From Mobula hypostoma (taxonomy: Eukaryota), in the NCBI RefSeq assembly GCF_963921235.1, contig NC_086097.1:45944001-46008000 (forward strand): 64,000 bases of DNA, given 5' to 3'. The stretch's first letter is position 1. Each line of letters opens with the position of its first letter. The position numbers were made by a program, and so were the translations under genes. The notes under the pieces are model-generated. The model searched no databases and was not told the DNA's origin. It saw only the letters and a program-made list of their open reading frames with translations. Shown in pieces: positions 1 through 64,000 of this stretch.

Positions 1-860
1 ACTGTAGGAATCAGTGCTGGGTCTGTCTATGTTAACGATCTGGATGCAAGCATGGGTGATATGATTAGAAAATTTGTGGATGACACCAATATTGGTGATG
101 TAGTGGACAATGATGAAGTTTGTCAAAGATACAGCAAATTCTAGATCAACAATGGAAGTGGACAAAGGAATGGCAAGTTGTATTTAACATAGTCAAATAT
201 GAAACTGTGCATTTTGGGAAGGTAAACCAGTATAGGATATACAAATTGAATGGCAGGACCTAAGGGAATGTTGTAGAAGAGAGACCAAAGGATATAACTG
301 TGTGAAAGTAGTAATACAGACAGGGTGTTGAGGAAGGAATGTCACATGCTCTTAATTGGTTAGGGCATTGTCAACCCATTACAGCCATACAAGACCTTGG
401 TAGGACCATTCTTGGAGTATTATGTTCTGTTTTGGTTTCCCACCTATAGGAAGGATGTTACAGATGAAAAGGATACAGAAAAAAATCAAGAGGATGCCAC
501 CAGGACAGGAGAGCTAGAATTAAGGACAGGCTGAGATTGCTTTCCTTTGAGTGAAAGAAGCTGAAGGTCAACCTGTTAAAGATTTGTATATAAAATCATT
601 AGGGCAAAGTTGAAGTGGGTGGTCACATTTTTTCCAAAGGTAGGGGAGTTTAAAACTAGAGGGCACTGGTTTCAGATAAGAAGGGAAAGGTGGGAAGGGA
701 ACATACAAATGTGTAGATATATGGCTGCCAGAGTATACGTAGGGGTAAGACATTAGAAACTTGGATAGAAAAGGTTTAGAAGAATATTGGCCAAGTGCAA
801 GCAAATGGAATTAGGTTCGGGTAACAAAACAACTATTTCCATGCTTCATATCTCTATTCT
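1..860 (+). mobile_element. Old CR1-type LINE, 3' part of ORF2 and tail, degenerate
   Basis: KFVDDTNIGDVVD RT motif, then CR1-typical RPFLEYYVLFWFP and RKDV remnants with stops and frameshifts. Confidence 0.8.
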
Positions 861-1029
861 TCACTGAGGTAATGCATGTTCTTTTAAAGTTCCTAATTCC
901 CATTTGGAGATGGTATTTTTAAATCATCCTTGACTTGGATAGTTTGGCCATTCAAGTCAAACTGGAAAATTTGAAGTTCCTATCCCAATAGTCATCTCAT
1001 GGTTAAAATATGTCATTTGTCACATTTTA

Positions 1030-3450
1030 CAATAAGAGAATTGATCAATAGATACTTTATTGATCCCAAAGGAAATTACAGCATCACAGTAGCATTACAA
1101 GTACACAGATATACAAATATTAGAAGAGAAGTAAGAAAGAATAAAAGTTACCTTAAAAATAAGATGTACAAGATTTACAATTAAAAGATTACAAGATATA
1201 CAAGATTTATAGTTTCACACTGATAAGATGGTAGTGCAAGAATTATTGTAATATTATACAGTAATGAGTGCACATTCACACTGTCCAGATAAGAAGTGAT
1301 GATAGTATTGCACAGGGTGTCCACGATAGCAGGGTGTGGTAAACGGAGCTAAGGAGAGCTCTGGTAAACAGGTTAATGGCCTCACAGGAGGGGGGGTCGT
1401 TGCTTCCCCTGCTATAGGTTAACTCATTATAGAGCCTAACGGCCGAGGGTAAGAATGACTTCATGTAGCGCTGTTAGAGCAGCGCAGTTGTCTTAAGCTT
1501 TTACTGAAGGTGCTCCTCTGTTCAACCAAGGTGGCATGGAGAGGGTAAGAAACATTGTCTAGTGTTGCCAGGATTTTCCGGAGGGTTCTTTGTTCAATCA
1601 CAGCCTCCAGTGTGTCCAGTTTGACTCCTTTCTAATCAGTTTATTGAGCCTGTTGGCATCAGCAATGTTAATGCCATTGCCCTAGCACACCACCACATAG
1701 AAGATTGTACTGGCGACAACAGACTGGTAGAACACGTGAAAGAGACACCTGCACACTCCAAAGGACCTCAGTCTCCTCAGGAAATGGAAGCGACTCTGGC
1801 CCTTGTACACAGCATCTGTGTTGGTGCTCCACTCAAGTCTGACATCCGGGTGCATCCCCAGGTACTTGTAGGTCCTCACCACATCCTCACCATCAATAGC
1901 AACAGGGAGCAATGCAGGCTCAGTCTTCCTAAAGTCCATCACCATCTCCTTTGTCTTACTAATGTTGAGCTGCAGATGATTCAGCTTCATCATTTGACAA
2001 AGTCCTCCACCAGGGCCCTGTATTCATCCTCCCGTCCTCCAGGGAGGTCTGGAGGGGGATGAGGACCATCACTGAGTTCCGGCAAACTAGCAACAGAGGA
2101 GCTGAAGGCAGTGTGGACAGGACCAACGAACTTAACCTGTTCTTTAACAGATTTGACATTGTGGCCCCTGCCCATCCCCCACATGAGCCATCTGTTGTTG
2201 GCCCCCAACCAACACATATTCCACTCTCCCCTCCGACCCCTCCTCACAGCCCCCCACCCTGCTCTCATGACTATACCCCTTCCCCACACGAAACCACCAC
2301 GATGGGCTTCACAACTGAACAGGTGAGAAGACAGCTGAAACGTCTCAACCCAAGCAGGGCTGCAGGACCGGATGGTGTCAGTACCAGGGTGCTCAAAGCC
2401 TGTGCCCCTCAGCTATGTGGAGTACTTCACCATGTATTCAACCTGAGCCTGAGGCTCCGGAGGGTTCCTGTATTGTGGAAGACGTCCTGCCTCATCCCTG
2501 TGCCGAAGACGCCGTGCCCCTGCCATAGTTGGATGCATCAGCAAGGGAGATGAGGCTGAGTACAGGGCTACGGTAGGAAACTTTGTCACATGGTGTGAGC
2601 AGAATTATCTGCAGCTTAATGTGAAAAAGACTAAAGAGCCGGTGGTGGACCTGAGGAGGGCTAAGGCACCAGTGATCCCTGTTTCCATCCAGGGGGTCAG
2701 TGTGGACATGGTGGAGGATTACAAATACCTGGGGATACGAATTGACAATAAACTGGACTGGTCAAAGAACACTGAGGCTGTCTACAAGAAGGGTCAGAGC
2801 CGTCTCTATTTCCTGGGGAGACTGAGGTTCTTTAACATCTGCCGGACGATGCTGTGGATGTTCTACGAGTCTGTGGTGGCCAGTGCAATCATGTTTGCGG
2901 TTGTGTGCTGGGGCAGCAGGCTGAGGATAGCAGACACCAACAGAATCAACAAACTCATTCGTAAGGCCAGTGATGTTGTGGGGATGGAACTGGACTCTCT
3001 GACTGTGGTGTCTGAAAAGAGGATGCTGTCTAAGTTGCATGCCATCTTGGTCAATGTCTCCCATCCACTACATAATGTACTGGGTGGGCACAGGAGTACT
3101 TTCAGCCAGAGACTCATTCCTCCGAGATGCAACACAGAGTGTCATAGGAAGTCATTCCTGCCTGTGGCCATCAAACTTTACAACTCCTCCCTTGGAGGGT
3201 CAGACACCCTGAGCCAATAGGCTGGTCCTGGACTTATTTCATAATTTACTGGCATAATTTACATACTACTGTTCAACTATTTATGGTTCTATTACTATTT
3301 ATGGTGCAACTGTAACGAAAACCAATTTCCCCTGGGATCAATAAAGTATGACCTCTATGACTATTACTATTACTGAGTCATCAGAGAATTTCTGCAGATG
3401 ACATGACTGTGTTGTATCTAAAGTCTGAGGTATACAGGGTAAACAGCCCA
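1030..3450 (-). mobile_element. Rex1/Babar-like LINE fragment A, split by the insertion at 2041-3365
   Basis: Minus strand LFTLYTSDFRYNT..HLQKFSDDSVI (3366-3450) continues as GGREDEYRALVEDFVK..LNISKTKEMVMDFRK (below 2040); tail ttcctttgggatcaataaagtatc near 1050-1080. Confidence 0.8.
2041..3365 (+). mobile_element. Rex1/Babar-like LINE fragment B, 5'-truncated, with RT core deleted near 2520
   Basis: ORFs 2059-2553 (RAAGPDGVSTRVLKACAPQLCG..WKTSCLIPVPK) and 2621-3220 (KKTKE..YKYLGIRIDNKLDWS..RKSFLPVAIKLYN); tail cccctgggatcaataaagtatgac followed by short tandem repeats. Confidence 0.88.
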
Positions 3451-4390
3451 TATTCTTATTGTGCCTCTTTCCTAACTAATTTCTAAACGAAGACTATCCC
3501 TGATTCCTGTCCACTTTCATTTTGTTAATAATCTCATGTGGAATGTTTGAACATATTCCACAAATTCATACAAATAATGTCACAGGCACGGGTTTGGGTG
3601 TGTGGAGAGGTAACGTTGTGGCATTAGGTTTATTTGGCTTAGTTTTCCACCATTATATTTCAAATGATAAAAGTCCAAAAATGCAGGCGGGGAGAAGAAA
3701 AAACACTTGAGCAAACTTCATTGAATCTGTAATTTTTGGACCAAAGTACAGTTGCACATTCATTTTTGAAGTATTGCAGTACATAATCCATTTCCAAAGA
3801 GGTATGATTAATGAATAATAACAAAACTGCAAATGCTAGAAATGTGAAATGTAAGCAGAAAATGTGAGAAACACTGGGCAGTTCAGGCGGCATCTGTGGG
3901 AAAAGAACCAGTCCAAAACCAGTCATTATAACCTTGTATTATTGTGTGGATGTGAACTTGATAAAATCTTGTTTATAGCTTGGTTAACCCTGGTCAATTT
4001 GGAGGTTTAAAATGTACTGCTGTGTATCAGATGATTTCTCAACTGAACACATTGTACTCCACTTCAGCTCAAATGCAATACCATGTGAATGTGTTTAGCA
4101 TTTTCACATGAAATGTATTTTCAGATGAGATTTTAAAACAATGTCTTATCAGCCATCAACTTTATTTAAAGAAGCAAAAAAGGTCCCATTGCCATATTCC
4201 TGCAGTTTGATCTAACTTTCATACCTTCTCTATCACAGTTGAATTATATTAATTGGACACCAATTAATTTTTCTGATGGTAGGATCTTGCTCTGCAAAGT
4301 TTCCTAGCAAAGCAACAGGAAGGGACACATTAGAAGTAATTATTTATTTGTGAAGCAATTTGGAGTATTAATTGCAAGTTTGTTCTTTAG

Positions 4391-4448
4391 ACAAATCAGA
4401 AAGTTAATGCTCGTTGGACAACTGAAGAGCAACTGCTCGCTGTGCAGG
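4391..4448 (+). CDS. RCOR1: RCOR1 (CoREST) internal coding exon, start of SANT2 domain (TNQKVNARWTTEEQLLAVQ)
   Basis: Acceptor ttctttag|ACA and donor CAGG|gtaagc; translation matches the CoREST-family motif NARWTTEEQLLAVQ; phase 1 end joins the next exon to give GCA (Ala). Confidence 0.93.
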
Positions 4449-4552
4449 GTAAGCAAATGTCCCAATATTTATTTTGGTTTGTGATGTAACTGCAGGAATG
4501 TCGATTGAAATGTAACTTTCATGTTGAGTAATAGATTTTTCCTCTCCCCCAG

Positions 4553-4782
4553 CAATAAGAAAATATGGCCGAGATTTTCAAGCTATTTCAGATGTAATCG
4601 GCAATAAGACAGTTGTACAAGTGAAAAACTTCTTTGTGAATTACCGTCGTCGTTTCAACCTTGAAGAAGTTCTTCAGGAATGGGAAGCAGAACATGGTAG
4701 TGGAGAAGCAAATGGAAACATTGGTGACAAATCCCAAAATTCTCCGGATGTTGCTACTAAACTTTCTGAGGAGGAAGAGGAG
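4553..4782 (+). CDS. RCOR1: RCOR1 coding exon, SANT2 domain and acidic linker
   Basis: Polypyrimidine acceptor ctctcccccag| and donor GAG|gtaaat; translates [49 protein letters not shown]...[19 protein letters not shown] and EAEHG are RCOR1-type rather than RCOR3-type. Upstream intron is 104 bp. Confidence 0.95.
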
Positions 4783-5617
4783 GTAAATCCCCATCCTTTG
4801 CCTTAGTACATTTTACACTTGCTTGTCAAAATCTAATTCTATTATATTCCGAGATCCTGGAAAATGTGTTTGACAAGGATGTGTAGCTTCCAATGTGCAA
4901 GTATGTGGCAGTTGGCTTGTAGATGTTATGCAAAAAATACTAATTCATTACTCCCTTAAGTGTAAGCCGGAATGCAAATATCATTTGTATATGAAGCTAA
5001 ATTATTTACTATATTTAGTGGAGCTATTCATTTAGCTTGTACCTTTTCTAACTTAAGGTAAACTTACGATATGAAAAATTTGGCTAGATGTGACCTGAAT
5101 TTTCCAGATTTTTTTTTTAAACACGTATGTGGCTTGTCAGGGTGTATGTGGGGAAGGTATTTTGTTCAGTTGAGCCCAGAACCAGAGGTCACACTCTCAA
5201 AATACCTATTAGGGCATTTGGAATGAGATGAGACTTATCCTTTACTCAGGGTTGTGAATCTTTGGAAATTGCTATCCTTGAAGGTTGTGGAGGCTTTTGT
5301 TATCAAAAGTTTTCTAAGTAGAGATAGATTTATGGATGTTGGAAGAATGAAGGGATCTGAAAAAGTGGGATAGAAGTAGAATAATCGACCTTGATAAGTA
5401 GTGGAGCAGGCTCCAAGTTGGATGCTTATTGGCCATTATGCCTTTAAACATTCTTGCAGTGAAAAATAGTTATTCTATTTTAATCTTATTGTGCTTTATT
5501 GAGCATGGAGTTTGAAGAGACAGAAATTGACAATAATTTTGTGAACCTGTCAGATTGCACTGAATAAACATTTTTTTTAAAAAACTTCTAATCAACAAAG
5601 GCAGTGAAACGAATAGT

Positions 5618-5819
5618 GACACACATCAAAGTTGCTGGTGAACGCAGCAGGCCAGGCAGCATCTCTAGGAAGAGGTGCAGTCGACGTTTCGGGCCGAGAC
5701 CCTTCATCAGGATTAACTGAAAGAAGAGCTAGTAAGAGATTTGAGAGGGGGAGGGGGAGATCTGAAATGATAGGGGAAGACAGGAGAGGGAGGGTTGGAG
5801 CCAAGAGCTGGACAGTGGA
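5618..5819 (-). mobile_element. Penelope-like element (PLE) 3' terminus fragment
   Basis: Near-identical to 37441-37645, where the same terminus is attached to a PLE ORF end. Confidence 0.8.
5678..5715 (-). ncRNA. Minimal type I hammerhead ribozyme motif; best-preserved core in the window
   Basis: Minus strand UAAUC-CUGAUGA-A-GGGU-CUCG-GCCC-GAAAC-GUC-GACUG: both conserved boxes, 4-bp helix II, loopless palindromic helix III (ACGU), GUC cleavage triplet; one mismatch in helix I. Confidence 0.75.
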
Positions 5820-7676
5820 ATAGTGGATAGGTCTCTTTGCAGGTTTAATCATGGGAAAGCCGATATTGTCGGCTGTTTAAACATTATAATTCATTAATGA
5901 GTGCATATTCATCACTTTAGTAAATATTTTGAACTCCCAATTTGGCCTTATCAGATAATTTAAATTTGAGAGAGTGCTGTAAGAACTTAGCCAGTCAGGC
6001 AGCATCTGTGGAGAGAAACAGTTAACATTTCAGACTAATTTTCATAATCACAGGTACTATGTCATTGTCAAACAGTACAGAAGCAAGCCCACACCATATT
6101 CATGCTGATCATTTGACACCCATCAACACCAATATTATATATTTTTCCCCCCATTTGTATCAACCATACATACCTCCAATTCTACCATTCACCTGGACAT
6201 TGGCAGCCAATTATCCCGTCAGCCAACATATCTTTAGCATGATACTGCAGCACCCAGAGAAGGTCCATGCAGTTATAGAAAGAGCTGTCAACCTCCACAG
6301 AACCAAGGTCTCTGGAACCATGAGGCAGCAGTTTTACTAGCAGTTCCCATTGCTGCCTTTGTTTCTCAGATCTGAAAGCTTAGAGGCAACTAATATTTAG
6401 AACAACTATTGAGATGGAAAATGGAGAAGTGGGGAAAAAAACAAAGGTGGGTGACAAGGTCCATAATAAGCTGGAAGGTAAACTGTTTAATGAATGAGGC
6501 AAGATGTGAGTGCAAAGGACCTGCAAGTGGCAATTAGAGAGCAAAATAGAACATTTTTTCAAATGGAATTGTAATCTACTTGTACTTCCTATTTCAGTTC
6601 ACGGTCTTTGCTCTCATAGTGCTGGGTTTGAAGGTGTGGGGCAGGGGGATCAAAATTCAGGTTGATAATGTTTTGCTGACCTCCATAGTTCCAGTCGGGC
6701 ACTGAGGTAATTACTTGCTATTGCTACCAAGAAAGAACATTGACTTCAGGCTAGATCTTGGCTTAGCAACAAACCACTGACTATGGTTTTTCTTTGAGGA
6801 GCAGATTCTCGTAATAATTCTGTTGTTAAGATGTAAACTTGTCTTAACTCATATTGCCATCTCTGCTATCATTAAATTATACCTGCCCTTCTACACAGTC
6901 AAGAGTTTGTTCTGTTCCTCTTGTTGTTTATCTGTTTTGTACTTTATTTTGAAAAGTGGTACACTAATTTATCAAAGCTGAAGTTACTAACCTGATGATG
7001 CCTGACTGCTGTGCTCCGGCACCTGCACTATTTTATTTTCATCCATTGTAATTACATCATGAAGTGAGTATCTGCAGAAGGAAAGATGAGGTTAATTAAA
7101 TATGATCGTGATGTTCTTGACAAATGATCAAAAAGTTTTATTGCATTCATTCAGGTTAACAAATGAATAATGTTCATATGAATAAAATGCGCCACAACAA
7201 GAAATCAGCACTTTCAATCTTTTCTTTGCTCCCACTCCCCACTATCCTTCCCTGCACTATATTTAAGAATGCTTTGCACTGAATTAGTGGGTTCTTGTTA
7301 CAGATCTCAGGGTAGCTTTGATATCTTTAGGGGGTTTAAAAAAATCTGGTTCTCAAGGACAGGTAACATTAACATTAAAAGGTGCACAATAAAAGGGAAG
7401 TTTTTCTTTGTGTGGGGCTGTATTCTGGTGACCACGTCAAAGCAGAATCATTGAAATAGTCACCAATTCCTTTCTGCATGATGTACTAATAAACATATAC
7501 CCAGTGTATAATGTTCATATGAATAGTATAAGTTACTTCTGCTTTGACTTGGATCCTCTCAAATATTGTAAATAGATATGTATGCAGAAATCTCAATACT
7601 TGTTAGGCAAAGACAAATTTGACAAAAGTAATTTTGAAATTCTGTGCTGATAATATCTTTAAACAATATTTTACAG

Positions 7677-7718
7677 GTTCCTTCTGTGCTTGATGTAAGA
7701 TACCATTCTGCATCATGA
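7677..7718 (+). CDS. RCOR1: RCOR1 terminal coding exon (VPSVLDVRYHSAS*)
   Basis: Acceptor ttttacag|GTT in phase 0, consistent with the previous donor; peptide matches the recalled mammalian RCOR1 C-terminus (..VLDVRYASAS*); TGA at 7716-7718. Confidence 0.9.
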   Translation, partial: VPSVLDVRYHSAS

Positions 7719-10700
7719 GAATGACATTCAGTAGATGACTTGAACATGCTCTCTTGACTGCTGTTTTGTCCAGGTCATCCAACAATGCCAAACTTCAACC
7801 AACCACCTCCACAAACTCACCAGGACCAGCTTCCAGCTTAACACCAAAAAGCTGCAATATTCACAATTGGACCCTTCTGCCTTACCCTGCCTGCCACCGG
7901 GATAATTTCTACTTTTCATCAGAATCATGAAAAAAAAAACTTTGCTTCAACGTGCTTCTAAACAACATATGGAGTTCACAAAAACGTTTGTGAATGTATT
8001 GTTTTACACTTAACCAGTTCATGATTTAATGTCCACAGGGCATTAATAATTTGTATATTTTTGGAATGGTGATTGCCATTAGACACATCTTTGATACTTC
8101 CCTCACAAATATTTTATGATTTAATGTGAATGCCATGATTGTATATTGTATTAACTGGCGTACAGAAAATGGATGTTGGAACTGTCTCTAAATTATTGGG
8201 TACTTTAACTGTAGTTTGGACTGTCTCATAGACTTTAAACATACCTCCCATGTCTGAGGAAACTTGAAAGGCCTTTAACTAGCATTTTCACAAAAAGAAA
8301 AAAATGATCTGTTTTTATTTAAGTTTCATCTAGTTTGCTGTACAGTTTTTTTAGAGTAGTTCTTCCACATCAAGTATGGAGAGAACTTTAACTTGAATAT
8401 TGCAGTTACTATACTGAAACTGATCATATTCAGGTATAAAATATTAGCACAGCTAAGCTGTATGGAGTTTATTGCAGAATTCGGTGTGCTAACCGTATGG
8501 AGTTCCTGCTTATTCAGTATGATAAGGGTTAAGCACAATGCGCTACAGATCCATTGGGTTCATCAAAGTCATTTGAGTCTATGCATGTTTCTGTGTAAGA
8601 ATGGGTGTTTACAATTTCTACTTTAATATTTGCCTGAAATGCAAACCATTATTAGTCCTTTCTGGGAGTAATATTCCAGCATTTAGAATTTTCTAAATTA
8701 AGTTTGTTAAAATTGCTTATGGGTTGCTGCTGATATGTAGTGATGTTTGCCAGAATTTCAAAAAAAAAGGATTTAGTTTGCAATAAATTGAGCATGTTTT
8801 TATATAGCCTCTTGATGTGCTCAATAGGATGTTCTTTTTTAAAAGAAAAGTCGATGTGTTTATATTGCAGATTTATATTTTATTGCCTGTTACTGCTAAT
8901 TTTAACTGAGAAATAATTGTTAGTGAGAAATAATTCTAATTATTTCCAAGGTTTTAAGCATTATGTATCATAGTTCCACATTGAGAAATGGTTATATTAC
9001 AGTACTGCTTTGAATATTGGGCAGGGCTCTTGCTAACTGTATATTTTTAAGAAAATATAATTGTTATTGTGTTCAGTAAAAGTGGGAGGGATAAACAATC
9101 ATCGATCAAAGAAAGAACAAATTGAAAATTTCTAAATGCCACTTGTATAAAATTGTACTTCTAACTTCTCAATATGCACACAAGAGTTTTGATATAGCAA
9201 AATAGCTTTTGAAGGCCATTTTCAAAAAGAAGTAACTTAAATCATTTCTATTTTTCTATGGTTTAACCTTCCAGAATCTTGTATTTTTAATGAGTTTTTG
9301 TGCTTGTGATTGTTGGAACAGTCATGGAAATGTCATACAAATATGCTGTGTCATAAACATTTATAGCTTGAAAGAGGGGAAAAAAGAAAGTATTTGGTTT
9401 CAAGTAGCAAACAGCTAAAATACACTATGTTTGAAATGCCACCTTGAAAATTTAAAAAAAAATCCTTGCATAAAATACTTGGATACTAAGACAGTTAATT
9501 ATTTGCAAACCACACTATGCAAAACAAAATTATTCATTGTATTCCATTAAAGTGAATAAACTTTAAAGAATTTAACCAACTTGTACATTAAGCAATGATT
9601 CAAGTATTTTGAGAAAAATGTCATTATGGGCAGACTGTATGAATAGGATACCTTGTGTGCTTTGCGAAGTTTGAGGAACAAATGGTCACCTTACAAGTTA
9701 CAACATTTTGTTTTTAGATGTGCTGTCATTTGTTTCCTCTAAATTTAAAACTCAAGTGGCTATTTAAACAAATTTCTAAGTTTTTATTTTTAGATTATCT
9801 TTCTGAGTTGACAGCCAACTAAAGTAACTCAAAGTGTGATTACAGTTAAATAAACCACTATCTGAAAGTTTCTCAACATGACCAGATTTATTATACATTC
9901 AAGTATATGCAGAATGATTATTTGTAAAATTATCTAAAAACTGATTTAATCTGATTATGCAAACAAATTTGAAATGGGGATGAAGTCAAGCTGTTCAAAT
10001 GGAAAACTGTTGAATTTCAATAATTTTAAGATAACTTGGCAGTTAGTAACTGGAAAGAAACATCGCAGTAACTCTAATGCCATCAATGCATTTCAGACGT
10101 GTATTAGCAAATAATTATCAACAAGTTGTGTTTATGTTGTACCATAAACATAGCATAACAAAATTATCTGCGAGCACTTAAAGGCCGTAAAAAGGAAGTT
10201 GTTTTTTGTTTAGGGGATTCGAGAGCTTTGGGGTTTAGCAGGAGAAAAGATGCTCCTTCAAATACAATAGGGGCATTCAAGGGGCCTCTGATAGGCAGGT
10301 TTTGGAAGGATATGGCAGAAAGGATTAGTTTGATTGCAAAGTAATTAGTTTGGCACAACATCGTGAAACAAAGGGCTTGTATGTGATGTACTGTTCTACG
10401 TTCTAAGAATAAAGGAGTTGTTAAGTTGGAGAATGAACAAGCAACCATAACTGAGAGACACAAGAGACTGCAAACATTGGAGTCTATAATTAAAAGATGG
10501 AGGAATTCAGCAGGCCAGGTAGCATCTGCGGAGGGAAATGTTTTTGATTGGAACTCTGTCTGACGTTGGTACATTTAAGGCTGGAGGGAGGGAGGGTTTT
10601 GAGAACAAGGATTTGAGTTGTTTGGGGTAGTAAGCATGAGCTGAAATTTATTGTGTTAGGCCATAGTCAGCAGGACTTTAGATGACCAGATGTTAGAATT

Positions 10701-12715
10701 AAGGGGCGATAATCAGGAATTTGTTAGAATAGCAAATCCTGGGGAGAGCAGAAACATGGTTGATGGTTTCACCACTCGTCAAACTGGGATGGAGATGAGG
10801 ATAGTTGCATTTACATCGGTGGAAATAGGAGGAGCAAGTGATGGTATAGGTAAGATATTCAAAGTTTTGAATCAAAAATTAAATGTATTGTAAATGGATG
10901 CCAAAAAGATGGCAGAATCTGCCAAGCAATGAAGTCTGCATTGGAAATCAAAACATAGCTTTTTATCTACTTGTACTTGGAGGAAATTCCTGCTGATGCA
11001 TTATCAAGTGTTAGGCAACCAGTCTGGTTCAGTGAGGATAAAAAAAGTGTTGAAAGAGCCGGTAATGATTTTGGATTTAGGAGTTGCTAGCTTGCACATA
11101 AGGACTTTGCTTTTGAATTGTTGTTTTTGGAAACCTTTTGTGTAGAAATAAGTGGGTCAAGGATGTATGCTTAGGGAAAATCAGAAATAACAGTCAAACC
11201 TGAAGAGGAGAGGCAAGTGTGGGTGATTCTCTGGCAACAACCAGGGGTATGTATATATTTTTTAAAAATAAAGGATCAGGCAAGTGCAATTCACCAACAT
11301 TGTTAGATGTTAAGGAGGACAGCAGAGTCAAATATTTTGACAATTCAAGTGAAATATAGCAAGATTGATAAATCTATATCACAAAGTTTTTTTCTGGAGA
11401 CAGCCTGATGAAGGGACAAGTATCAGCTGAGTTGGTGGGAATTTTTGACAGATAGTTATGCCCAAGTATTTGAATTCGTTTTTGTTTTTGAAGAAATCAT
11501 ATGATTAGGAATTCATAAAATATTATCAATTTGGATTTTCAACATGCATGTGATAAAGATGTACGCAAGATTTATAGAATTGGAGTTAATCATGTTAAAT
11601 AACTTGGTAGTTGGCTTGGAAGTGGAAATTGTGAGCAGGGCTAATCAAAATGGTGTAATTACTAAGAAGTATTAAATGGTGTTTCCCAGGCACCTCTATC
11701 AGGCCTCAACATATGAAGGAACGAAGATTTGCAATTCTAAGTTTACTGTGGAGATGTATTTTGTCACATAAAGGAGAATAGAAATGTGGAACTTGCACTC
11801 TGCCCACGTCCCTCTGCCAGCAGTCATGGAGTTCTCAAGGCCAAGGCTGAATTTATTGGGTCAGGTATACACTTCTGGAGCTAGGTGGCGTTTCAATTAG
11901 TTAAGTACTGGAATATGTTTAAGGTGCTGAATGGAAAATGGAGAAAGCAGGCATATTCAAAATGGTGAAAAACATAACTAATATGTTACAGCCTTTGCTC
12001 CAGATGTAAATGAAACTAGCATCTTAATGGTATAATTATCAGTTCCTCTGCATAGTGTAAAATTTCTCATCTAATGTTTTCATTTGACAATTATACATGA
12101 TTCTTAGGACTGGGTAAAAAAAATCATAATATTTACAGTGCAGTTAAATGCAGCCTGCTTTGGAGTAGATAAACATTACAATATGGCATCATGCCCCTTC
12201 TGTTCATGCTTCCTCAATCCATCCATCTGCTGATGAAAATCATGCAGTACTAACATGCTGGAGAAAGGTGAGCAAAATGTATTATTCAGGTAGATTATAT
12301 ATGTGTGACTTGAATTCAATAACACTAAATGAAAACTGAATTCTGATTATTTAATAATCTTTTGCTTCAATCCAGAGTCATAGAGTGCCTTAAGACAGGC
12401 ATTAAAAAAGAAAAATGTATTTGCATGGGCCTCCCAGGCTTTTTTGAAATAATACTGCAACAGCCATGTAACTTCACATTGTCTTTCATTTGCAACAAGG
12501 AGTCATTTGACTCCCAGCAGATGAGAGCTTTAAAATGGGATGGCTAATTGTGGACTGAAGATGTTGTACTCAGAGCAGAATTGTTTTTTAAAAACAATGC
12601 TTAAGGATACAATATTTCTTTTGCAGAAAATTTGTTTAGTTAAATCAAGGGATTATTAGTATATAGTACATTTGGATTTATTGCATTAATAAACCATGTA
12701 TTTCTAATGGTATTG
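7719..12715 (+). other. RCOR1: Probable RCOR1 3'UTR; end uncertain (AATAAA at 8782, 9555, 9849 and 12688)
   Basis: AT-rich, repeat-poor sequence for ~2.3 kb after the stop, and a second UTR-like block at ~12.0-12.7 kb ending in AATAAA followed by a T/GT-rich tract. Confidence 0.5.
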
Positions 12716-12833
12716 TTCTTTTTATATACTTCAGCCTATTTAAACAAGGAGGCACATAATCATGTTGAGACAAATTAGTATTTTATTATTAAACAGTTTA
12801 GTTCAAGCCCACAGAAACTGCCATACTGAACAG

Positions 12834-14000
12834 AGGAGATTACAAGTAGGATAGATAAAGGGGATGCAGTGGATGTTGTATATTTGGACTTTCAGAAGGC
12901 CTCTGATAAGGTGCCACACACAAGGCTGTTTACCAAGTTAAGAGCCCATGGTATTACAGGAACGACACTGGCACAGCTGATTGGTAGGAGGCAGCGAGTG
13001 GGAATAAAAGGATCCTTTTCTAGTTGGTTGCCAGTGTCTAGTGGTGTTCTGCAGGGGTCAGTGTTGGGACTGCTTTTTATGCTGTATATCAATGATTTAG
13101 TTGATGGAATAGATGGCTTTGTTGCCAAATTTGCAGATGATACAAAGATTGGTGGAGGGGTAGGTAATGTTGAGGAAATGGGTAGGCTGCAGCAGGTCTT
13201 GGATAGATTGAGAATAGGCAAGAGGGTGGCAAATGAAATACAATGTTGGAAATGCATGGTCATGCACTTTGGTCGTAGAAATAAATGTGCGGACTATTTT
13301 CAAAACGGGGATAAAATCCAAATGAGATGCAAAGGTACTTGGGAGTCCTTGTGCAGAACACCCTAAGGGTTAACTTGCAGGTTGAGTCAGTAGTGAGGAA
13401 AGCAAATGCCATGTTGGCATTCATTTCTAGAGGTCTAGAATACAAGAACATGGATGTGATGCTGAGGCTTTAAAGGACACTAGTGAGGCCTCACCTTGAG
13501 TATTGTGAACAGTTTTGGACTGACATTGGAGAAGATTCAGAGGAGGTTCACAAGGATGATTCTGGGAATGAAGTGGTATTCATATGAGGAATGTTTTTAT
13601 GGCTCTGGGTCTGTACTCACTGGAATTTGGAAGGATAAGGGGGAAATCTCATTGAAATCTTTCAAATCTTGAAAGGCCTAGACAGAGTAGATGTGGATAG
13701 GATGTTTCTGATGATGGAGGAGTCTAAGAGGAGGGCACAGCCACAGGATAGAGGGGCACCCAGGTTCAAAGAAATTTCTTTAGCCAAAGGAAAATGAATT
13801 TATTACCACAGGCAGCTGTGGAGGGCAGGCTGCTGGGTGTATTTAAGGCAGAGATGGATGGGTTCTTGATTGGCCATGGCATCAAAGCATATGGAGGGAA
13901 GGCTAGGGAGGGGGGTGGGGAGGATCAGCCATGATTGAATGGCGGAGTAGATTTGATGGGTCAAATAGCCTAGTTCTGCTCCTATGTCTTATGGTCTTAT
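12834..14000 (+). mobile_element. CR1-type LINE, 5'-truncated RT region and 3' tail
   Basis: VDVVYLDFQKASDKVPH, SGVLQGSVLG, AKFADDTKIGG; tail ..gctcctatgtcttatggtcttat. Confidence 0.9.
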
Positions 14001-15639
14001 ATTGTCATAGTGCTGACAGCAGGACTGGTGTTACATTTATCAGGTGCACACGCTAGGCTAATTTTATATTTGCACACTCTGGGACAGTGGCATTCTTTGA
14101 CACATCCTGTTCGTTGCTTCCGTTTTCAGGAGGGGACCCGACTGATGGGTGGGATGCCTTAATAAAAAGCTGCCAGTTTTTGGTGGAACATGCTGAATGC
14201 TGGCTCAGTGGAAGAGCTCATTTTGGGGATAGGGAAATGTGCTGGCTCCTGGGAAATGGTTATTACAAATAAACTCCTCTTGGTCTTCCAGCCAGGTACA
14301 GGTAATAAACGAAGGCGAAGAAGAGTTTATTCATCATATACACTGGGAAAGCACTAGATCCTTTTTGGATAGTTATTGATTGATTTGTTGCACAATGTTG
14401 TGATGAATGTATTTGTGGGACAATTGTGATCATGAAAAAGGATGGGAATTCCTGAATTTTGGTTTTTGTGTAATTGTTCAGGCTCATGGTAACAACTCAC
14501 CCACATTCCAAAGAGTGGGCCATCCCTTTTCTCCTAGAGTAATGAGATTCTGACTTAAAGGTTCATTTTGGTGAGAGTGGCGAAGGGAGAGGGTGTATGG
14601 TAAGGTGAGGCACATTACTTCACAGAGTTGTTTGGGGCCATATTCCTATAGGTTATGATATATATCTACACTTTCCCTTTTTGTCATGTTTGCACTTTTT
14701 CTAAATGTTTTTCACCTCTGGCATGCCGTAAGCACCTTTGCACGGAAAGTGCTATTGCAGCCTGCTGTCTGATTTTTAAAGTCCAAACCTTCATAAGGGC
14801 ACACAGCTCTCACCAAAATGCTGTGTGACAATCCTTATGGAGCATTTGTAATGTGAGTTAATGATTCAAGTTATTATTTAAAATACACTAAACATGAATA
14901 CAACTTCAATTTTATACCTTAGCAAGAAATTCTGCACAATTAATGGAAGGTGTGCATTTATACAATTTTTTTTGCAACAAATTTTTTTATGTTGGACTCT
15001 TGAAGTTGGGGAAGCAGGAGCAAATTGCATGTGCACACTCCAAAACACTATGATTTTGAGTTTTTGATCTTACGGTCTTAGAATGGAACTTCATTGTGAT
15101 AGCTTTTGATTGTAAGGCAGCTCTTGTTTTGCTCTTTTTTTTTAAGGATGTAACAACACTGGTGGCAGTCCAAAGGAACTTCACTTGATCAATTCCTGGG
15201 ATGAGATGGTTGGCCTATCAGGAGCGGATAATGAAGTTGAATCTTTTGAATTTAGGAGATTAAGGGTGATCTTAATGAAGCACAAGATCTGAAGAGGGCA
15301 TGGCATTCTACAGGTAGAGATGTTTTCAAGAGTGGGTAAATCAAACCAGGGTATGTGTCCACAATAAAGGGAAAGTCAATTAAAGCTTTGGGGAGTGTTC
15401 CATAACATTACTGATTTGTACTGCCTTTGGAAAGACTTTGGAGTGTTAGACACCAAGGTCTATTTATGCAAGTGGGACCAGTTGAGTTTCTGACCAGTGT
15501 TGACCCCAAGATGTTAACAGCTGTGGTGATGGTAATGCTGCTGTGCCTTGATAATCATTGCCTGACATTTTTCTGAACTAATTGTTATGTGCCACCTATT
15601 AGCCCATGCATACATATTGTCTAGGGTCCATTTAAAGTG

Positions 15640-15775
15640 GAGGTTGATAGTAAGGGCACCAAAGGTTATGGGGAGAAGGCAGGAGAATGGGGTTGAGAAG
15701 GATAATAAATCAGCTGTGATGGAATGGCAGAGCAGACTCAATGGACAAAATGGCCTAGGTCTTGTGGTCTTCTAT
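15640..15775 (+). mobile_element. CR1 3' tail fragment
   Basis: aaggttatggggagaaggcaggagaatggggttga..atggcagagcagactcaatgg, the same tail as other CR1 copies in the window. Confidence 0.7.
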
Positions 15776-16789
15776 AAGTGAACGTGAACAACTTGATTTT
15801 CTCAGTTGCTGTGTGTGAATGAAATTATAATTGTCAGTTAATCTTAAAACAATTCTGACCTTATGGTGAAGGAAGATCATTAATTAAACAGCTAAGCATA
15901 GCTGGACCTATTAACTCCTTCAGTGATGTCCATAGGTTGGGATTATTGGCATCAAACAACCACAACTATCTTCTGTGTTTTTTTTTGAGGATGTTTAACT
16001 TCGCACTTGGAGTGCTTTCCCTTTTGTGCTCAGATTTTTCGGTGATTCTCTGTCATTCTCAGATGCCACCTTGATGTCAAGAGCAGTAACCTCACTACTC
16101 ATTAGAAATAAAGCCTACTGGTCCATTTTTTGGAGCAAGGCTAGATTCAAGTGAATCTGGTAGATTACACACTGGGTTCAGTAACTGGTTATTGCCGTCA
16201 ACATTGCCTTCTGTCATTAATAAGCTGGATTGGTTTAAAAACTTTGAATTGTATGAATTTTTTAAATGCAGAATGCTAAAAATAATTAGTTTTGTGCCTT
16301 TATGGTCAATTATTACAAGTTATTTTCTACAGTTGAGAATCAGATGGCATTGAGGCCATAGTTGGATATTATTTTGTTCAATTCCAATAGATGTCTTAAA
16401 GGTACCTTAAAATAAAGACTCAGCTCTTAAGTAAACAGAATTGATCACTTTGTCTGGTTTAAGTTGTTCACATAACCCTGCTTTTAGCATAATATGCTTA
16501 GTTATGTTTGGTTGGAAAGATCCAAATGAAATAAAGTTCAATCATATCAGATGATAAGGCATTCAAACCATAATTGAAGAGGTCAGAGTTAATGATCTAA
16601 GTTAACAGTTAACTGTTGTAGACATAAATAGCACATTGCAGTAGTTTTTCAGTATGACACATATCTTTATGATTAAAGCTTTATTCCTGTATGGAAACCA
16701 AACTATGCACTCAATCACTGTAAATGATAAAGTTCCACCACAAAGTATTAATTTTTCTAGTTTGTAAAATTTTTTACCCTAAGACTGAG

Positions 16790-18812
16790 ATATCAAGTCG
16801 TCACTTTTTATTGTCATTTCGACCATACAGTGCACAGTAAAAATGAGATGTTCTTGAGGACCATGGTGCTACATGAAACAATACAAAAACTACACTGAAC
16901 TACGTAAAAACAACACAAAAACTACACCAGACTACAGACCTACCCAGGGCTGCATAAAGTGCATGAAACAGTGCAGGCATTACAATAAACCATAAACAAG
17001 ACAATAGGCACAGTAGAGGGCAGTAGGTTGGTGTCAGTCCAGGCTCTGGGTATTGAGGAGTCTGATGGCCTGGGGGGAAGAAACTGTTACATAGTCTGGT
17101 CGTGAGAGCTCGAGTGCTTCGGTGCCTTTTGCCAGATGGCAGGAGGGAGAAGAGTTTGTGTGAGGGGTGCGTGGGGTCCTTCATAATGCTCTTTGTTTTA
17201 CAGATGCAGCGTGTGGTATAAATGTCTGTAATGGCGGGAAGAGAGACCCTGATGATCTCAGCTGACCTCACTATCTGCTGCAGGGTCTTGTGATCTGAGA
17301 TGGTGCAATTTCTGAACCAGGCAGTGATGCAGCTGCTCAGGATGCCCTCAATACAACCTCTGTAGAATGTGGTGAGGATGGGGGGTGGAAGATGGACTTT
17401 TCTCAGCCTTTGCAGAAAGTAGAGATGCTGCTGGGCTTTCTTTGCTATGGAGCTGGTGCTGAGGGACCAGGTGAGATTCTCCGCCAGGTGAACATCAAGA
17501 AATTTGGTGCTCTTAACAGTCTCTACGGTTGAGTCGTCGATGTTCAGCGGAGAGTGGTCGCTCCGTGTCCTCCTGAAGTCAACAATCGTTAAAATCATCT
17601 CTTTTGTTTTGTTCACATTCAGAGACAGGTTGTCAGCTCTGCATCAGTCCGTTAGCCGCTGCACCTCCTCTCTGTATGCTGACTCATCATTCTTGCTGAT
17701 GAGACACACCATGGTCATGTCATCGGCGAACTTGATGATCTGGTTTGAGCTGTGTGTTGCAGCACAGTCGTGGGTCAGCAGAGTGAACAGCAGTGAACTG
17801 AGCACACAGCCTGGGGGGCCCCCGTGCTCAGTATGATGGTGTTGGAGATGCTGCTCCCGATCCGGACTGACTGAGGTCTCCCAGTCAGGAAATCTAGGAT
17901 CCAGTTGCAGAGGGAGATGTTCAAGCCCAGTAGGCTCAGCTTTCCAATCATTTTCTGAGGAATGATTGTGTTGAATGCTGAACTGAAGTCTATGAACAGC
18001 ATCCGAACGTACGTGTCTTTTTTTGTCCAGGTGGGTTAGGGTCAAATGGAGGGTGATGGAAATGGCGTCATCTGTTGAACGGTTGGGATGGTACGCGAAC
18101 TGCAGGGGTTCCAGTGAAGGGGGCAGCGGGGTCTTGATGTGCCTCATGATGAGCCTCTCGAAACACTTCATGACGATGGATGTGAGTGCGACGGGACGGT
18201 AGTCATTGAGGCAGGACGCTGAAGACTTCTTCGGCATGGGGACGATGGTGGCGGCCTTGAAGCACGTAGGAATGATGGCGCTGCTCAGGGAAATGTTGAA
18301 GATGTTGGTGAGAATCTCTGCTAGCTGGTCTGCACATCCTCTAAGCACTCTGCTAGGAATATTGTCTGGTCCAGCAGCCTTCCGTTGGTTGACCCTGCAC
18401 AGGGTTCTCTTCACATCTGTCACAGTAAGACATAGCACCTGGTCATTTGGAGGAGGAGTGGTCTTCCTTGCTGCCATGTCATTTTCCGCCTCAAAACAAG
18501 CATAGAAGTTGTTCAGCGTATCTGGAAGGGAGGATTCACCAGCACAGGCAGGTGATGTCTTGTACTTGATATCCTGAATGCCCTTCCACATGCGCCACAT
18601 GTCGCCACTGTCCTGGAAGTGGCTATGGATTTGCTGGGCGTGTGCACACTTTGCCTCTCTGATGGGCATGGCCTGGCCGGGACAGGTTGGCCCTCACTGT
18701 TGTTAGGGCTGCCTTGTTGCCTGATCTGAAGGCGGAATCATGGGGCCTCAGCAGTGCACGCACCTCCGCTGTCATCCATGGCTTCTGGTTAGCGCATGTA
18801 GTGATGGTCTTG
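16790..18812 (-). mobile_element. Rex1/Babar-like LINE, frameshifted RT
   Basis: ORFs 17644-18669, 17775-18002 and 16900-17616: [58 protein letters not shown]. Confidence 0.92.
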
Positions 18813-18814
18813 GA

Positions 18815-19275
18815 CACAGTGAGGGAAAAAAAATTAGGGATGGGGTAAAAAGGAGAGGAGGGGCATTAATGGAAGTTAGAGAAATCATTGTTGATGCTCC
18901 ATCTCCCCTTCTTACCCCATCCTTATTTTTTTCTCTCGTTCCCTCTCACAATAACTCCTTGCCTGCTCTCCATCCTCCTCTGGTACTCCCCTCCCCCATT
19001 CTTTCTTCCTAGGCCTTCTGTCCTATGATACTCCCCCTTCTCCAGCCTTGTACCCCTTTTGCCTATCAACTGTCCAGCTCTTGGCTCTATCCCTCCCCCA
19101 CCTGTCTTCTCCTATCATTTTGGGTCTCCCCTCCCCCTCCCACTTTCAAATCTCTTACTATCTCTTTTTTCCATTCATCCTGACGAAGGGTCTCGACCCG
19201 AAACTTCGACTGTACTTTTTCCTATAGATGCTGCCTGGCCTGCTGTGTTCACCAGCATTTTGTGTGTGTTGCTTT
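18815..19275 (+). mobile_element. PLE 3' terminus with a short inverted 5' segment and variant hammerhead (19175-19212)
   Basis: 18815-18895 is the PLE ORF end in reverse orientation; then a pyrimidine-rich UTR, CTGACGA-AGGGTCTCGACCC-GAAAC-TTC-GACTG and the gatgctgcctggcctgctg tail. Confidence 0.8.
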
Positions 19276-20854
19276 CTGTAGCATCCTCTTTAAATAGTCA
19301 CCCTAATACTCATAATTAAACTATAGTAATATATTGTACCCAATCATTAATGAATTCCATGAAATCATTAGTTTCAAAAATGTATGCATTTTGTAAGTTT
19401 TATGTATAGCTTTGAAGCAATTTGTGAAAAATCAGATTTCCCTGTCAGACATAACCTGTATACAAGTATATATTTTTAATTTATCTAATTAAGTATTGTC
19501 AAGGGAAGAAAAAGGTGGTCAGCCTTGCAATGTAATGGTTTCAAATTATTTCTAGCTTACTATCTAAAGTGATGATATGGATGTTTTTGGATATGTATCA
19601 TGCCCTGTTAAGCCTGGTATTTTTACTATGTGTTTTTATAAACAATACCAACTCTATTTTTGACTAATTAAGTGCAGGAAATCTCTAAAGGTAAATGCTA
19701 TATTATTTGAAAATTCCTGCTTTTTCAGTATATGCCATTGCTATTTTAGTATGTAGGTTGTTTGGACCCGACATGGATCCAACCTTGGGGGAGGTGGGGT
19801 GTGGGGGGGGGGGAATGTTGTCAATGTGAATCTTGTGTAATGTATTATTACATGGTGTGACGTGATGCTGCTGTCCAGTGGTTTGGGAAGGATATCTGAC
19901 TGGGAGTTCTGTTTTTGAAATAAGTAGTTGTAAGGCTGTATTCTGGACTGGTTCCAAATTAGCAGTTGGCCTACTACTGTCTAAATACTACTGTCTAAAA
20001 CAATTAAGTGGGGCTTTCCTGCACCAAGCCTCAGGTGCTTCCTGTCTAATGCTTCAGGTGGCATGCAGGAACTTTCCAGAATTGTAGTTGGCTTTTTATC
20101 TGTGTTTTATCATTAGCAAAGAAGATTACTATAATTGTGTATAGAATTTCTGGGTGGTGGACAGATGAGGTGTTGCTTGGCAATAATCAGAACAAAATGC
20201 CAGATAAGTTGCACTATCACTGCAATCAATAACTAATTCATGAAATCTATTAGATTTCTCATTATCTACAATGGTTGAAGGACAATAAGTCAGTAACATG
20301 CAGGAAATTACAAAAATGTTTCAAACACAGATTGGAGAAAGCTCAGTTGCTGCTTGGTCAGAAATTGGTTGTAGATTAAGAGTGTAGTGGCATTTCTGAG
20401 TTGAGACTCAAAAGCAGTCAATTTCTAAACATCATTAAGAACATGTGATATTTTATTGTATATATTTGACTAAATAATTTCCTGAAGTACTGCCCACAAT
20501 AAATTGAAAAAATGTTTCCATATACAGTCTTCATTTTGCCACTGAATCGAGAACTATACCCACTAATTCGTATTGTATTGTTTCCTGTTTGGTGGTCTAA
20601 AGCAGAGCAGATGATGAATACATCCTGTCAGTTTTACCGCCTTGTACCACAAGAAAGAAAACTTGCCCAGTGAAATTGCACTTATCAGTGGAAAATGAAA
20701 TTTTCCAACAGGACTCAACTGAAAATATTGAAAATAAATTTTGGTGATGTACAACTGCCTGAAGGTTCAAGTTGAAATGTGTTCTGGTTTATTGTAAGAG
20801 ATACTCAGGCTGAGCCAAGCTAATACAGAAGAGTTTCCAGGCAAGCTGGCCTTG

Positions 20855-22375
20855 GTGGCCATGGGTTCTCCAGGCCTGTGCAAGCGAGCTAGCTGGAGTG
20901 TTTGCTGACATCTTCAACTGCTCCTTGCTTCAGTCTAAGATCCCCTCATGCTTTAAGAAGGCAACGATAATCCCAGTGCCGAAGAAGAGCAAGGTGGCAT
21001 GCCTGAATGATTATCGACCTGTGGCTCTGACATCAATTGCTATGAAGTGCTTCGAGAGATTGGTTATGGCATACATCAACCACAGCCTACCGGTCAACCT
21101 CAACACTTTGCAATTCGCATACCGGAGCAACAGGTCAACCGCAGATGCCATCTCTCTGGCCCTACATTCCTCCTTAGAACACCTGGAGAATAAGACTCTT
21201 TTTCATTGACTACAGCTCTGCCTTTAATACTATCATTCCAAATAAACTGATTCCTAAACTCCGGAACCTGGGCCTTAGCACTGAGATCTGCAGCTGGATC
21301 TTCAACTTCCTCACAGACAGGACCCAGGCTGTAAAAATAGGGGACAAGCTCTCCTCCACAATCACTCTGATCACCGGTGCCCCACAAGGCTGTGTACTCA
21401 GCCCCCTGCTGTACTCACTGTACACCCATGATTGTGTAGCCAAGTTTCCATCGAACTCAATATATAAGCTTGCTGATGACACAACAATTGTAGGCCGTAT
21501 CTCGGGTAATGATGAGTTTGAGTACAGAGAGGAAATTAAGAACCTGGTGGCATGGTGTGACGACAATAACCTATCCCTCAACGTCAGCAAGACGAAGGAA
21601 TTGGTTGTTGACTTAAGAAGGAGTAGCGGACCGCACGACCCAATTTACATCAGTGGTGCGCAAGTGGAACGGGTCAAAAGCTTTAAGCTCCTTGGGGTCA
21701 ATATCACAAATGACCTGACTTGGTCCAACCGAGCAAAGTTCACTGCCAAGAAGGCCCACCAGTGCCTTTACTTCCTGAGAAAACTAAAGAAATTTGGCCT
21801 GTCCCCTAAAACCCTCACTAATTTTTATAGATGCACCGTAGAAAGCATTCTTCTAGGATGCATCACAACCTGGTATGGAAGTTGTCCTGTCCAAGACCGG
21901 AAGAAGCTGCAGAAGATTGTGAACACGGCGCAGCACATCACACAAACCAATCTTCCGTCCTTAGACTCACTTTATACCGCACGTTGTCGGAACAGTGCTG
22001 CCAGGATAATCAAGGGCACGACCCACCCAGCCAACACACTTTTTGTCCCTCTTCCCTCCGGGAGAAGGTTCAGGAGCTTGAAGACTCATACGGCCAGATT
22101 TAGGAACAGCTTCTTTCCAATTGTGGTAAGACTGCTGAACGGATCCTGACCCGGATCTGGGCCGTACCCTCCAAATATCCGGACCTGCCTCTCGATTACT
22201 TTCCATTTTTCTATTTTCTATTTATGATTTATAATTTAAATTTTTAATATGTACTAATTTTTACTATTTTTAATATTTAATATTTGTAATCCAGGGAGCG
22301 GGAAGCGCAGAATCATATATCGCTGTGATGATTGTACGTGCTAGTATCAATTGTTTGGCGACAATAAAGTGTAAG
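20855..22375 (+). mobile_element. Rex1/Babar-like LINE, 5'-truncated RT
   Basis: ORFs 20898-21209 and 21547-22149: [60 protein letters not shown]; tail acaataaagt. Confidence 0.92.
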
Positions 22376-23535
22376 TATATCAAAGGTTGAAAAGAAAATG
22401 AAGTCAGAAACCTAGTTTGGAGTCTGCTTCCATTATCCACAAAAAAAGGACAGAAAATTGTATTCCCCCTTGGTAAGTCAGAGTGGAAACTGGATAACAG
22501 GAACTGGCCCAAAGAAATGCGTCATCCAGTCTCTTCACAATTACAGCATTTTGGTTCTACCTCGAATCAGCTGATTCTACCAAAATGCTGTGCTTGTGAA
22601 GTAATTGGTTGACAAGAAGTGTGTGCAAGGCTTGATGCATTTCTAAAAGAAATTATATATTCCTCACACTTTTTCCGTGAAGTATTTTTGTTCACTGACA
22701 CACGCAACCTATAGGTAATAACCGACAGAAACCTAACTCTGTCCATCACACAAGTGTTAGGGCAATAATAGCAGGTTTGCTATGCTACAGTTAGTGACTT
22801 AGCAACTGTATTAAGGGCAGGTTTCAATGCAGGTTCAGTGTGTTTAAGGTGCACCTGCAAAAGCAGACTTGTATAAACTACTGTGCACATCTTGCCTTTT
22901 TAGCAAAGAGTTTCTATATTTTTTTCATTCTAGAACCATGTGTTCTGTATGTTCTTCCAAGTTACCAGCTCAAGCCTGACTTTCCACTCACACTTACTAA
23001 CAATTTATGGGCACAGCAGGAGAATCGATTTCCTGCCTCCACTTCATCTCTAATAGCCTATTATGGTGCTATTCTAGGTTATGAAACGTCCTTTGGGTAG
23101 GGAGGGAACACAATTGATGAACTAAGCAGGCTTGAAAACATTGTGATTCATAAAGGTGTCAGTTCATAGAAAATAAGCTGTTGAAACTAACCAACAAGCC
23201 TATTAACTTTATAGTGTAATGACAGAAAAGAGAAATGCAGAGAGCAATAATACCTTTAAAGTGTCATCCTCCAAGTAGCATGTACCCATCCAAACACCAA
23301 CAATGAGACCTTATTCAAATATAAATACAGAGTACGTGCAAAACCTTACTGTTATTCTCACCTAAGAAATGTGAGGAGGTGTAGGATCGGACAGGTGAGA
23401 GTAAACTTCATCAGTTTCTTGCAGGATGGTTGCTTTATATGCACTTTTTCACTCTTTGCAGTCTTACTGATTTGCATGTCAGACTCCGTGAGGAAAGGCA
23501 TCACTACCATCATAAACAAGCAGGAGGAGGAAGAG

Positions 23536-24612
23536 GACCATAAGACACAGGAGCACAATTAGCCCATTTGACCCATTAAATCTGCTCATTAATTCAATCA
23601 TGGCTGATTAATTTTCCCCCTCAACCATTTCTCTTGCTATCTCCATAACCCTTGACACCCTTACTAATCAAGAACTTATCAATCTCTGCTTTAATTATAC
23701 ACAATGACATGGCCACCAATGAATACAATAGATTCAGTACCTTCTGGCTAAAGAAATCCCTGCTCATCTCCTTATCCCTGCTCATGTCTTATTCTGAGGC
23801 TGTTCCCTCTGGTCCTAGGTGCTCCCATTATTGGAAACATCCTCTCCACATCCATTCTAGGCCTTTCAATATCTGATGGGTTTCAATGAGATCCTCACTC
23901 ATTTTCAACTCCAATGAGTACAGGGCTAGAGCCATCAAACACTCATACATTAATCCTTTCAATCCCGGGTTAATTCTTGTGAACCATCTCTAATGCCAGC
24001 ACATCCTTTCAAAAATATGGGGCCCAAAACTGCTCATAATACTCCAGATTTGGCCTGACTCCCAAAGCCTTATAAAGGCCCCACATTACATCCTTACTTT
24101 TATATTGTATACTGTATTTGTCTTTCTTGCTATCGACTCAACCTGCAAGCTAACCTTCAGGGAATCCTACACTAGGACTCCCAAGTCCCCCTGCACCTCT
24201 TGAGTTCTGACTTGAGCCCCTGTTTAGAAAGTAGTGTATGCCTCTATTCCTCCTTTGCCCATTCTCCTGATCTGTCCAAGTTCTTCTTCACAGTACTTCA
24301 ACACTGCCTGCCCCTCCACCTATATTTGTATCACCTGCAAACTTGGCCACAAAGCCATTAATTCTGTCATCCAGATCATTAACATATAGTGCGAAAAGTA
24401 GTGGACTCAACACCAGCCTCTGCAGAACGCTAGTCACCGGCAGCATACCAGAACATTCCCCCTCTATTCCCATTTTTTACTTCCTGCCAGTCTTGTGTCC
24501 GTGCTAGTATCTTTCCTGTAAAATCATGGGCTCTTATTTTGTTTAGCAGCCTCATCTGCAGCACCTTGTCAAAGGCATGAACATCCAAGTAAAGAACATC
24601 TACTGACTCTCC
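23536..24612 (-). mobile_element. CR1-type LINE fragment, degenerate
   Basis: Reverse CR1 tail (accataagacacaggagc) and LSPLLFALYVNDLDDRINGFVAKFAGDTNIGG. Confidence 0.85.
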
Positions 24613-24619
24613 AAGTTTC

Positions 24620-25380
24620 TGTTCACCCAGCTTGGAATCTCTGAAGGTGGAGTGTTGCCCATACTGTCTCTCTCAGGACTTTATTTCAGCTATACCAATG
24701 GCAGTCTGCCTCCCAACCCAGATGGGGATGAAGACTGTATGTACTAAATATGATCAACAGCCTTGAAACAAGGTCCCTTTAATCACCAGTGACTTCAACC
24801 AGGCCATCACTCTTGAGGATGTAGTTCCCAAATACTACCAGCACATCTCCTGTTCCCCCAGGGGCCCAAACACCCCCAATCATTGCTATCCAACCATCTG
24901 AGTGCCCTCCTTTCTCTCCCAACCCCCACCTCCCACTACCCACACATTAGTGAGTCCAAGCTCTGCCCTTCTCCCTGCATACAAACAGAAGGTGATCTAG
25001 TACAGAGTCCTACAGTGCTGGTCTGATAGAACAGATGAACTGCTACATGACAGCTTTGAGCCAGTAGACTGGTCCCTGTTCAAAGACTCAGCTGCCAATC
25101 CTGAAGACCCACTGCAATTCACCTACCACTAAACCAGATCTAGAGTGGATGCCACCTCCCTGGCCCTACACTCCTTTTGGGAGCATCTAGACAGCAAAGG
25201 TACCTGTTAGTTTATTGTTGATGGACCACAGCTCCACCTTCAATACTATAATTCCAAACTTCAGGACCTGGGAGTCAACACCTCCCTCTGTAACTCCATT
25301 TCCTGACTAAAATGTCCCAATCAGTAACGATCAGTAGCAACATGTCTGCCATAAGTATTCTCAGCACAGGTTTCCCAGAC
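24620..25380 (+). mobile_element. Highly deleted Rex1-like LINE relic
   Basis: Patches of DFNQA, YYQHISC, VDWSLFKDSA, PLQFTY, ATSLALHS, DHSSTFNTII. Confidence 0.6.
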
Positions 25381-25796
25381 AGTTGCGTGGACCAACCATT
25401 GCTCTGAGCAGAGATTTTTACACGGCATGAAAACTGCGTGCATTTTTTAATAAAACATTGAATGAAAGAAAGTTCCAGTTACACGGCAACGAAAGCTGTG
25501 TGCAAGGGAGCATTTCAGTCGCTGTGCAGCTGCACACCCGCACAGCTTGGGGGAAAGGTGCTGGCAATTCAAAATGGAGCAAGTCCAATCAGTGATAACG
25601 CACAAGTTCCCAGAGACTGGGACAAGAATGTTACGCTTGTCCTGATGACCACCTTTGTATGCAGCCGTGTTGGATGGTGTGTGGATCCAAAATGCATAGC
25701 CACCGAGTGTCCCGATACTAAAGTTCTACCTATCCCTGGCATTACAGAAGAAAGGCCTGCTGTGTTACCACAAATCGTCCCAATCAGTTGGGTGCT

Positions 25797-27510
25797 AAGA
25801 CCATAAGACATAGGAGCAGAATTGGGCCATTTAATCATGGCTGATCCTTTTTTACCCTCTTCTCCGTCCCACTCCCTGGCCATCTCCCCATGATCTTTGA
25901 TGTCGTGTCCAATCAAGAACCTATCAAGCTCTGCCTTAACTACACCCAATGACCTGGCCTCCATGGCTACCTGTGGTAATAAATTCCATAAGTTCACCAC
26001 TCTCTGGGTAAAGAAATTTCTCTGCATCTCTGTTTTAAATGGATGCCCCTCTGTCCTGAAGCTGTGCCCTCTTGCCCTAGACTCCCCCAGCAGGGGAAAC
26101 ATCCTTACCGCATCTACTCTGTCTAGGCATTTCAACATTCCAAAGATTTCAATGAGACCCCCCCACCCCCCATCCTTCTACAAAGTTTGTAAATTCCAGT
26201 GAGTACAGACCCAGAGCTGTTAAACTTTCCTCGTATGGTAACCCTTTCATTCCCGGAATCATCCTTGTGAACCTCCTCTGAACCCTCTCCATTGCCAGCA
26301 CATCTTTTCTTAGATGAGGAGCCCAAAACTATTCACAATACTCAAGCTTCAGCATCACATCCTGGGTCTTGTATTCTAGACCTCTTGAAATTAATTCTAA
26401 AATTGCATTTGACTACTTGCAAGTTAACCTTTAGGTTGTTCTGCACAAAGACTTCCAAGTCACATTGCATCTCAGACTTTTGGATTTTCTCCCCATTTAG
26501 AAAATGGTCTGCACATTTATTTCTTCTACCAAAGTGCATGATCATGCATTTCCCAATATTGTATTTCATTTGCCACTTTCATGCCCATTCTCCTAATCCG
26601 TCTAAGTCCTTCTGCATCCTACCAGTTTCTCAACACTACCTGCCCCTCCTCCAATCTTCGTATCAGCTGCAAACTTGGCAATAAAGCCACCTATTCCATC
26701 ATCAAATCATTGATGTACAACATAAAAAGAAGCGGTCTCAACACCGATCCCTGCAGAACACCACTAATTACTGGCAGCCAACAAGAAAAGGATCCTTTTA
26801 TTCTCACTCGCTGCCTCCTACCAATCAGCCAATGCTCTAACCATGCCAGTAACTCTCCTGTAGTACCATGGGCTCTTAACTTGGTGAGCAGCCTCACATG
26901 GCATCTTGTCAAAGGCCTTCTGGAAGTCCAAATTGACAACATCCACTGCATCCCCTTTATCTATCCTACTTGTAATCTCCTCAAAGAATTCCAACAGGTT
27001 TGTCAGGAAAGATTTTCCCTTGAGGAAACCATGCTGACTTTGCCCTATCTTGTCCTGTGTCATCAAGTACTCCTTAGCCTTATCCTTAACAATTGACTCC
27101 AACATCTTCCCAACCACTAAGGTCAGACTAACTGGTCTATAATTTCCTTTCTGCTGCCTTCCTCCTTTCTTGAAGAGTGGAGTGACATTTGCAATTTTCC
27201 AGTCCTCTGGCTCTATGCCAGAGTCCAATGATTTTTGAAAACTCATTACTTGTGCCTCGACAATCTCCACTGCTACCTCTTTCAGAACTCTAGTGTGCAG
27301 TTCATCTGGCCCGGGTGACTTAACCCGGGTATTCCAACTTTTTGAACATCTTCTTCCTTGTAATAGTAACTTCTCTTCCCTCACACCTTTCAACACCTGG
27401 TACACTGCTAGTGTCTTCCACAGTGAAGACTGATGCAAAATACTCATTTAGTTCATCTCTTGTCTCCCTGTCCCCCATTATTATTTCTCCGGCCTCATTG
27501 TCTAGCGGTC
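25797..27510 (-). mobile_element. CR1-type LINE, RT region
   Basis: KSPGPDELHTRVLKE, EDWKIANVTPLFKKG, NYRPVSLT, SQHGFLKGKS, LDFQKAFDK; CR1 tail at 25797-25900. Confidence 0.92.
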
Positions 27511-27514
27511 AGTT

Positions 27515-28505
27515 TTTAGTGTTGCCCTATTACCTGTCCTTCGTGGAAGTCTTCTTCCAAGTAAACAGCTTTGACCATCAGGCAGTTGTCAGCACAGAAT
27601 GTCCTTCAGGTACTGTGAGAAAGGGACACTGAGGGATACAGTTCAAAGGTACAATTTAATGTCAGAGAAATGTATACAATATACATCCTAAAATGCTTTT
27701 CTTCACAACCATCTCTGAAAACAGAGGAGTGCCCCAAAGAATGAATGACAGTTAAATATTAGAACCCCAAAGTCCCTCTCCTGCACGTAAGTGGCAGTGA
27801 GTAACAAGTCCCCCCCGCCCCCACCAGCAAAAAAAAGCATTGGCACCACCACCAAGCACTCAAGCATAAGCAAAGCAACATTAAAGACACAGACTTGCAG
27901 TTACCTCAAAGACTTGGTGTTTCACCCGTTATTCGACATACCACAGGTTCTCTCTCACCCTAATAAGGTAGAAAGAGGTGTCTCCATTTTCCAAGTGTGT
28001 GGGAAAATGGGGTATTTCCCTGAGAAAATGGTCCAAACCACCTGGCAGAGCACCGCATCATCAGATCTCACTAACAAGCTCCAAGACCTTGCTTGGCGGA
28101 CAGTGAGGGGGGACCATTCCTGTACTAATGACATAGCACACTAACATATATGCTGCCTTCGGGATGGCTACAATGGGAAAGGAACTGTTACCCATCTCTG
28201 GATTTACAAAGTGGGTGTGGTGATATATCTAAGGTCTATGTGCCAATTCACCCCCTGGCAGCTGACCAACTGAGGACTTTCAGATCTAAGGCCTGTTCCC
28301 GGAGACACATACTGAAACAGACATCAAGTGCTGCTGGAAGGTCGTCATCTGGGTGAAGGGCACGCCTTGTTCTGCCCGAGACTCTTCAGTCTTCCAGCAC
28401 AGTATACCTGAATGCTACAGAATGCCACAGTCCATAGGAGTACATGCCGAGAGATCACTGAAGCTTGAGCATCCAAAGCCAAGTCTCTGTCAGGAAGGAC
28501 CACAG
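27515..28505 (+). mobile_element. L1/Tx1-like LINE ORF2 C-terminal relic, interrupted by a reverse-strand repeat (~27640-27990)
   Basis: QTTWQSTASSDLTNKLQDLAWRTVRG resembles the region preceding the C-terminal zinc knuckle of Tx1-clade ORF2. Confidence 0.55.
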
Positions 28506-28904
28506 TATAGGCTCTTTCTACTACCATGGATGGACAGAGTTTGGTGATGAGCTTAGGATGGTGATGGCAGCTAACGGCGACTCCTTTGCTTGTATCTTCA
28601 GAAACAGCTTTATTTCTGCCTTTGATATCATTTTTTTCCCCCTTCCAATGTTCTTTTGAAGACCCTGACCTGGAGTTACACGTTGACTTCAGTTCTTTGC
28701 AGAAATGGGACCTTATTTATTTGACAGCTGCTGGTGAAAAAAACACCTAAATTAAAATATTTTAAAATGTATTTAATACCCAGTTCTAATTGCATTTTCT
28801 ACTGTGATTTCATCTTCTGACACCTGAAGGCTTTTTCAGCAACTACAAAGCTCAGACCGAGGTCATTGTTTGGTAGATGCCTTTGTTGCAACTACTGAAA
28901 TAGT

Positions 28905-30010
28905 TTGACAAAATCCCACAAAACAGACTCATTAGGGAAGTTAAATTGCGTGGGATCCAGGGAAAGGCAGCAAATTGAATTCATAATTAGCTCAATGGCA
29001 GGTAAAAGAGAGTGATGGTCAAAGGTTGTTTCTTGTACTGAAGGCCTATTGCTAGTGGTGTACCACGGTGGTTAGTGCTGCGACCTTTATTCATTACTTA
29101 CAGAAACTTTTTTATGTGAATGATGTAATGCATGGTTAACAAGTTTGTGGATGATGCTAAAATGGGGAGTATTGTAAACAATGGAGCAGGTTATCAAAAG
29201 TTACAAGGGTTCTTGATCAATTAGGTAAATGGGCCACAGATTGGCAAACAGCTTTCAGTTTGGATAAGTGTGAAGTATTGCATTTTGGGAAGTCGAACCA
29301 GAGTAGAACTCGACATACAGTCAATGGTCAGACTCTGGGGGTTGTTGTGAAACAGAGTGACCTAGGAGTATGCGTACGTAGTTCACTTCAGCAATGTCAC
29401 AAGTAGAAGAGCTTCTGAAAGCAGCATTCGACATGCTGGCCTTCAGTCGAAGCATTGAGTATAGGAGTTGAGAGGTTATCTTGCAGTTACGTAAGACATT
29501 GGTGAGGCCTTTCATGGAGTTTTGTGTTCAATTTTGGTTCAATAGAGGAAAGATGTCACTAAACTGGAAAGGGTGCAGAGAAGATTTATGAGGATGCTGC
29601 CAAGACTTGAGGACCTGAGTTATAGTGAGAGGTTGGGCAGACCGGGAGTTTATTTCTTGAAATATAGGAGAAAGGGTGGTCTTACTGAGATATATAAAAT
29701 CATGGGTAGAGAATGGGTGAATGCGCATAGTTTTTTTCTCCCAGGGTAGAGGAACTAAATCTAGAGCACATAGATTTAAGCTGAAAGATTTAGAAGGGAT
29801 CTGAGGGGCAACTTTTTTACACAGATGATGGTGAGTATATGGAATGAGCTCCTAGAGAACCTGGTTGAAGCGAGTACGATGGAAAAGTAGATGGGTTTAG
29901 ATGGATATGAGCAAAATGCTGGCAAATGGAACTAGTCTGCTTGGTGCCATGGTCAGCATGGATGAATTGGGCCAAATGGCCTATTTCATTGCTGTATTAC
30001 TCTATGGTTC
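28905..30010 (+). mobile_element. Old CR1-type LINE fragment
   Basis: FDKIP, SGVP, KFVDDAKMG, CEVLHFG, LERVQRRFMRMLP remnants and CR1 tail. Confidence 0.8.
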
Positions 30011-30379
30011 TAAATCAAGAGCATGAAGGAATATTCTCCAATTGATTGGAAGCTTGTGATGAGTGCTGGGTCCATTATTGTTCATTATTTCTATTAATGA
30101 TTTGGGTCATCCCATTCGTGGTTGGTACCAGGGCTGGGGGTGTGATGCACAGCAAGTAAACCTATCATTATTTGCAGTATGATCTGGAGCAGCTGGAAAA
30201 ATAGCAGATGGAATTTAATGTTAATAAGTGTGAGGTGTTGCACTTTGGAAGGACCAACCAGGTTATGACTTGCACAGTGAACGTTAGGGCACCAAGGAGT
30301 GTGGTAGACAAATGGATCTGGGAATATTCCTTGCAAGTGATATCACAGGTAGATATGGTCATCGAGAGAAATTCTGGAT

Positions 30380-30535
30380 CACGTCTTTCCCATTCTGAAT
30401 TTTGGTCTGAACAACAACTGAACCTTATGACCATGTCTACATGCTTTTATGCGTTGATTTGCTACCACATGATTAGTCGATTAGATATTTGCATGAATGA
30501 GCAGGTGTACCTAATAAAGTGGCCATTGAATGTAT
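30380..30535. mobile_element. Tc1/mariner-like non-autonomous element end
   Basis: Ends caggtgtacctaataaagtggccattgaatgTA, a Tc1-type terminal repeat with TA; a related terminus is at 47838-47895. Confidence 0.55.
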
Positions 30536-30569
30536 TTTAAAAGTGGTTATGGAAAAGATAGGGGTGGAT

Positions 30570-32770
30570 CAATAATGAATGTCCTAAACTAAGAGAAGGC
30601 TAATATTGGGAGCACCTGCTTGCTAATAAGTCTACATATTTACTGCAATAAATGTTAAAAGGAGAAATGACTGGATTTCAAGACCAACATGTTCCTGTAA
30701 GGGTGAAAGACACGAGTTACAAGAAGAGGAAACTCCAGATATTGGGGGTTGGATAAAAAGAAAAAAAGGAAGCATATGATAGGAATAGGGAACTAATGAT
30801 GGAGAAGGTCTGTCAGGAGTACAAAAAAGTGTAAAAAAAAAGTGTAAAAAAATTACTTAAAAAGGAAATTAGGAAAACAGAGGGATAATGAAAGATCACA
30901 TTAGACAGCATTAAGGTAAATTCAAAGATGTTCTTTAAGTATTTTTAATTAAGGTCTGTCATGTGCCTTGTGGCTCATCAGACCAGTGCTTATGCCGGTT
31001 TCTGTGGCATGAAGCAACTGAGAGTACGAGACCCCCCCCCCACCCCGATAAGACACCAGTCTATTGCGAGGTTAACCCCCAGCATTTTTGCCGGTACCCA
31101 TTCTCAGCTGGTAAGACTGCTGCCCCGGCCGATGCTCGAACCCATGACCTTCAGATCACTAGTCCAACGCCCTAACCACTTGGCCACGTGCCACACGTTC
31201 TCTAAGGATATAGACTAAAGAATAACCAGGGACAAACCAGAGTGAATAGGCAATCTACACATGGACCCAGAAGGTATAGATGAGGTCCTGAATGAAAACT
31301 TCTCATAAGTATTCACAAAGGAAGCAATCTTTGTAGTTGAGAATTCAGTGAAAAGGTGGGAAAAGTTTAGAGCAGTTTTCCATAAATAAAAAAGGGTTGG
31401 TGGGTTTAAAGGTGGATACATCCTTTAGGGCGAGATGGGATTTATCACAGGGTACTACTAAAGGCAAGAGAAGAGATTGCTGAAACTCTGATTAATGTTT
31501 TCAAACCTTCACTAGCGTCAAGTGAAGTACCACTTGACCAGACAATGTGCCTTCCTTTCCAAGAAAGACAAGAGGAAAAGGTCTGGTAACTATAAACCTG
31601 TGGGCCTAATATCAGTGATAAGGAAGGTACAGGAAAATATTCTGTGGGAGAAGGATAATGATTCCTTGGAAAGAAAGTGCCTATCAAAGACAGCCAACAT
31701 GTCTGAATGACAAAGTGTATCAAAGACAGCAGGGTAGTAGATGTAATTTATCTGGATTTCAGTAAAGCCTTTGTCAAAATCCCACAAAGGAGACTGGTTC
31801 AAAAGGTTAGGGCCCTAGGAATCAATGATGTTGGCAAACTGGATCCAAAACTGGCCTGACAATAGAGAAGAGAGGATGATGGCAGATGGATGTTTTTGCA
31901 ATTGAATGCCTGTGACTAGTTCATGTGGATGCGGGAGATGACATCAGTAAGTGCACATGTGACAGGAGATTGGAAGATTTGACAATAGTGTGGAAGGTAT
32001 CTTAGCTGCGGAGAGATATCAATGTGTTGGTGAGATGGCACAAAAGTGGCAGATGTAATTCAATCCCAAAAAATGTGAGGTGATACATTTTGCGAATAAT
32101 AATGCAGCTAGGACATACACCGTGGGTCTTAGGGGGTGCTAAGGAACATAGGGTACTTGGAGTACAGGTTTATTGCAGATGACTGTACAAGTGTATAGCA
32201 TGGTTAGGATGGTATATAGGTAATTGACATACAATATTTTGGGGCATTGAATACAGAAGTAATGAGGTTATGATCCAACTTTATAAAACCTTGGTCAGAC
32301 ATACAGTGAATGCAGTTCTGGTCCCCAAGGTATAGAAAGGATGTGGTAATCCAAGAGAGGGTGCAGAGGAGATTCACTTGGGATGGAGCAACTTAGTTAT
32401 GAGGAGAGGCTGGATAGTCTACATCTATTCTTCCTGTAGTGAAGGAGGTTAAGAGGGAATGCAATTGTGGTATATAAAGTTGAAGGTCTGCAAGAAACCT
32501 TTCCCCATATTAGAGCTAGATAAATGTAGAGAACATAATGTTAGGGCAAAGAAGAGATTTAGAGGGGATATTGGGAAGACCTTTCTCTGACAGAGATTGG
32601 TAAGCAGCTGGAATGTGGTTGAAGCACGGTGTCTAACAGCATTTAAGAGGTTTCCTGATGAACACTTGTGTCTCTTCGGCATGAAGGGCTATGGAACAAA
32701 TGCTGGGCAATAGATGTGGAAGGATGAGTGAGCGAATGGGCCATATGGCCTGTTTGTATGTTGTATGACT
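30570..32770 (+). mobile_element. Old CR1-type LINE ORF2 relic, interrupted by the SINE at 30950-31197
   Basis: GNYKPVGLISVIRK, DVIYLDFSKAFVKIP, KCEVIHF, QFWSP, ERVQRRFT remnants. Confidence 0.78.
30950..31197 (-). mobile_element. tRNA-derived SINE
   Basis: Minus-strand head gtgtggcacgTGGCCAAGTGGttagggcgttggactagtgatctgaaggtcatgGGTTCGAGC (A and B boxes) followed by non-tRNA body; sits inside a CR1. Confidence 0.75.
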
Positions 32771-33924
32771 ATCATTCCAGAGTAATTTAGAGGAAGTGTC
32801 CCTGTCTGTTTTTAACCTGATGCCGAAGGATGCCGAGTCAATATTGGGGATTCCATGTTACTCCGTCATCCCTGTTGGTTACTGCTCTACCTTGATTGTC
32901 TATTATTGGTGTATCTTTAGCGATGTTTTATTGTGAAGGCAAGTGCAAAAATAATTGTTTGGAATCTTTGTCTTTAACCTATTTCACATTATTAATTTGC
33001 TGCCTCATTTTCATTCTATGCACCCGTAGAAGCTCTTCCTGTCTGTTTTTTTTTAATTCTATTTACTAGTTTAATTATTTTCCCTTGTCATCATTTGTTT
33101 AGATATTTAACTGGGTTTTTAAAAATTGCTAATTTTCTGGCCTGCCACTGATTGATAGTGCGACATTGTATGCCTTTTTCAGTTCAAAACTGCAACTGGG
33201 ATACTGGTACATTCATGTAAGGATGAGGATAGTGGAAGCTTTGAGCAAGCAGAATTTAGAGTGAGGCAGGATGTGGCTTATTGAATTTCGACGAGTCAGG
33301 ATTTATGTCGATAGAAGCATGGTTGATTGGAAAATAGAACTTAGACAAGCTAAACTTATAACAAAAGAATGTTGGGAGTGAGCTTGGGACAGAAGACTGC
33401 ATTATTGTAGAGGTGGGTGTAAATAGCAATATAGGTGTGTTAACTTAAAATTTGAAGATTATTTTAGAATTAAATAAGATTGTATATTATTGAGTTCATC
33501 TAACTGAAATGGCCAGAGGAAAGAATAAAGTCGGGAGTAAGGTTATAGCATTTTTGGGTGTCACTGTCTTATCTGCATGAGTGCTGCTTCATTAATGACT
33601 TGATATCAGACAGGCAATCCAGTAACACAGTGATGGTTGTGAAGTTAGTGAAAGTAGCAGAGAACTGGACCTCTTGTCAGCTTGTATTATAGAAGCTGAT
33701 CCTATGTGTTTCAATCACGTCAGTGCAATAACAACTGTGCGGTTGTTGGGAAAGTACAAAGATGAAACCCTTGAGTCTCTAAGTACGTAAGTGTGTGAGG
33801 GGATGGGTCTTTATTGATGATGGGACGTAACATGATCTTTGAGGATGAACTTTTTACAGGAAGTTGAAAAGAATTGAAAAAGATAATCTGGTTACCTTTG
33901 TGTAGGATTTGCCTTCAGAAAGAA

Positions 33925-34160
33925 AGATGTACAGTGTAGCGGTCAGCATCACGCCATCACAGTACCAGCGAACCAAGCTGCTGTCTGTAAGGAGTGTATA
34001 TGTTCTCTCCATGACTGCGGGGGCTCCATTCCTCTCCCACATTTAATGTAATCAACTAACCTACAGGTAAGCAGGTTAATTTATCGCATGGGCGTAATTG
34101 GATGGTGTGGGCCCGTTGAGTGTGAAATGCCTGTTACCATGTTGTATCTCCAAATCTTAA
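33925..34160 (+). mobile_element. Degenerate V-SINE/HE1-like SINE
   Basis: tRNA-like head and gctgtctgtaaggag..gttctctccatgactgcg..ctcccaca..aggttaatt shared with the copies at 39270 and 55198. Confidence 0.6.
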
Positions 34161-35792
34161 AATCTAAATGAGATGATGTTGGGTGACCAGGTTAATCATA
34201 CAGTACCTTTGCACTTTGATCTCCGGATGGCTACCCGTGCCACGTGCTAGTGAGGCCAGAAATAAGAAGATCGTACAGTTTAACCAGTGGCTAAGGAGAT
34301 GGTGCAGGAAGAAGAGCTTCAGATTTTTGGATCATTGGGCTTTCTTCCAGGTTAGGTGGGACCTGTACAGAAGGGATGGTTTGCACCTGAATTGGAAAGG
34401 GAATAATATTCTATTGGGAAATATTGCTAGTTAGTCCTGCATGGGGTGGGGGGGGGGGTTAAAACTAGAGTTGCAGGGCGATGGGAACCAGACTGCCAAA
34501 ACAGATAATGGAGTGAAAAGATGTTGTTAAGACTACATACAAAGTCACGAATTGGAAGGTTAAGCAAGGTGGGACTTATGTTTTAGCTGCATACATCTCA
34601 ATGCAAGAAATATTGTAGGAAAGGTGGATGAGTTCAGGGCATCCAGCATGTGGAATTATGCCATTGTAGCCATTTGTGAGACTTGGCTGCAGGAGGGGCA
34701 GGATCAGCAGTTGAATGTTCTGGGATTGCATTGTTTCAGATGTGATAGAGCGGGATTGATTAAAGAGGGAGAGGTGGCATTACTAGTCAGGAAAAATGTC
34801 ACGGCAGTGCTCTGTCAGGACAGACTGGAAAGCTTGTCTAGTGATGCTTTATGGGTAGAACTGAGGAATAAGAAAGGTGTGACCATGTTATTGAGATGAT
34901 ATTATAGACCACCCAACAGTCTGTGGGATTTAGAGGATCAAATTTGTAGAGAGATCATAGATTGTTTCAATAAACATAAGGTCATGATAGTAGGTGATTT
35001 TAACTTTGCACATATTGGCTGGGACTTCCATAGGGCTGGGTGGGAAAGAGTTTGTCTAATGTGTTCAGGAAAGTTTCCTTAATCAGTACGTAGAAGTCCC
35101 AACTGGAGAGAGTGTGATACTAGGTTACCTGTTAGGGAATGAGACATGACAGGTGTTTGTGTAGGGGTACTGTTTGCATCTAATGATCATAACGCTATTA
35201 GTTTTAAGGTAATTATGGAAAAGGATACATCTAGTCCTCGTGTTGAGATTCTAAATTGGAGAAAGGTTAATTTTGATGGTATCAGAAAGGATCTGGCAAG
35301 TGTGGATTGGGACAGGATGTTTTCTGGCAAAGAGTGTACTTGGTAAGTGGGAGGCCTTTAAAAGTGAAATTTTGGGAGTACAAAACTTGTATGTTCCTGT
35401 AAGAATAAAGAGCAAGGATAACAGGTTTAGGAACCTTAGTTGTTGAGTGATATTGAGGCCTTGGTTAAGTAAAAGAAGATGGTGTACAGCAGGTATTGGT
35501 AGGTTGGAACAAATGAGATACTTGAGTATAAGAAATGCAAGAGATAAAATTAAGTATGAGGTTGCTCTAGCAGACAAGGTGAAGGAGAATCTTAAAGGAT
35601 TCCACAGATGTATTAAGCGAAAGAGACAAAATTGGTCCTCTGGAAGATGAAAGTGATAATCTATGCGTGGAGTCGAAAGAGATGGGAGAATTTGCATGGA
35701 TATTTTGCATCTGTATTTACTTGGGAGATGTGAGGTAAAGCAGCAGTGAGGTCATGGATCCTATATAGGGGAGGAGTTATTTGCTGTCTTGA

Positions 35793-36590
35793 TTTCAAAA
35801 TTCAAAGTACATTTATTATCGAGGTATGTATACAGAATGCAGTTCTGAGGTTATACCATGGAACCCATTCCTAGGAAAACATCAACGACGCAATGTGTGA
35901 GAAAAGAACAAATTGCGCAAATGGCAAAAAGCAAATGATTATCAACATCAAACCAGGAGTCCAGGAACATTCTGTTTGGCTCATTTTAGTGCCACTAGCT
36001 GACTGCAGGTCGCAGAGCCCGTCTTCGCTCAAGCGCCTTAGTCCGCACCAATCTCTCCGATCAAATTGCTCAAAAACAGAAACGAGGAGTAACCAGAATC
36101 CAGAAACACAGGCACGATGAACCCCAAGGTCCCCCAAAATGAATGCACAGCCACGAGTCTCGCTGATCAATCCTTGCTGCGTGGAACCCAAGACTCCTGC
36201 ACTTTCCTCCAATGGCAGCTAACAAGAGGGATAGGAAGAACGGTGAAACACAGGCAGACAGCACTGACCACCCACCTGTCCTCCACTCACACCTTTGTCG
36301 ACTTCAACTATGTTTGATGCCTCAGTTAGAGAGCTGCAATGGAGTCCATCATGGTTCATGCCCCACCTCCAGACCGCACACTGCGCTCCTAACCTCAACC
36401 ATCTCCCTCAGAGACGGCAAAGTACTACGTCGCCCAATCAGCCCAAAAACACACCATCAAAGTTTAAATAACAGGTTCCATTTGCATGCATCTTATTGGA
36501 ATCATAATTGAACAGGGAAGTGGTTTTGCGAACTGTGTGCAGGACATTGCTGTTGGTCACGTTGTTCGCTACCGCCATCTGGTTCAGTCA
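35793..36590 (-). mobile_element. Unclassified repeat inserted into CR1 ORF2
   Basis: Interrupts the CR1 between ..tttgctgtcttga and caaattacagtggataaa..; reverse-strand tail ataataaatgtactttgaattttgaaa, with similar tails at ~27640 and ~43055. Confidence 0.55.
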
Positions 36591-37402
36591 CTTCTAGCCA
36601 AATTACAGTGGATAAAACCCCAGGGCCTGACAAGGTGTGCCCCTGGACCCTGTGGGAGGCTGGTGCAGAAATTGCCCGGGGCCTAGCAGAGATATTTAAG
36701 ACATCCTGAGCCACAGGAGGGGCGTCCGAGGATTAGAGGATAGCTAATGTTGTTCTGTAGTTTAAGAAATGTTCTTAAAAAAAAAAGCCGGGAAATTATA
36801 GGCTAGTGAGGCTGACATCAGTAATGGGAAAGTTATTGGAAGGTATTCTGAGGCACCTGAGATGTAAGTATTTGTATAGACAGGGGCTGATTAGGAATAA
36901 TCAACATGGCCTTGTGTGTGGTAGATCGTGCCTAACCAATTTTATAGAGTTTTTCAAGGATGTTACCAGGAAAGTTGATGAAGGCAAGGCAGTGGATGTT
37001 TTCTGCATGGATTTTAGCAAGGCCTTGACAAGGTCCCACATGGGAGATTGGTCAAGAAGGTTCAGTCGCTTGGCATTCAGGATGAAGTAGTAAATTGGAT
37101 TAGATATTGGCTTTGTGGGGGAAACCAGAGTGGTAGTTAGACAGTTGCCTCTCTGACTGGAGGACCTGTGACCAGTGGTGTGCCACAGGAATCGGTGCTG
37201 AGTCCATTGTTGTTTGATAACTATATCAGTGATCTGGATGATAATGAGGTAAACTGGATTAGCAAATTTGTGGATGACAACAAGACTGGGGGTGTAGTGG
37301 GCAGCAAGGAAGTCTATAAAATCTTGCGGAGTGATCTGGGCCGGCTGGAAAAATGGGCTGAAAAGTGGCAGATGAAATTTAATGCAGACAAGTTTGAGGT
37401 GT

Positions 37403-37993
37403 AAACAACAGGAATTCTGCAGATGCTGGAAATTCAAGCAACACACATCAAAGTTGCTGGTGAATGCAGCAGGCCAGGCAGCATCTGTAGGAAGAGGTGC
37501 AGTCGACGTTTCAAGCCGAGACCCTTCGTCAGGACTAACTGAAGGAAGAGTGAGTAAGGGATTTGAAAGTTGGAGGGGGAGGGGGAGATCCAAAATGATA
37601 GGAGAAGACAGGAGGGGGAGGGATGGAGCCAAGAGCTGGACAGGTGATAGACAAAAGGGGATACGAGAGGATCATGGGACAGGAGGTCCGGGAAGAAAGA
37701 CAAGTGGGGGGACCCAGAGGATGGGCAAGAGGTATATTCAGAGGGACAGAGGGAGAAAAAGGAGAGTGAGAGAAAGAATGTGTGCATAAAAATAAGTAAC
37801 AGATGGGGTACGAGGGGGAGGTGGGGCCTTAGTGGAAGTTAGAGAAGTCGATGTTCATGCCATCAGGTTGGAGGCTACCCAGACGGAATATAAGGTGTTG
37901 TTCCTCCAACCTGAGTGTGGCTTCATCTTTATGGTAGAGGAGGCCGTGGATAGACATGTCAGAATGGGAATGGGATGTGGAATTAAAATGTGT
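37403..37993 (-). mobile_element. Young 5'-truncated PLE insertion with 13-bp target-site duplication
   Basis: AAGTTTGAGGTGT at 37390-37402 and 37994-38006; minus strand encodes SHSHSDMSIHGLLY..EATLRLEEQHLIFRLGSLQPDGMNIDFSNF (C-terminal end of a PLE GIY-YIG ORF), then UTR, hammerhead and tail. Confidence 0.88.
37500..37537 (-). ncRNA. Minimal type I hammerhead ribozyme motif
   Basis: UAGUC-CUGACGA-A-GGGU-CUCG-GCUU-GAAAC-GUC-GACUG; helix I fully paired, helix II weakened to G-U pairs. Confidence 0.7.
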
Positions 37994-38199
37994 AAGTTTG
38001 AGGTGTTGCAGTTTGGGAGAACCGGCAGGTTAGGACTTGCATGGTGAGCGGTAGGGCACCAGGGAGTGTGGTAGAATAGAGGGAGAGAGAGAGATTGAAC
38101 TTCTGAGGAAGCGAAAATGCTCCTCGCCACTTAAGACGACAAATATACTTTTTTGCCTGAACCATTTGATAATAGTTTGGACAAAATTCTTCCCTTGCA

Positions 38200-38990
38200 G
38201 ACATAGGAGACTGCAGCTGCTGGAACCTGGAACTAAAACTGCAGCAGATCAGGTAGTATCTGTGGAGATGGTGGCTATTTTGAGTTGACACTCAGCATCA
38301 GGACTAAGTGTTTAGGAGGAAGACAGCCAGCATATAGAAGAGAGATGCAGGGGTAAGACAAGGGCAGTTGTTGATTGGTGGAACCAGATGAGACACAGAT
38401 GGACTCGAGTTTGGCAGCAGCGTTGAGAGAGATTTGTTTGGTGGAAACACACAAAGGGGAAAAATGGAGCGAGATGCGTGAGAGCAGGGGGAAGATGGGG
38501 GCTGTAGCTGCTAACTGGTAGATGGACCCAAACAAGGGAGGTTTGATAGGGACATGGAACCAGGTGGGAGGAGGGGTTGTGGATAGGAAGGGTGAACAGA
38601 GGGAGAAGAACCCCAGTTGGATAGATCTGTAGGTGATGGGAAGATGGGACCAGATTAGCCGTAGGGGTAATAAATCTGGGTAATGGTGGACTGGGGCAGA
38701 GTGATAGAAAAGGTGAAGAATGGGAGAGAGACCCTGGTAGACTGGTGTGAGTCGGAAAGGAACATAGGGGAATGGGTTAAAATTGGTAGATTAAATATTC
38801 ATATTATTGTATTGTAGACTACCCAATTGGAATATGGGAATTCTGGTTCATGTATAGCCTTACTGTGGCAGAGAGGACTGAGGACAGGGGAGAATGTAGG
38901 GATGGGAAGGGTGATTGAAATGACTTATAACTGGAGGCTCAGGGTTTCACTGTGGGTGGAGTGCAAGTGCTCTGCAAAATGGTCATGGAG
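38200..38990 (-). mobile_element. Older, diverged PLE 3' region
   Basis: Tail-like start (gactgcagctgctggaacctgg..), purine-rich UTR on + strand, and tgtagactacccaattggaatatg similar to the ORF end at 37865-37900. Confidence 0.55.
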
Positions 38991-39269
38991 TCAGATGGCA
39001 TGAAAATAGGCCCTACAGCTCATCTGGTCTGTACTGACCAAGATGCCCATTCAAGCTAGTCCTATCTGCCAGTGATGAATAAATGCTTCTCAAATTTTCA
39101 GCCAGATACACTGGCATTTCAATGACAAACTCTGCCATCTTTGTCGGGGTTACCTGGAGAAATCGGCAGTTTCTCTAGATTCTTTTTCTATCTGCCAGTG
39201 TTTGACCCATAATCTTCTAAACCTTTCCTCTGCGTGTACCTGTCCTGTTGTCTTTTAAAGGCTATCACT

Positions 39270-39570
39270 GGGCACCAGGTAGTGTTTAGCATGGGCTATT
39301 ACAGCTCGGGGCCTCTGGAGTTCGGGGTTCAATTGCAGCGCTGTCCCGTAAGGAGTCTCTGTACGTCCCCCCTGTGGAATGCGTGAGTTTTCTCCAGGTC
39401 CGCCAGTTTCCTCCCAACAGCCCAAAGATGTACAGGGTAGGTTAATTGGTCATTGTAAATTGCCCCGTGATTAGGTTAGGGTTAATTGGGTTTTGTCGGG
39501 ATTTGCTGGGGCGGTGCAGCTCAGAGGGATGGAATGGGCTACTCCACACTGTACCGCTAAATAAATAAAA
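39270..39570 (+). mobile_element. V-SINE/HE1-like tRNA-derived SINE
   Basis: B-box ggggttcaattgc, central tgcgtgagttttctccaggtccgccagtttcctccca..ccaaagatgtac, A-rich tail taaataaataaaa. Confidence 0.75.
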
Positions 39571-40184
39571 ATTCTACCTGCCTTAAACAGTTCCTCTGAC
39601 AGCTAATTCCAAATAGATCCCACCCTTTGTGTATGTTAAAAAAAAAAGTTGCTCCTCACATTCCTATCTAATTTTCCTCTCTTACCTTAAACCTATGCCC
39701 TCCAGTTCTTGATTTGCCAACCTTGGGGAAAAAGACTGAGTGCATTCGTTCTATCTGTGCCCCTCATGATTTTACACTCCTCTATAGATAATCCCTCAGT
39801 CTCCTATCCCGCAAGGAATAAAGTGTCAGCCTGACCAACCTCTCCCCGTTACACAGTTCCTCAAGTCCTGGTAGTATCCTTGTAAATCTTTTATGCAGTC
39901 CTTCCAGTTTAATAATATCCTTCCTATAGCAGGGCAAACAAAACTGAGCACAATACTCTAAATGCGGCCTCACTGGCACCCTGTACAACTGCAACATGAC
40001 CAAATGTTGGCTCATGAAGGCCAATGTGCCAAAAACCACCTTCACCTGTGACTCTACTTTCAGTGAACCATGTAGCTGTATTCCAATGTCTTTCTGTTCT
40101 GCAGCTCTCCCCAGGGGCTTACCATTCACTGTGGAAGTCCTACTCAGATCTAACTTTCCAAAATGCAAAACTTCATGCTTAGAA

Positions 40185-41105
40185 TTAAAATCAGATTCCA
40201 AATGATGTTTATTATCAATGGCTTATGGTGTGAAATTTCTCGTTTTGTGGCAGAAGTACAGCACAAGAAAAAAATTACAATAAATGAGATGTTGACTCCC
40301 GGGAACTTGAATCTCTGACGCTGTCCACCACTGACCATTCAATGAGGACTGACGTGTGCTCTCTTGACTTTTCCTTCCTGAATGCTACAATCCTTTTCTT
40401 GGTCTTACTGATGTTGAGTGCAAGGCGGTTGTTGCGACACCATTCAACTAGCCAGTATTTCTCGCTCCCGTATGCCTTCTTATTTAGGATTCAGCCAACA
40501 ACAGTGGTGTCATCAGCAAATTTATAGATGGTGTTTGAACTATTCCTAGCCACATAGTCATGAGGGTAGAGGCAGTAGAGCAGCAGGCTGAGCATACATC
40601 CCTGAGGTGTAGTTGTGTTGTGTGTAAGTGAGGAGGAGGTGCTATTACTGATCCGCATCCTGACTGTGGTCTCCTGATAAGGAACTCGAGAATACAGTGC
40701 AAAGGGAGGTACAGAGCCCATGGTTTTGAAGTTTGTTTATTAGTACTGAATGCTGAGCTGTAATTTATGAACATCAGCCTGTCAGAGTTTTGCTGTTGTC
40801 CACATGTTACAAAGCAGAGTGGAAAGGCAGTGAAATTACTCACACCGTAGAACTGACATGGTGACAGGCAAGTTGCTGTGGGTCCGCTTCCATGATCAGA
40901 AAGGAATTAATTCTAGCCATGACCAACCTCTGTTAGAACTTCCATCACTGTAGATGCGATGCCACTGGGCAATAGTTTTTGAGGCAGCTCACCCCGCTCT
41001 CCTTGGGCACCGGTATCATTGATGCTGTGGGAACCTCCAATTGTTGCAGTGACAGGTTGAAGATGTCCTTGAATACTCCAGCCAGTTGGTACAGATCTTC
41101 AGTAT
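40185..41105 (-). mobile_element. Rex1-like LINE relic nested in CR1
   Basis: PQGCMLSLLLYCLYPHDYVA..IYKFADDTTVVG and MFINYSSAFST. Confidence 0.8.
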
Positions 41106-41509
41106 CACTTATTCAAATTAAATTCTATTTGGCATTCACCAGTCAATTAATCACCTGGCCAAGATCACCCTGTAATTTTTGATTACCTTCTTCATTGTCA
41201 CCCATCTATTTTAATGTCTTCTGTAAACTTCCTAACCATACTAATTGTACATTCTTATCTAAATCATTGACATAGATGACAAACAATAATGGGCCCAGCA
41301 GCAAACTCTCTTACACACCACAAGTCACTGGCCAATAGTCGAAGAAACAATCTTCGACCATCATCCTCTGCTTTCTACCATTACACAAAATCCGTATCCA
41401 ATGAGTCAGCTCTCCCTGTATTCAATGTGATCTAACCTTCCAGGCAGCCTACTATGTGGAAGCTAATCAAAGGCCTCACTGAAGTCCATTAAATCATATC
41501 TACATCCTC

Positions 41510-42562
41510 CCACTGTCTCCAAACTCGGGGGTAGCCATGGTCACTTGCATGGGCCCCAGCTATGCCTGCCTCTTCTTTGGCTACGTAGAATAGTCCATGT
41601 TCAAAGTTTTCCCCAGTTATATTCCCCAACTCTTCCTCCGCTACATTGATGATCACATTGGTGCTGATTTATACACCTACGCTGAGCTTGTCAATTTTAT
41701 CAACTTTACCTCTAACTTCCACCCTGCCCTTAAATTCACATGGTCCAACTCTAACACTTCTCCCTCTCCTTCCTTGTTCTCTGTCCCCATCTTTAGAGAC
41801 AAATAATCAACTGACATCTTTTATAACCCTACTGATACCCTGGTTATCTTGACTATACTTCTTCCCACCCTATCTTCTGTAAAAACACTATTCCCTTTTT
41901 TCAGTTTCTTCACCTTCACTGCATCTGTTCCGAGGATGTGGCTTTCCATTCCAGGACATTAGAGAAATCCTCCTCCTATAAAGAATGGGGTTTCCCTGCC
42001 CTGCATCTCCTCCATTTCCCATAATGTATATCCGCTCATCCCATCTTCCTGCCTCATTCCCATTCCAATGTGTCGGTCCGTGGCCTGCTCTTGTGCTAAG
42101 ATGAGGCCCCCTCAGGGTAGAGGAGCAACACCTATTTCTGTCTGTCTACCCTCCAATCAGATAGCATGAATATTGATTTCTTCTTCCTTTAAACAAGATC
42201 CCCCCTTCCTTTATTCCCCATTTTGACCTTTTATGTACTTCCTCTTGCCTGCCTAGAACTTCCCCCGGGTCCCTTCCTTTTCTCCAAAGGTCCACTCTTC
42301 TCTCCAATCATTCCTCTCCAACTCTTGACCTTGTCCACCCACATGGCTTCACCTATCACTTTCCAGCGAGCCTCCTTTCCTTCACTCTACCTTGTTGTCC
42401 TGGCATCTCCCCTTTCCTTCTCTGTCTTAAAGGAGGGTTTTGGCCCAAAACGTCAACTGTTTATTAATTTCCATAGATGCTGCCTGACTTGCAGAGTTCC
42501 TCCAGCATTTTGTGTGTGTGTTGCTTTGGATTTCGGGCATCTGCAGACTTTCTCATGTTTAT
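41510..42562 (+). mobile_element. PLE with RT core remnant, internal deletion, ORF end, UTR and decayed hammerhead (42421-42460)
   Basis: GVAMVTCMGPSYACLFFGYVE and LFLRYIDDHIG (PLE-type RT motifs), FHPALKFTWS, TDIFY, YLDYTSSHP, IPFFQF; then RVEEQHL..LQSDSMNIDF and the shared tail. Confidence 0.85.
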
Positions 42563-43240
42563 GATCTACTGCCCTACCCTCATGAACTTTCATAATCAGT
42601 TCATCAAAAAACTTACTCGTTTGTCCGTGGCTAACAATGATGTAAATATCTCAGCCAGGTCTCCCACAATTTCTTCTCTACCCTCCCACAGTGTTCTTGG
42701 ATAAAGCTGGACAGTCCCTGAAGATTTATTTACCTTTATACCTTTTGCATCCTCTTCTGTTATGTAGAGTATTCCCAAGATAATTCCACCCACTTTTATT
42801 AGTTACGAAGTCTTCATTTCTTTTCACAGTAAAAAGAGAAGAAATATTTATTAAGGATCTTGCTCATATCCTACAACTCCATACAAGGTTGTCCCTTTGA
42901 GGGACCCTATTCTCTCTCTGGTTACTCTTTTACCCTAATATCCTTAAATCTCTTTGGATTTTCCTTGCTCTTCTCTGCCAAAGTTATCTCATGGCTGAAT
43001 TTCCCCTTCCCCACTTCCTTCTTGAGTGTACTTCTGCACCCCTATAATCAAAGTCCAAAATGTTCAAAGTAAATTTATTAACAAAGTACATATACAACAC
43101 CATACACAACACTGCGATTCAATTTCTTGTGGGCATTCTCAGTAAACGTAAGAAACACAATAGAATCAAAGAAAGACAGCCCCCAACAGGATGGACAATC
43201 AATGTGTAAAAGATAACAAACAAAATGAAAAACAAACAAA

Positions 43241-43378
43241 CAGATCCTGCTGAAGGGTCTCAGCTCGAAACGTCGACCATCCTCCTTTCCATAGATGCTG
43301 CCTGGCCTGCTGAGTTCCTCCAGCATTTTGTGTGTTTTACTTGGATTTTCAGCACCGGCAGATTTTCTTGTTTGTGAC
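43241..43378 (+). mobile_element. Short PLE terminus starting at the hammerhead motif (variant CUGCUGA)
   Basis: gatc-CTGCTGA-AGGGTCTCAGCTC-GAAAC-GTC-GACC followed by the conserved tail. Confidence 0.75.
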
Positions 43379-43539
43379 AAAATAATAAATACTTCTTTGG
43401 GGATTAGCTGCCTGCACCTGAGTCATGCCTCCTGTTTCTTGGCCAGGGCACCAATAACCCTTGCCATCCAGGGTTCCCTACTCCCACCAGTCTTGTGCTT
43501 CATGCTAACAGGAACATGCAGAGTCCCACCCTCAAACCT

Positions 43540-43780
43540 ATCACACACAGAGTGGTGAATCTGTGGAATTCTCTGCCACAGGAAACAGTTGAGGCCAGTT
43601 CATTGGCTATATTTAAGAGGGAGTTAGATATGGCCCTTGTGGCTAAAGGGATCAGGGGTGTGGAGAGAAAGCAGATACAGGGTTCTGAGTTGGATGATCA
43701 GCCATGATCATACTGAATGGTGGTGCAGGCTCGAAGGGCCGAATGGCCTACTCCTGCACCTATTTTCTACGTTTCTATAG
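43540..43780 (+). mobile_element. CR1 3' end
   Basis: RVVNLWNSLPQETVEASSLAIFKRELD plus tail gaagggccgaatggcctactcctgcacctatt. Confidence 0.85.
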
Positions 43781-43866
43781 CTCTTCCTGCATTCACTATT
43801 CCCCACTGAAAAGCAAAGGCATTTCTGGTGCCATTGAACAGTCTACTGCTGCCTTCTCATGAGCAG

Positions 43867-44090
43867 TCCATCCTCCCCCGTTTCCCCCCATCCTCCCCCG
43901 TTTCCCCCCATCCTCCCCCGTTTCCCCCCATCCTCCCCCGTTTCCCCATCCTCCCCCGTTTCCCCCATCCTCCCCGTCTCCCCACATCCTCCCCGACACC
44001 CCACCATCCTTCCCCGTCACCCACCATCCTCCCCCGTCACCCACCATCCTCCCCCCGTTTCCCCCCATCCTCCCCAGTCACCATCCCCCA
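43867..44090. repeat. C-rich minisatellite, ~18-20 bp unit (TCCTCCCCCGTTTCCCCCCA), degenerating 3'
   Basis: About 11 tandem units visible by eye. Confidence 0.92.
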
Positions 44091-44788
44091 TACATTTCCA
44101 AAACAATATACTGAGTTTCGAGGGGAATAGCCACAAGGTAATCTTGCACTGTTTGCTTCCTCCCCTTTTTCTTTCCTATTGGTCACCAGCCATTTGCTGC
44201 CGTACCTTTGATGTGACTACCTTGCTAAAGTGCTGAGTGATATAGTCGTCTAATCTACGCTTAGTGACCATGTAGAAGAGACCATACTGTAAGCACTAAA
44301 TGCAATAGTTTATGTTGGAGGAGGTGCAAGTGAATCTTTGCCTCATCTAGGCCCTTTAGTATTAGACCAACAATTCTTAGATACAGTAGGATAGATAAAG
44401 TATTTGTCTATGTTCCTCAGAATCTTAATAACTTCAAGGAGACGACTTTATTAACTTCAATCTTTTAGGATATATTCCAGTGAGAATAATTCTAGTCTTT
44501 CCTTCTAAATAAAGCTTTCCTGGTGATTCTCTTCTGCACTCTTTCTAAAGCTGCCACACCCTTCCTGTAGTGTGGTGACTAGCAACATTCTATTTTAAGG
44601 TTTATTTTTGACTTATTTTTAATTTTGTCCCCTCAATTCTTCTTTTGCTCATCTTCCTCCACTTTTATTTTACCTCATATTTGTTTTGTCTATTTTTTTT
44701 CTATGTTTTTGCACCACATGGGAACATGTGAGGTCATGCACTTCAGTAAGGGGACAAGAGAAATCAAAAGGCATATTATCCTCTAAAT

Positions 44789-45203
44789 CAGGGGTTCCCA
44801 GCCTTTTAAATGCCATGGACCACTACCATCTGACAAAGTTATTTCCCATGGTAGGGGAGTCTAGGACAAGAGGGCATGACTTCAGCATTGAAGGACATCC
44901 ATTTAGAACAGAGATGCGGAGCAATTACTTTAGTCAGAGGGTGGTAAATCTGTAGAATTAGTTGCCACGAGCGCTGTGGGGGCCAAGTCATTGGGTGCAT
45001 TTAAGGCAGAGACAGATAGGTTCTTGATTAGCCAGGGCATCAAAGGGTATGGGGAGAAGTCAGGGGAGTTGGGATGACTGGAAGAATTGGATCAGCCCAT
45101 GATTGAATGGTGGAGCAGACTCGACGGGCCAAATGGCCTACTTCTGCTCCTATATCTTATGGCATAATGGTCTTATTTACCAGGGGATCTGTGGGAATGC
45201 CTG
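44789..45203. mobile_element. hAT/Charlie-type MITE split by a CR1 3' end (44831-45175)
   Basis: Termini CAGGGGTTCCCA ... TGGGAATGCCTG; 8-bp TSD CTCTAAAT (44781-44788) / CTTTAAAT (45204-45211). Confidence 0.7.
44831..45175 (+). mobile_element. CR1 3' end
   Basis: KLFPMVGESRTRGHDFSIEGHPFRTEMRSNYFSQRVVNL and tail cttctgctcctatatcttatgg. Confidence 0.85.
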
Positions 45204-45649
45204 CTTTAAATGGAGAAAGGGTGCGAATGAGTGAAGTTCATAGGGATTTGGATGTTTTGGTGCATGAATAATTAAAAGTTAGCATGCAGAGCCAGCAAGT
45301 AGTTAAGTAGGCAAATAGCATGTTGGCCTTTATTACAAAGGGGTTGGAATTTAAGAATAGGAAGGCTTAATGACAGTTATACATGGCGTTGGAAAATGCC
45401 ATACCTGGAATATTATCACAGTTTTGGCCCCCTTACCGAAAAAGTCATGTAGCACTTGGGACAATCGAGAGGAGGCTCATAAGGCTAATTCCCAGTATAA
45501 AAGGGTTGTTCTATCACGAAAATATAAACAGTTTGCACCTGTATTCTTTGGAGTTTAGAAAAATGAGAGGTGACCTTAATCAAACACACACTAAGGCGGC
45601 GTGACAGTGTAGATGTTGAAAAGTTTTCACTAGTAGGAGAGTAACAAAG

Positions 45650-47830
45650 AAGGTTCTTAACTGGAAGAAGGCCAAATTTGAAGAAATGAGAAAGGATCTA
45701 AAAAGCGTGGATTGGGACAGGTTGTTCTCTGGCATGGATGTGATCGGTAGGTGGGAAGCCTTCAAAGCAGAAATTTTGAGAGTGCAGAATTTGTATGTTC
45801 CTGTCAGGATTAAAGGCAAGGTGAATAGGAATAAGGAACCTTGGTTCTCGAGGGATATTGCAACTCTGATAAAGAAGAAGAGGGAGTTGTATGACGTGTA
45901 TAGGAAGCAGGGAGTAAATAAGGTGCTTGAGGAGTATAAGAAGTGCAAGAAAATACTTAAGAAAGAAATCAGGACATGAGGTTGCCTTGGTAGTCAAAGT
46001 GAAGGATAATCCAAAGAGCTTTTACAGGTATATTAAGAGCAAAAGGATTGTAAGGGATAAAATTGGTCCTCTTGAAGATCAGAGTGGTCGGCTATGTGCG
46101 GAACCAAAGGAAATGGGGGAGATCTTAAATAGGTTTTTTGCGTCTGTGTTTACTAAGGAAACTGGCATGAAGTCTATGGAATTAAGGGAAACAAGTAGTG
46201 AGATCATGGAAATTGTACAGATCGAAAAGGAGGAGGTCCTTGCTGTCTTGAGGAAAATTAAAGTGGATAAATCCCCGGGACCTGACAGGGTGTTCCCTCG
46301 GACCTTGAAGGAGACTAGTGTTGAAATTGCAGGGCTGAAATATTTAAAATGTCACTGTCTACAGGTGAGGTACCGGAGGATTGGAGAGTGGCTCATGTTG
46401 TTCCGTTGTTTGAAAAAGGATCGAAAAGTAATCCGGGAAATTATAGGCCAGTAAATTTAACGTCGGTAGTAGGTAAGTTATTGGAGGGAGTACTAAGAGA
46501 CAGAATCTACAAGCATTTGGATAGACTGGGACTTATTAGGGAGAGTCAACGTGGCTTTGTGCGTGGTAGGTCAAGTTTGACCAATCTGCTGGAGTTTTTC
46601 GAGGAGGTTACCAGGAAAGTGGATGAAGGGAAGGCAGTGGATATTGTCTACATGGACTTCAGTAAAGCCTTTGACAAGGTCCCGCATGGGAGATTAGTTA
46701 GGAAAATTCAATCGCTAGGTATACGTGGAGAGGTGGTAAATTGGTTAGACATTGGCTCGATGGAAGAAGCCAGAGAGTGGTGGTAGAGAATTGCTTCTCT
46801 GAGTGGAGGCCTGTGACTAGTGGTATGCCACAGGGATCAGTGCTGGGTCCATTGTTATTTGTCATCTATATCAATTATCTGGATGATAATGTGGTAAATT
46901 GGATCAGCAAGTTTGCTGATGATACAAAGATTGGAGGTGTAGTAGATAGTGAGGAAGGTTTTCAGAGCCTGCAGAGGGACTTGGACCAGCTGGAAAAATG
47001 GGCTAAAAAATGGCAGATGGAGTCTAATACTGACAAGTGTGAGGTATTGCACGTTGGAAGGACAAACCAACGTAGAACATACAGGGTTAATGGTAAGGCA
47101 CTGAGGAGTGCAGTGGAACAGAGGGATCTGGGAATACAGACACAAAATTCCCTAAAAGTGGTGTCACAGGTAGATAGGGTCATAAAGAGAGCTTTTGGTA
47201 CATTGGCCTTTATTAATCAAAGTATTGAGTATAAGAGCTGGAATGTTATGATGAGGTTGTATAAGGCATTGGTGAGGCTGAATCTGGAGTATTGTGTTCA
47301 GTTTTGGTCACCAAATTACAGGAAGGATATAAATAAGGTTGAAAGAGTGCAGAGAAGGTTTACAACGATGTTCCCGAGACTTGAGAAACTCAGTTACAGA
47401 GGAAGGTTGAATAGGTTGGGACTTTATTCCCTGGAGCGTAGAAGAATGAGGGGAGATTTGATAGAGGTATATAAAATTATGATGGGTATAGATAGAGTGA
47501 ATGCAAATAGGCTTTTTCCACTGAGGCAAGGGGAGAGAAAAACCAGAGGACATGGGTTTAGGGTGAGGGGGGAAAAGTTTAAAGGGAACATTAGGGGCGG
47601 CTTCTTCACACAGAGAGTGGTGGGAGTATGGAATGAGCTGCCAGACAAGGTGGTAAATGCGGGTTCTTTTTTTAACATTTAAGAATAAATTGGATAGATA
47701 CATGGATGGGAGGTGTATGGAGGGATATGGTCTGTATGCAGGTTAGTGGGACTAGGCAGAAAATGGTTCGGCACAGCCAAGAAGGGCCAAAAGGCCTGTT
47801 TCTGTGCTGTGGTTTCTATGGTTTCTATGG
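45650..47830 (+). mobile_element. Relatively young 5'-truncated CR1 LINE (ORF2 tether and RT, few frameshifts)
   Basis: Overlapping ORFs 45686-47682: KSPGPD, EDWRVAHVVPLF, YMDFSKAFDKVPH, PQGSVLGPLLF, KFADDTKIGG, TRGHG; tail of tandem GGTTTCTAT repeats. Confidence 0.95.
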
Positions 47831-47837
47831 AAAGGAA

Positions 47838-48230
47838 CACGCTTGGTGGCAACTTTATTAGTATTTCCTCTACCAAACAAAGTGGTCACTGAGTGGATGC
47901 TTTTCTGTTGCGGTAGCCCATCCACTTTAAGGTTCGCCAGGTTATGCGTTAGGAGATGCTCTTCTGCACACCACTGTTGTAATGCGTTAAGACAGTAACT
48001 CAAGTAACTAACAAGAGAAAATCTGCAGATGCTGGAAATCCAAGCAACATACACAAAATACTGGAGGAACTCAGCAGGCCAGGTAGCAACTGGGTCCTGC
48101 CAAAGGGTCTCAGCCTGAAACATTGACTGTACTCTTTCCCATAGAGTACAGTCTGGCCTGCTGAGTTCCATCAGAGTTTATGTGAGTAACTCAAATAACT
48201 GTTGCCTTCCTGATAGCATATATCAGCTAT
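47838..48230. mobile_element. Tc1-like non-autonomous element fragment containing a PLE-derived palindromic insert (~48009-48186)
   Basis: Starts acacgcttggtggcaactttattag (reverse of the terminus at ~30500); GTAACTCAA flanks the insert on both sides (~47995 and ~48186). Confidence 0.55.
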
Positions 48231-49649
48231 TGTTGAATGAAATCTTGAAGCAGGCTTGAAGAGCCAGGTACCCTCCTCTGGTTTCTAGCATTGTTGGGCA
48301 TTTCTGCAGAGACTGATTGTAAAGGACAGCCTGTTAGCATCTGCTTCCTGTGGTAGTTTGCCCAAATAGTCATTATGTGCAAGCACCAAGCAAGCAAATA
48401 AGTTTATTGATAGCAGTGGATAGATGTTGCAACCAGGCCCTTTCTGTACTTGGATACTGACACGTGTTGTAATTTAGAGTAAAGATTCTCCTAACTGCAA
48501 ATCTCACCCTTCCCCATTCCACTGGACACTTTCTGAATCCCCTAGCGTCAGTTTAGTTTTGTACACTATCTGCAATTAGCACAAGAATTTACATTTATAT
48601 ATCAATTGCAATGCAGAAAATATGTTCCAAGCTTTTTGGGAAGTGTACGAGGAGGAATAATTCAAAGCAGGCTTAAGGAGACAAAAATTTTGGCAGGACT
48701 TAAAATAGAGAGGGAGGTGAAGAGCTCGTAGGCTTAAGCAAGAATTTCAGAGTATGCTGATATGGCATTGTTCCCAATTGTGCCCGAAGGAAGCGACTTT
48801 CACAAAAGGTCACCAGTGAAGAAGCAACATTTATCAAGGGTGGAAGTTGCAAAAGGATGGAGAGAGATGGAATGCAGTGATAGTACACTGGTGTGATAGA
48901 TAGGGAAGGGATGATTTATAAAAACACCAGTAAGAACACTGTGTGAAGGTGAAGAGGTTGGGGACTTGTAATGACGTGGCATTATCAACTTATCCCTTGC
49001 TGAAAACCATCCATACCAGTCTAATGTAGAACATTCTTGAATGTTCCAATGCCTTCATCTGATTACTTTGCCTGGATCAGAGTCTGAAGATTAAAGATTA
49101 AAGGGGAGTTGCTGTAAACGCAAGCAAGTAAGTGGCAATAATAATAATAATAATAACAACAGGTATAACGATGTCCTGAAGCTACTTGACCTTTCTTCAG
49201 TTGTATTGAAAGTAAGTCAACCAGACATGTTAACTCTGTTTCTGACTACACGCATACTGCCTTAACTTGAATACTTCCAGCAACTGCAGTATTTTGCACT
49301 TGGGCAGTTTAAATTCTAGTTCTCACGCTGAACAAACTCTAATGATGTCACCGTATTTTTATTTGGAATGAAAAATGGAGCTCCTTATTCTAATTTGAGG
49401 GAGGCTCGTTTTGAGTTAGTGTAGTCAAATAGCATCCCAATGGTGGCATTTGCACGATTTAATTGGCCTGATGTCGTCACACAATGCAAACCAACTCAAT
49501 TCCAGTGAAGTCGCCCCATCAGTACAAATTGCTTTTTGAATTGCTTGACATGATGTCAGCACCAGTGTGTTTTTTTTCCCTTTTTAACAGCCCACGATTT
49601 CTCAATTTAACTGGAGCAGCATTAATCAAATGTTAAATACTTTAAGGCC

Positions 49650-50950
49650 ATATTTGGCAATTACGATGCGTCTCCCCACACAATAGTATCAATGTCTAAC
49701 AGGCAGAAGCAATGGGGCCGTCCACGTAAACGCCACATTCTGTAGCGTTTCTATCTCTTTAAAGCACATCGCAGGCTGATCAAAGAGCTGTTGATCACTG
49801 TACGCTGGGTGTAATATTGTTTATAGAGTAGGGGATTTCCACAGCCAGAGGAAGTGATATTGACTTAAGGGGCTTTCCAGCCAGAACAGTCAGTCATCGC
49901 AGCGAGTGGATCGGCGTTAACACCAGCGGCAGAAAAATGGGGAATTTTAACATTGTGTAATTGGCCCTTTTTTTTTGTACAAGACTTTCAAAATGGCAGC
50001 AATGAATCAGAGGTACTTTTCGCTGATATTTTTACCAGAAGAAGCAGTTTTCCGGTTGGCTTCCCCGCAAGATTGACACTTTCGGCTCCGGGAGTGAAGG
50101 CTGCAAGGGGGCAAGGACTATAGGGGCCGGCCCAGACCACGCTCGGATGAAGAGCACCATTCGGGGTCAGTAACTCACCCGGGGAAGCAGGAGTGGGGAG
50201 GGAGGTGGGGGGGTGGTGAAAGGCGAAGGGGATGATACAAACCAGACCTTACCGTTGTGTCCGAGCCCCTCCAGCCTTTTCAGATAGGCATTCGTGCTAG
50301 GAGGCTCCTGGGTCCTGCAGTTCGGGGAGGCGGACTCGCAGCCTCCCTGTATGTAATTCAAAAAAGAGCTCTCGTCCATATCGTGGTGCTGTCGCCGGGA
50401 CTCCTGCTCTGAACCGGTCAGGCGTTCCACGCTCGTTTCATTCACGGGGCCGGCCCTACTGGGACGTTTGAAGACTCAGTTCGACTTAGTTGCAGGAATA
50501 TAACCCCCCCAGGTGGACTACATACGGAGATTTTTCAGGAGCTCAGTTGTAGTAGCTGTGCCACTCCTCCCAGAACAAGGGTATTAATGCTGTTGGGTCT
50601 AAGGATTTAAACCCTTGAAAGCTCCGTGACCGAGTGGTGAATGAAGGTGGCTCAACTTTTCGTGTAGAGGTGGTAGGGAGCAGGGAAGCTGAATTGGTGC
50701 CGAGGATATTCTGGATATTTTTTTTTGCTGCTGTTGCCATGTCTGCTCCTGTTGCCATTCTGTGAGGTGGCTGCGAGCGGTTTGTTTAAAAAAAAATTGT
50801 TCATTGTGCTTGCAATCGTGTCAAAGGCTTCCCCCCCTCCCCCCGCTATCAGGGGCCTTGATACTCTTATCAGGGGAATGATGCCGAACATCAGACCTTT
50901 GCACATGTTTGAGTTTGCGAACTATTTAATTAGCGGGATGTAAATGTGTG
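49650..50950 (+). promoter_or_regulatory. CpG-rich promoter / first-exon region with NF-kB-type sites; candidate 5' end of the next gene (TRAF3 by synteny)
   Basis: CpG density visibly raised in non-repeat DNA; GGGGATTTCC (49831-49840), GAGGAAGT ETS-type core (49848-49855), GGGGCTTTCC (49869-49878); possible donor GG|GTCAGT at 50166. Gene identity is inferred from vertebrate RCOR1-TRAF3 order only. Confidence 0.6.
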
Positions 50951-53537
50951 CCCCTCTTTTAGGAGAGTCAATGGTAGAGATCACAAAGGAGAGTGGGGAG
51001 AAAAAACTTTACAGGAAGTCAATTTCTTTCGAGTAGGTGGAATCTGCTCATCTTTTGACTTGGAAACGAGGATATAGTAGGATTCATTCTTTTTACCTCC
51101 CAAGTTCCCAAACCTTTTGAAATGAAAAAAAATATCATTGCATTCAGTGGAGGAGACCCCTGGTGCAAAAAAGAAATGACAAACACACTAAAAAGAAAAA
51201 AAGTATAGTTATCGGTATTCCCTGTTCCCTCCAAGTTATTCCTCTTTACTGTTCTGTATTTGCTAAAGACATTTTGGTTGGGGATGTGGCCAATTTCACA
51301 TTGTAAAACATTATTTACATGCAGACAAAAATACCACATGATGGAAATCTGAATAAAGGCAGGTTAGTCAGCTTTGAGGAGAATACAGAGATTATTGTTT
51401 TAACAAAAGGACTGTACATGACAACATTAATCCCTCTTCTGGACCAGGTGTTTCTATGAGCCACAGATTTCCAGAACTTCCAGCTGCTCTAGGCTTTCAA
51501 TACTAACTGGGTAAACTAATATTGAAAATATGTGGAAAAACTAAGAATAGCTGTGGGTACTTCCTTTCTCAATTATACTTGAAGCTTTTCCTTTCCTCTT
51601 GGAACAATATCTAATAGACCTAATGTTGTCTGTAAATTGACTTTGTACCGCACCTGAAATGCAAATGGGGGGGGGGAGGTGTAAATGCTTGAACTGACAT
51701 TTAATTTAAAAGCTTTTTTTTTTGTTTTAAATATCTTTACATTCAAAGTATGCTTTCTTCTGAGTGTGAACACAAATATTGTGATGAACTTTTCATACCT
51801 GACTCAATTCCTTTCATTGACTTGTGGATATGTGAACAAGGCATGGCAGTGGCAGGATATGTGAATCCAAATATGCAAAAATTTTCCCTGTGAGCTGCCT
51901 CCTTCAAGGACTGCACTGACACATTACACTCCGTACAGTATTTGTTTATGTTGAGGAGAAGCATGTGACAAGTGGTCTTAGGAAAATCCCTGAACTAGGC
52001 TGAAGAAAGAATGATGGAGCTGCTTATCTGTTGGTGCTTGTTAAAGCAGCTGGTAGTAGGAGAGAGCAGGCACAGTTAGCAATTGGCTTTTGAGAACCTG
52101 AACTTCACAGCCTTGGCAGATCTTGAGGACCATGGTCATAGTTGCGTTGACCTATATTTGTGTTTGAGTGTGAAGATATGTATAATTAAATGAGTAACAG
52201 CATGCAGTGAGGACTAAAAGCTGAGGAATGTTTTGAACTGAAAGTTTTAGTGTGAAAATAAAAGTAATTATTGTTTTCTAAATGGGGGGGGGGGGTAGTT
52301 CATTTGTTTTCTTAGCTTTATTTTTTCCTGGCTCTTCCTTATTGAAATTAGTGATCTTCACAAATACAAATAACCCTCTTCAATAACACTGCACCGTTCA
52401 GCAAGAATATTCCTTGGTCGTAGTTTCGACTGTTTGGTTCTTGTCATGTTGAGTTATTGTTATGGGCACAAGTAGAGTGAGGTATGAATACCATGGAAAA
52501 TGTTTCAGTGGCATCACAGGTATGTAGGTACAGACAACACACAGAATATAGATAAATTGTAGATTGTACAAGACACTGAAGAGAGAAAAGGCTGTGCAAA
52601 AACAAGACGTGAGTGCAAAAATAAAATGGAACACTATGGTCTATAGTGTTCCATTGCTCTGGTAGAGTTAGGACTCTGCAAGTCAGTTCAGAAGGCTGAT
52701 GATTGTCAGAAAGTAGCTATTGCTGAAACTGTGGTGTGGTACAAAAGGTCTTTCAACACTTGTGTCATGGAGGTCCACTCCCTATTTAGCATCTTTGCTG
52801 ATCTTAGATCTGATTAGGAGCACGAACAGGTTAAAACAAAGGTAGGGATCTGTTGCCATTTAGTTTGTGGAAAACAATACAGTATAGGCTTCATTTTAAG
52901 TGACTCAAAGTAGAAATAAAACTTTATGATTGGCATTAAATAGAATTGTTATATATAATAAGTTTCCAAGTAATTTTTAAAGATTTTACAGTTTGACATT
53001 TTATCTTAATATCTTGCATTTGAAGATGTTGCATTGTCACTGAAGGTACCTACCCCAGTGTTGCTGATAGTCCAACCGAAGTACCTGTGAATACTAATGC
53101 TCACTGGACACTGTTGTCAAATCCTGTGAATCTTGTTAGTGAGGAGATATGTAAAATGCTGCTTGAAACCAACGAACTCCAACCAGTTTTCACCAATCAA
53201 TGATAGTTGTCATTTATTCTTTGACCTCGAGTTTCTGGCATTGCCATGAACAAAGAAAATGATATTGATGAAACTCCTTTTAAAACCACAGGGAAGCCCA
53301 AAGTACTTTAGTGGCAAAGAATTAGTTTTTACATAACTGTAATCCAGGTCTCCTAATACAATGGAATGATGACCTGATGATCTGCTAAATGACATTGGTT
53401 CAAAGATGAGTTTAAAAATAGACAAGGTTCTCTGGTGTATGGCTGAGGTGTTACAAAGACTATGTTTACTCATCTTCAGGAGGAGAATGGGCCTTGGTTC
53501 AACATTTCACAAGAAAGACATCTCTCCTTCATAAGTA

Positions 53538-54300
53538 GCACACACAAAATGCTGGAGGAACTCAGCAAGCCAGGCAGCATCTATGGAAAAGAGTACAGTC
53601 GATGTTTTGGGCTGAGATCCTTCATCAGGACTGGAGAAATAAAGATGAGGGTTCAGATTAAGAAGGTGGGGGAGGGAAGGAAGAAACATAAGGTGATAAG
53701 GTGAAATCTGGAGTGAGGGGGGAAGGGTTGAAGTAAAGAGCTGGGAAGTTGGTGAAAGAGATACAGGGCTGGAGAAGGGGGAATGTGATAGAGGATAGAA
53801 GCCCATGGAAGAAAGAAAAGAGGGAGCAGCACCAGAGGGAGGTGATGGGCAGGTAAGGAGATAAGGTGAGGGAGGGGAATGGTGAAGGAGAGGGGCATTA
53901 TCTAATTTCTGGTAATGCTCCCCCTCTCCTTCACCATTCCCCATTCCCATTTCCCTCTCACCGTATCTCTTTACCTGCCCATCCCCTCCCACTTTTCTTT
54001 CTTCTGTGGCCTTCTGTCTTTTCCTATCAGATTTCCCCTTCTCTAGCCCTGTATCTTTCACCAATCAACTTCCCAACTTTTTACTTCACCCCCCTCCCAG
54101 TTTCACCTATCACCTTGTGTTTCTTCTTCCCCTCTTCCCCAGCCCCTCCACCTTCTAACTTTGACTCATCTTTGTATCTCCTGTCCTGATGAAAGGTCTC
54201 AGCCGAAAACATCAACTATACTCTTTTCCATAGATGCTGCCTGACCTGCTGAGTTCTTCCGGTATTTTGTGTGTGTTGCTGGGATTTTCCAGCCCCTGCT
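53538..54300. mobile_element. Inverted pair of PLE termini, each with a decayed hammerhead (53596-53634 minus, 54181-54217 plus)
   Basis: Left arm is the reverse complement of the right arm around ~53905 (ggggaatggtgaaggagaggggcatta / taatgctcccctctccttcaccattcccc). Confidence 0.85.
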
Positions 54301-55197
54301 ATGTTGAGCTCAATGCTGAATGGCAACTCCTATGACATTGCTGGTGCCAAACTCCATTAGTCTCTGCTGTTCCTTTGGACTGGTTAGCTGCATGGAGAGA
54401 GGGAGCTTGCTACATGGGCAACAGCTTGCTCTCAACACTGTACTGGCCTGCGTCTCACATCGGCAGCTGGATGCATGGTTGACCCCAACCAATGGAGGGC
54501 CCTGGGATACACCATCTGGAGCCAGCTGTTTATTTACACGTGTAATTCTGAGCCCAAGTTCTAGTTTTACTCTGATCATGGTTGCAGGAATCCAAGAAAA
54601 TTACTTTGAGAAGTACAGGAGCTTGGGAGCAGAGGGGAAAAAATACTGCAATAAATTTGTTCTTAATTATAATGCAGGATCCTTGGTGGAATGTGTATGT
54701 CTGTGGATTCTGGAGCATGGTCAGGATGTGATACTTTTCCATATTAGTAAGTAAAGCTTTTCTAAGTTTAGCTGATCAGAAATTGAGTTGAGATGGTAGA
54801 AAAGCGCATGTGGAACTTTAACCCGATGTGAGTCATTAGCTTCAGGTGAGACCATTCACAGGAAATAAACACTCAGTAACATCATTTCAGAAGCACTTCA
54901 GATATTCAGTTTGAACAAAAAAGCTGAGAGTCGTCGGATGTACAGTATAATTTGCCATTTAATCATTGCTTTCCATTCCTTCCTTTCCGTGCTCTTTTCT
55001 GTTTGTCATTCAGTAAAGTATAATAATACTGGAAAACACTTGAAGCCTAAAAATATTTTTTACTATGACGTACAGCATTTTCATATTGATACAGACCTTA
55101 AAAACAATTTTACAAGGTGCTTTTTTAAAAAAAAAAGTCAGCTCTCCCCTTGTGCATTAGTAGGACTAATGTCTGTTGGAAATGTGGGTGATGATTA

Positions 55198-55478
55198 CTG
55201 GTGTAGCACAGTAGCGTAGTGGTTAGCACAGCACTTTACAGTACAGGTGACCTGGATTCAGTTCCCACCGCTGCTTGAACGTTCTCCCTGTGACCATGTG
55301 GATTTCCTCTGAGTGCTCTGGTTTCCTCCCACAGTCTAAGGATGTATTGGTTTAGGTTAATTGGTCATTGTAAAATGTCCCGTGATTAGGCTAGGGTTAA
55401 ATCGGGGTACTGCTGGGTAGTGTGTCTTGAAGGTCTGAAAGGGCCCACTCCGTGCTGAATCTCAGTATAAAAAAAAGG
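55198..55478 (+). mobile_element. V-SINE/HE1-like tRNA-derived SINE
   Basis: A-box gtagcgtagtggttag, B-box-like ggattcagttccc, V-domain-like tggatttcctctgagtgctctggtttcctcccacagtc, A-rich tail. Confidence 0.8.
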
Positions 55479-56340
55479 GTATATATTTTCCAAAAATAAT
55501 ATTTTTAAACTAATCTACAGGTGGGATGACAAATGAGTGACTTTAGGTTAGTGGCTTTCAGAATAATATAGTAGTAAATGTAAATTATTTATTAAAGAGA
55601 GAAAATTATACAGATCTATTTCATGGGAAGTTTAGCTCATAATAATGAAAATAAAATAAATGACTGCTCATGGTATTTCTAAAGCGACTTTGGACTCAAT
55701 GGCAGAAAGTAGTTTTTAGTGTGAAATCAAATTGCATAACGATCATTATTTAATTAAAATTATTTTGATTAATAATAATATAAACAATTTGCAGTTAACC
55801 AGAGCTTGGCTGAATGACATACTTCCTGGGAAGTCATAGCCCATAGACTGACATTCTGTGTTTTTTTTAATTCATCCTAATAACATCAGTAAAGAAGCTT
55901 GGAGAAAAGAAGTGTTTCTGTGCAATGGCTTATTAACTACATTTGCGTAGTTATTACATTCTTAGATTCAGGGCTGCTGAGGATGGGGGAGTTTTTGTGA
56001 ATTTGTAGTTGGAGTTATTAAAATCAAAAATTAAAAAATAAACTCAATAGGAATTGGATATCTGAAATAAAGTGCTGAAAATATTCAGCAGGTCAGGTAG
56101 TATATGTTGAGGGAGAAACAGAATTAATGTTTCAGGTTAATTAGAATTGGAAAGATTTTCTTTCCCTTTTCCAATGTAGAGCCTTCATGCTGGAATTGTA
56201 TGTATTTATTCTCTACTGTTACAGTTCCTGGTTTTGAATGATCCTAACAGAATGCAATAACTGACAATGGCTCAGTAAGTAGATGGTCAGTTATATAGTG
56301 AAAAGGGCTTGTTTGTAAAAACCCATAGTTGATTTAGCTA

Positions 56341-57140
56341 TAAACACAGAGTCTGCAGATGATGAAAATCCAGAGTGTGCGCGCACAAAGTGCTGGAGGA
56401 ACTCAACAGGTCAGGCAGCATCTATGAAAGTGAATTAACAGCCGATGTCTTGGGCCAAGACCCTTAATTAGGACTGGAACGAAGGGAGAAGCAGCCAGAA
56501 TAAGAAAGTGGAGTGAAGAGAAGGAATACAAGCTAGAAGGTGATGGATGAAGCCAGGTGGATGGGGGAGGAAATAAGGAGCCGGGAGGTGGGAAAGGTAA
56601 AGGGAAGAAGTGTGATGGGAGAAGAGAGTGGACCATGGGAGAAAGGGAAGGAGGATGCGACATCAGCGGGAGGTGATAGACATGTCGATTCATGGCCACC
56701 TCTGCTGTCATGATGGAGGAGCAACACTTCTTTTCTGTCTGGATAGCTTCCAATCTGGTGGCACGAGCATAGGTTTCCCTAACCCCTAACCTCTAACCCT
56801 CTCCCTTCCCTCCTCCATTTCCCACTCTGGCTCCCCTCTCACCTCTCCTCTCCTTACTTGCCTGTCACTTTCCTGTGGTGCCACTTCTCCTTCCTGTTCC
56901 CCCGTGGCCCACTACCTGTCAGCTCCCAGCTTCTTATCTCCTCTCCCACTCACTTGGTTTCACCTATGACCCTCTAGCTTGTACTCTTTCCCCTCCCCCC
57001 CCACCTCCTCATTCTTGCTTTTTCCCACTTCCTTTCCAGTGCTGAGGAAGGGTGGCGGTCTGAAACGTTGACTGTTCATTCAGTTCCATTGATGCTGCCT
57101 GTCCTGCTGAGTTCCTCCAGTATTTTCTATGTGTTGATTT
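56341..57140. mobile_element. Inverted pair of PLE termini (minus arm 56341-56680, plus arm 56681-57140), hammerhead remnants at ~56438-56476 and 57037-57074
   Basis: Plus arm starts in the ORF end (DMSIHGHLCCHD..EEQHF) and carries CTGAGGA-AGGGTGGCGGTCT-GAAAC-GTT-GACTG. Confidence 0.8.
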
Positions 57141-57234
57141 GGCTATGGTGTAAATGCCATTGGCACAGCTGGACTTAGCATTGACAAGAGGCGTGAATTT
57201 CAAATGTGGTTGCCCCTTCTTATCGAAATGTCTT

Positions 57235-57262
57235 TGTGTGTGTGTGAGAGAGAGAGAGAGAG
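57235..57262. repeat. Compound (TG)n(AG)n microsatellite
   Basis: Seen directly. Confidence 0.85.
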
Positions 57263-58275
57263 ATCTGAATAACAGAAAATTGTAAAAATACATGAGTTGT
57301 TACCTGAGGAAAGAAGTGACAATATCATTCATGGGGAAAGACATGAGAGCTACACCATTCTTTGGAGTATTACTACTTTATGAGTTAACAAGGATTTCCA
57401 TCAAATAGCATCATGGCCCTAAATCCCATATCAATGCTCTGGTGTGGTAAGTCTCCAGTGAGATCATGTTTGAATAAAGCATTGACTTCTGGTTTTGGAA
57501 AATGTATTCACATGCTGCAAATATTAGGAATACAAATCATAAAACATTTATGGCACAAAGGAGGCAATTCAGTCCTTCACATCTGTGCTGAACAACAAAA
57601 AAAAAGCTAAGCTAGTTAATCCTGGCTTCAGCCACACAGTGTCTGGCACTGCTGTTCTTCAGTACACATCAAGCATATATAAAATTTGATCATAATGTCT
57701 AACTTTGCCAATCTTCCAGGAGGCAAGCCCCAGACCCTTACCATCTGGATGGAATCGCTTTCTTCATCTCCCTTGTAATCTTCATCCTAGTTACTTTACA
57801 TCAGTCCCCTCCTCCTCTCATGGCTCTTCTGCGCCTTTCCTTGCTATGTCCTTCAGATGCACTCATAATTTTTAAATTTGATTTTGAATGCTCAAGTTTT
57901 ATTCTGAACTTCTTAATATTTTAAAGTAAATGCAGATCTGCAGTCACCACAGTGGTAATGGATGGATCCTATTGGAATAGGAGCTGCAAAGTAAAATCGA
58001 CTTTCTTCATTTTTCTCAAGTATTCCTTTTTGATGGAAGTTCAAATAATGTGCTTGCCAAATACTGATTAGAAATGTTTTCCATCATATTTTAATCACGC
58101 CAACATTTTGAACAGAGTATCTTATTGTTGTATTACAGCAGTTGTTGGTATAAATTCACTGTAGTGATGAAACTAGTTTTTAGTCAATGCCTATAGGTGC
58201 TCTCAGCCAAAGGCACATTTTGAATCCATTGGTGAAGAGAAATGTAGCTTAAGAAGCAACAGGATTGCACAATGT

Positions 58276-58333
58276 AACACACATCAAAGTTGCTGGTGAA
58301 CGCAGCAGGCCAGGCAGCATTTCTAGGAAGAAG
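58276..58333 (-). mobile_element. Very short PLE tail insertion lacking the hammerhead
   Basis: acacacatcaaagttgctggtgaacgcagcaggccaggcagcatttctaggaaga flanked by duplicated GGATTGCACAATGTA (58262-58276 and 58342-58356). Confidence 0.8.
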
Positions 58334-61257
58334 TACATTGTGGATTGCACAATGTATAGTGCTGTAGGAAGTGCATATTTTAAGACACACTTTAAAGCTA
58401 AGAACGGATGACGGCAGTTGTAAAAGAATTGGGGAAAGTGATTTTGGTTGCGTGGGTTACAAATGAAGAACAACTGAAAATGTTGGAACCACGGGTCAGG
58501 TGGCATCTAAGGGAAAAGAAACATACAGATGTGACTTGACCTCCTGGGTGTTTCCAGCATTTTCTGTTTTTATTTTAGCTTTCCAACATCTGTAGTTGGA
58601 AATGTAAAGAAATTTGGAAACTTTTTTGTTTGTTTCCATTTGTTCTTTGAATATATTTGGTGGTGCCAAAGAAAAAACCAAGGATGAATTTAGGGAAGTT
58701 GTTTGTGCTTAGAAGCTGGTGGTATTGTTGCGAGCAGGAATGATTTGTGAATGGAACCTCATGAGGCATAGGGTGAGGCTGACAGATGAGGAGTTGAATT
58801 TTCTGTAACAGGCGAGGGAGATTCAAAGAAAGCATCGTGACACCCTGGTGAGAAGCGTGTTTGGTAAGGATGAGGTATGGATGGAACTGAGCTTGTTTTA
58901 TTTGAAAATGTGCTCCGCATCTGTCAGGTAAACCACAATTTTTTAATACAAGGCCATCCGGCCCATAACATCCACACTGGCTCAATGCAAGGGCATTTCA
59001 GCTCGATCTACTCCCCTGCCCTATCCCTGGAGCTCTGAATTTATTCCTTTCAGGTATTTATCCAGCCTCTTAATGCTACATTTCAATCTGCTTTTACTAA
59101 TACCCCTGAGGGGTTGGGGGGGGAGACATTATCTTTCTCATGCTGGGTTTCTGCAGGTATGTAAGCAGAAAAATAGAATCAGAAGCAAGGATAAAGTGTA
59201 TTTTGGAAGCGGAGAACAGGTGTTCAACAATGAGACAGGGAAACCAGGTGGTTAGATTTTTTTTGAAAGGGCAACTTTGAGCTACAGGTCTGTCTTCTCA
59301 TTGATGGGAGGGTGCCGACAATTTTGAGCTATAATTTAAATACTTTGTAGTATGTCAACTAATTTCTCAGCCTACTATCATGAGCTTGGTTTGAACTGGA
59401 GGAAACATGGCAGTTTAAAAAATGCACCAGCCACTATGTGCTTGGAAGGAAATATTTGCAGCTTGCTTTTGTTCCCTTTAAAATTATGCTGCATGCAAGC
59501 CTTCTCAGAAAATAAGAATCTATGCTTGAATGACCAGGGCTTGGTGTATCCATGCATCTCTACAGCTTCTATTCTTTCAAAAATGGGTGGAGGAATTTTA
59601 CTTTTTCTACCTTTTTCTTCCAAGGTCATTGGTGATCATGAACCATACTGGCAAGCTGGTACACAATAGTTAACTAGTTTTTTTTTCATTTTGAATGTCT
59701 AGTGGCTAGATGGAGAAATCATATTAACTGAATTTGGCACATGGGCTTTATGCCTGTAGTTTCGATTGAGGAACTATATTTGGGATTTGAAAACTGGAAA
59801 TAGCTTGCAGAAAGATTCGAAGAACAGTGGTGGAGTAGCTGGAGAAGTTTTATTTCCTGGAACATAAGTTGCAAGGATATCTGATATTTAACATCATGAA
59901 TAAAGAGTTTGAGTTGTTTAAGAGAAATTGTTTCCATCAGTAAAGAGTTCAAGAATTGGGGGTTTAGGATGAAGGGGGGCTGCATAAGAAAAAACAGAAA
60001 TGAGATGATGAATATGTTTTACATTGCAAATTCTTTGAGTTTGGATTGTAGGATTGGGCTGCCTGTATTAGAAGTGAGACAGATTAATTTCCAGCATTTT
60101 AAATGAAACTGGGTCAATATTTGGAAATAAAAATAGGCTTTGGTGAGTGGGACTGACTGGATTGATTTTGCGGATCCAAATGACCTCTTTCCTCTGTCAC
60201 CAATCTGGATTATGTCTTCCCTAGGTTCCTTTCCTGTGAACTGTTTGTAACAAAAATAGTTATCAGGTCAGAAATGCATCGTGTACTGAGTTCTCAGGTG
60301 GCAGAAATTTGCAAATCCGTCTTACAAGTCTTACAAATGCTCTCTTGTATGTATGGGCTCTACATAAGTCAAGTGTTTGTAAGCTGGGGAAGATCTGTAC
60401 TGTGATTGCTTCATCAATTTCCTCAGCAAAAGATCATTAGTAGTTTGTGCATTCAGGGCAGAAATTTAGGTTTGTATATTCACAACAGAAATTTGGGAGT
60501 TTAAGAGTTTATTCATCAGTAGACTCCCATGTAAAAATTTAATTTTATTCAGTTTACATTATGGTTTTAATTGTTTGAACCAGTGTTATCTAATGAAGTT
60601 AAGCTTTTGGTATGTAATTACAGTTTTGTTTATAATTGTTCTGGAGCTTCATTAACATCCAAGAAGTCACCATGCTAAGGTTTTAAACACCATGCAAAGT
60701 TTTCCTTGAGAGAAAATAGGACTTTCTTGTGCACTCTGCCTAATATTTTCCCTTTTTAATTAAACATAAATTGACCATTTTTAAAAAAATAGCTGGATGT
60801 GTGTTGGGATTCCTTCCAACTCTCCACTAAAGTCAACACTAAGTGGAAGTTAACAAAACTGAGTAAAGCTGTGTTCATCCTGTGTGGCCTGCAAGTTGTT
60901 TTGAAACCACCACTGAAAAGTTAATGCATATTTTATATTTTGTCTTATGTATTTATAATAGGGTGATATTGCAAGGTGGGACCCTGAAGCAACTTCCATA
61001 ATCTTATTGAATGTATTGACCTGTTAGCTCAGATCAATGAGTTTCTTTGTTCTAATGTGATGAGATATGTTCAGGTTCTGCATCACTTTGTTCATTGTTT
61101 TGTTGAAATCATCCAAAAGGAAAAATAACAATCTACTGGGTGTGATTGAGACTCTCCTTTTGGAATGCTTTTCTTTGGTTTTCCGTCCCTTCGCTTTCCA
61201 CAGAAAACTCATGCAATTATTTACTTAATATCTTGTAGATAGCCATTAATTAGCCAA

Positions 61258-61430
61258 ATGAAAACACAAATGCTGGAAGCACTCTGCAGGTCAGGCAGCG
61301 TCCATGGAAGAGAAACTGAGGTAACATTTCGGATCAAGGGCTTCTGAAAGTGTCTTTGGCCTGCAACGTTAACTCTGTTTCTCTTTCCGGAGATGTTGCC
61401 TGACCTGCTGAATGTTTTCACCATTTTCTA
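61258..61430. mobile_element. Old palindromic mini-element built from two inverted PLE tails
   Basis: gcaggtcaggcagcgtccatggaagagaaac..gtaac / gttaac..gtttctctttccggagatgttgcctgacctgc. Confidence 0.7.
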
Positions 61431-61744
61431 TTTTTTTTTAAATTTAAGATTTTTGACTTTCAGCTATAATGCTTATGTCTGATTTCTTAAAATGGAGGGT
61501 TTATAATTTTTTTTAAAGCAGTGTTTCTTTGAATGTTTATGGACAAAAACACTTGATATAGCCCTAAGGCATCAAGGCCAACATTTTGCAGAGATGGCAA
61601 TGGTCAATAGTGTACCCACAGAGCATTAATTACAACTCTATTAGGAGGGAGAAAGAACTTCAATTCTATACTTGTTTGGTTCTCTCACAAATATTTCCAA
61701 TTCATTTGCACTGAATGTGTCCACCAGTTTCTTATCAGTTATAT

Positions 61745-62450
61745 CAGTTCCTACTGATTTCCCTCAACGTCGCAAAAACAAAGTAGCTGGTTACGGACAA
61801 AAGGAAGAATAGAGACAGGCTAACCTCTATTGACATCAATGGATCTGCTTTAAATTCCTCGGCATACACATCACTGAGGATCTCACGTGGTCTATATATA
61901 CCGGCTGTGTGGTGAAAAAAGTACAACAGCTCCTCTTTCGCCTCAAGACGGTTGAAGAAGTTTGGTACGGGACCCCAAATCCTCAGAACTTTCTATAGGA
62001 GCACAACTGAGAGCATCCTGACTGGCTGCATCACTGTACTTTCCTCAATTGCAGTACTCTGCAGAAAGTGGTGCGGACAGCCCAGTGCATCTGTAGATGT
62101 GAACTTCCCACTATTCAGGACATTTACAAAGACAGGTGTGTAAAAAGGGCCTGTAGGATCATTAGGGACCTGAGTCATCCCAACCACAAACTGTTCCAGC
62201 TGCTACCATCAGGGGACTGTACCACAGCATAAAAGCCAGGAACATCAGGCTCTGGGACAGCTTCTATCACCAGGCCATCAGACTGATTAAGTCACGCTGA
62301 TACAATTGTATTTCTAAGCTATATTAACTGTCCTGTTGTACATACTATTTATTATAAATTACTGTGAATTGCACATTTAGACAGACGTAACGTAAAGATT
62401 TTTACTCTTCGTATATGAAGGGTGTAAGTAATGAAGTCAATTCAATTCTT
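61745..62450 (+). mobile_element. Rex1-like LINE 3' fragment
   Basis: FKFLGIHITEDLTWS, LKKFGTGPQILRTFYRSTTESILTGCIT, LFQLLPSG, DSFYHQAIRLI. Confidence 0.85.
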
Positions 62451-62937
62451 TCATCGTAGACAGTAACCACATTAGCTATTATAAATATTATTTTTTTAAA
62501 TCAAGGATACTCAGAGTGGAAAGTTATTACGTGTATTTGGGGCATCGTACCTGAGCTTCCAAGACTGATAAATTGCCAAATAGTAGCAGTTTATTATTCT
62601 TAGCTAGAGGAAGACAACTCTTAAGGAACATTTACAAGAATTAGTATAAATAGAAAATGCTGAAAGATTTATTGATTGTTCTCGTTGAAAGAATTGTCAA
62701 GGGGCCTATCCAGTCCATGCCACCAGCTAGTCCCGATCTTGTTATTAACTAGCTCGAGAAAACTTTATAAGTATAGTGTTTTAAAATGATCAAGAATGGT
62801 ATGGCATCTTTAAAGAACTAACGAGCTTATCAATTATTGCTTTGTAATGTAGAAATATATTTATAAATGTTCTGCAGAGGCTTTGGGCAGCATGGCAGTG
62901 GAAATAAGGGAAATGTTCTGTAAACAGAAGCAGGCAT

Positions 62938-63420
62938 TATCATCAGAATCAGGTTTATTATCACTGGCATGTGACGTCAAATTTGTTATCTTAGCAGCAG
63001 CAGTTCAATGCAATACATAATCTAGCAGAGAAAAAAAATAAAAAAAATAATAAGTAAATCAATTACGGTATATGTATATTGAACAGATTAAAAAACGTGC
63101 AAAAACAGAAATGCTGTATATTTTAAAAAGTGAGGGGTAGTGTCCAAGGGTTCAATGTCCATTTAGGAATCGGATGGCAGAGGGAAGAAGCTGTTCCTGA
63201 ATCGCTGATTGTGTGCCTTCAGGCTTCTGTACCTCCTACCTGATGGTAACAGTGAGAAAAGGGCATGCCCTGGGTGCTGGAGGTCCTTAATAATGGATGC
63301 TGCCTTTCTGAGACACCGCTCCTTGGGTAAGGAGCTCCTTACCTTGCCTTATAAAGGTAGCTCCTTTGTAAGCTAGTACCCAAGATGGAGCTAACTAGAT
63401 TTACAACCTTCTGCAGCTTC
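62938..63420 (-). mobile_element. Rex1-like LINE 3' fragment
   Basis: Minus strand KAASIIKDLQHPGHALFSLLPSGRRYRSLKAHNQRFRNSF; tail (CTGATT)n. Confidence 0.85.
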
Positions 63421-64000
63421 GAATAGAGCTGCATAAAGCAACCAAACAGGTTTTATGAAATGAAACGAGTGTGTGTGTTAGGATCAGAATTTCGTGGCGT
63501 TGAGTCCATGTGGATGAAGACATGAAAGGACATGATGCTGCACTAAAAGGGTCTGAAATCAGAGCAATTGCAAACTGGAAAAAGAAACTGTAGTGCTGGA
63601 GGTGGACTGAAGGGAAGTTTAAAAATTGTGGCCATTAGGCAGCAGTAATCACTTTAATTTAGGGTTGATGAATGATTAGGTATTTGCCATAAACAATGTT
63701 GTACACATAGGACAATAGAAAAATTGATTATGTGAATGTTGGAAAATTTCTAAATAAAAGATTGGCCTTTCCTTTCAAACTGTCATTTGCAGTTATATTC
63801 TTGAACCTGTTAATGATTTTTGCTTGGTCGGTCAAGCTGCATTGAACAAGTAGCTGGGGTTATTCCCAAGCTTAATTGTAGCAGGAAAGGTCCTTCAGTC
63901 AGATTCTGCTGACATCTGTTTCAGCAGGCCAGGCAACGTCTGTGGAAAATGAAAAAGAGTTATTAGTTTGACTGAAGACCCTTTATCAGGAATCGAAAAG

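Follow-up and report, generated by a model that had tools for sequence, protein, structure and literature searches.

The question raised by this locus is what is represented by a 38-nt motif that recurs ten times in the window (the whole 64-kb stretch of DNA analysed here), and whether any of its copies still acts as a ribozyme. The motifs are very probably relics of a minimal type I hammerhead belonging to the 3′ UTR, or pseudo-LTR, of a Neptune-type Penelope-like element (PLE) which has been heavily amplified in a ray-type genome, and the copies in the window are almost certainly inactive.

All ten motifs reported in the first-pass annotation were found, with coordinates and strands right to within 1 nt. 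In register they occupy 5678-5715 (−), 19175-19212 (+), 37500-37537 (−), 42422-42459 (+), 43242-43279 (+), 48092-48129 (+), 53596-53633 (−), 54181-54218 (+), 56439-56476 (−) and 57037-57074 (+), and all ten have at most 12 mismatches of 38 to the 37500 copy, with no match at 13 or fewer mismatches to that copy in 100 block shuffles of the window. Each of the pairs 53596/54181 and 56439/57037 makes up the two arms of one inverted insertion, so the ten motifs correspond to eight insertions, and the density is 8 motif-bearing insertions per 64 kb instead of the approximately one ribozyme per 6 kb claimed before. A profile built from the ten motifs gave 21 matches in the window, the other 11 being fragments of this PLE 3′ end that are older or shorter; with eight insertions and 21 pieces in 64 kb, the abundance supports the earlier suggestion of a very high-copy PLE family.

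The majority sequence of the ten motifs has the anatomy that had been proposed for it, namely the CUGANGA and GAAA boxes, a helix I of AGUC/GACU, a 4-bp helix II (three G-C pairs plus U.G) preceded by one extra A, and a loopless palindromic ACGU. The extra base between positions 9 and 10.1 is A in 10/10 motifs, position N17 is C in eight and U in two, and the pair G10.1-C11.1 is G-C in six, G.U in three through CpG decay, and unpaired in one. These are traits of the minimal hammerheads (min-HHR) of metazoan PLEs described by Cervera and de la Peña in 2014 (PMC4209133): the majority motif fits the consensus line of that paper and shows four features given there, i.e. the extra base, G10.1-C11.1, the palindromic 15.2-16.2 and membership of a large consensus family. 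Also shared are the type I topology, the CUGANGAH core, the missing loop III with ACGU, the short helix I, the U-rich upstream flank, the position in the PLE 3′ repeat and the mostly dispersed single copies with some opposite-strand pairs 100-700 bp apart. By eye, the closest published rows are those of Acropora digitifera (Neptune), Crassostrea gigas and Xenopus tropicalis (2), and cartilaginous fish are absent from the 56 rows of Fig. S3 and from Table S1. Unlike in the min-HHR of that paper, helix II is short here (4 bp), and the density, provided that the window is representative, greatly exceeds the 4,000-9,000 copies per genome given there for coelacanth and Xenopus.

It is scarcely credible that an ordinary repeat end resembles a hammerhead by chance. 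The Rfam search proposed as a check did not detect the motif: the hammerhead models gave no match at gathering score across the 64 kb, and up to E 10 the regions around the two best copies gave four and two matches, none of them a hammerhead. This would suit a chance likeness, as would folding z-scores near 0 and the result of the proposed covariation check, which revealed no helix covariation among the ten copies (the observed values were reached by 166, 379 and 212 of 500 shuffles). Against it, the position known from PLEs unites the 11 core letters with the extra base, G10.1-C11.1, the palindrome and the two helices, and both the published consensus, which the motif matches, and helix I pairing in the motifs of other animals contradict the reading. 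Among the matches listed from contigs of other animals with the same core, helix I has at least three pairs in 25 of 43 types, with differing letters, a count reached in 0 of 5000 shuffles (mean 6.7), and the PLE protein was matched at 32 of 121 such loci. The search pattern fixed the core and the outer helix II, so helix I pairing is the only pairing testable at these metagenome loci; none of the 121 listed loci matched the ray element DNA by blastn, so that they serve as examples from other lineages only and do not belong to this family. Viral contigs gave no matches to the core pattern.

In the sequence itself, every motif is seen on a 5′-truncated PLE end, about 100 nt from the 3′ end, in agreement with the proposal that PLE termini are the carriers, and these ends come with target duplications, with inverted arms and, optionally, with a tail. 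The best-preserved insertion (37403..37993, minus strand) contains an endonuclease end, a pyrimidine-rich UTR, the motif, a 3′ block and the optional 38-nt 3′ tail (37403..37440), which some PLE ends have and others do not; it is flanked by an exact 13-bp duplication (37390-37402 and 37994-38006) and sits in an older LINE fragment. Its 3′ end at 37403 recurs, next to differing flanks, in 76, 58 and 32 contigs of runs X1, X3 and X19, respectively. The motif of this insertion has the core, ACGU and helix I intact, with two helix II pairs turned into G.U, of which the one at 37514 is restored in nearly all related contigs among the variants listed, and the predicted cut falls after 37505.

The physical link between motif and PLE coding remnants that had been claimed holds in both places, with reverse transcriptase (RT) and endonuclease matches at 41510-42562 and an endonuclease match at 37403-37993, and the remnants follow each other upstream of the motif in the frame order RT then endonuclease. 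The plus-strand remnant 41510..42562 runs from the RT core to the tail with an internal deletion and includes an RT core with stops and a frameshift (41528-41994; tblastn E 1.6e-46 against relative protein P0001), an endonuclease end (42055-42180), the UTR and a motif at 42422 with four core changes (C3, G5, A9, G12). The GIY-YIG endonuclease C-terminus at 37835..37993 (−) is 83% identical over 53 aa to the same relative (E 9e-23), and a weak endonuclease-end match (E 7e-4) lies in the plus arm 56676-57132. The PLE identity of these remnants rests on tblastn to relatives, as Pfam found no families in nine read-through translations of the broken remnants of the window, whereas in the relatives it matched RVT_1 and, below its cut-off, GIY-YIG. 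The named best protein relatives come from the rays and sharks Hypanus, Mobula, Rhincodon, Chiloscyllium and Stegostoma. The CX2-5CxxC linker, a Neptune/Nematis mark according to Craig et al. 2021 (PMC8557442), was found in 91 of the 96 relatives reaching the YIG box (122 proteins in the set), and the zinc-linker stretch is missing from the window's own remnants; the family would thus be of the Neptune/Nematis type, a clade assignment taken from the linker of the relatives, the RT tree having no clade-labelled references.

The other insertions are shorter or more decayed. The 5′-truncated, tailless end at 5619..5817 (−) carries the motif at 5678 with core and ACGU intact, one helix I mismatch and a predicted cut after 5683; its 8-bp duplication (5611-5618 and 5818-5825) is weak alone, 8-bp matches being found in 20/300 random pairs. 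At 18826..19275 (+) a PLE end (approximately 18926-19275) is accompanied by an inverted ORF-end piece (18826-18897), with no target duplication found around the insertion, and its motif at 19175 has an intact core, a palindrome broken by G16.2 to U and a helix I reduced to 2 bp. The tailed insertion at approximately 43244-43376 (+) begins at the 5′ edge of its motif, in which A6 is changed. Three insertions are inverted. In the first (48008..48184; 16-bp duplication with one mismatch at 47994 and 48185) the minus arm (48008-48091) has the 3′ block plus tail and no motif, and the plus arm, from 48092, has no tail and a motif with A6 and G8 changed and the palindrome broken. The second (53535..54300), around which no target duplication was found, has a short end on the left, a partial tail on the right and two motifs on opposite strands, both with a broken palindrome, G12 being changed at 53596 and, in this register, G12 and C11.1 at 54181. 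The third (56342..57132; 14-bp duplication with one mismatch at 56328 and 57133) has a tailed minus arm, whose motif at 56439 bears four core changes and a broken palindrome, and a tailless plus arm from approximately 56676, whose motif at 57037 keeps the core and ACGU with the first helix I pair broken and helix II weak. There are also a 3′-block-only insertion of about 60 bp (58277..58337, −) with an exact 15-bp duplication at 58262 and 58342, an older, heavily decayed minus-strand copy with outer limits set by eye (38185..38900; motif relic 38269-38306) and an older inverted pair of the PLE 3′ end joined within the motif region (61252..61427).

Target duplications of 13-16 bp flank four of the ten insertions tested and the 8-bp duplication a fifth, with no exact matches of 13 or more in 300 controls. 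The tail is present at one end only in all three inverted insertions (partial in one), as likewise in Fig. 2 of PMC8557442 and in the work of Frangieh et al. 2024 (PMC11167929). With the EN+ PLEs of PMC8557442, Neptune or Nematis, the family shares an RT followed by a C-terminal GIY-YIG domain, 5′ truncation, a 30-40 bp tail at one end and inverted 5′ copies, here 48008-48184, 53535-54300, 56342-57132 and 61252-61427 together with the 5′ piece 18826-18897. In contrast to the elements described there, a full-length or partial-tandem (pseudo-LTR) copy is absent from the window, and clear 8-16 bp target duplications occur with no microsatellite target seen. PAc, the Poseidon PLE of the green anole (PMC11167929), also has a hammerhead followed downstream by two alternative 3′ end points, with an optional tail between them, and its insertions likewise retain sequence past the cut; PAc belongs to another clade and has an ORF beginning at stem II of its hammerhead, whereas an ORF start in the PLE 3′ end was rejected here, with no start codon or frame common to the subfamilies.

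The pieces could also be regarded as a separate non-autonomous unit, a non-LTR retrozyme or SINE, instead of truncated autonomous PLEs. Most of them are indeed non-coding and shorter than 600 bp, and a 2026 preprint (Li et al., bioRxiv 10.64898/2026.07.22.740005) describes in one chondrichthyan tandem retrozymes derived from PLE pseudo-LTRs, with hammerheads that are likewise of type I. Those retrozymes are tandem repeats with a motif per unit, while none such occurs in the window, where all 8 tandem-repeat rows lie clear of the motifs; moreover, the 5′ ends vary widely, from positions within the motif to 912 nt upstream of it, the 3′ ends are fixed at two points and several pieces reach ORF remnants, which makes a non-autonomous unit very unlikely. 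A pile-up of 5′ ends at the motif edge was rejected as a general rule, with 2/10 here and only 4/91 of the 5′ ends in other animals' families within 10 nt.

Truncated PLE ends being the preferred reading, it remains to consider what the motifs do. All 11 letters of the catalytic core, complete in the majority motif, are kept in four of the ten copies, the palindrome ACGU in five and both in three, and no copy is free of a core or helix lesion. Changes outside CpG affect 9/100 core letters versus 17/160 other motif letters (p = 0.83), and the CpG columns of the motif have 23/80 changes, i.e. core letters decay like their neighbours and there is no selection on the core in the window copies. Of the earlier claim of about ten ribozymes, the minimal type I hammerhead motifs therefore stand, but as decayed relics. 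Conservation between subfamilies, with groups set by eye, is 0.73 for the motif, above the upstream UTR (0.60) but below the downstream block (0.81). In that 3′ block, a conserved structure is not established: no consensus fold was found among 16 sequences, a 16-pair fold in eight sequences shows five two-sided changes and many breaks, and folding z-scores in four copies are from −0.8 to −2.3.

Under this decay it is highly improbable that the host retains some of the genomic copies as functional ribozymes that cut its transcripts via a neighbouring copy or in trans. The high density (eight insertions, 21 pieces in 64 kb), the core and palindrome retained at 5678 and 37500, the presence of the family in thousands of contigs from runs guessed to be RNA, and the location of 42422 and 43242 on one strand, 820 nt apart, would fit such a role. 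The latter two are nevertheless damaged, 42422 by its four core changes and by disruption of the first pair of helix I, and 43242 by the loss of A6, in line with the lesions in every copy and the core without selection. Published minimal motifs are reported to be silent as monomers and weak as dimers (PMC4209133), and paired arms on opposite strands would give one transcript forming a long hairpin, not a double hammerhead. No insertion in the window has two same-sense motifs, so a dimer partner is not built in; head-to-tail joints were seen only in single contigs of runs X1, X3 and X19 (15 listed of 40). No molecule ends common to several contigs were observed; contigs do not display RNA ends, and their depth is not a measure of copy number.

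For the source element, published PLE biology suggests a partial tandem in which two motifs on one transcript would swap strands, the palindromic ACGU of both pairing into a 4-bp helix III and helix I forming between the partners, and the RNA would be cut after GUC, weakly and probably with the help of the element's protein. The loopless palindrome supports the earlier view that helix III can be closed only between two motifs. For the majority motif, the active double-hammerhead has a predicted energy of −19.9 kcal/mol, the best dimer one of −33.7 and a pair of monomers one of −25.4, so that the active fold is not the one preferred by the model; over 72 motifs of other animals the median gap is likewise 14 kcal. 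Reverse transcription would have two start sites, 60-100 nt beyond the motif on its downstream side, giving the short end and the tail end, and would usually stop early, in which case most insertions would receive the motif as a passenger, irrespective of any cutting.

Alternatively, source elements could retain the motif for a non-catalytic role, as a binding site for the element's protein, splice acceptor or part of a promoter, with cutting being vestigial, a reading compatible with the preferred one as it agrees on identity and differs on function only. The insertions retain 60-100 nt past the cut, which points to uncut RNA as the usual template; according to PMC11167929, core mutants of the anole PLE leave in vitro insertion unaffected and none of its RNA reads end at the cut site, and Naiad PLEs are described as thriving without canonical motifs (PMC8557442). 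Helix I coincides in part with a pyrimidine tract and YAG, but an intron ending there was rejected, as the YAG is acceptor-like while neither a conserved donor nor a spliced joint was seen (15 listed of 40 joints). Purely non-catalytic retention is nonetheless unlikely, for distantly related animals have retained the core and the helix I pairing while the letters of helix I change, and the anole motif cuts in a core-dependent manner once protein is added (PMC11167929).

If the hammerhead does cut, it can be tentatively suggested, as a rather doubtful scenario, that the family's RNA is cut in the germ line and that the 3′ cleavage product sometimes serves as a template, leaving tiny insertions which start at the cut. 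The insertion 58277-58337 begins about 3 nt after the predicted cut, and the old piece 3871-3913 aligns from the cut site onward; the junction at 58337 is equally explained by an inverted target copy with 4 nt of microhomology, the piece 3871-3913 lacks a duplication and is decayed, and chance can account for one or two cut-site starts among 21 pieces.

This kind of element has been described since 2014 (PMC4209133), and no paper on this elasmobranch PLE hammerhead family was found in the literature searched; with it, rays and sharks join the animals whose PLEs carry a minimal hammerhead. The finding is also a warning that gene models in ray and shark genomes absorb PLE sequence. Cutting by PLE hammerheads in vivo is called unclear in PMC8557442 and could not be detected in RNA reads in PMC11167929. 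The large copy number, if usable, might allow it to be tested by insertion junctions alone, and, should germ-line cutting be true, the copies would constitute a fossil record answering whether PLE hammerheads cleave in vivo.

All ten motifs which the first-pass annotation had described as about ten dispersed ribozymes are present in the window, each at most 1 nt from its reported position (5678−, 19175+, 37500−, 42422+, 43242+, 48092+, 53596−, 54181+, 56439− and 57037+), but as decayed copies and in only eight insertions. Scanned without gaps, the 37500 copy matched exactly these ten at up to 12 mismatches in 38 and one extra relic with 15 mismatches at 38269–38306 (−); 100 block shuffles gave none at up to 13 mismatches and averaged 0.2 at 15. 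A profile of the ten found 21 pieces of the common 3′ end in the window, 11 of them new and older or shorter than the ten; the profile search also showed a motif relic at the window edge (63921–63995, −), missing from the first list. The claimed hammerhead anatomy holds for the majority motif but not for single copies, which are broken: all 11 core letters are intact in four of ten, ACGU in five, and both in three, each of which has a helix lesion, namely a helix I mismatch (5678), two G·U pairs in helix II (37500) and a broken first helix I pair (57037). An Rfam search, proposed in the annotation as a check, gave no match at gathering score over the 64 kb, and around the two best copies no hammerhead was found up to E 10. 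The ten motifs are decayed minimal hammerheads on the ends of Penelope-like elements (PLEs), probably Neptune-type, and the original interpretation is supported in part.

The motif has the same position on the common 3′ end in every copy, where a pyrimidine-rich UTR leads into the motif, a ~45-nt conserved block and then either of two end points, a short one terminating at a UG-rich run and a long one possessing an extra 38-nt tail (37403–37440). The block lies about 12–57 nt 3′ of each motif (e.g. 37443–37487, −) and outlasts decay in the older copies. Pairing between block and tail is possible, and the block is a candidate protein-binding or RT start element with a putative structure. The suggested linkage to PLE coding remnants was confirmed by upstream matches to the PLE protein relative P0001, including an RT core remnant at 41528–41994 (E 1.6e-46), an endonuclease C-terminus at 37835–37993 (83% over 53 aa, E 9e-23) and weaker endonuclease matches at 42055–42180 and 56676–56783. 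An old GIY-YIG endonuclease remnant (44218–44346, −; weaker match) has no linked motif and adjoins a 20-bp tandem repeat at 43868–44075. Pfam detected no family in nine translations of the window's broken frames alone; the protein relatives contain RVT_1, plus GIY-YIG below threshold.

The best named protein relatives belong to Hypanus, Mobula, Rhincodon, Chiloscyllium and Stegostoma, with 37733–37993 being 92% identical to a Mobula model over 87 residues; the host is probably a ray. A CX2-5CxxC linker, described in PMC8557442 as a mark of Neptune and Nematis, lies just upstream of the YIG box in 91 of the 96 proteins reaching it (122 compared). The window's own remnants do not preserve this stretch, and by their relatives they are probably Neptune-type. 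In a tree of 32 of the 122 proteins, ray and shark PLE proteins group on a single branch (100/99) together with two unlabelled rows, the remaining named rows being corals, snails and a sea urchin (44–50% identity); the 120 matches listed include no named bony vertebrate. Horizontal transfer is not claimed from this tree, whose root is arbitrary and whose rows mostly lack names. Several public gene models from rays, skates and sharks (P0001, P0002, P0110, P0013), named as a kinase-domain, chitinase-domain or nicotinamide riboside kinase isoform, are largely PLE protein and likely annotation artefacts; P0013 continues via the UTR into an apparent motif.

The 53596 and 54181 motifs are two arms of one inverted insertion, as are 56439 and 57037, and in the 48092 insertion the inverted arm is motif-free; the tail is confined to one arm in all three. 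Target duplications of 13–16 bp were found for four of ten insertions tested: exact 13 bp at 37390/37994, 16 bp with one mismatch at 47994/48185, 14 bp with one mismatch at 56328/57133 and exact 15 bp at 58262/58342. A fifth insertion shows 8 exact bp (5611/5818), and the other five lack a convincing duplication. In 300 random pairs, 13 exact bases occurred in none, 14 with one mismatch in one and 8 bp in 20. The window insertions share the PLE hallmarks described in PMC8557442, namely truncated 5′ ends, inverted 5′ copies and a tail of 30–40 bp on one side; for the anole element PAc, the tail is attributed to two internal reverse-transcription start sites (PMC11167929).

Contigs from four public runs placed on the element (10,929, 6,245, 206 and 1,776, which are not copy numbers) confirm a large PLE family with a fixed end. 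Exits at 37403 into unlike flanks were seen in 76, 58 and 32 contigs of three runs, nearly all with a base at 37514 restoring a helix II G–C pair. The 37403–37993 piece sits in an older LINE fragment (36600–38075) matching 46255–47045 and 30114–30308. RT-coding LINE remnants are abundant (12830–14000, 16900–18693, 20814–22149, 25569–27447, 45918–47682), and we take them to be CR1-like and L2/Rex-like by their motifs. Two of the ten copies (43244, 48092) start no more than a few bases from where the motif begins at its 5′ side; no pile-up of 5′ ends there was seen in other animals' families (4/91 within 10 nt).

Since insertions retain 60–100 nt past the predicted cut, uncut RNA was the usual template. 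Two pieces begin close to the cut: 58277–58337 about 3 nt after it, and the old piece 3871–3913 (−), for which no duplication was found, with an alignment opening at position 1.1, right after it. That these are copies of cleaved RNA seems unlikely. The former belongs to a ~60-bp 3′ block insertion (58262–58356) with the exact 15-bp duplication and is preceded by an 8-nt inverted target copy, and such a copy with 4 nt microhomology explains the 58337 junction equally well.

At the 5′ strand of helix I, eight of ten copies have a pyrimidine tract (17–20 of 22; e.g. 37535–37560, −, and 53631–53655, −), followed in four by a splice-acceptor-like YAG. In Drosophila virilis Penelope an intron ends at helix I (PMC4209133); no conserved donor was seen in the copies, nor a spliced joint among the joints listed (15 of 40).

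No covariation, another proposed check, was found among the ten window copies. Outside CpG, changes affect 9/100 core letters versus 17/160 other motif letters (p = 0.83), CpG columns having changed most (23/80). When three subfamilies set by eye are compared with one another (21 pairs), identity is 0.60 for the 60 nt upstream, 0.73 for the motif and 0.81 for the downstream block; inside subfamilies the values are 0.72, 0.78 and 0.87. In the source lineages the motif is therefore better kept than the UTR, yet less well than the block.

Support for the fold from outside the window is given by at least 121 metagenome loci of other animals with the same core; none of the 121 matches the ray element DNA. 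Helix I was left out of the search pattern, and 53 of 74 distinct motifs have at least three contiguous helix I pairs; by type, the count is 25/43, and 5000 shuffles averaged 6.7 and never exceeded 17, which is no probability as the types are related. Matches to the PLE protein at E ≤ 1e-5 occur in 32 of these loci, and L003 carries a nearly whole ORF with the motif after and an inverted motif before it. Inverted motif pairs just a few tens of bases apart occur in L021 (1642–1722), L024 (3476–3564) and L066 (3501–3581), and L090 has a short direct tandem, which could provide a dimer partner.

Lacking loop III, a monomer is unable to close helix III; with two motifs, ACGU/ACGU pairing would close it with helix I strands swapped. 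For the majority motif the predicted energy of the double-hammerhead fold is −19.9 kcal/mol, that of the best dimer −33.7 and that of two monomers −25.4. The 14 kcal gap to the best dimer is about the median (13.9) of 72 motifs from other animals and is therefore typical of the class; the energy model omits the core's non-standard pairs. The predicted gap fits both the low in vitro activity reported for minimal hammerheads (PMC4209133) and the protein requirement of the anole hammerhead (PMC11167929). No insertion in the window holds two same-sense motifs, and in the nearest same-strand pair (42422/43242, 820 nt apart) both halves are dead; inverted arms on one RNA would make a hairpin. Head-to-tail joints in single contigs of the public runs X1, X3 and X19, among the joints listed (15 of 40), weakly suggest that there are partial tandems outside the window. 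By analogy, the source elements would have cleaved as dimers.

Cervera and de la Peña (2014; PMC4209133) describe the class to which this motif belongs, with the extra base, G10.1–C11.1 and the palindrome, and its occurrence as dispersed single copies and opposite-strand pairs. Cartilaginous fish are absent from their Table S1 and from the 56 rows of Fig. S3. A 2026 preprint, whose supplements may include the ray family, reports retrozymes and PLEs in one chondrichthyan (Li et al., bioRxiv 10.64898/2026.07.22.740005), and a whale shark preprint reports expanded Penelope-like elements in introns. Literature searches found no published account of an elasmobranch PLE hammerhead. The kind of motif is already known, and its addition is the elasmobranch PLE family carrying it.
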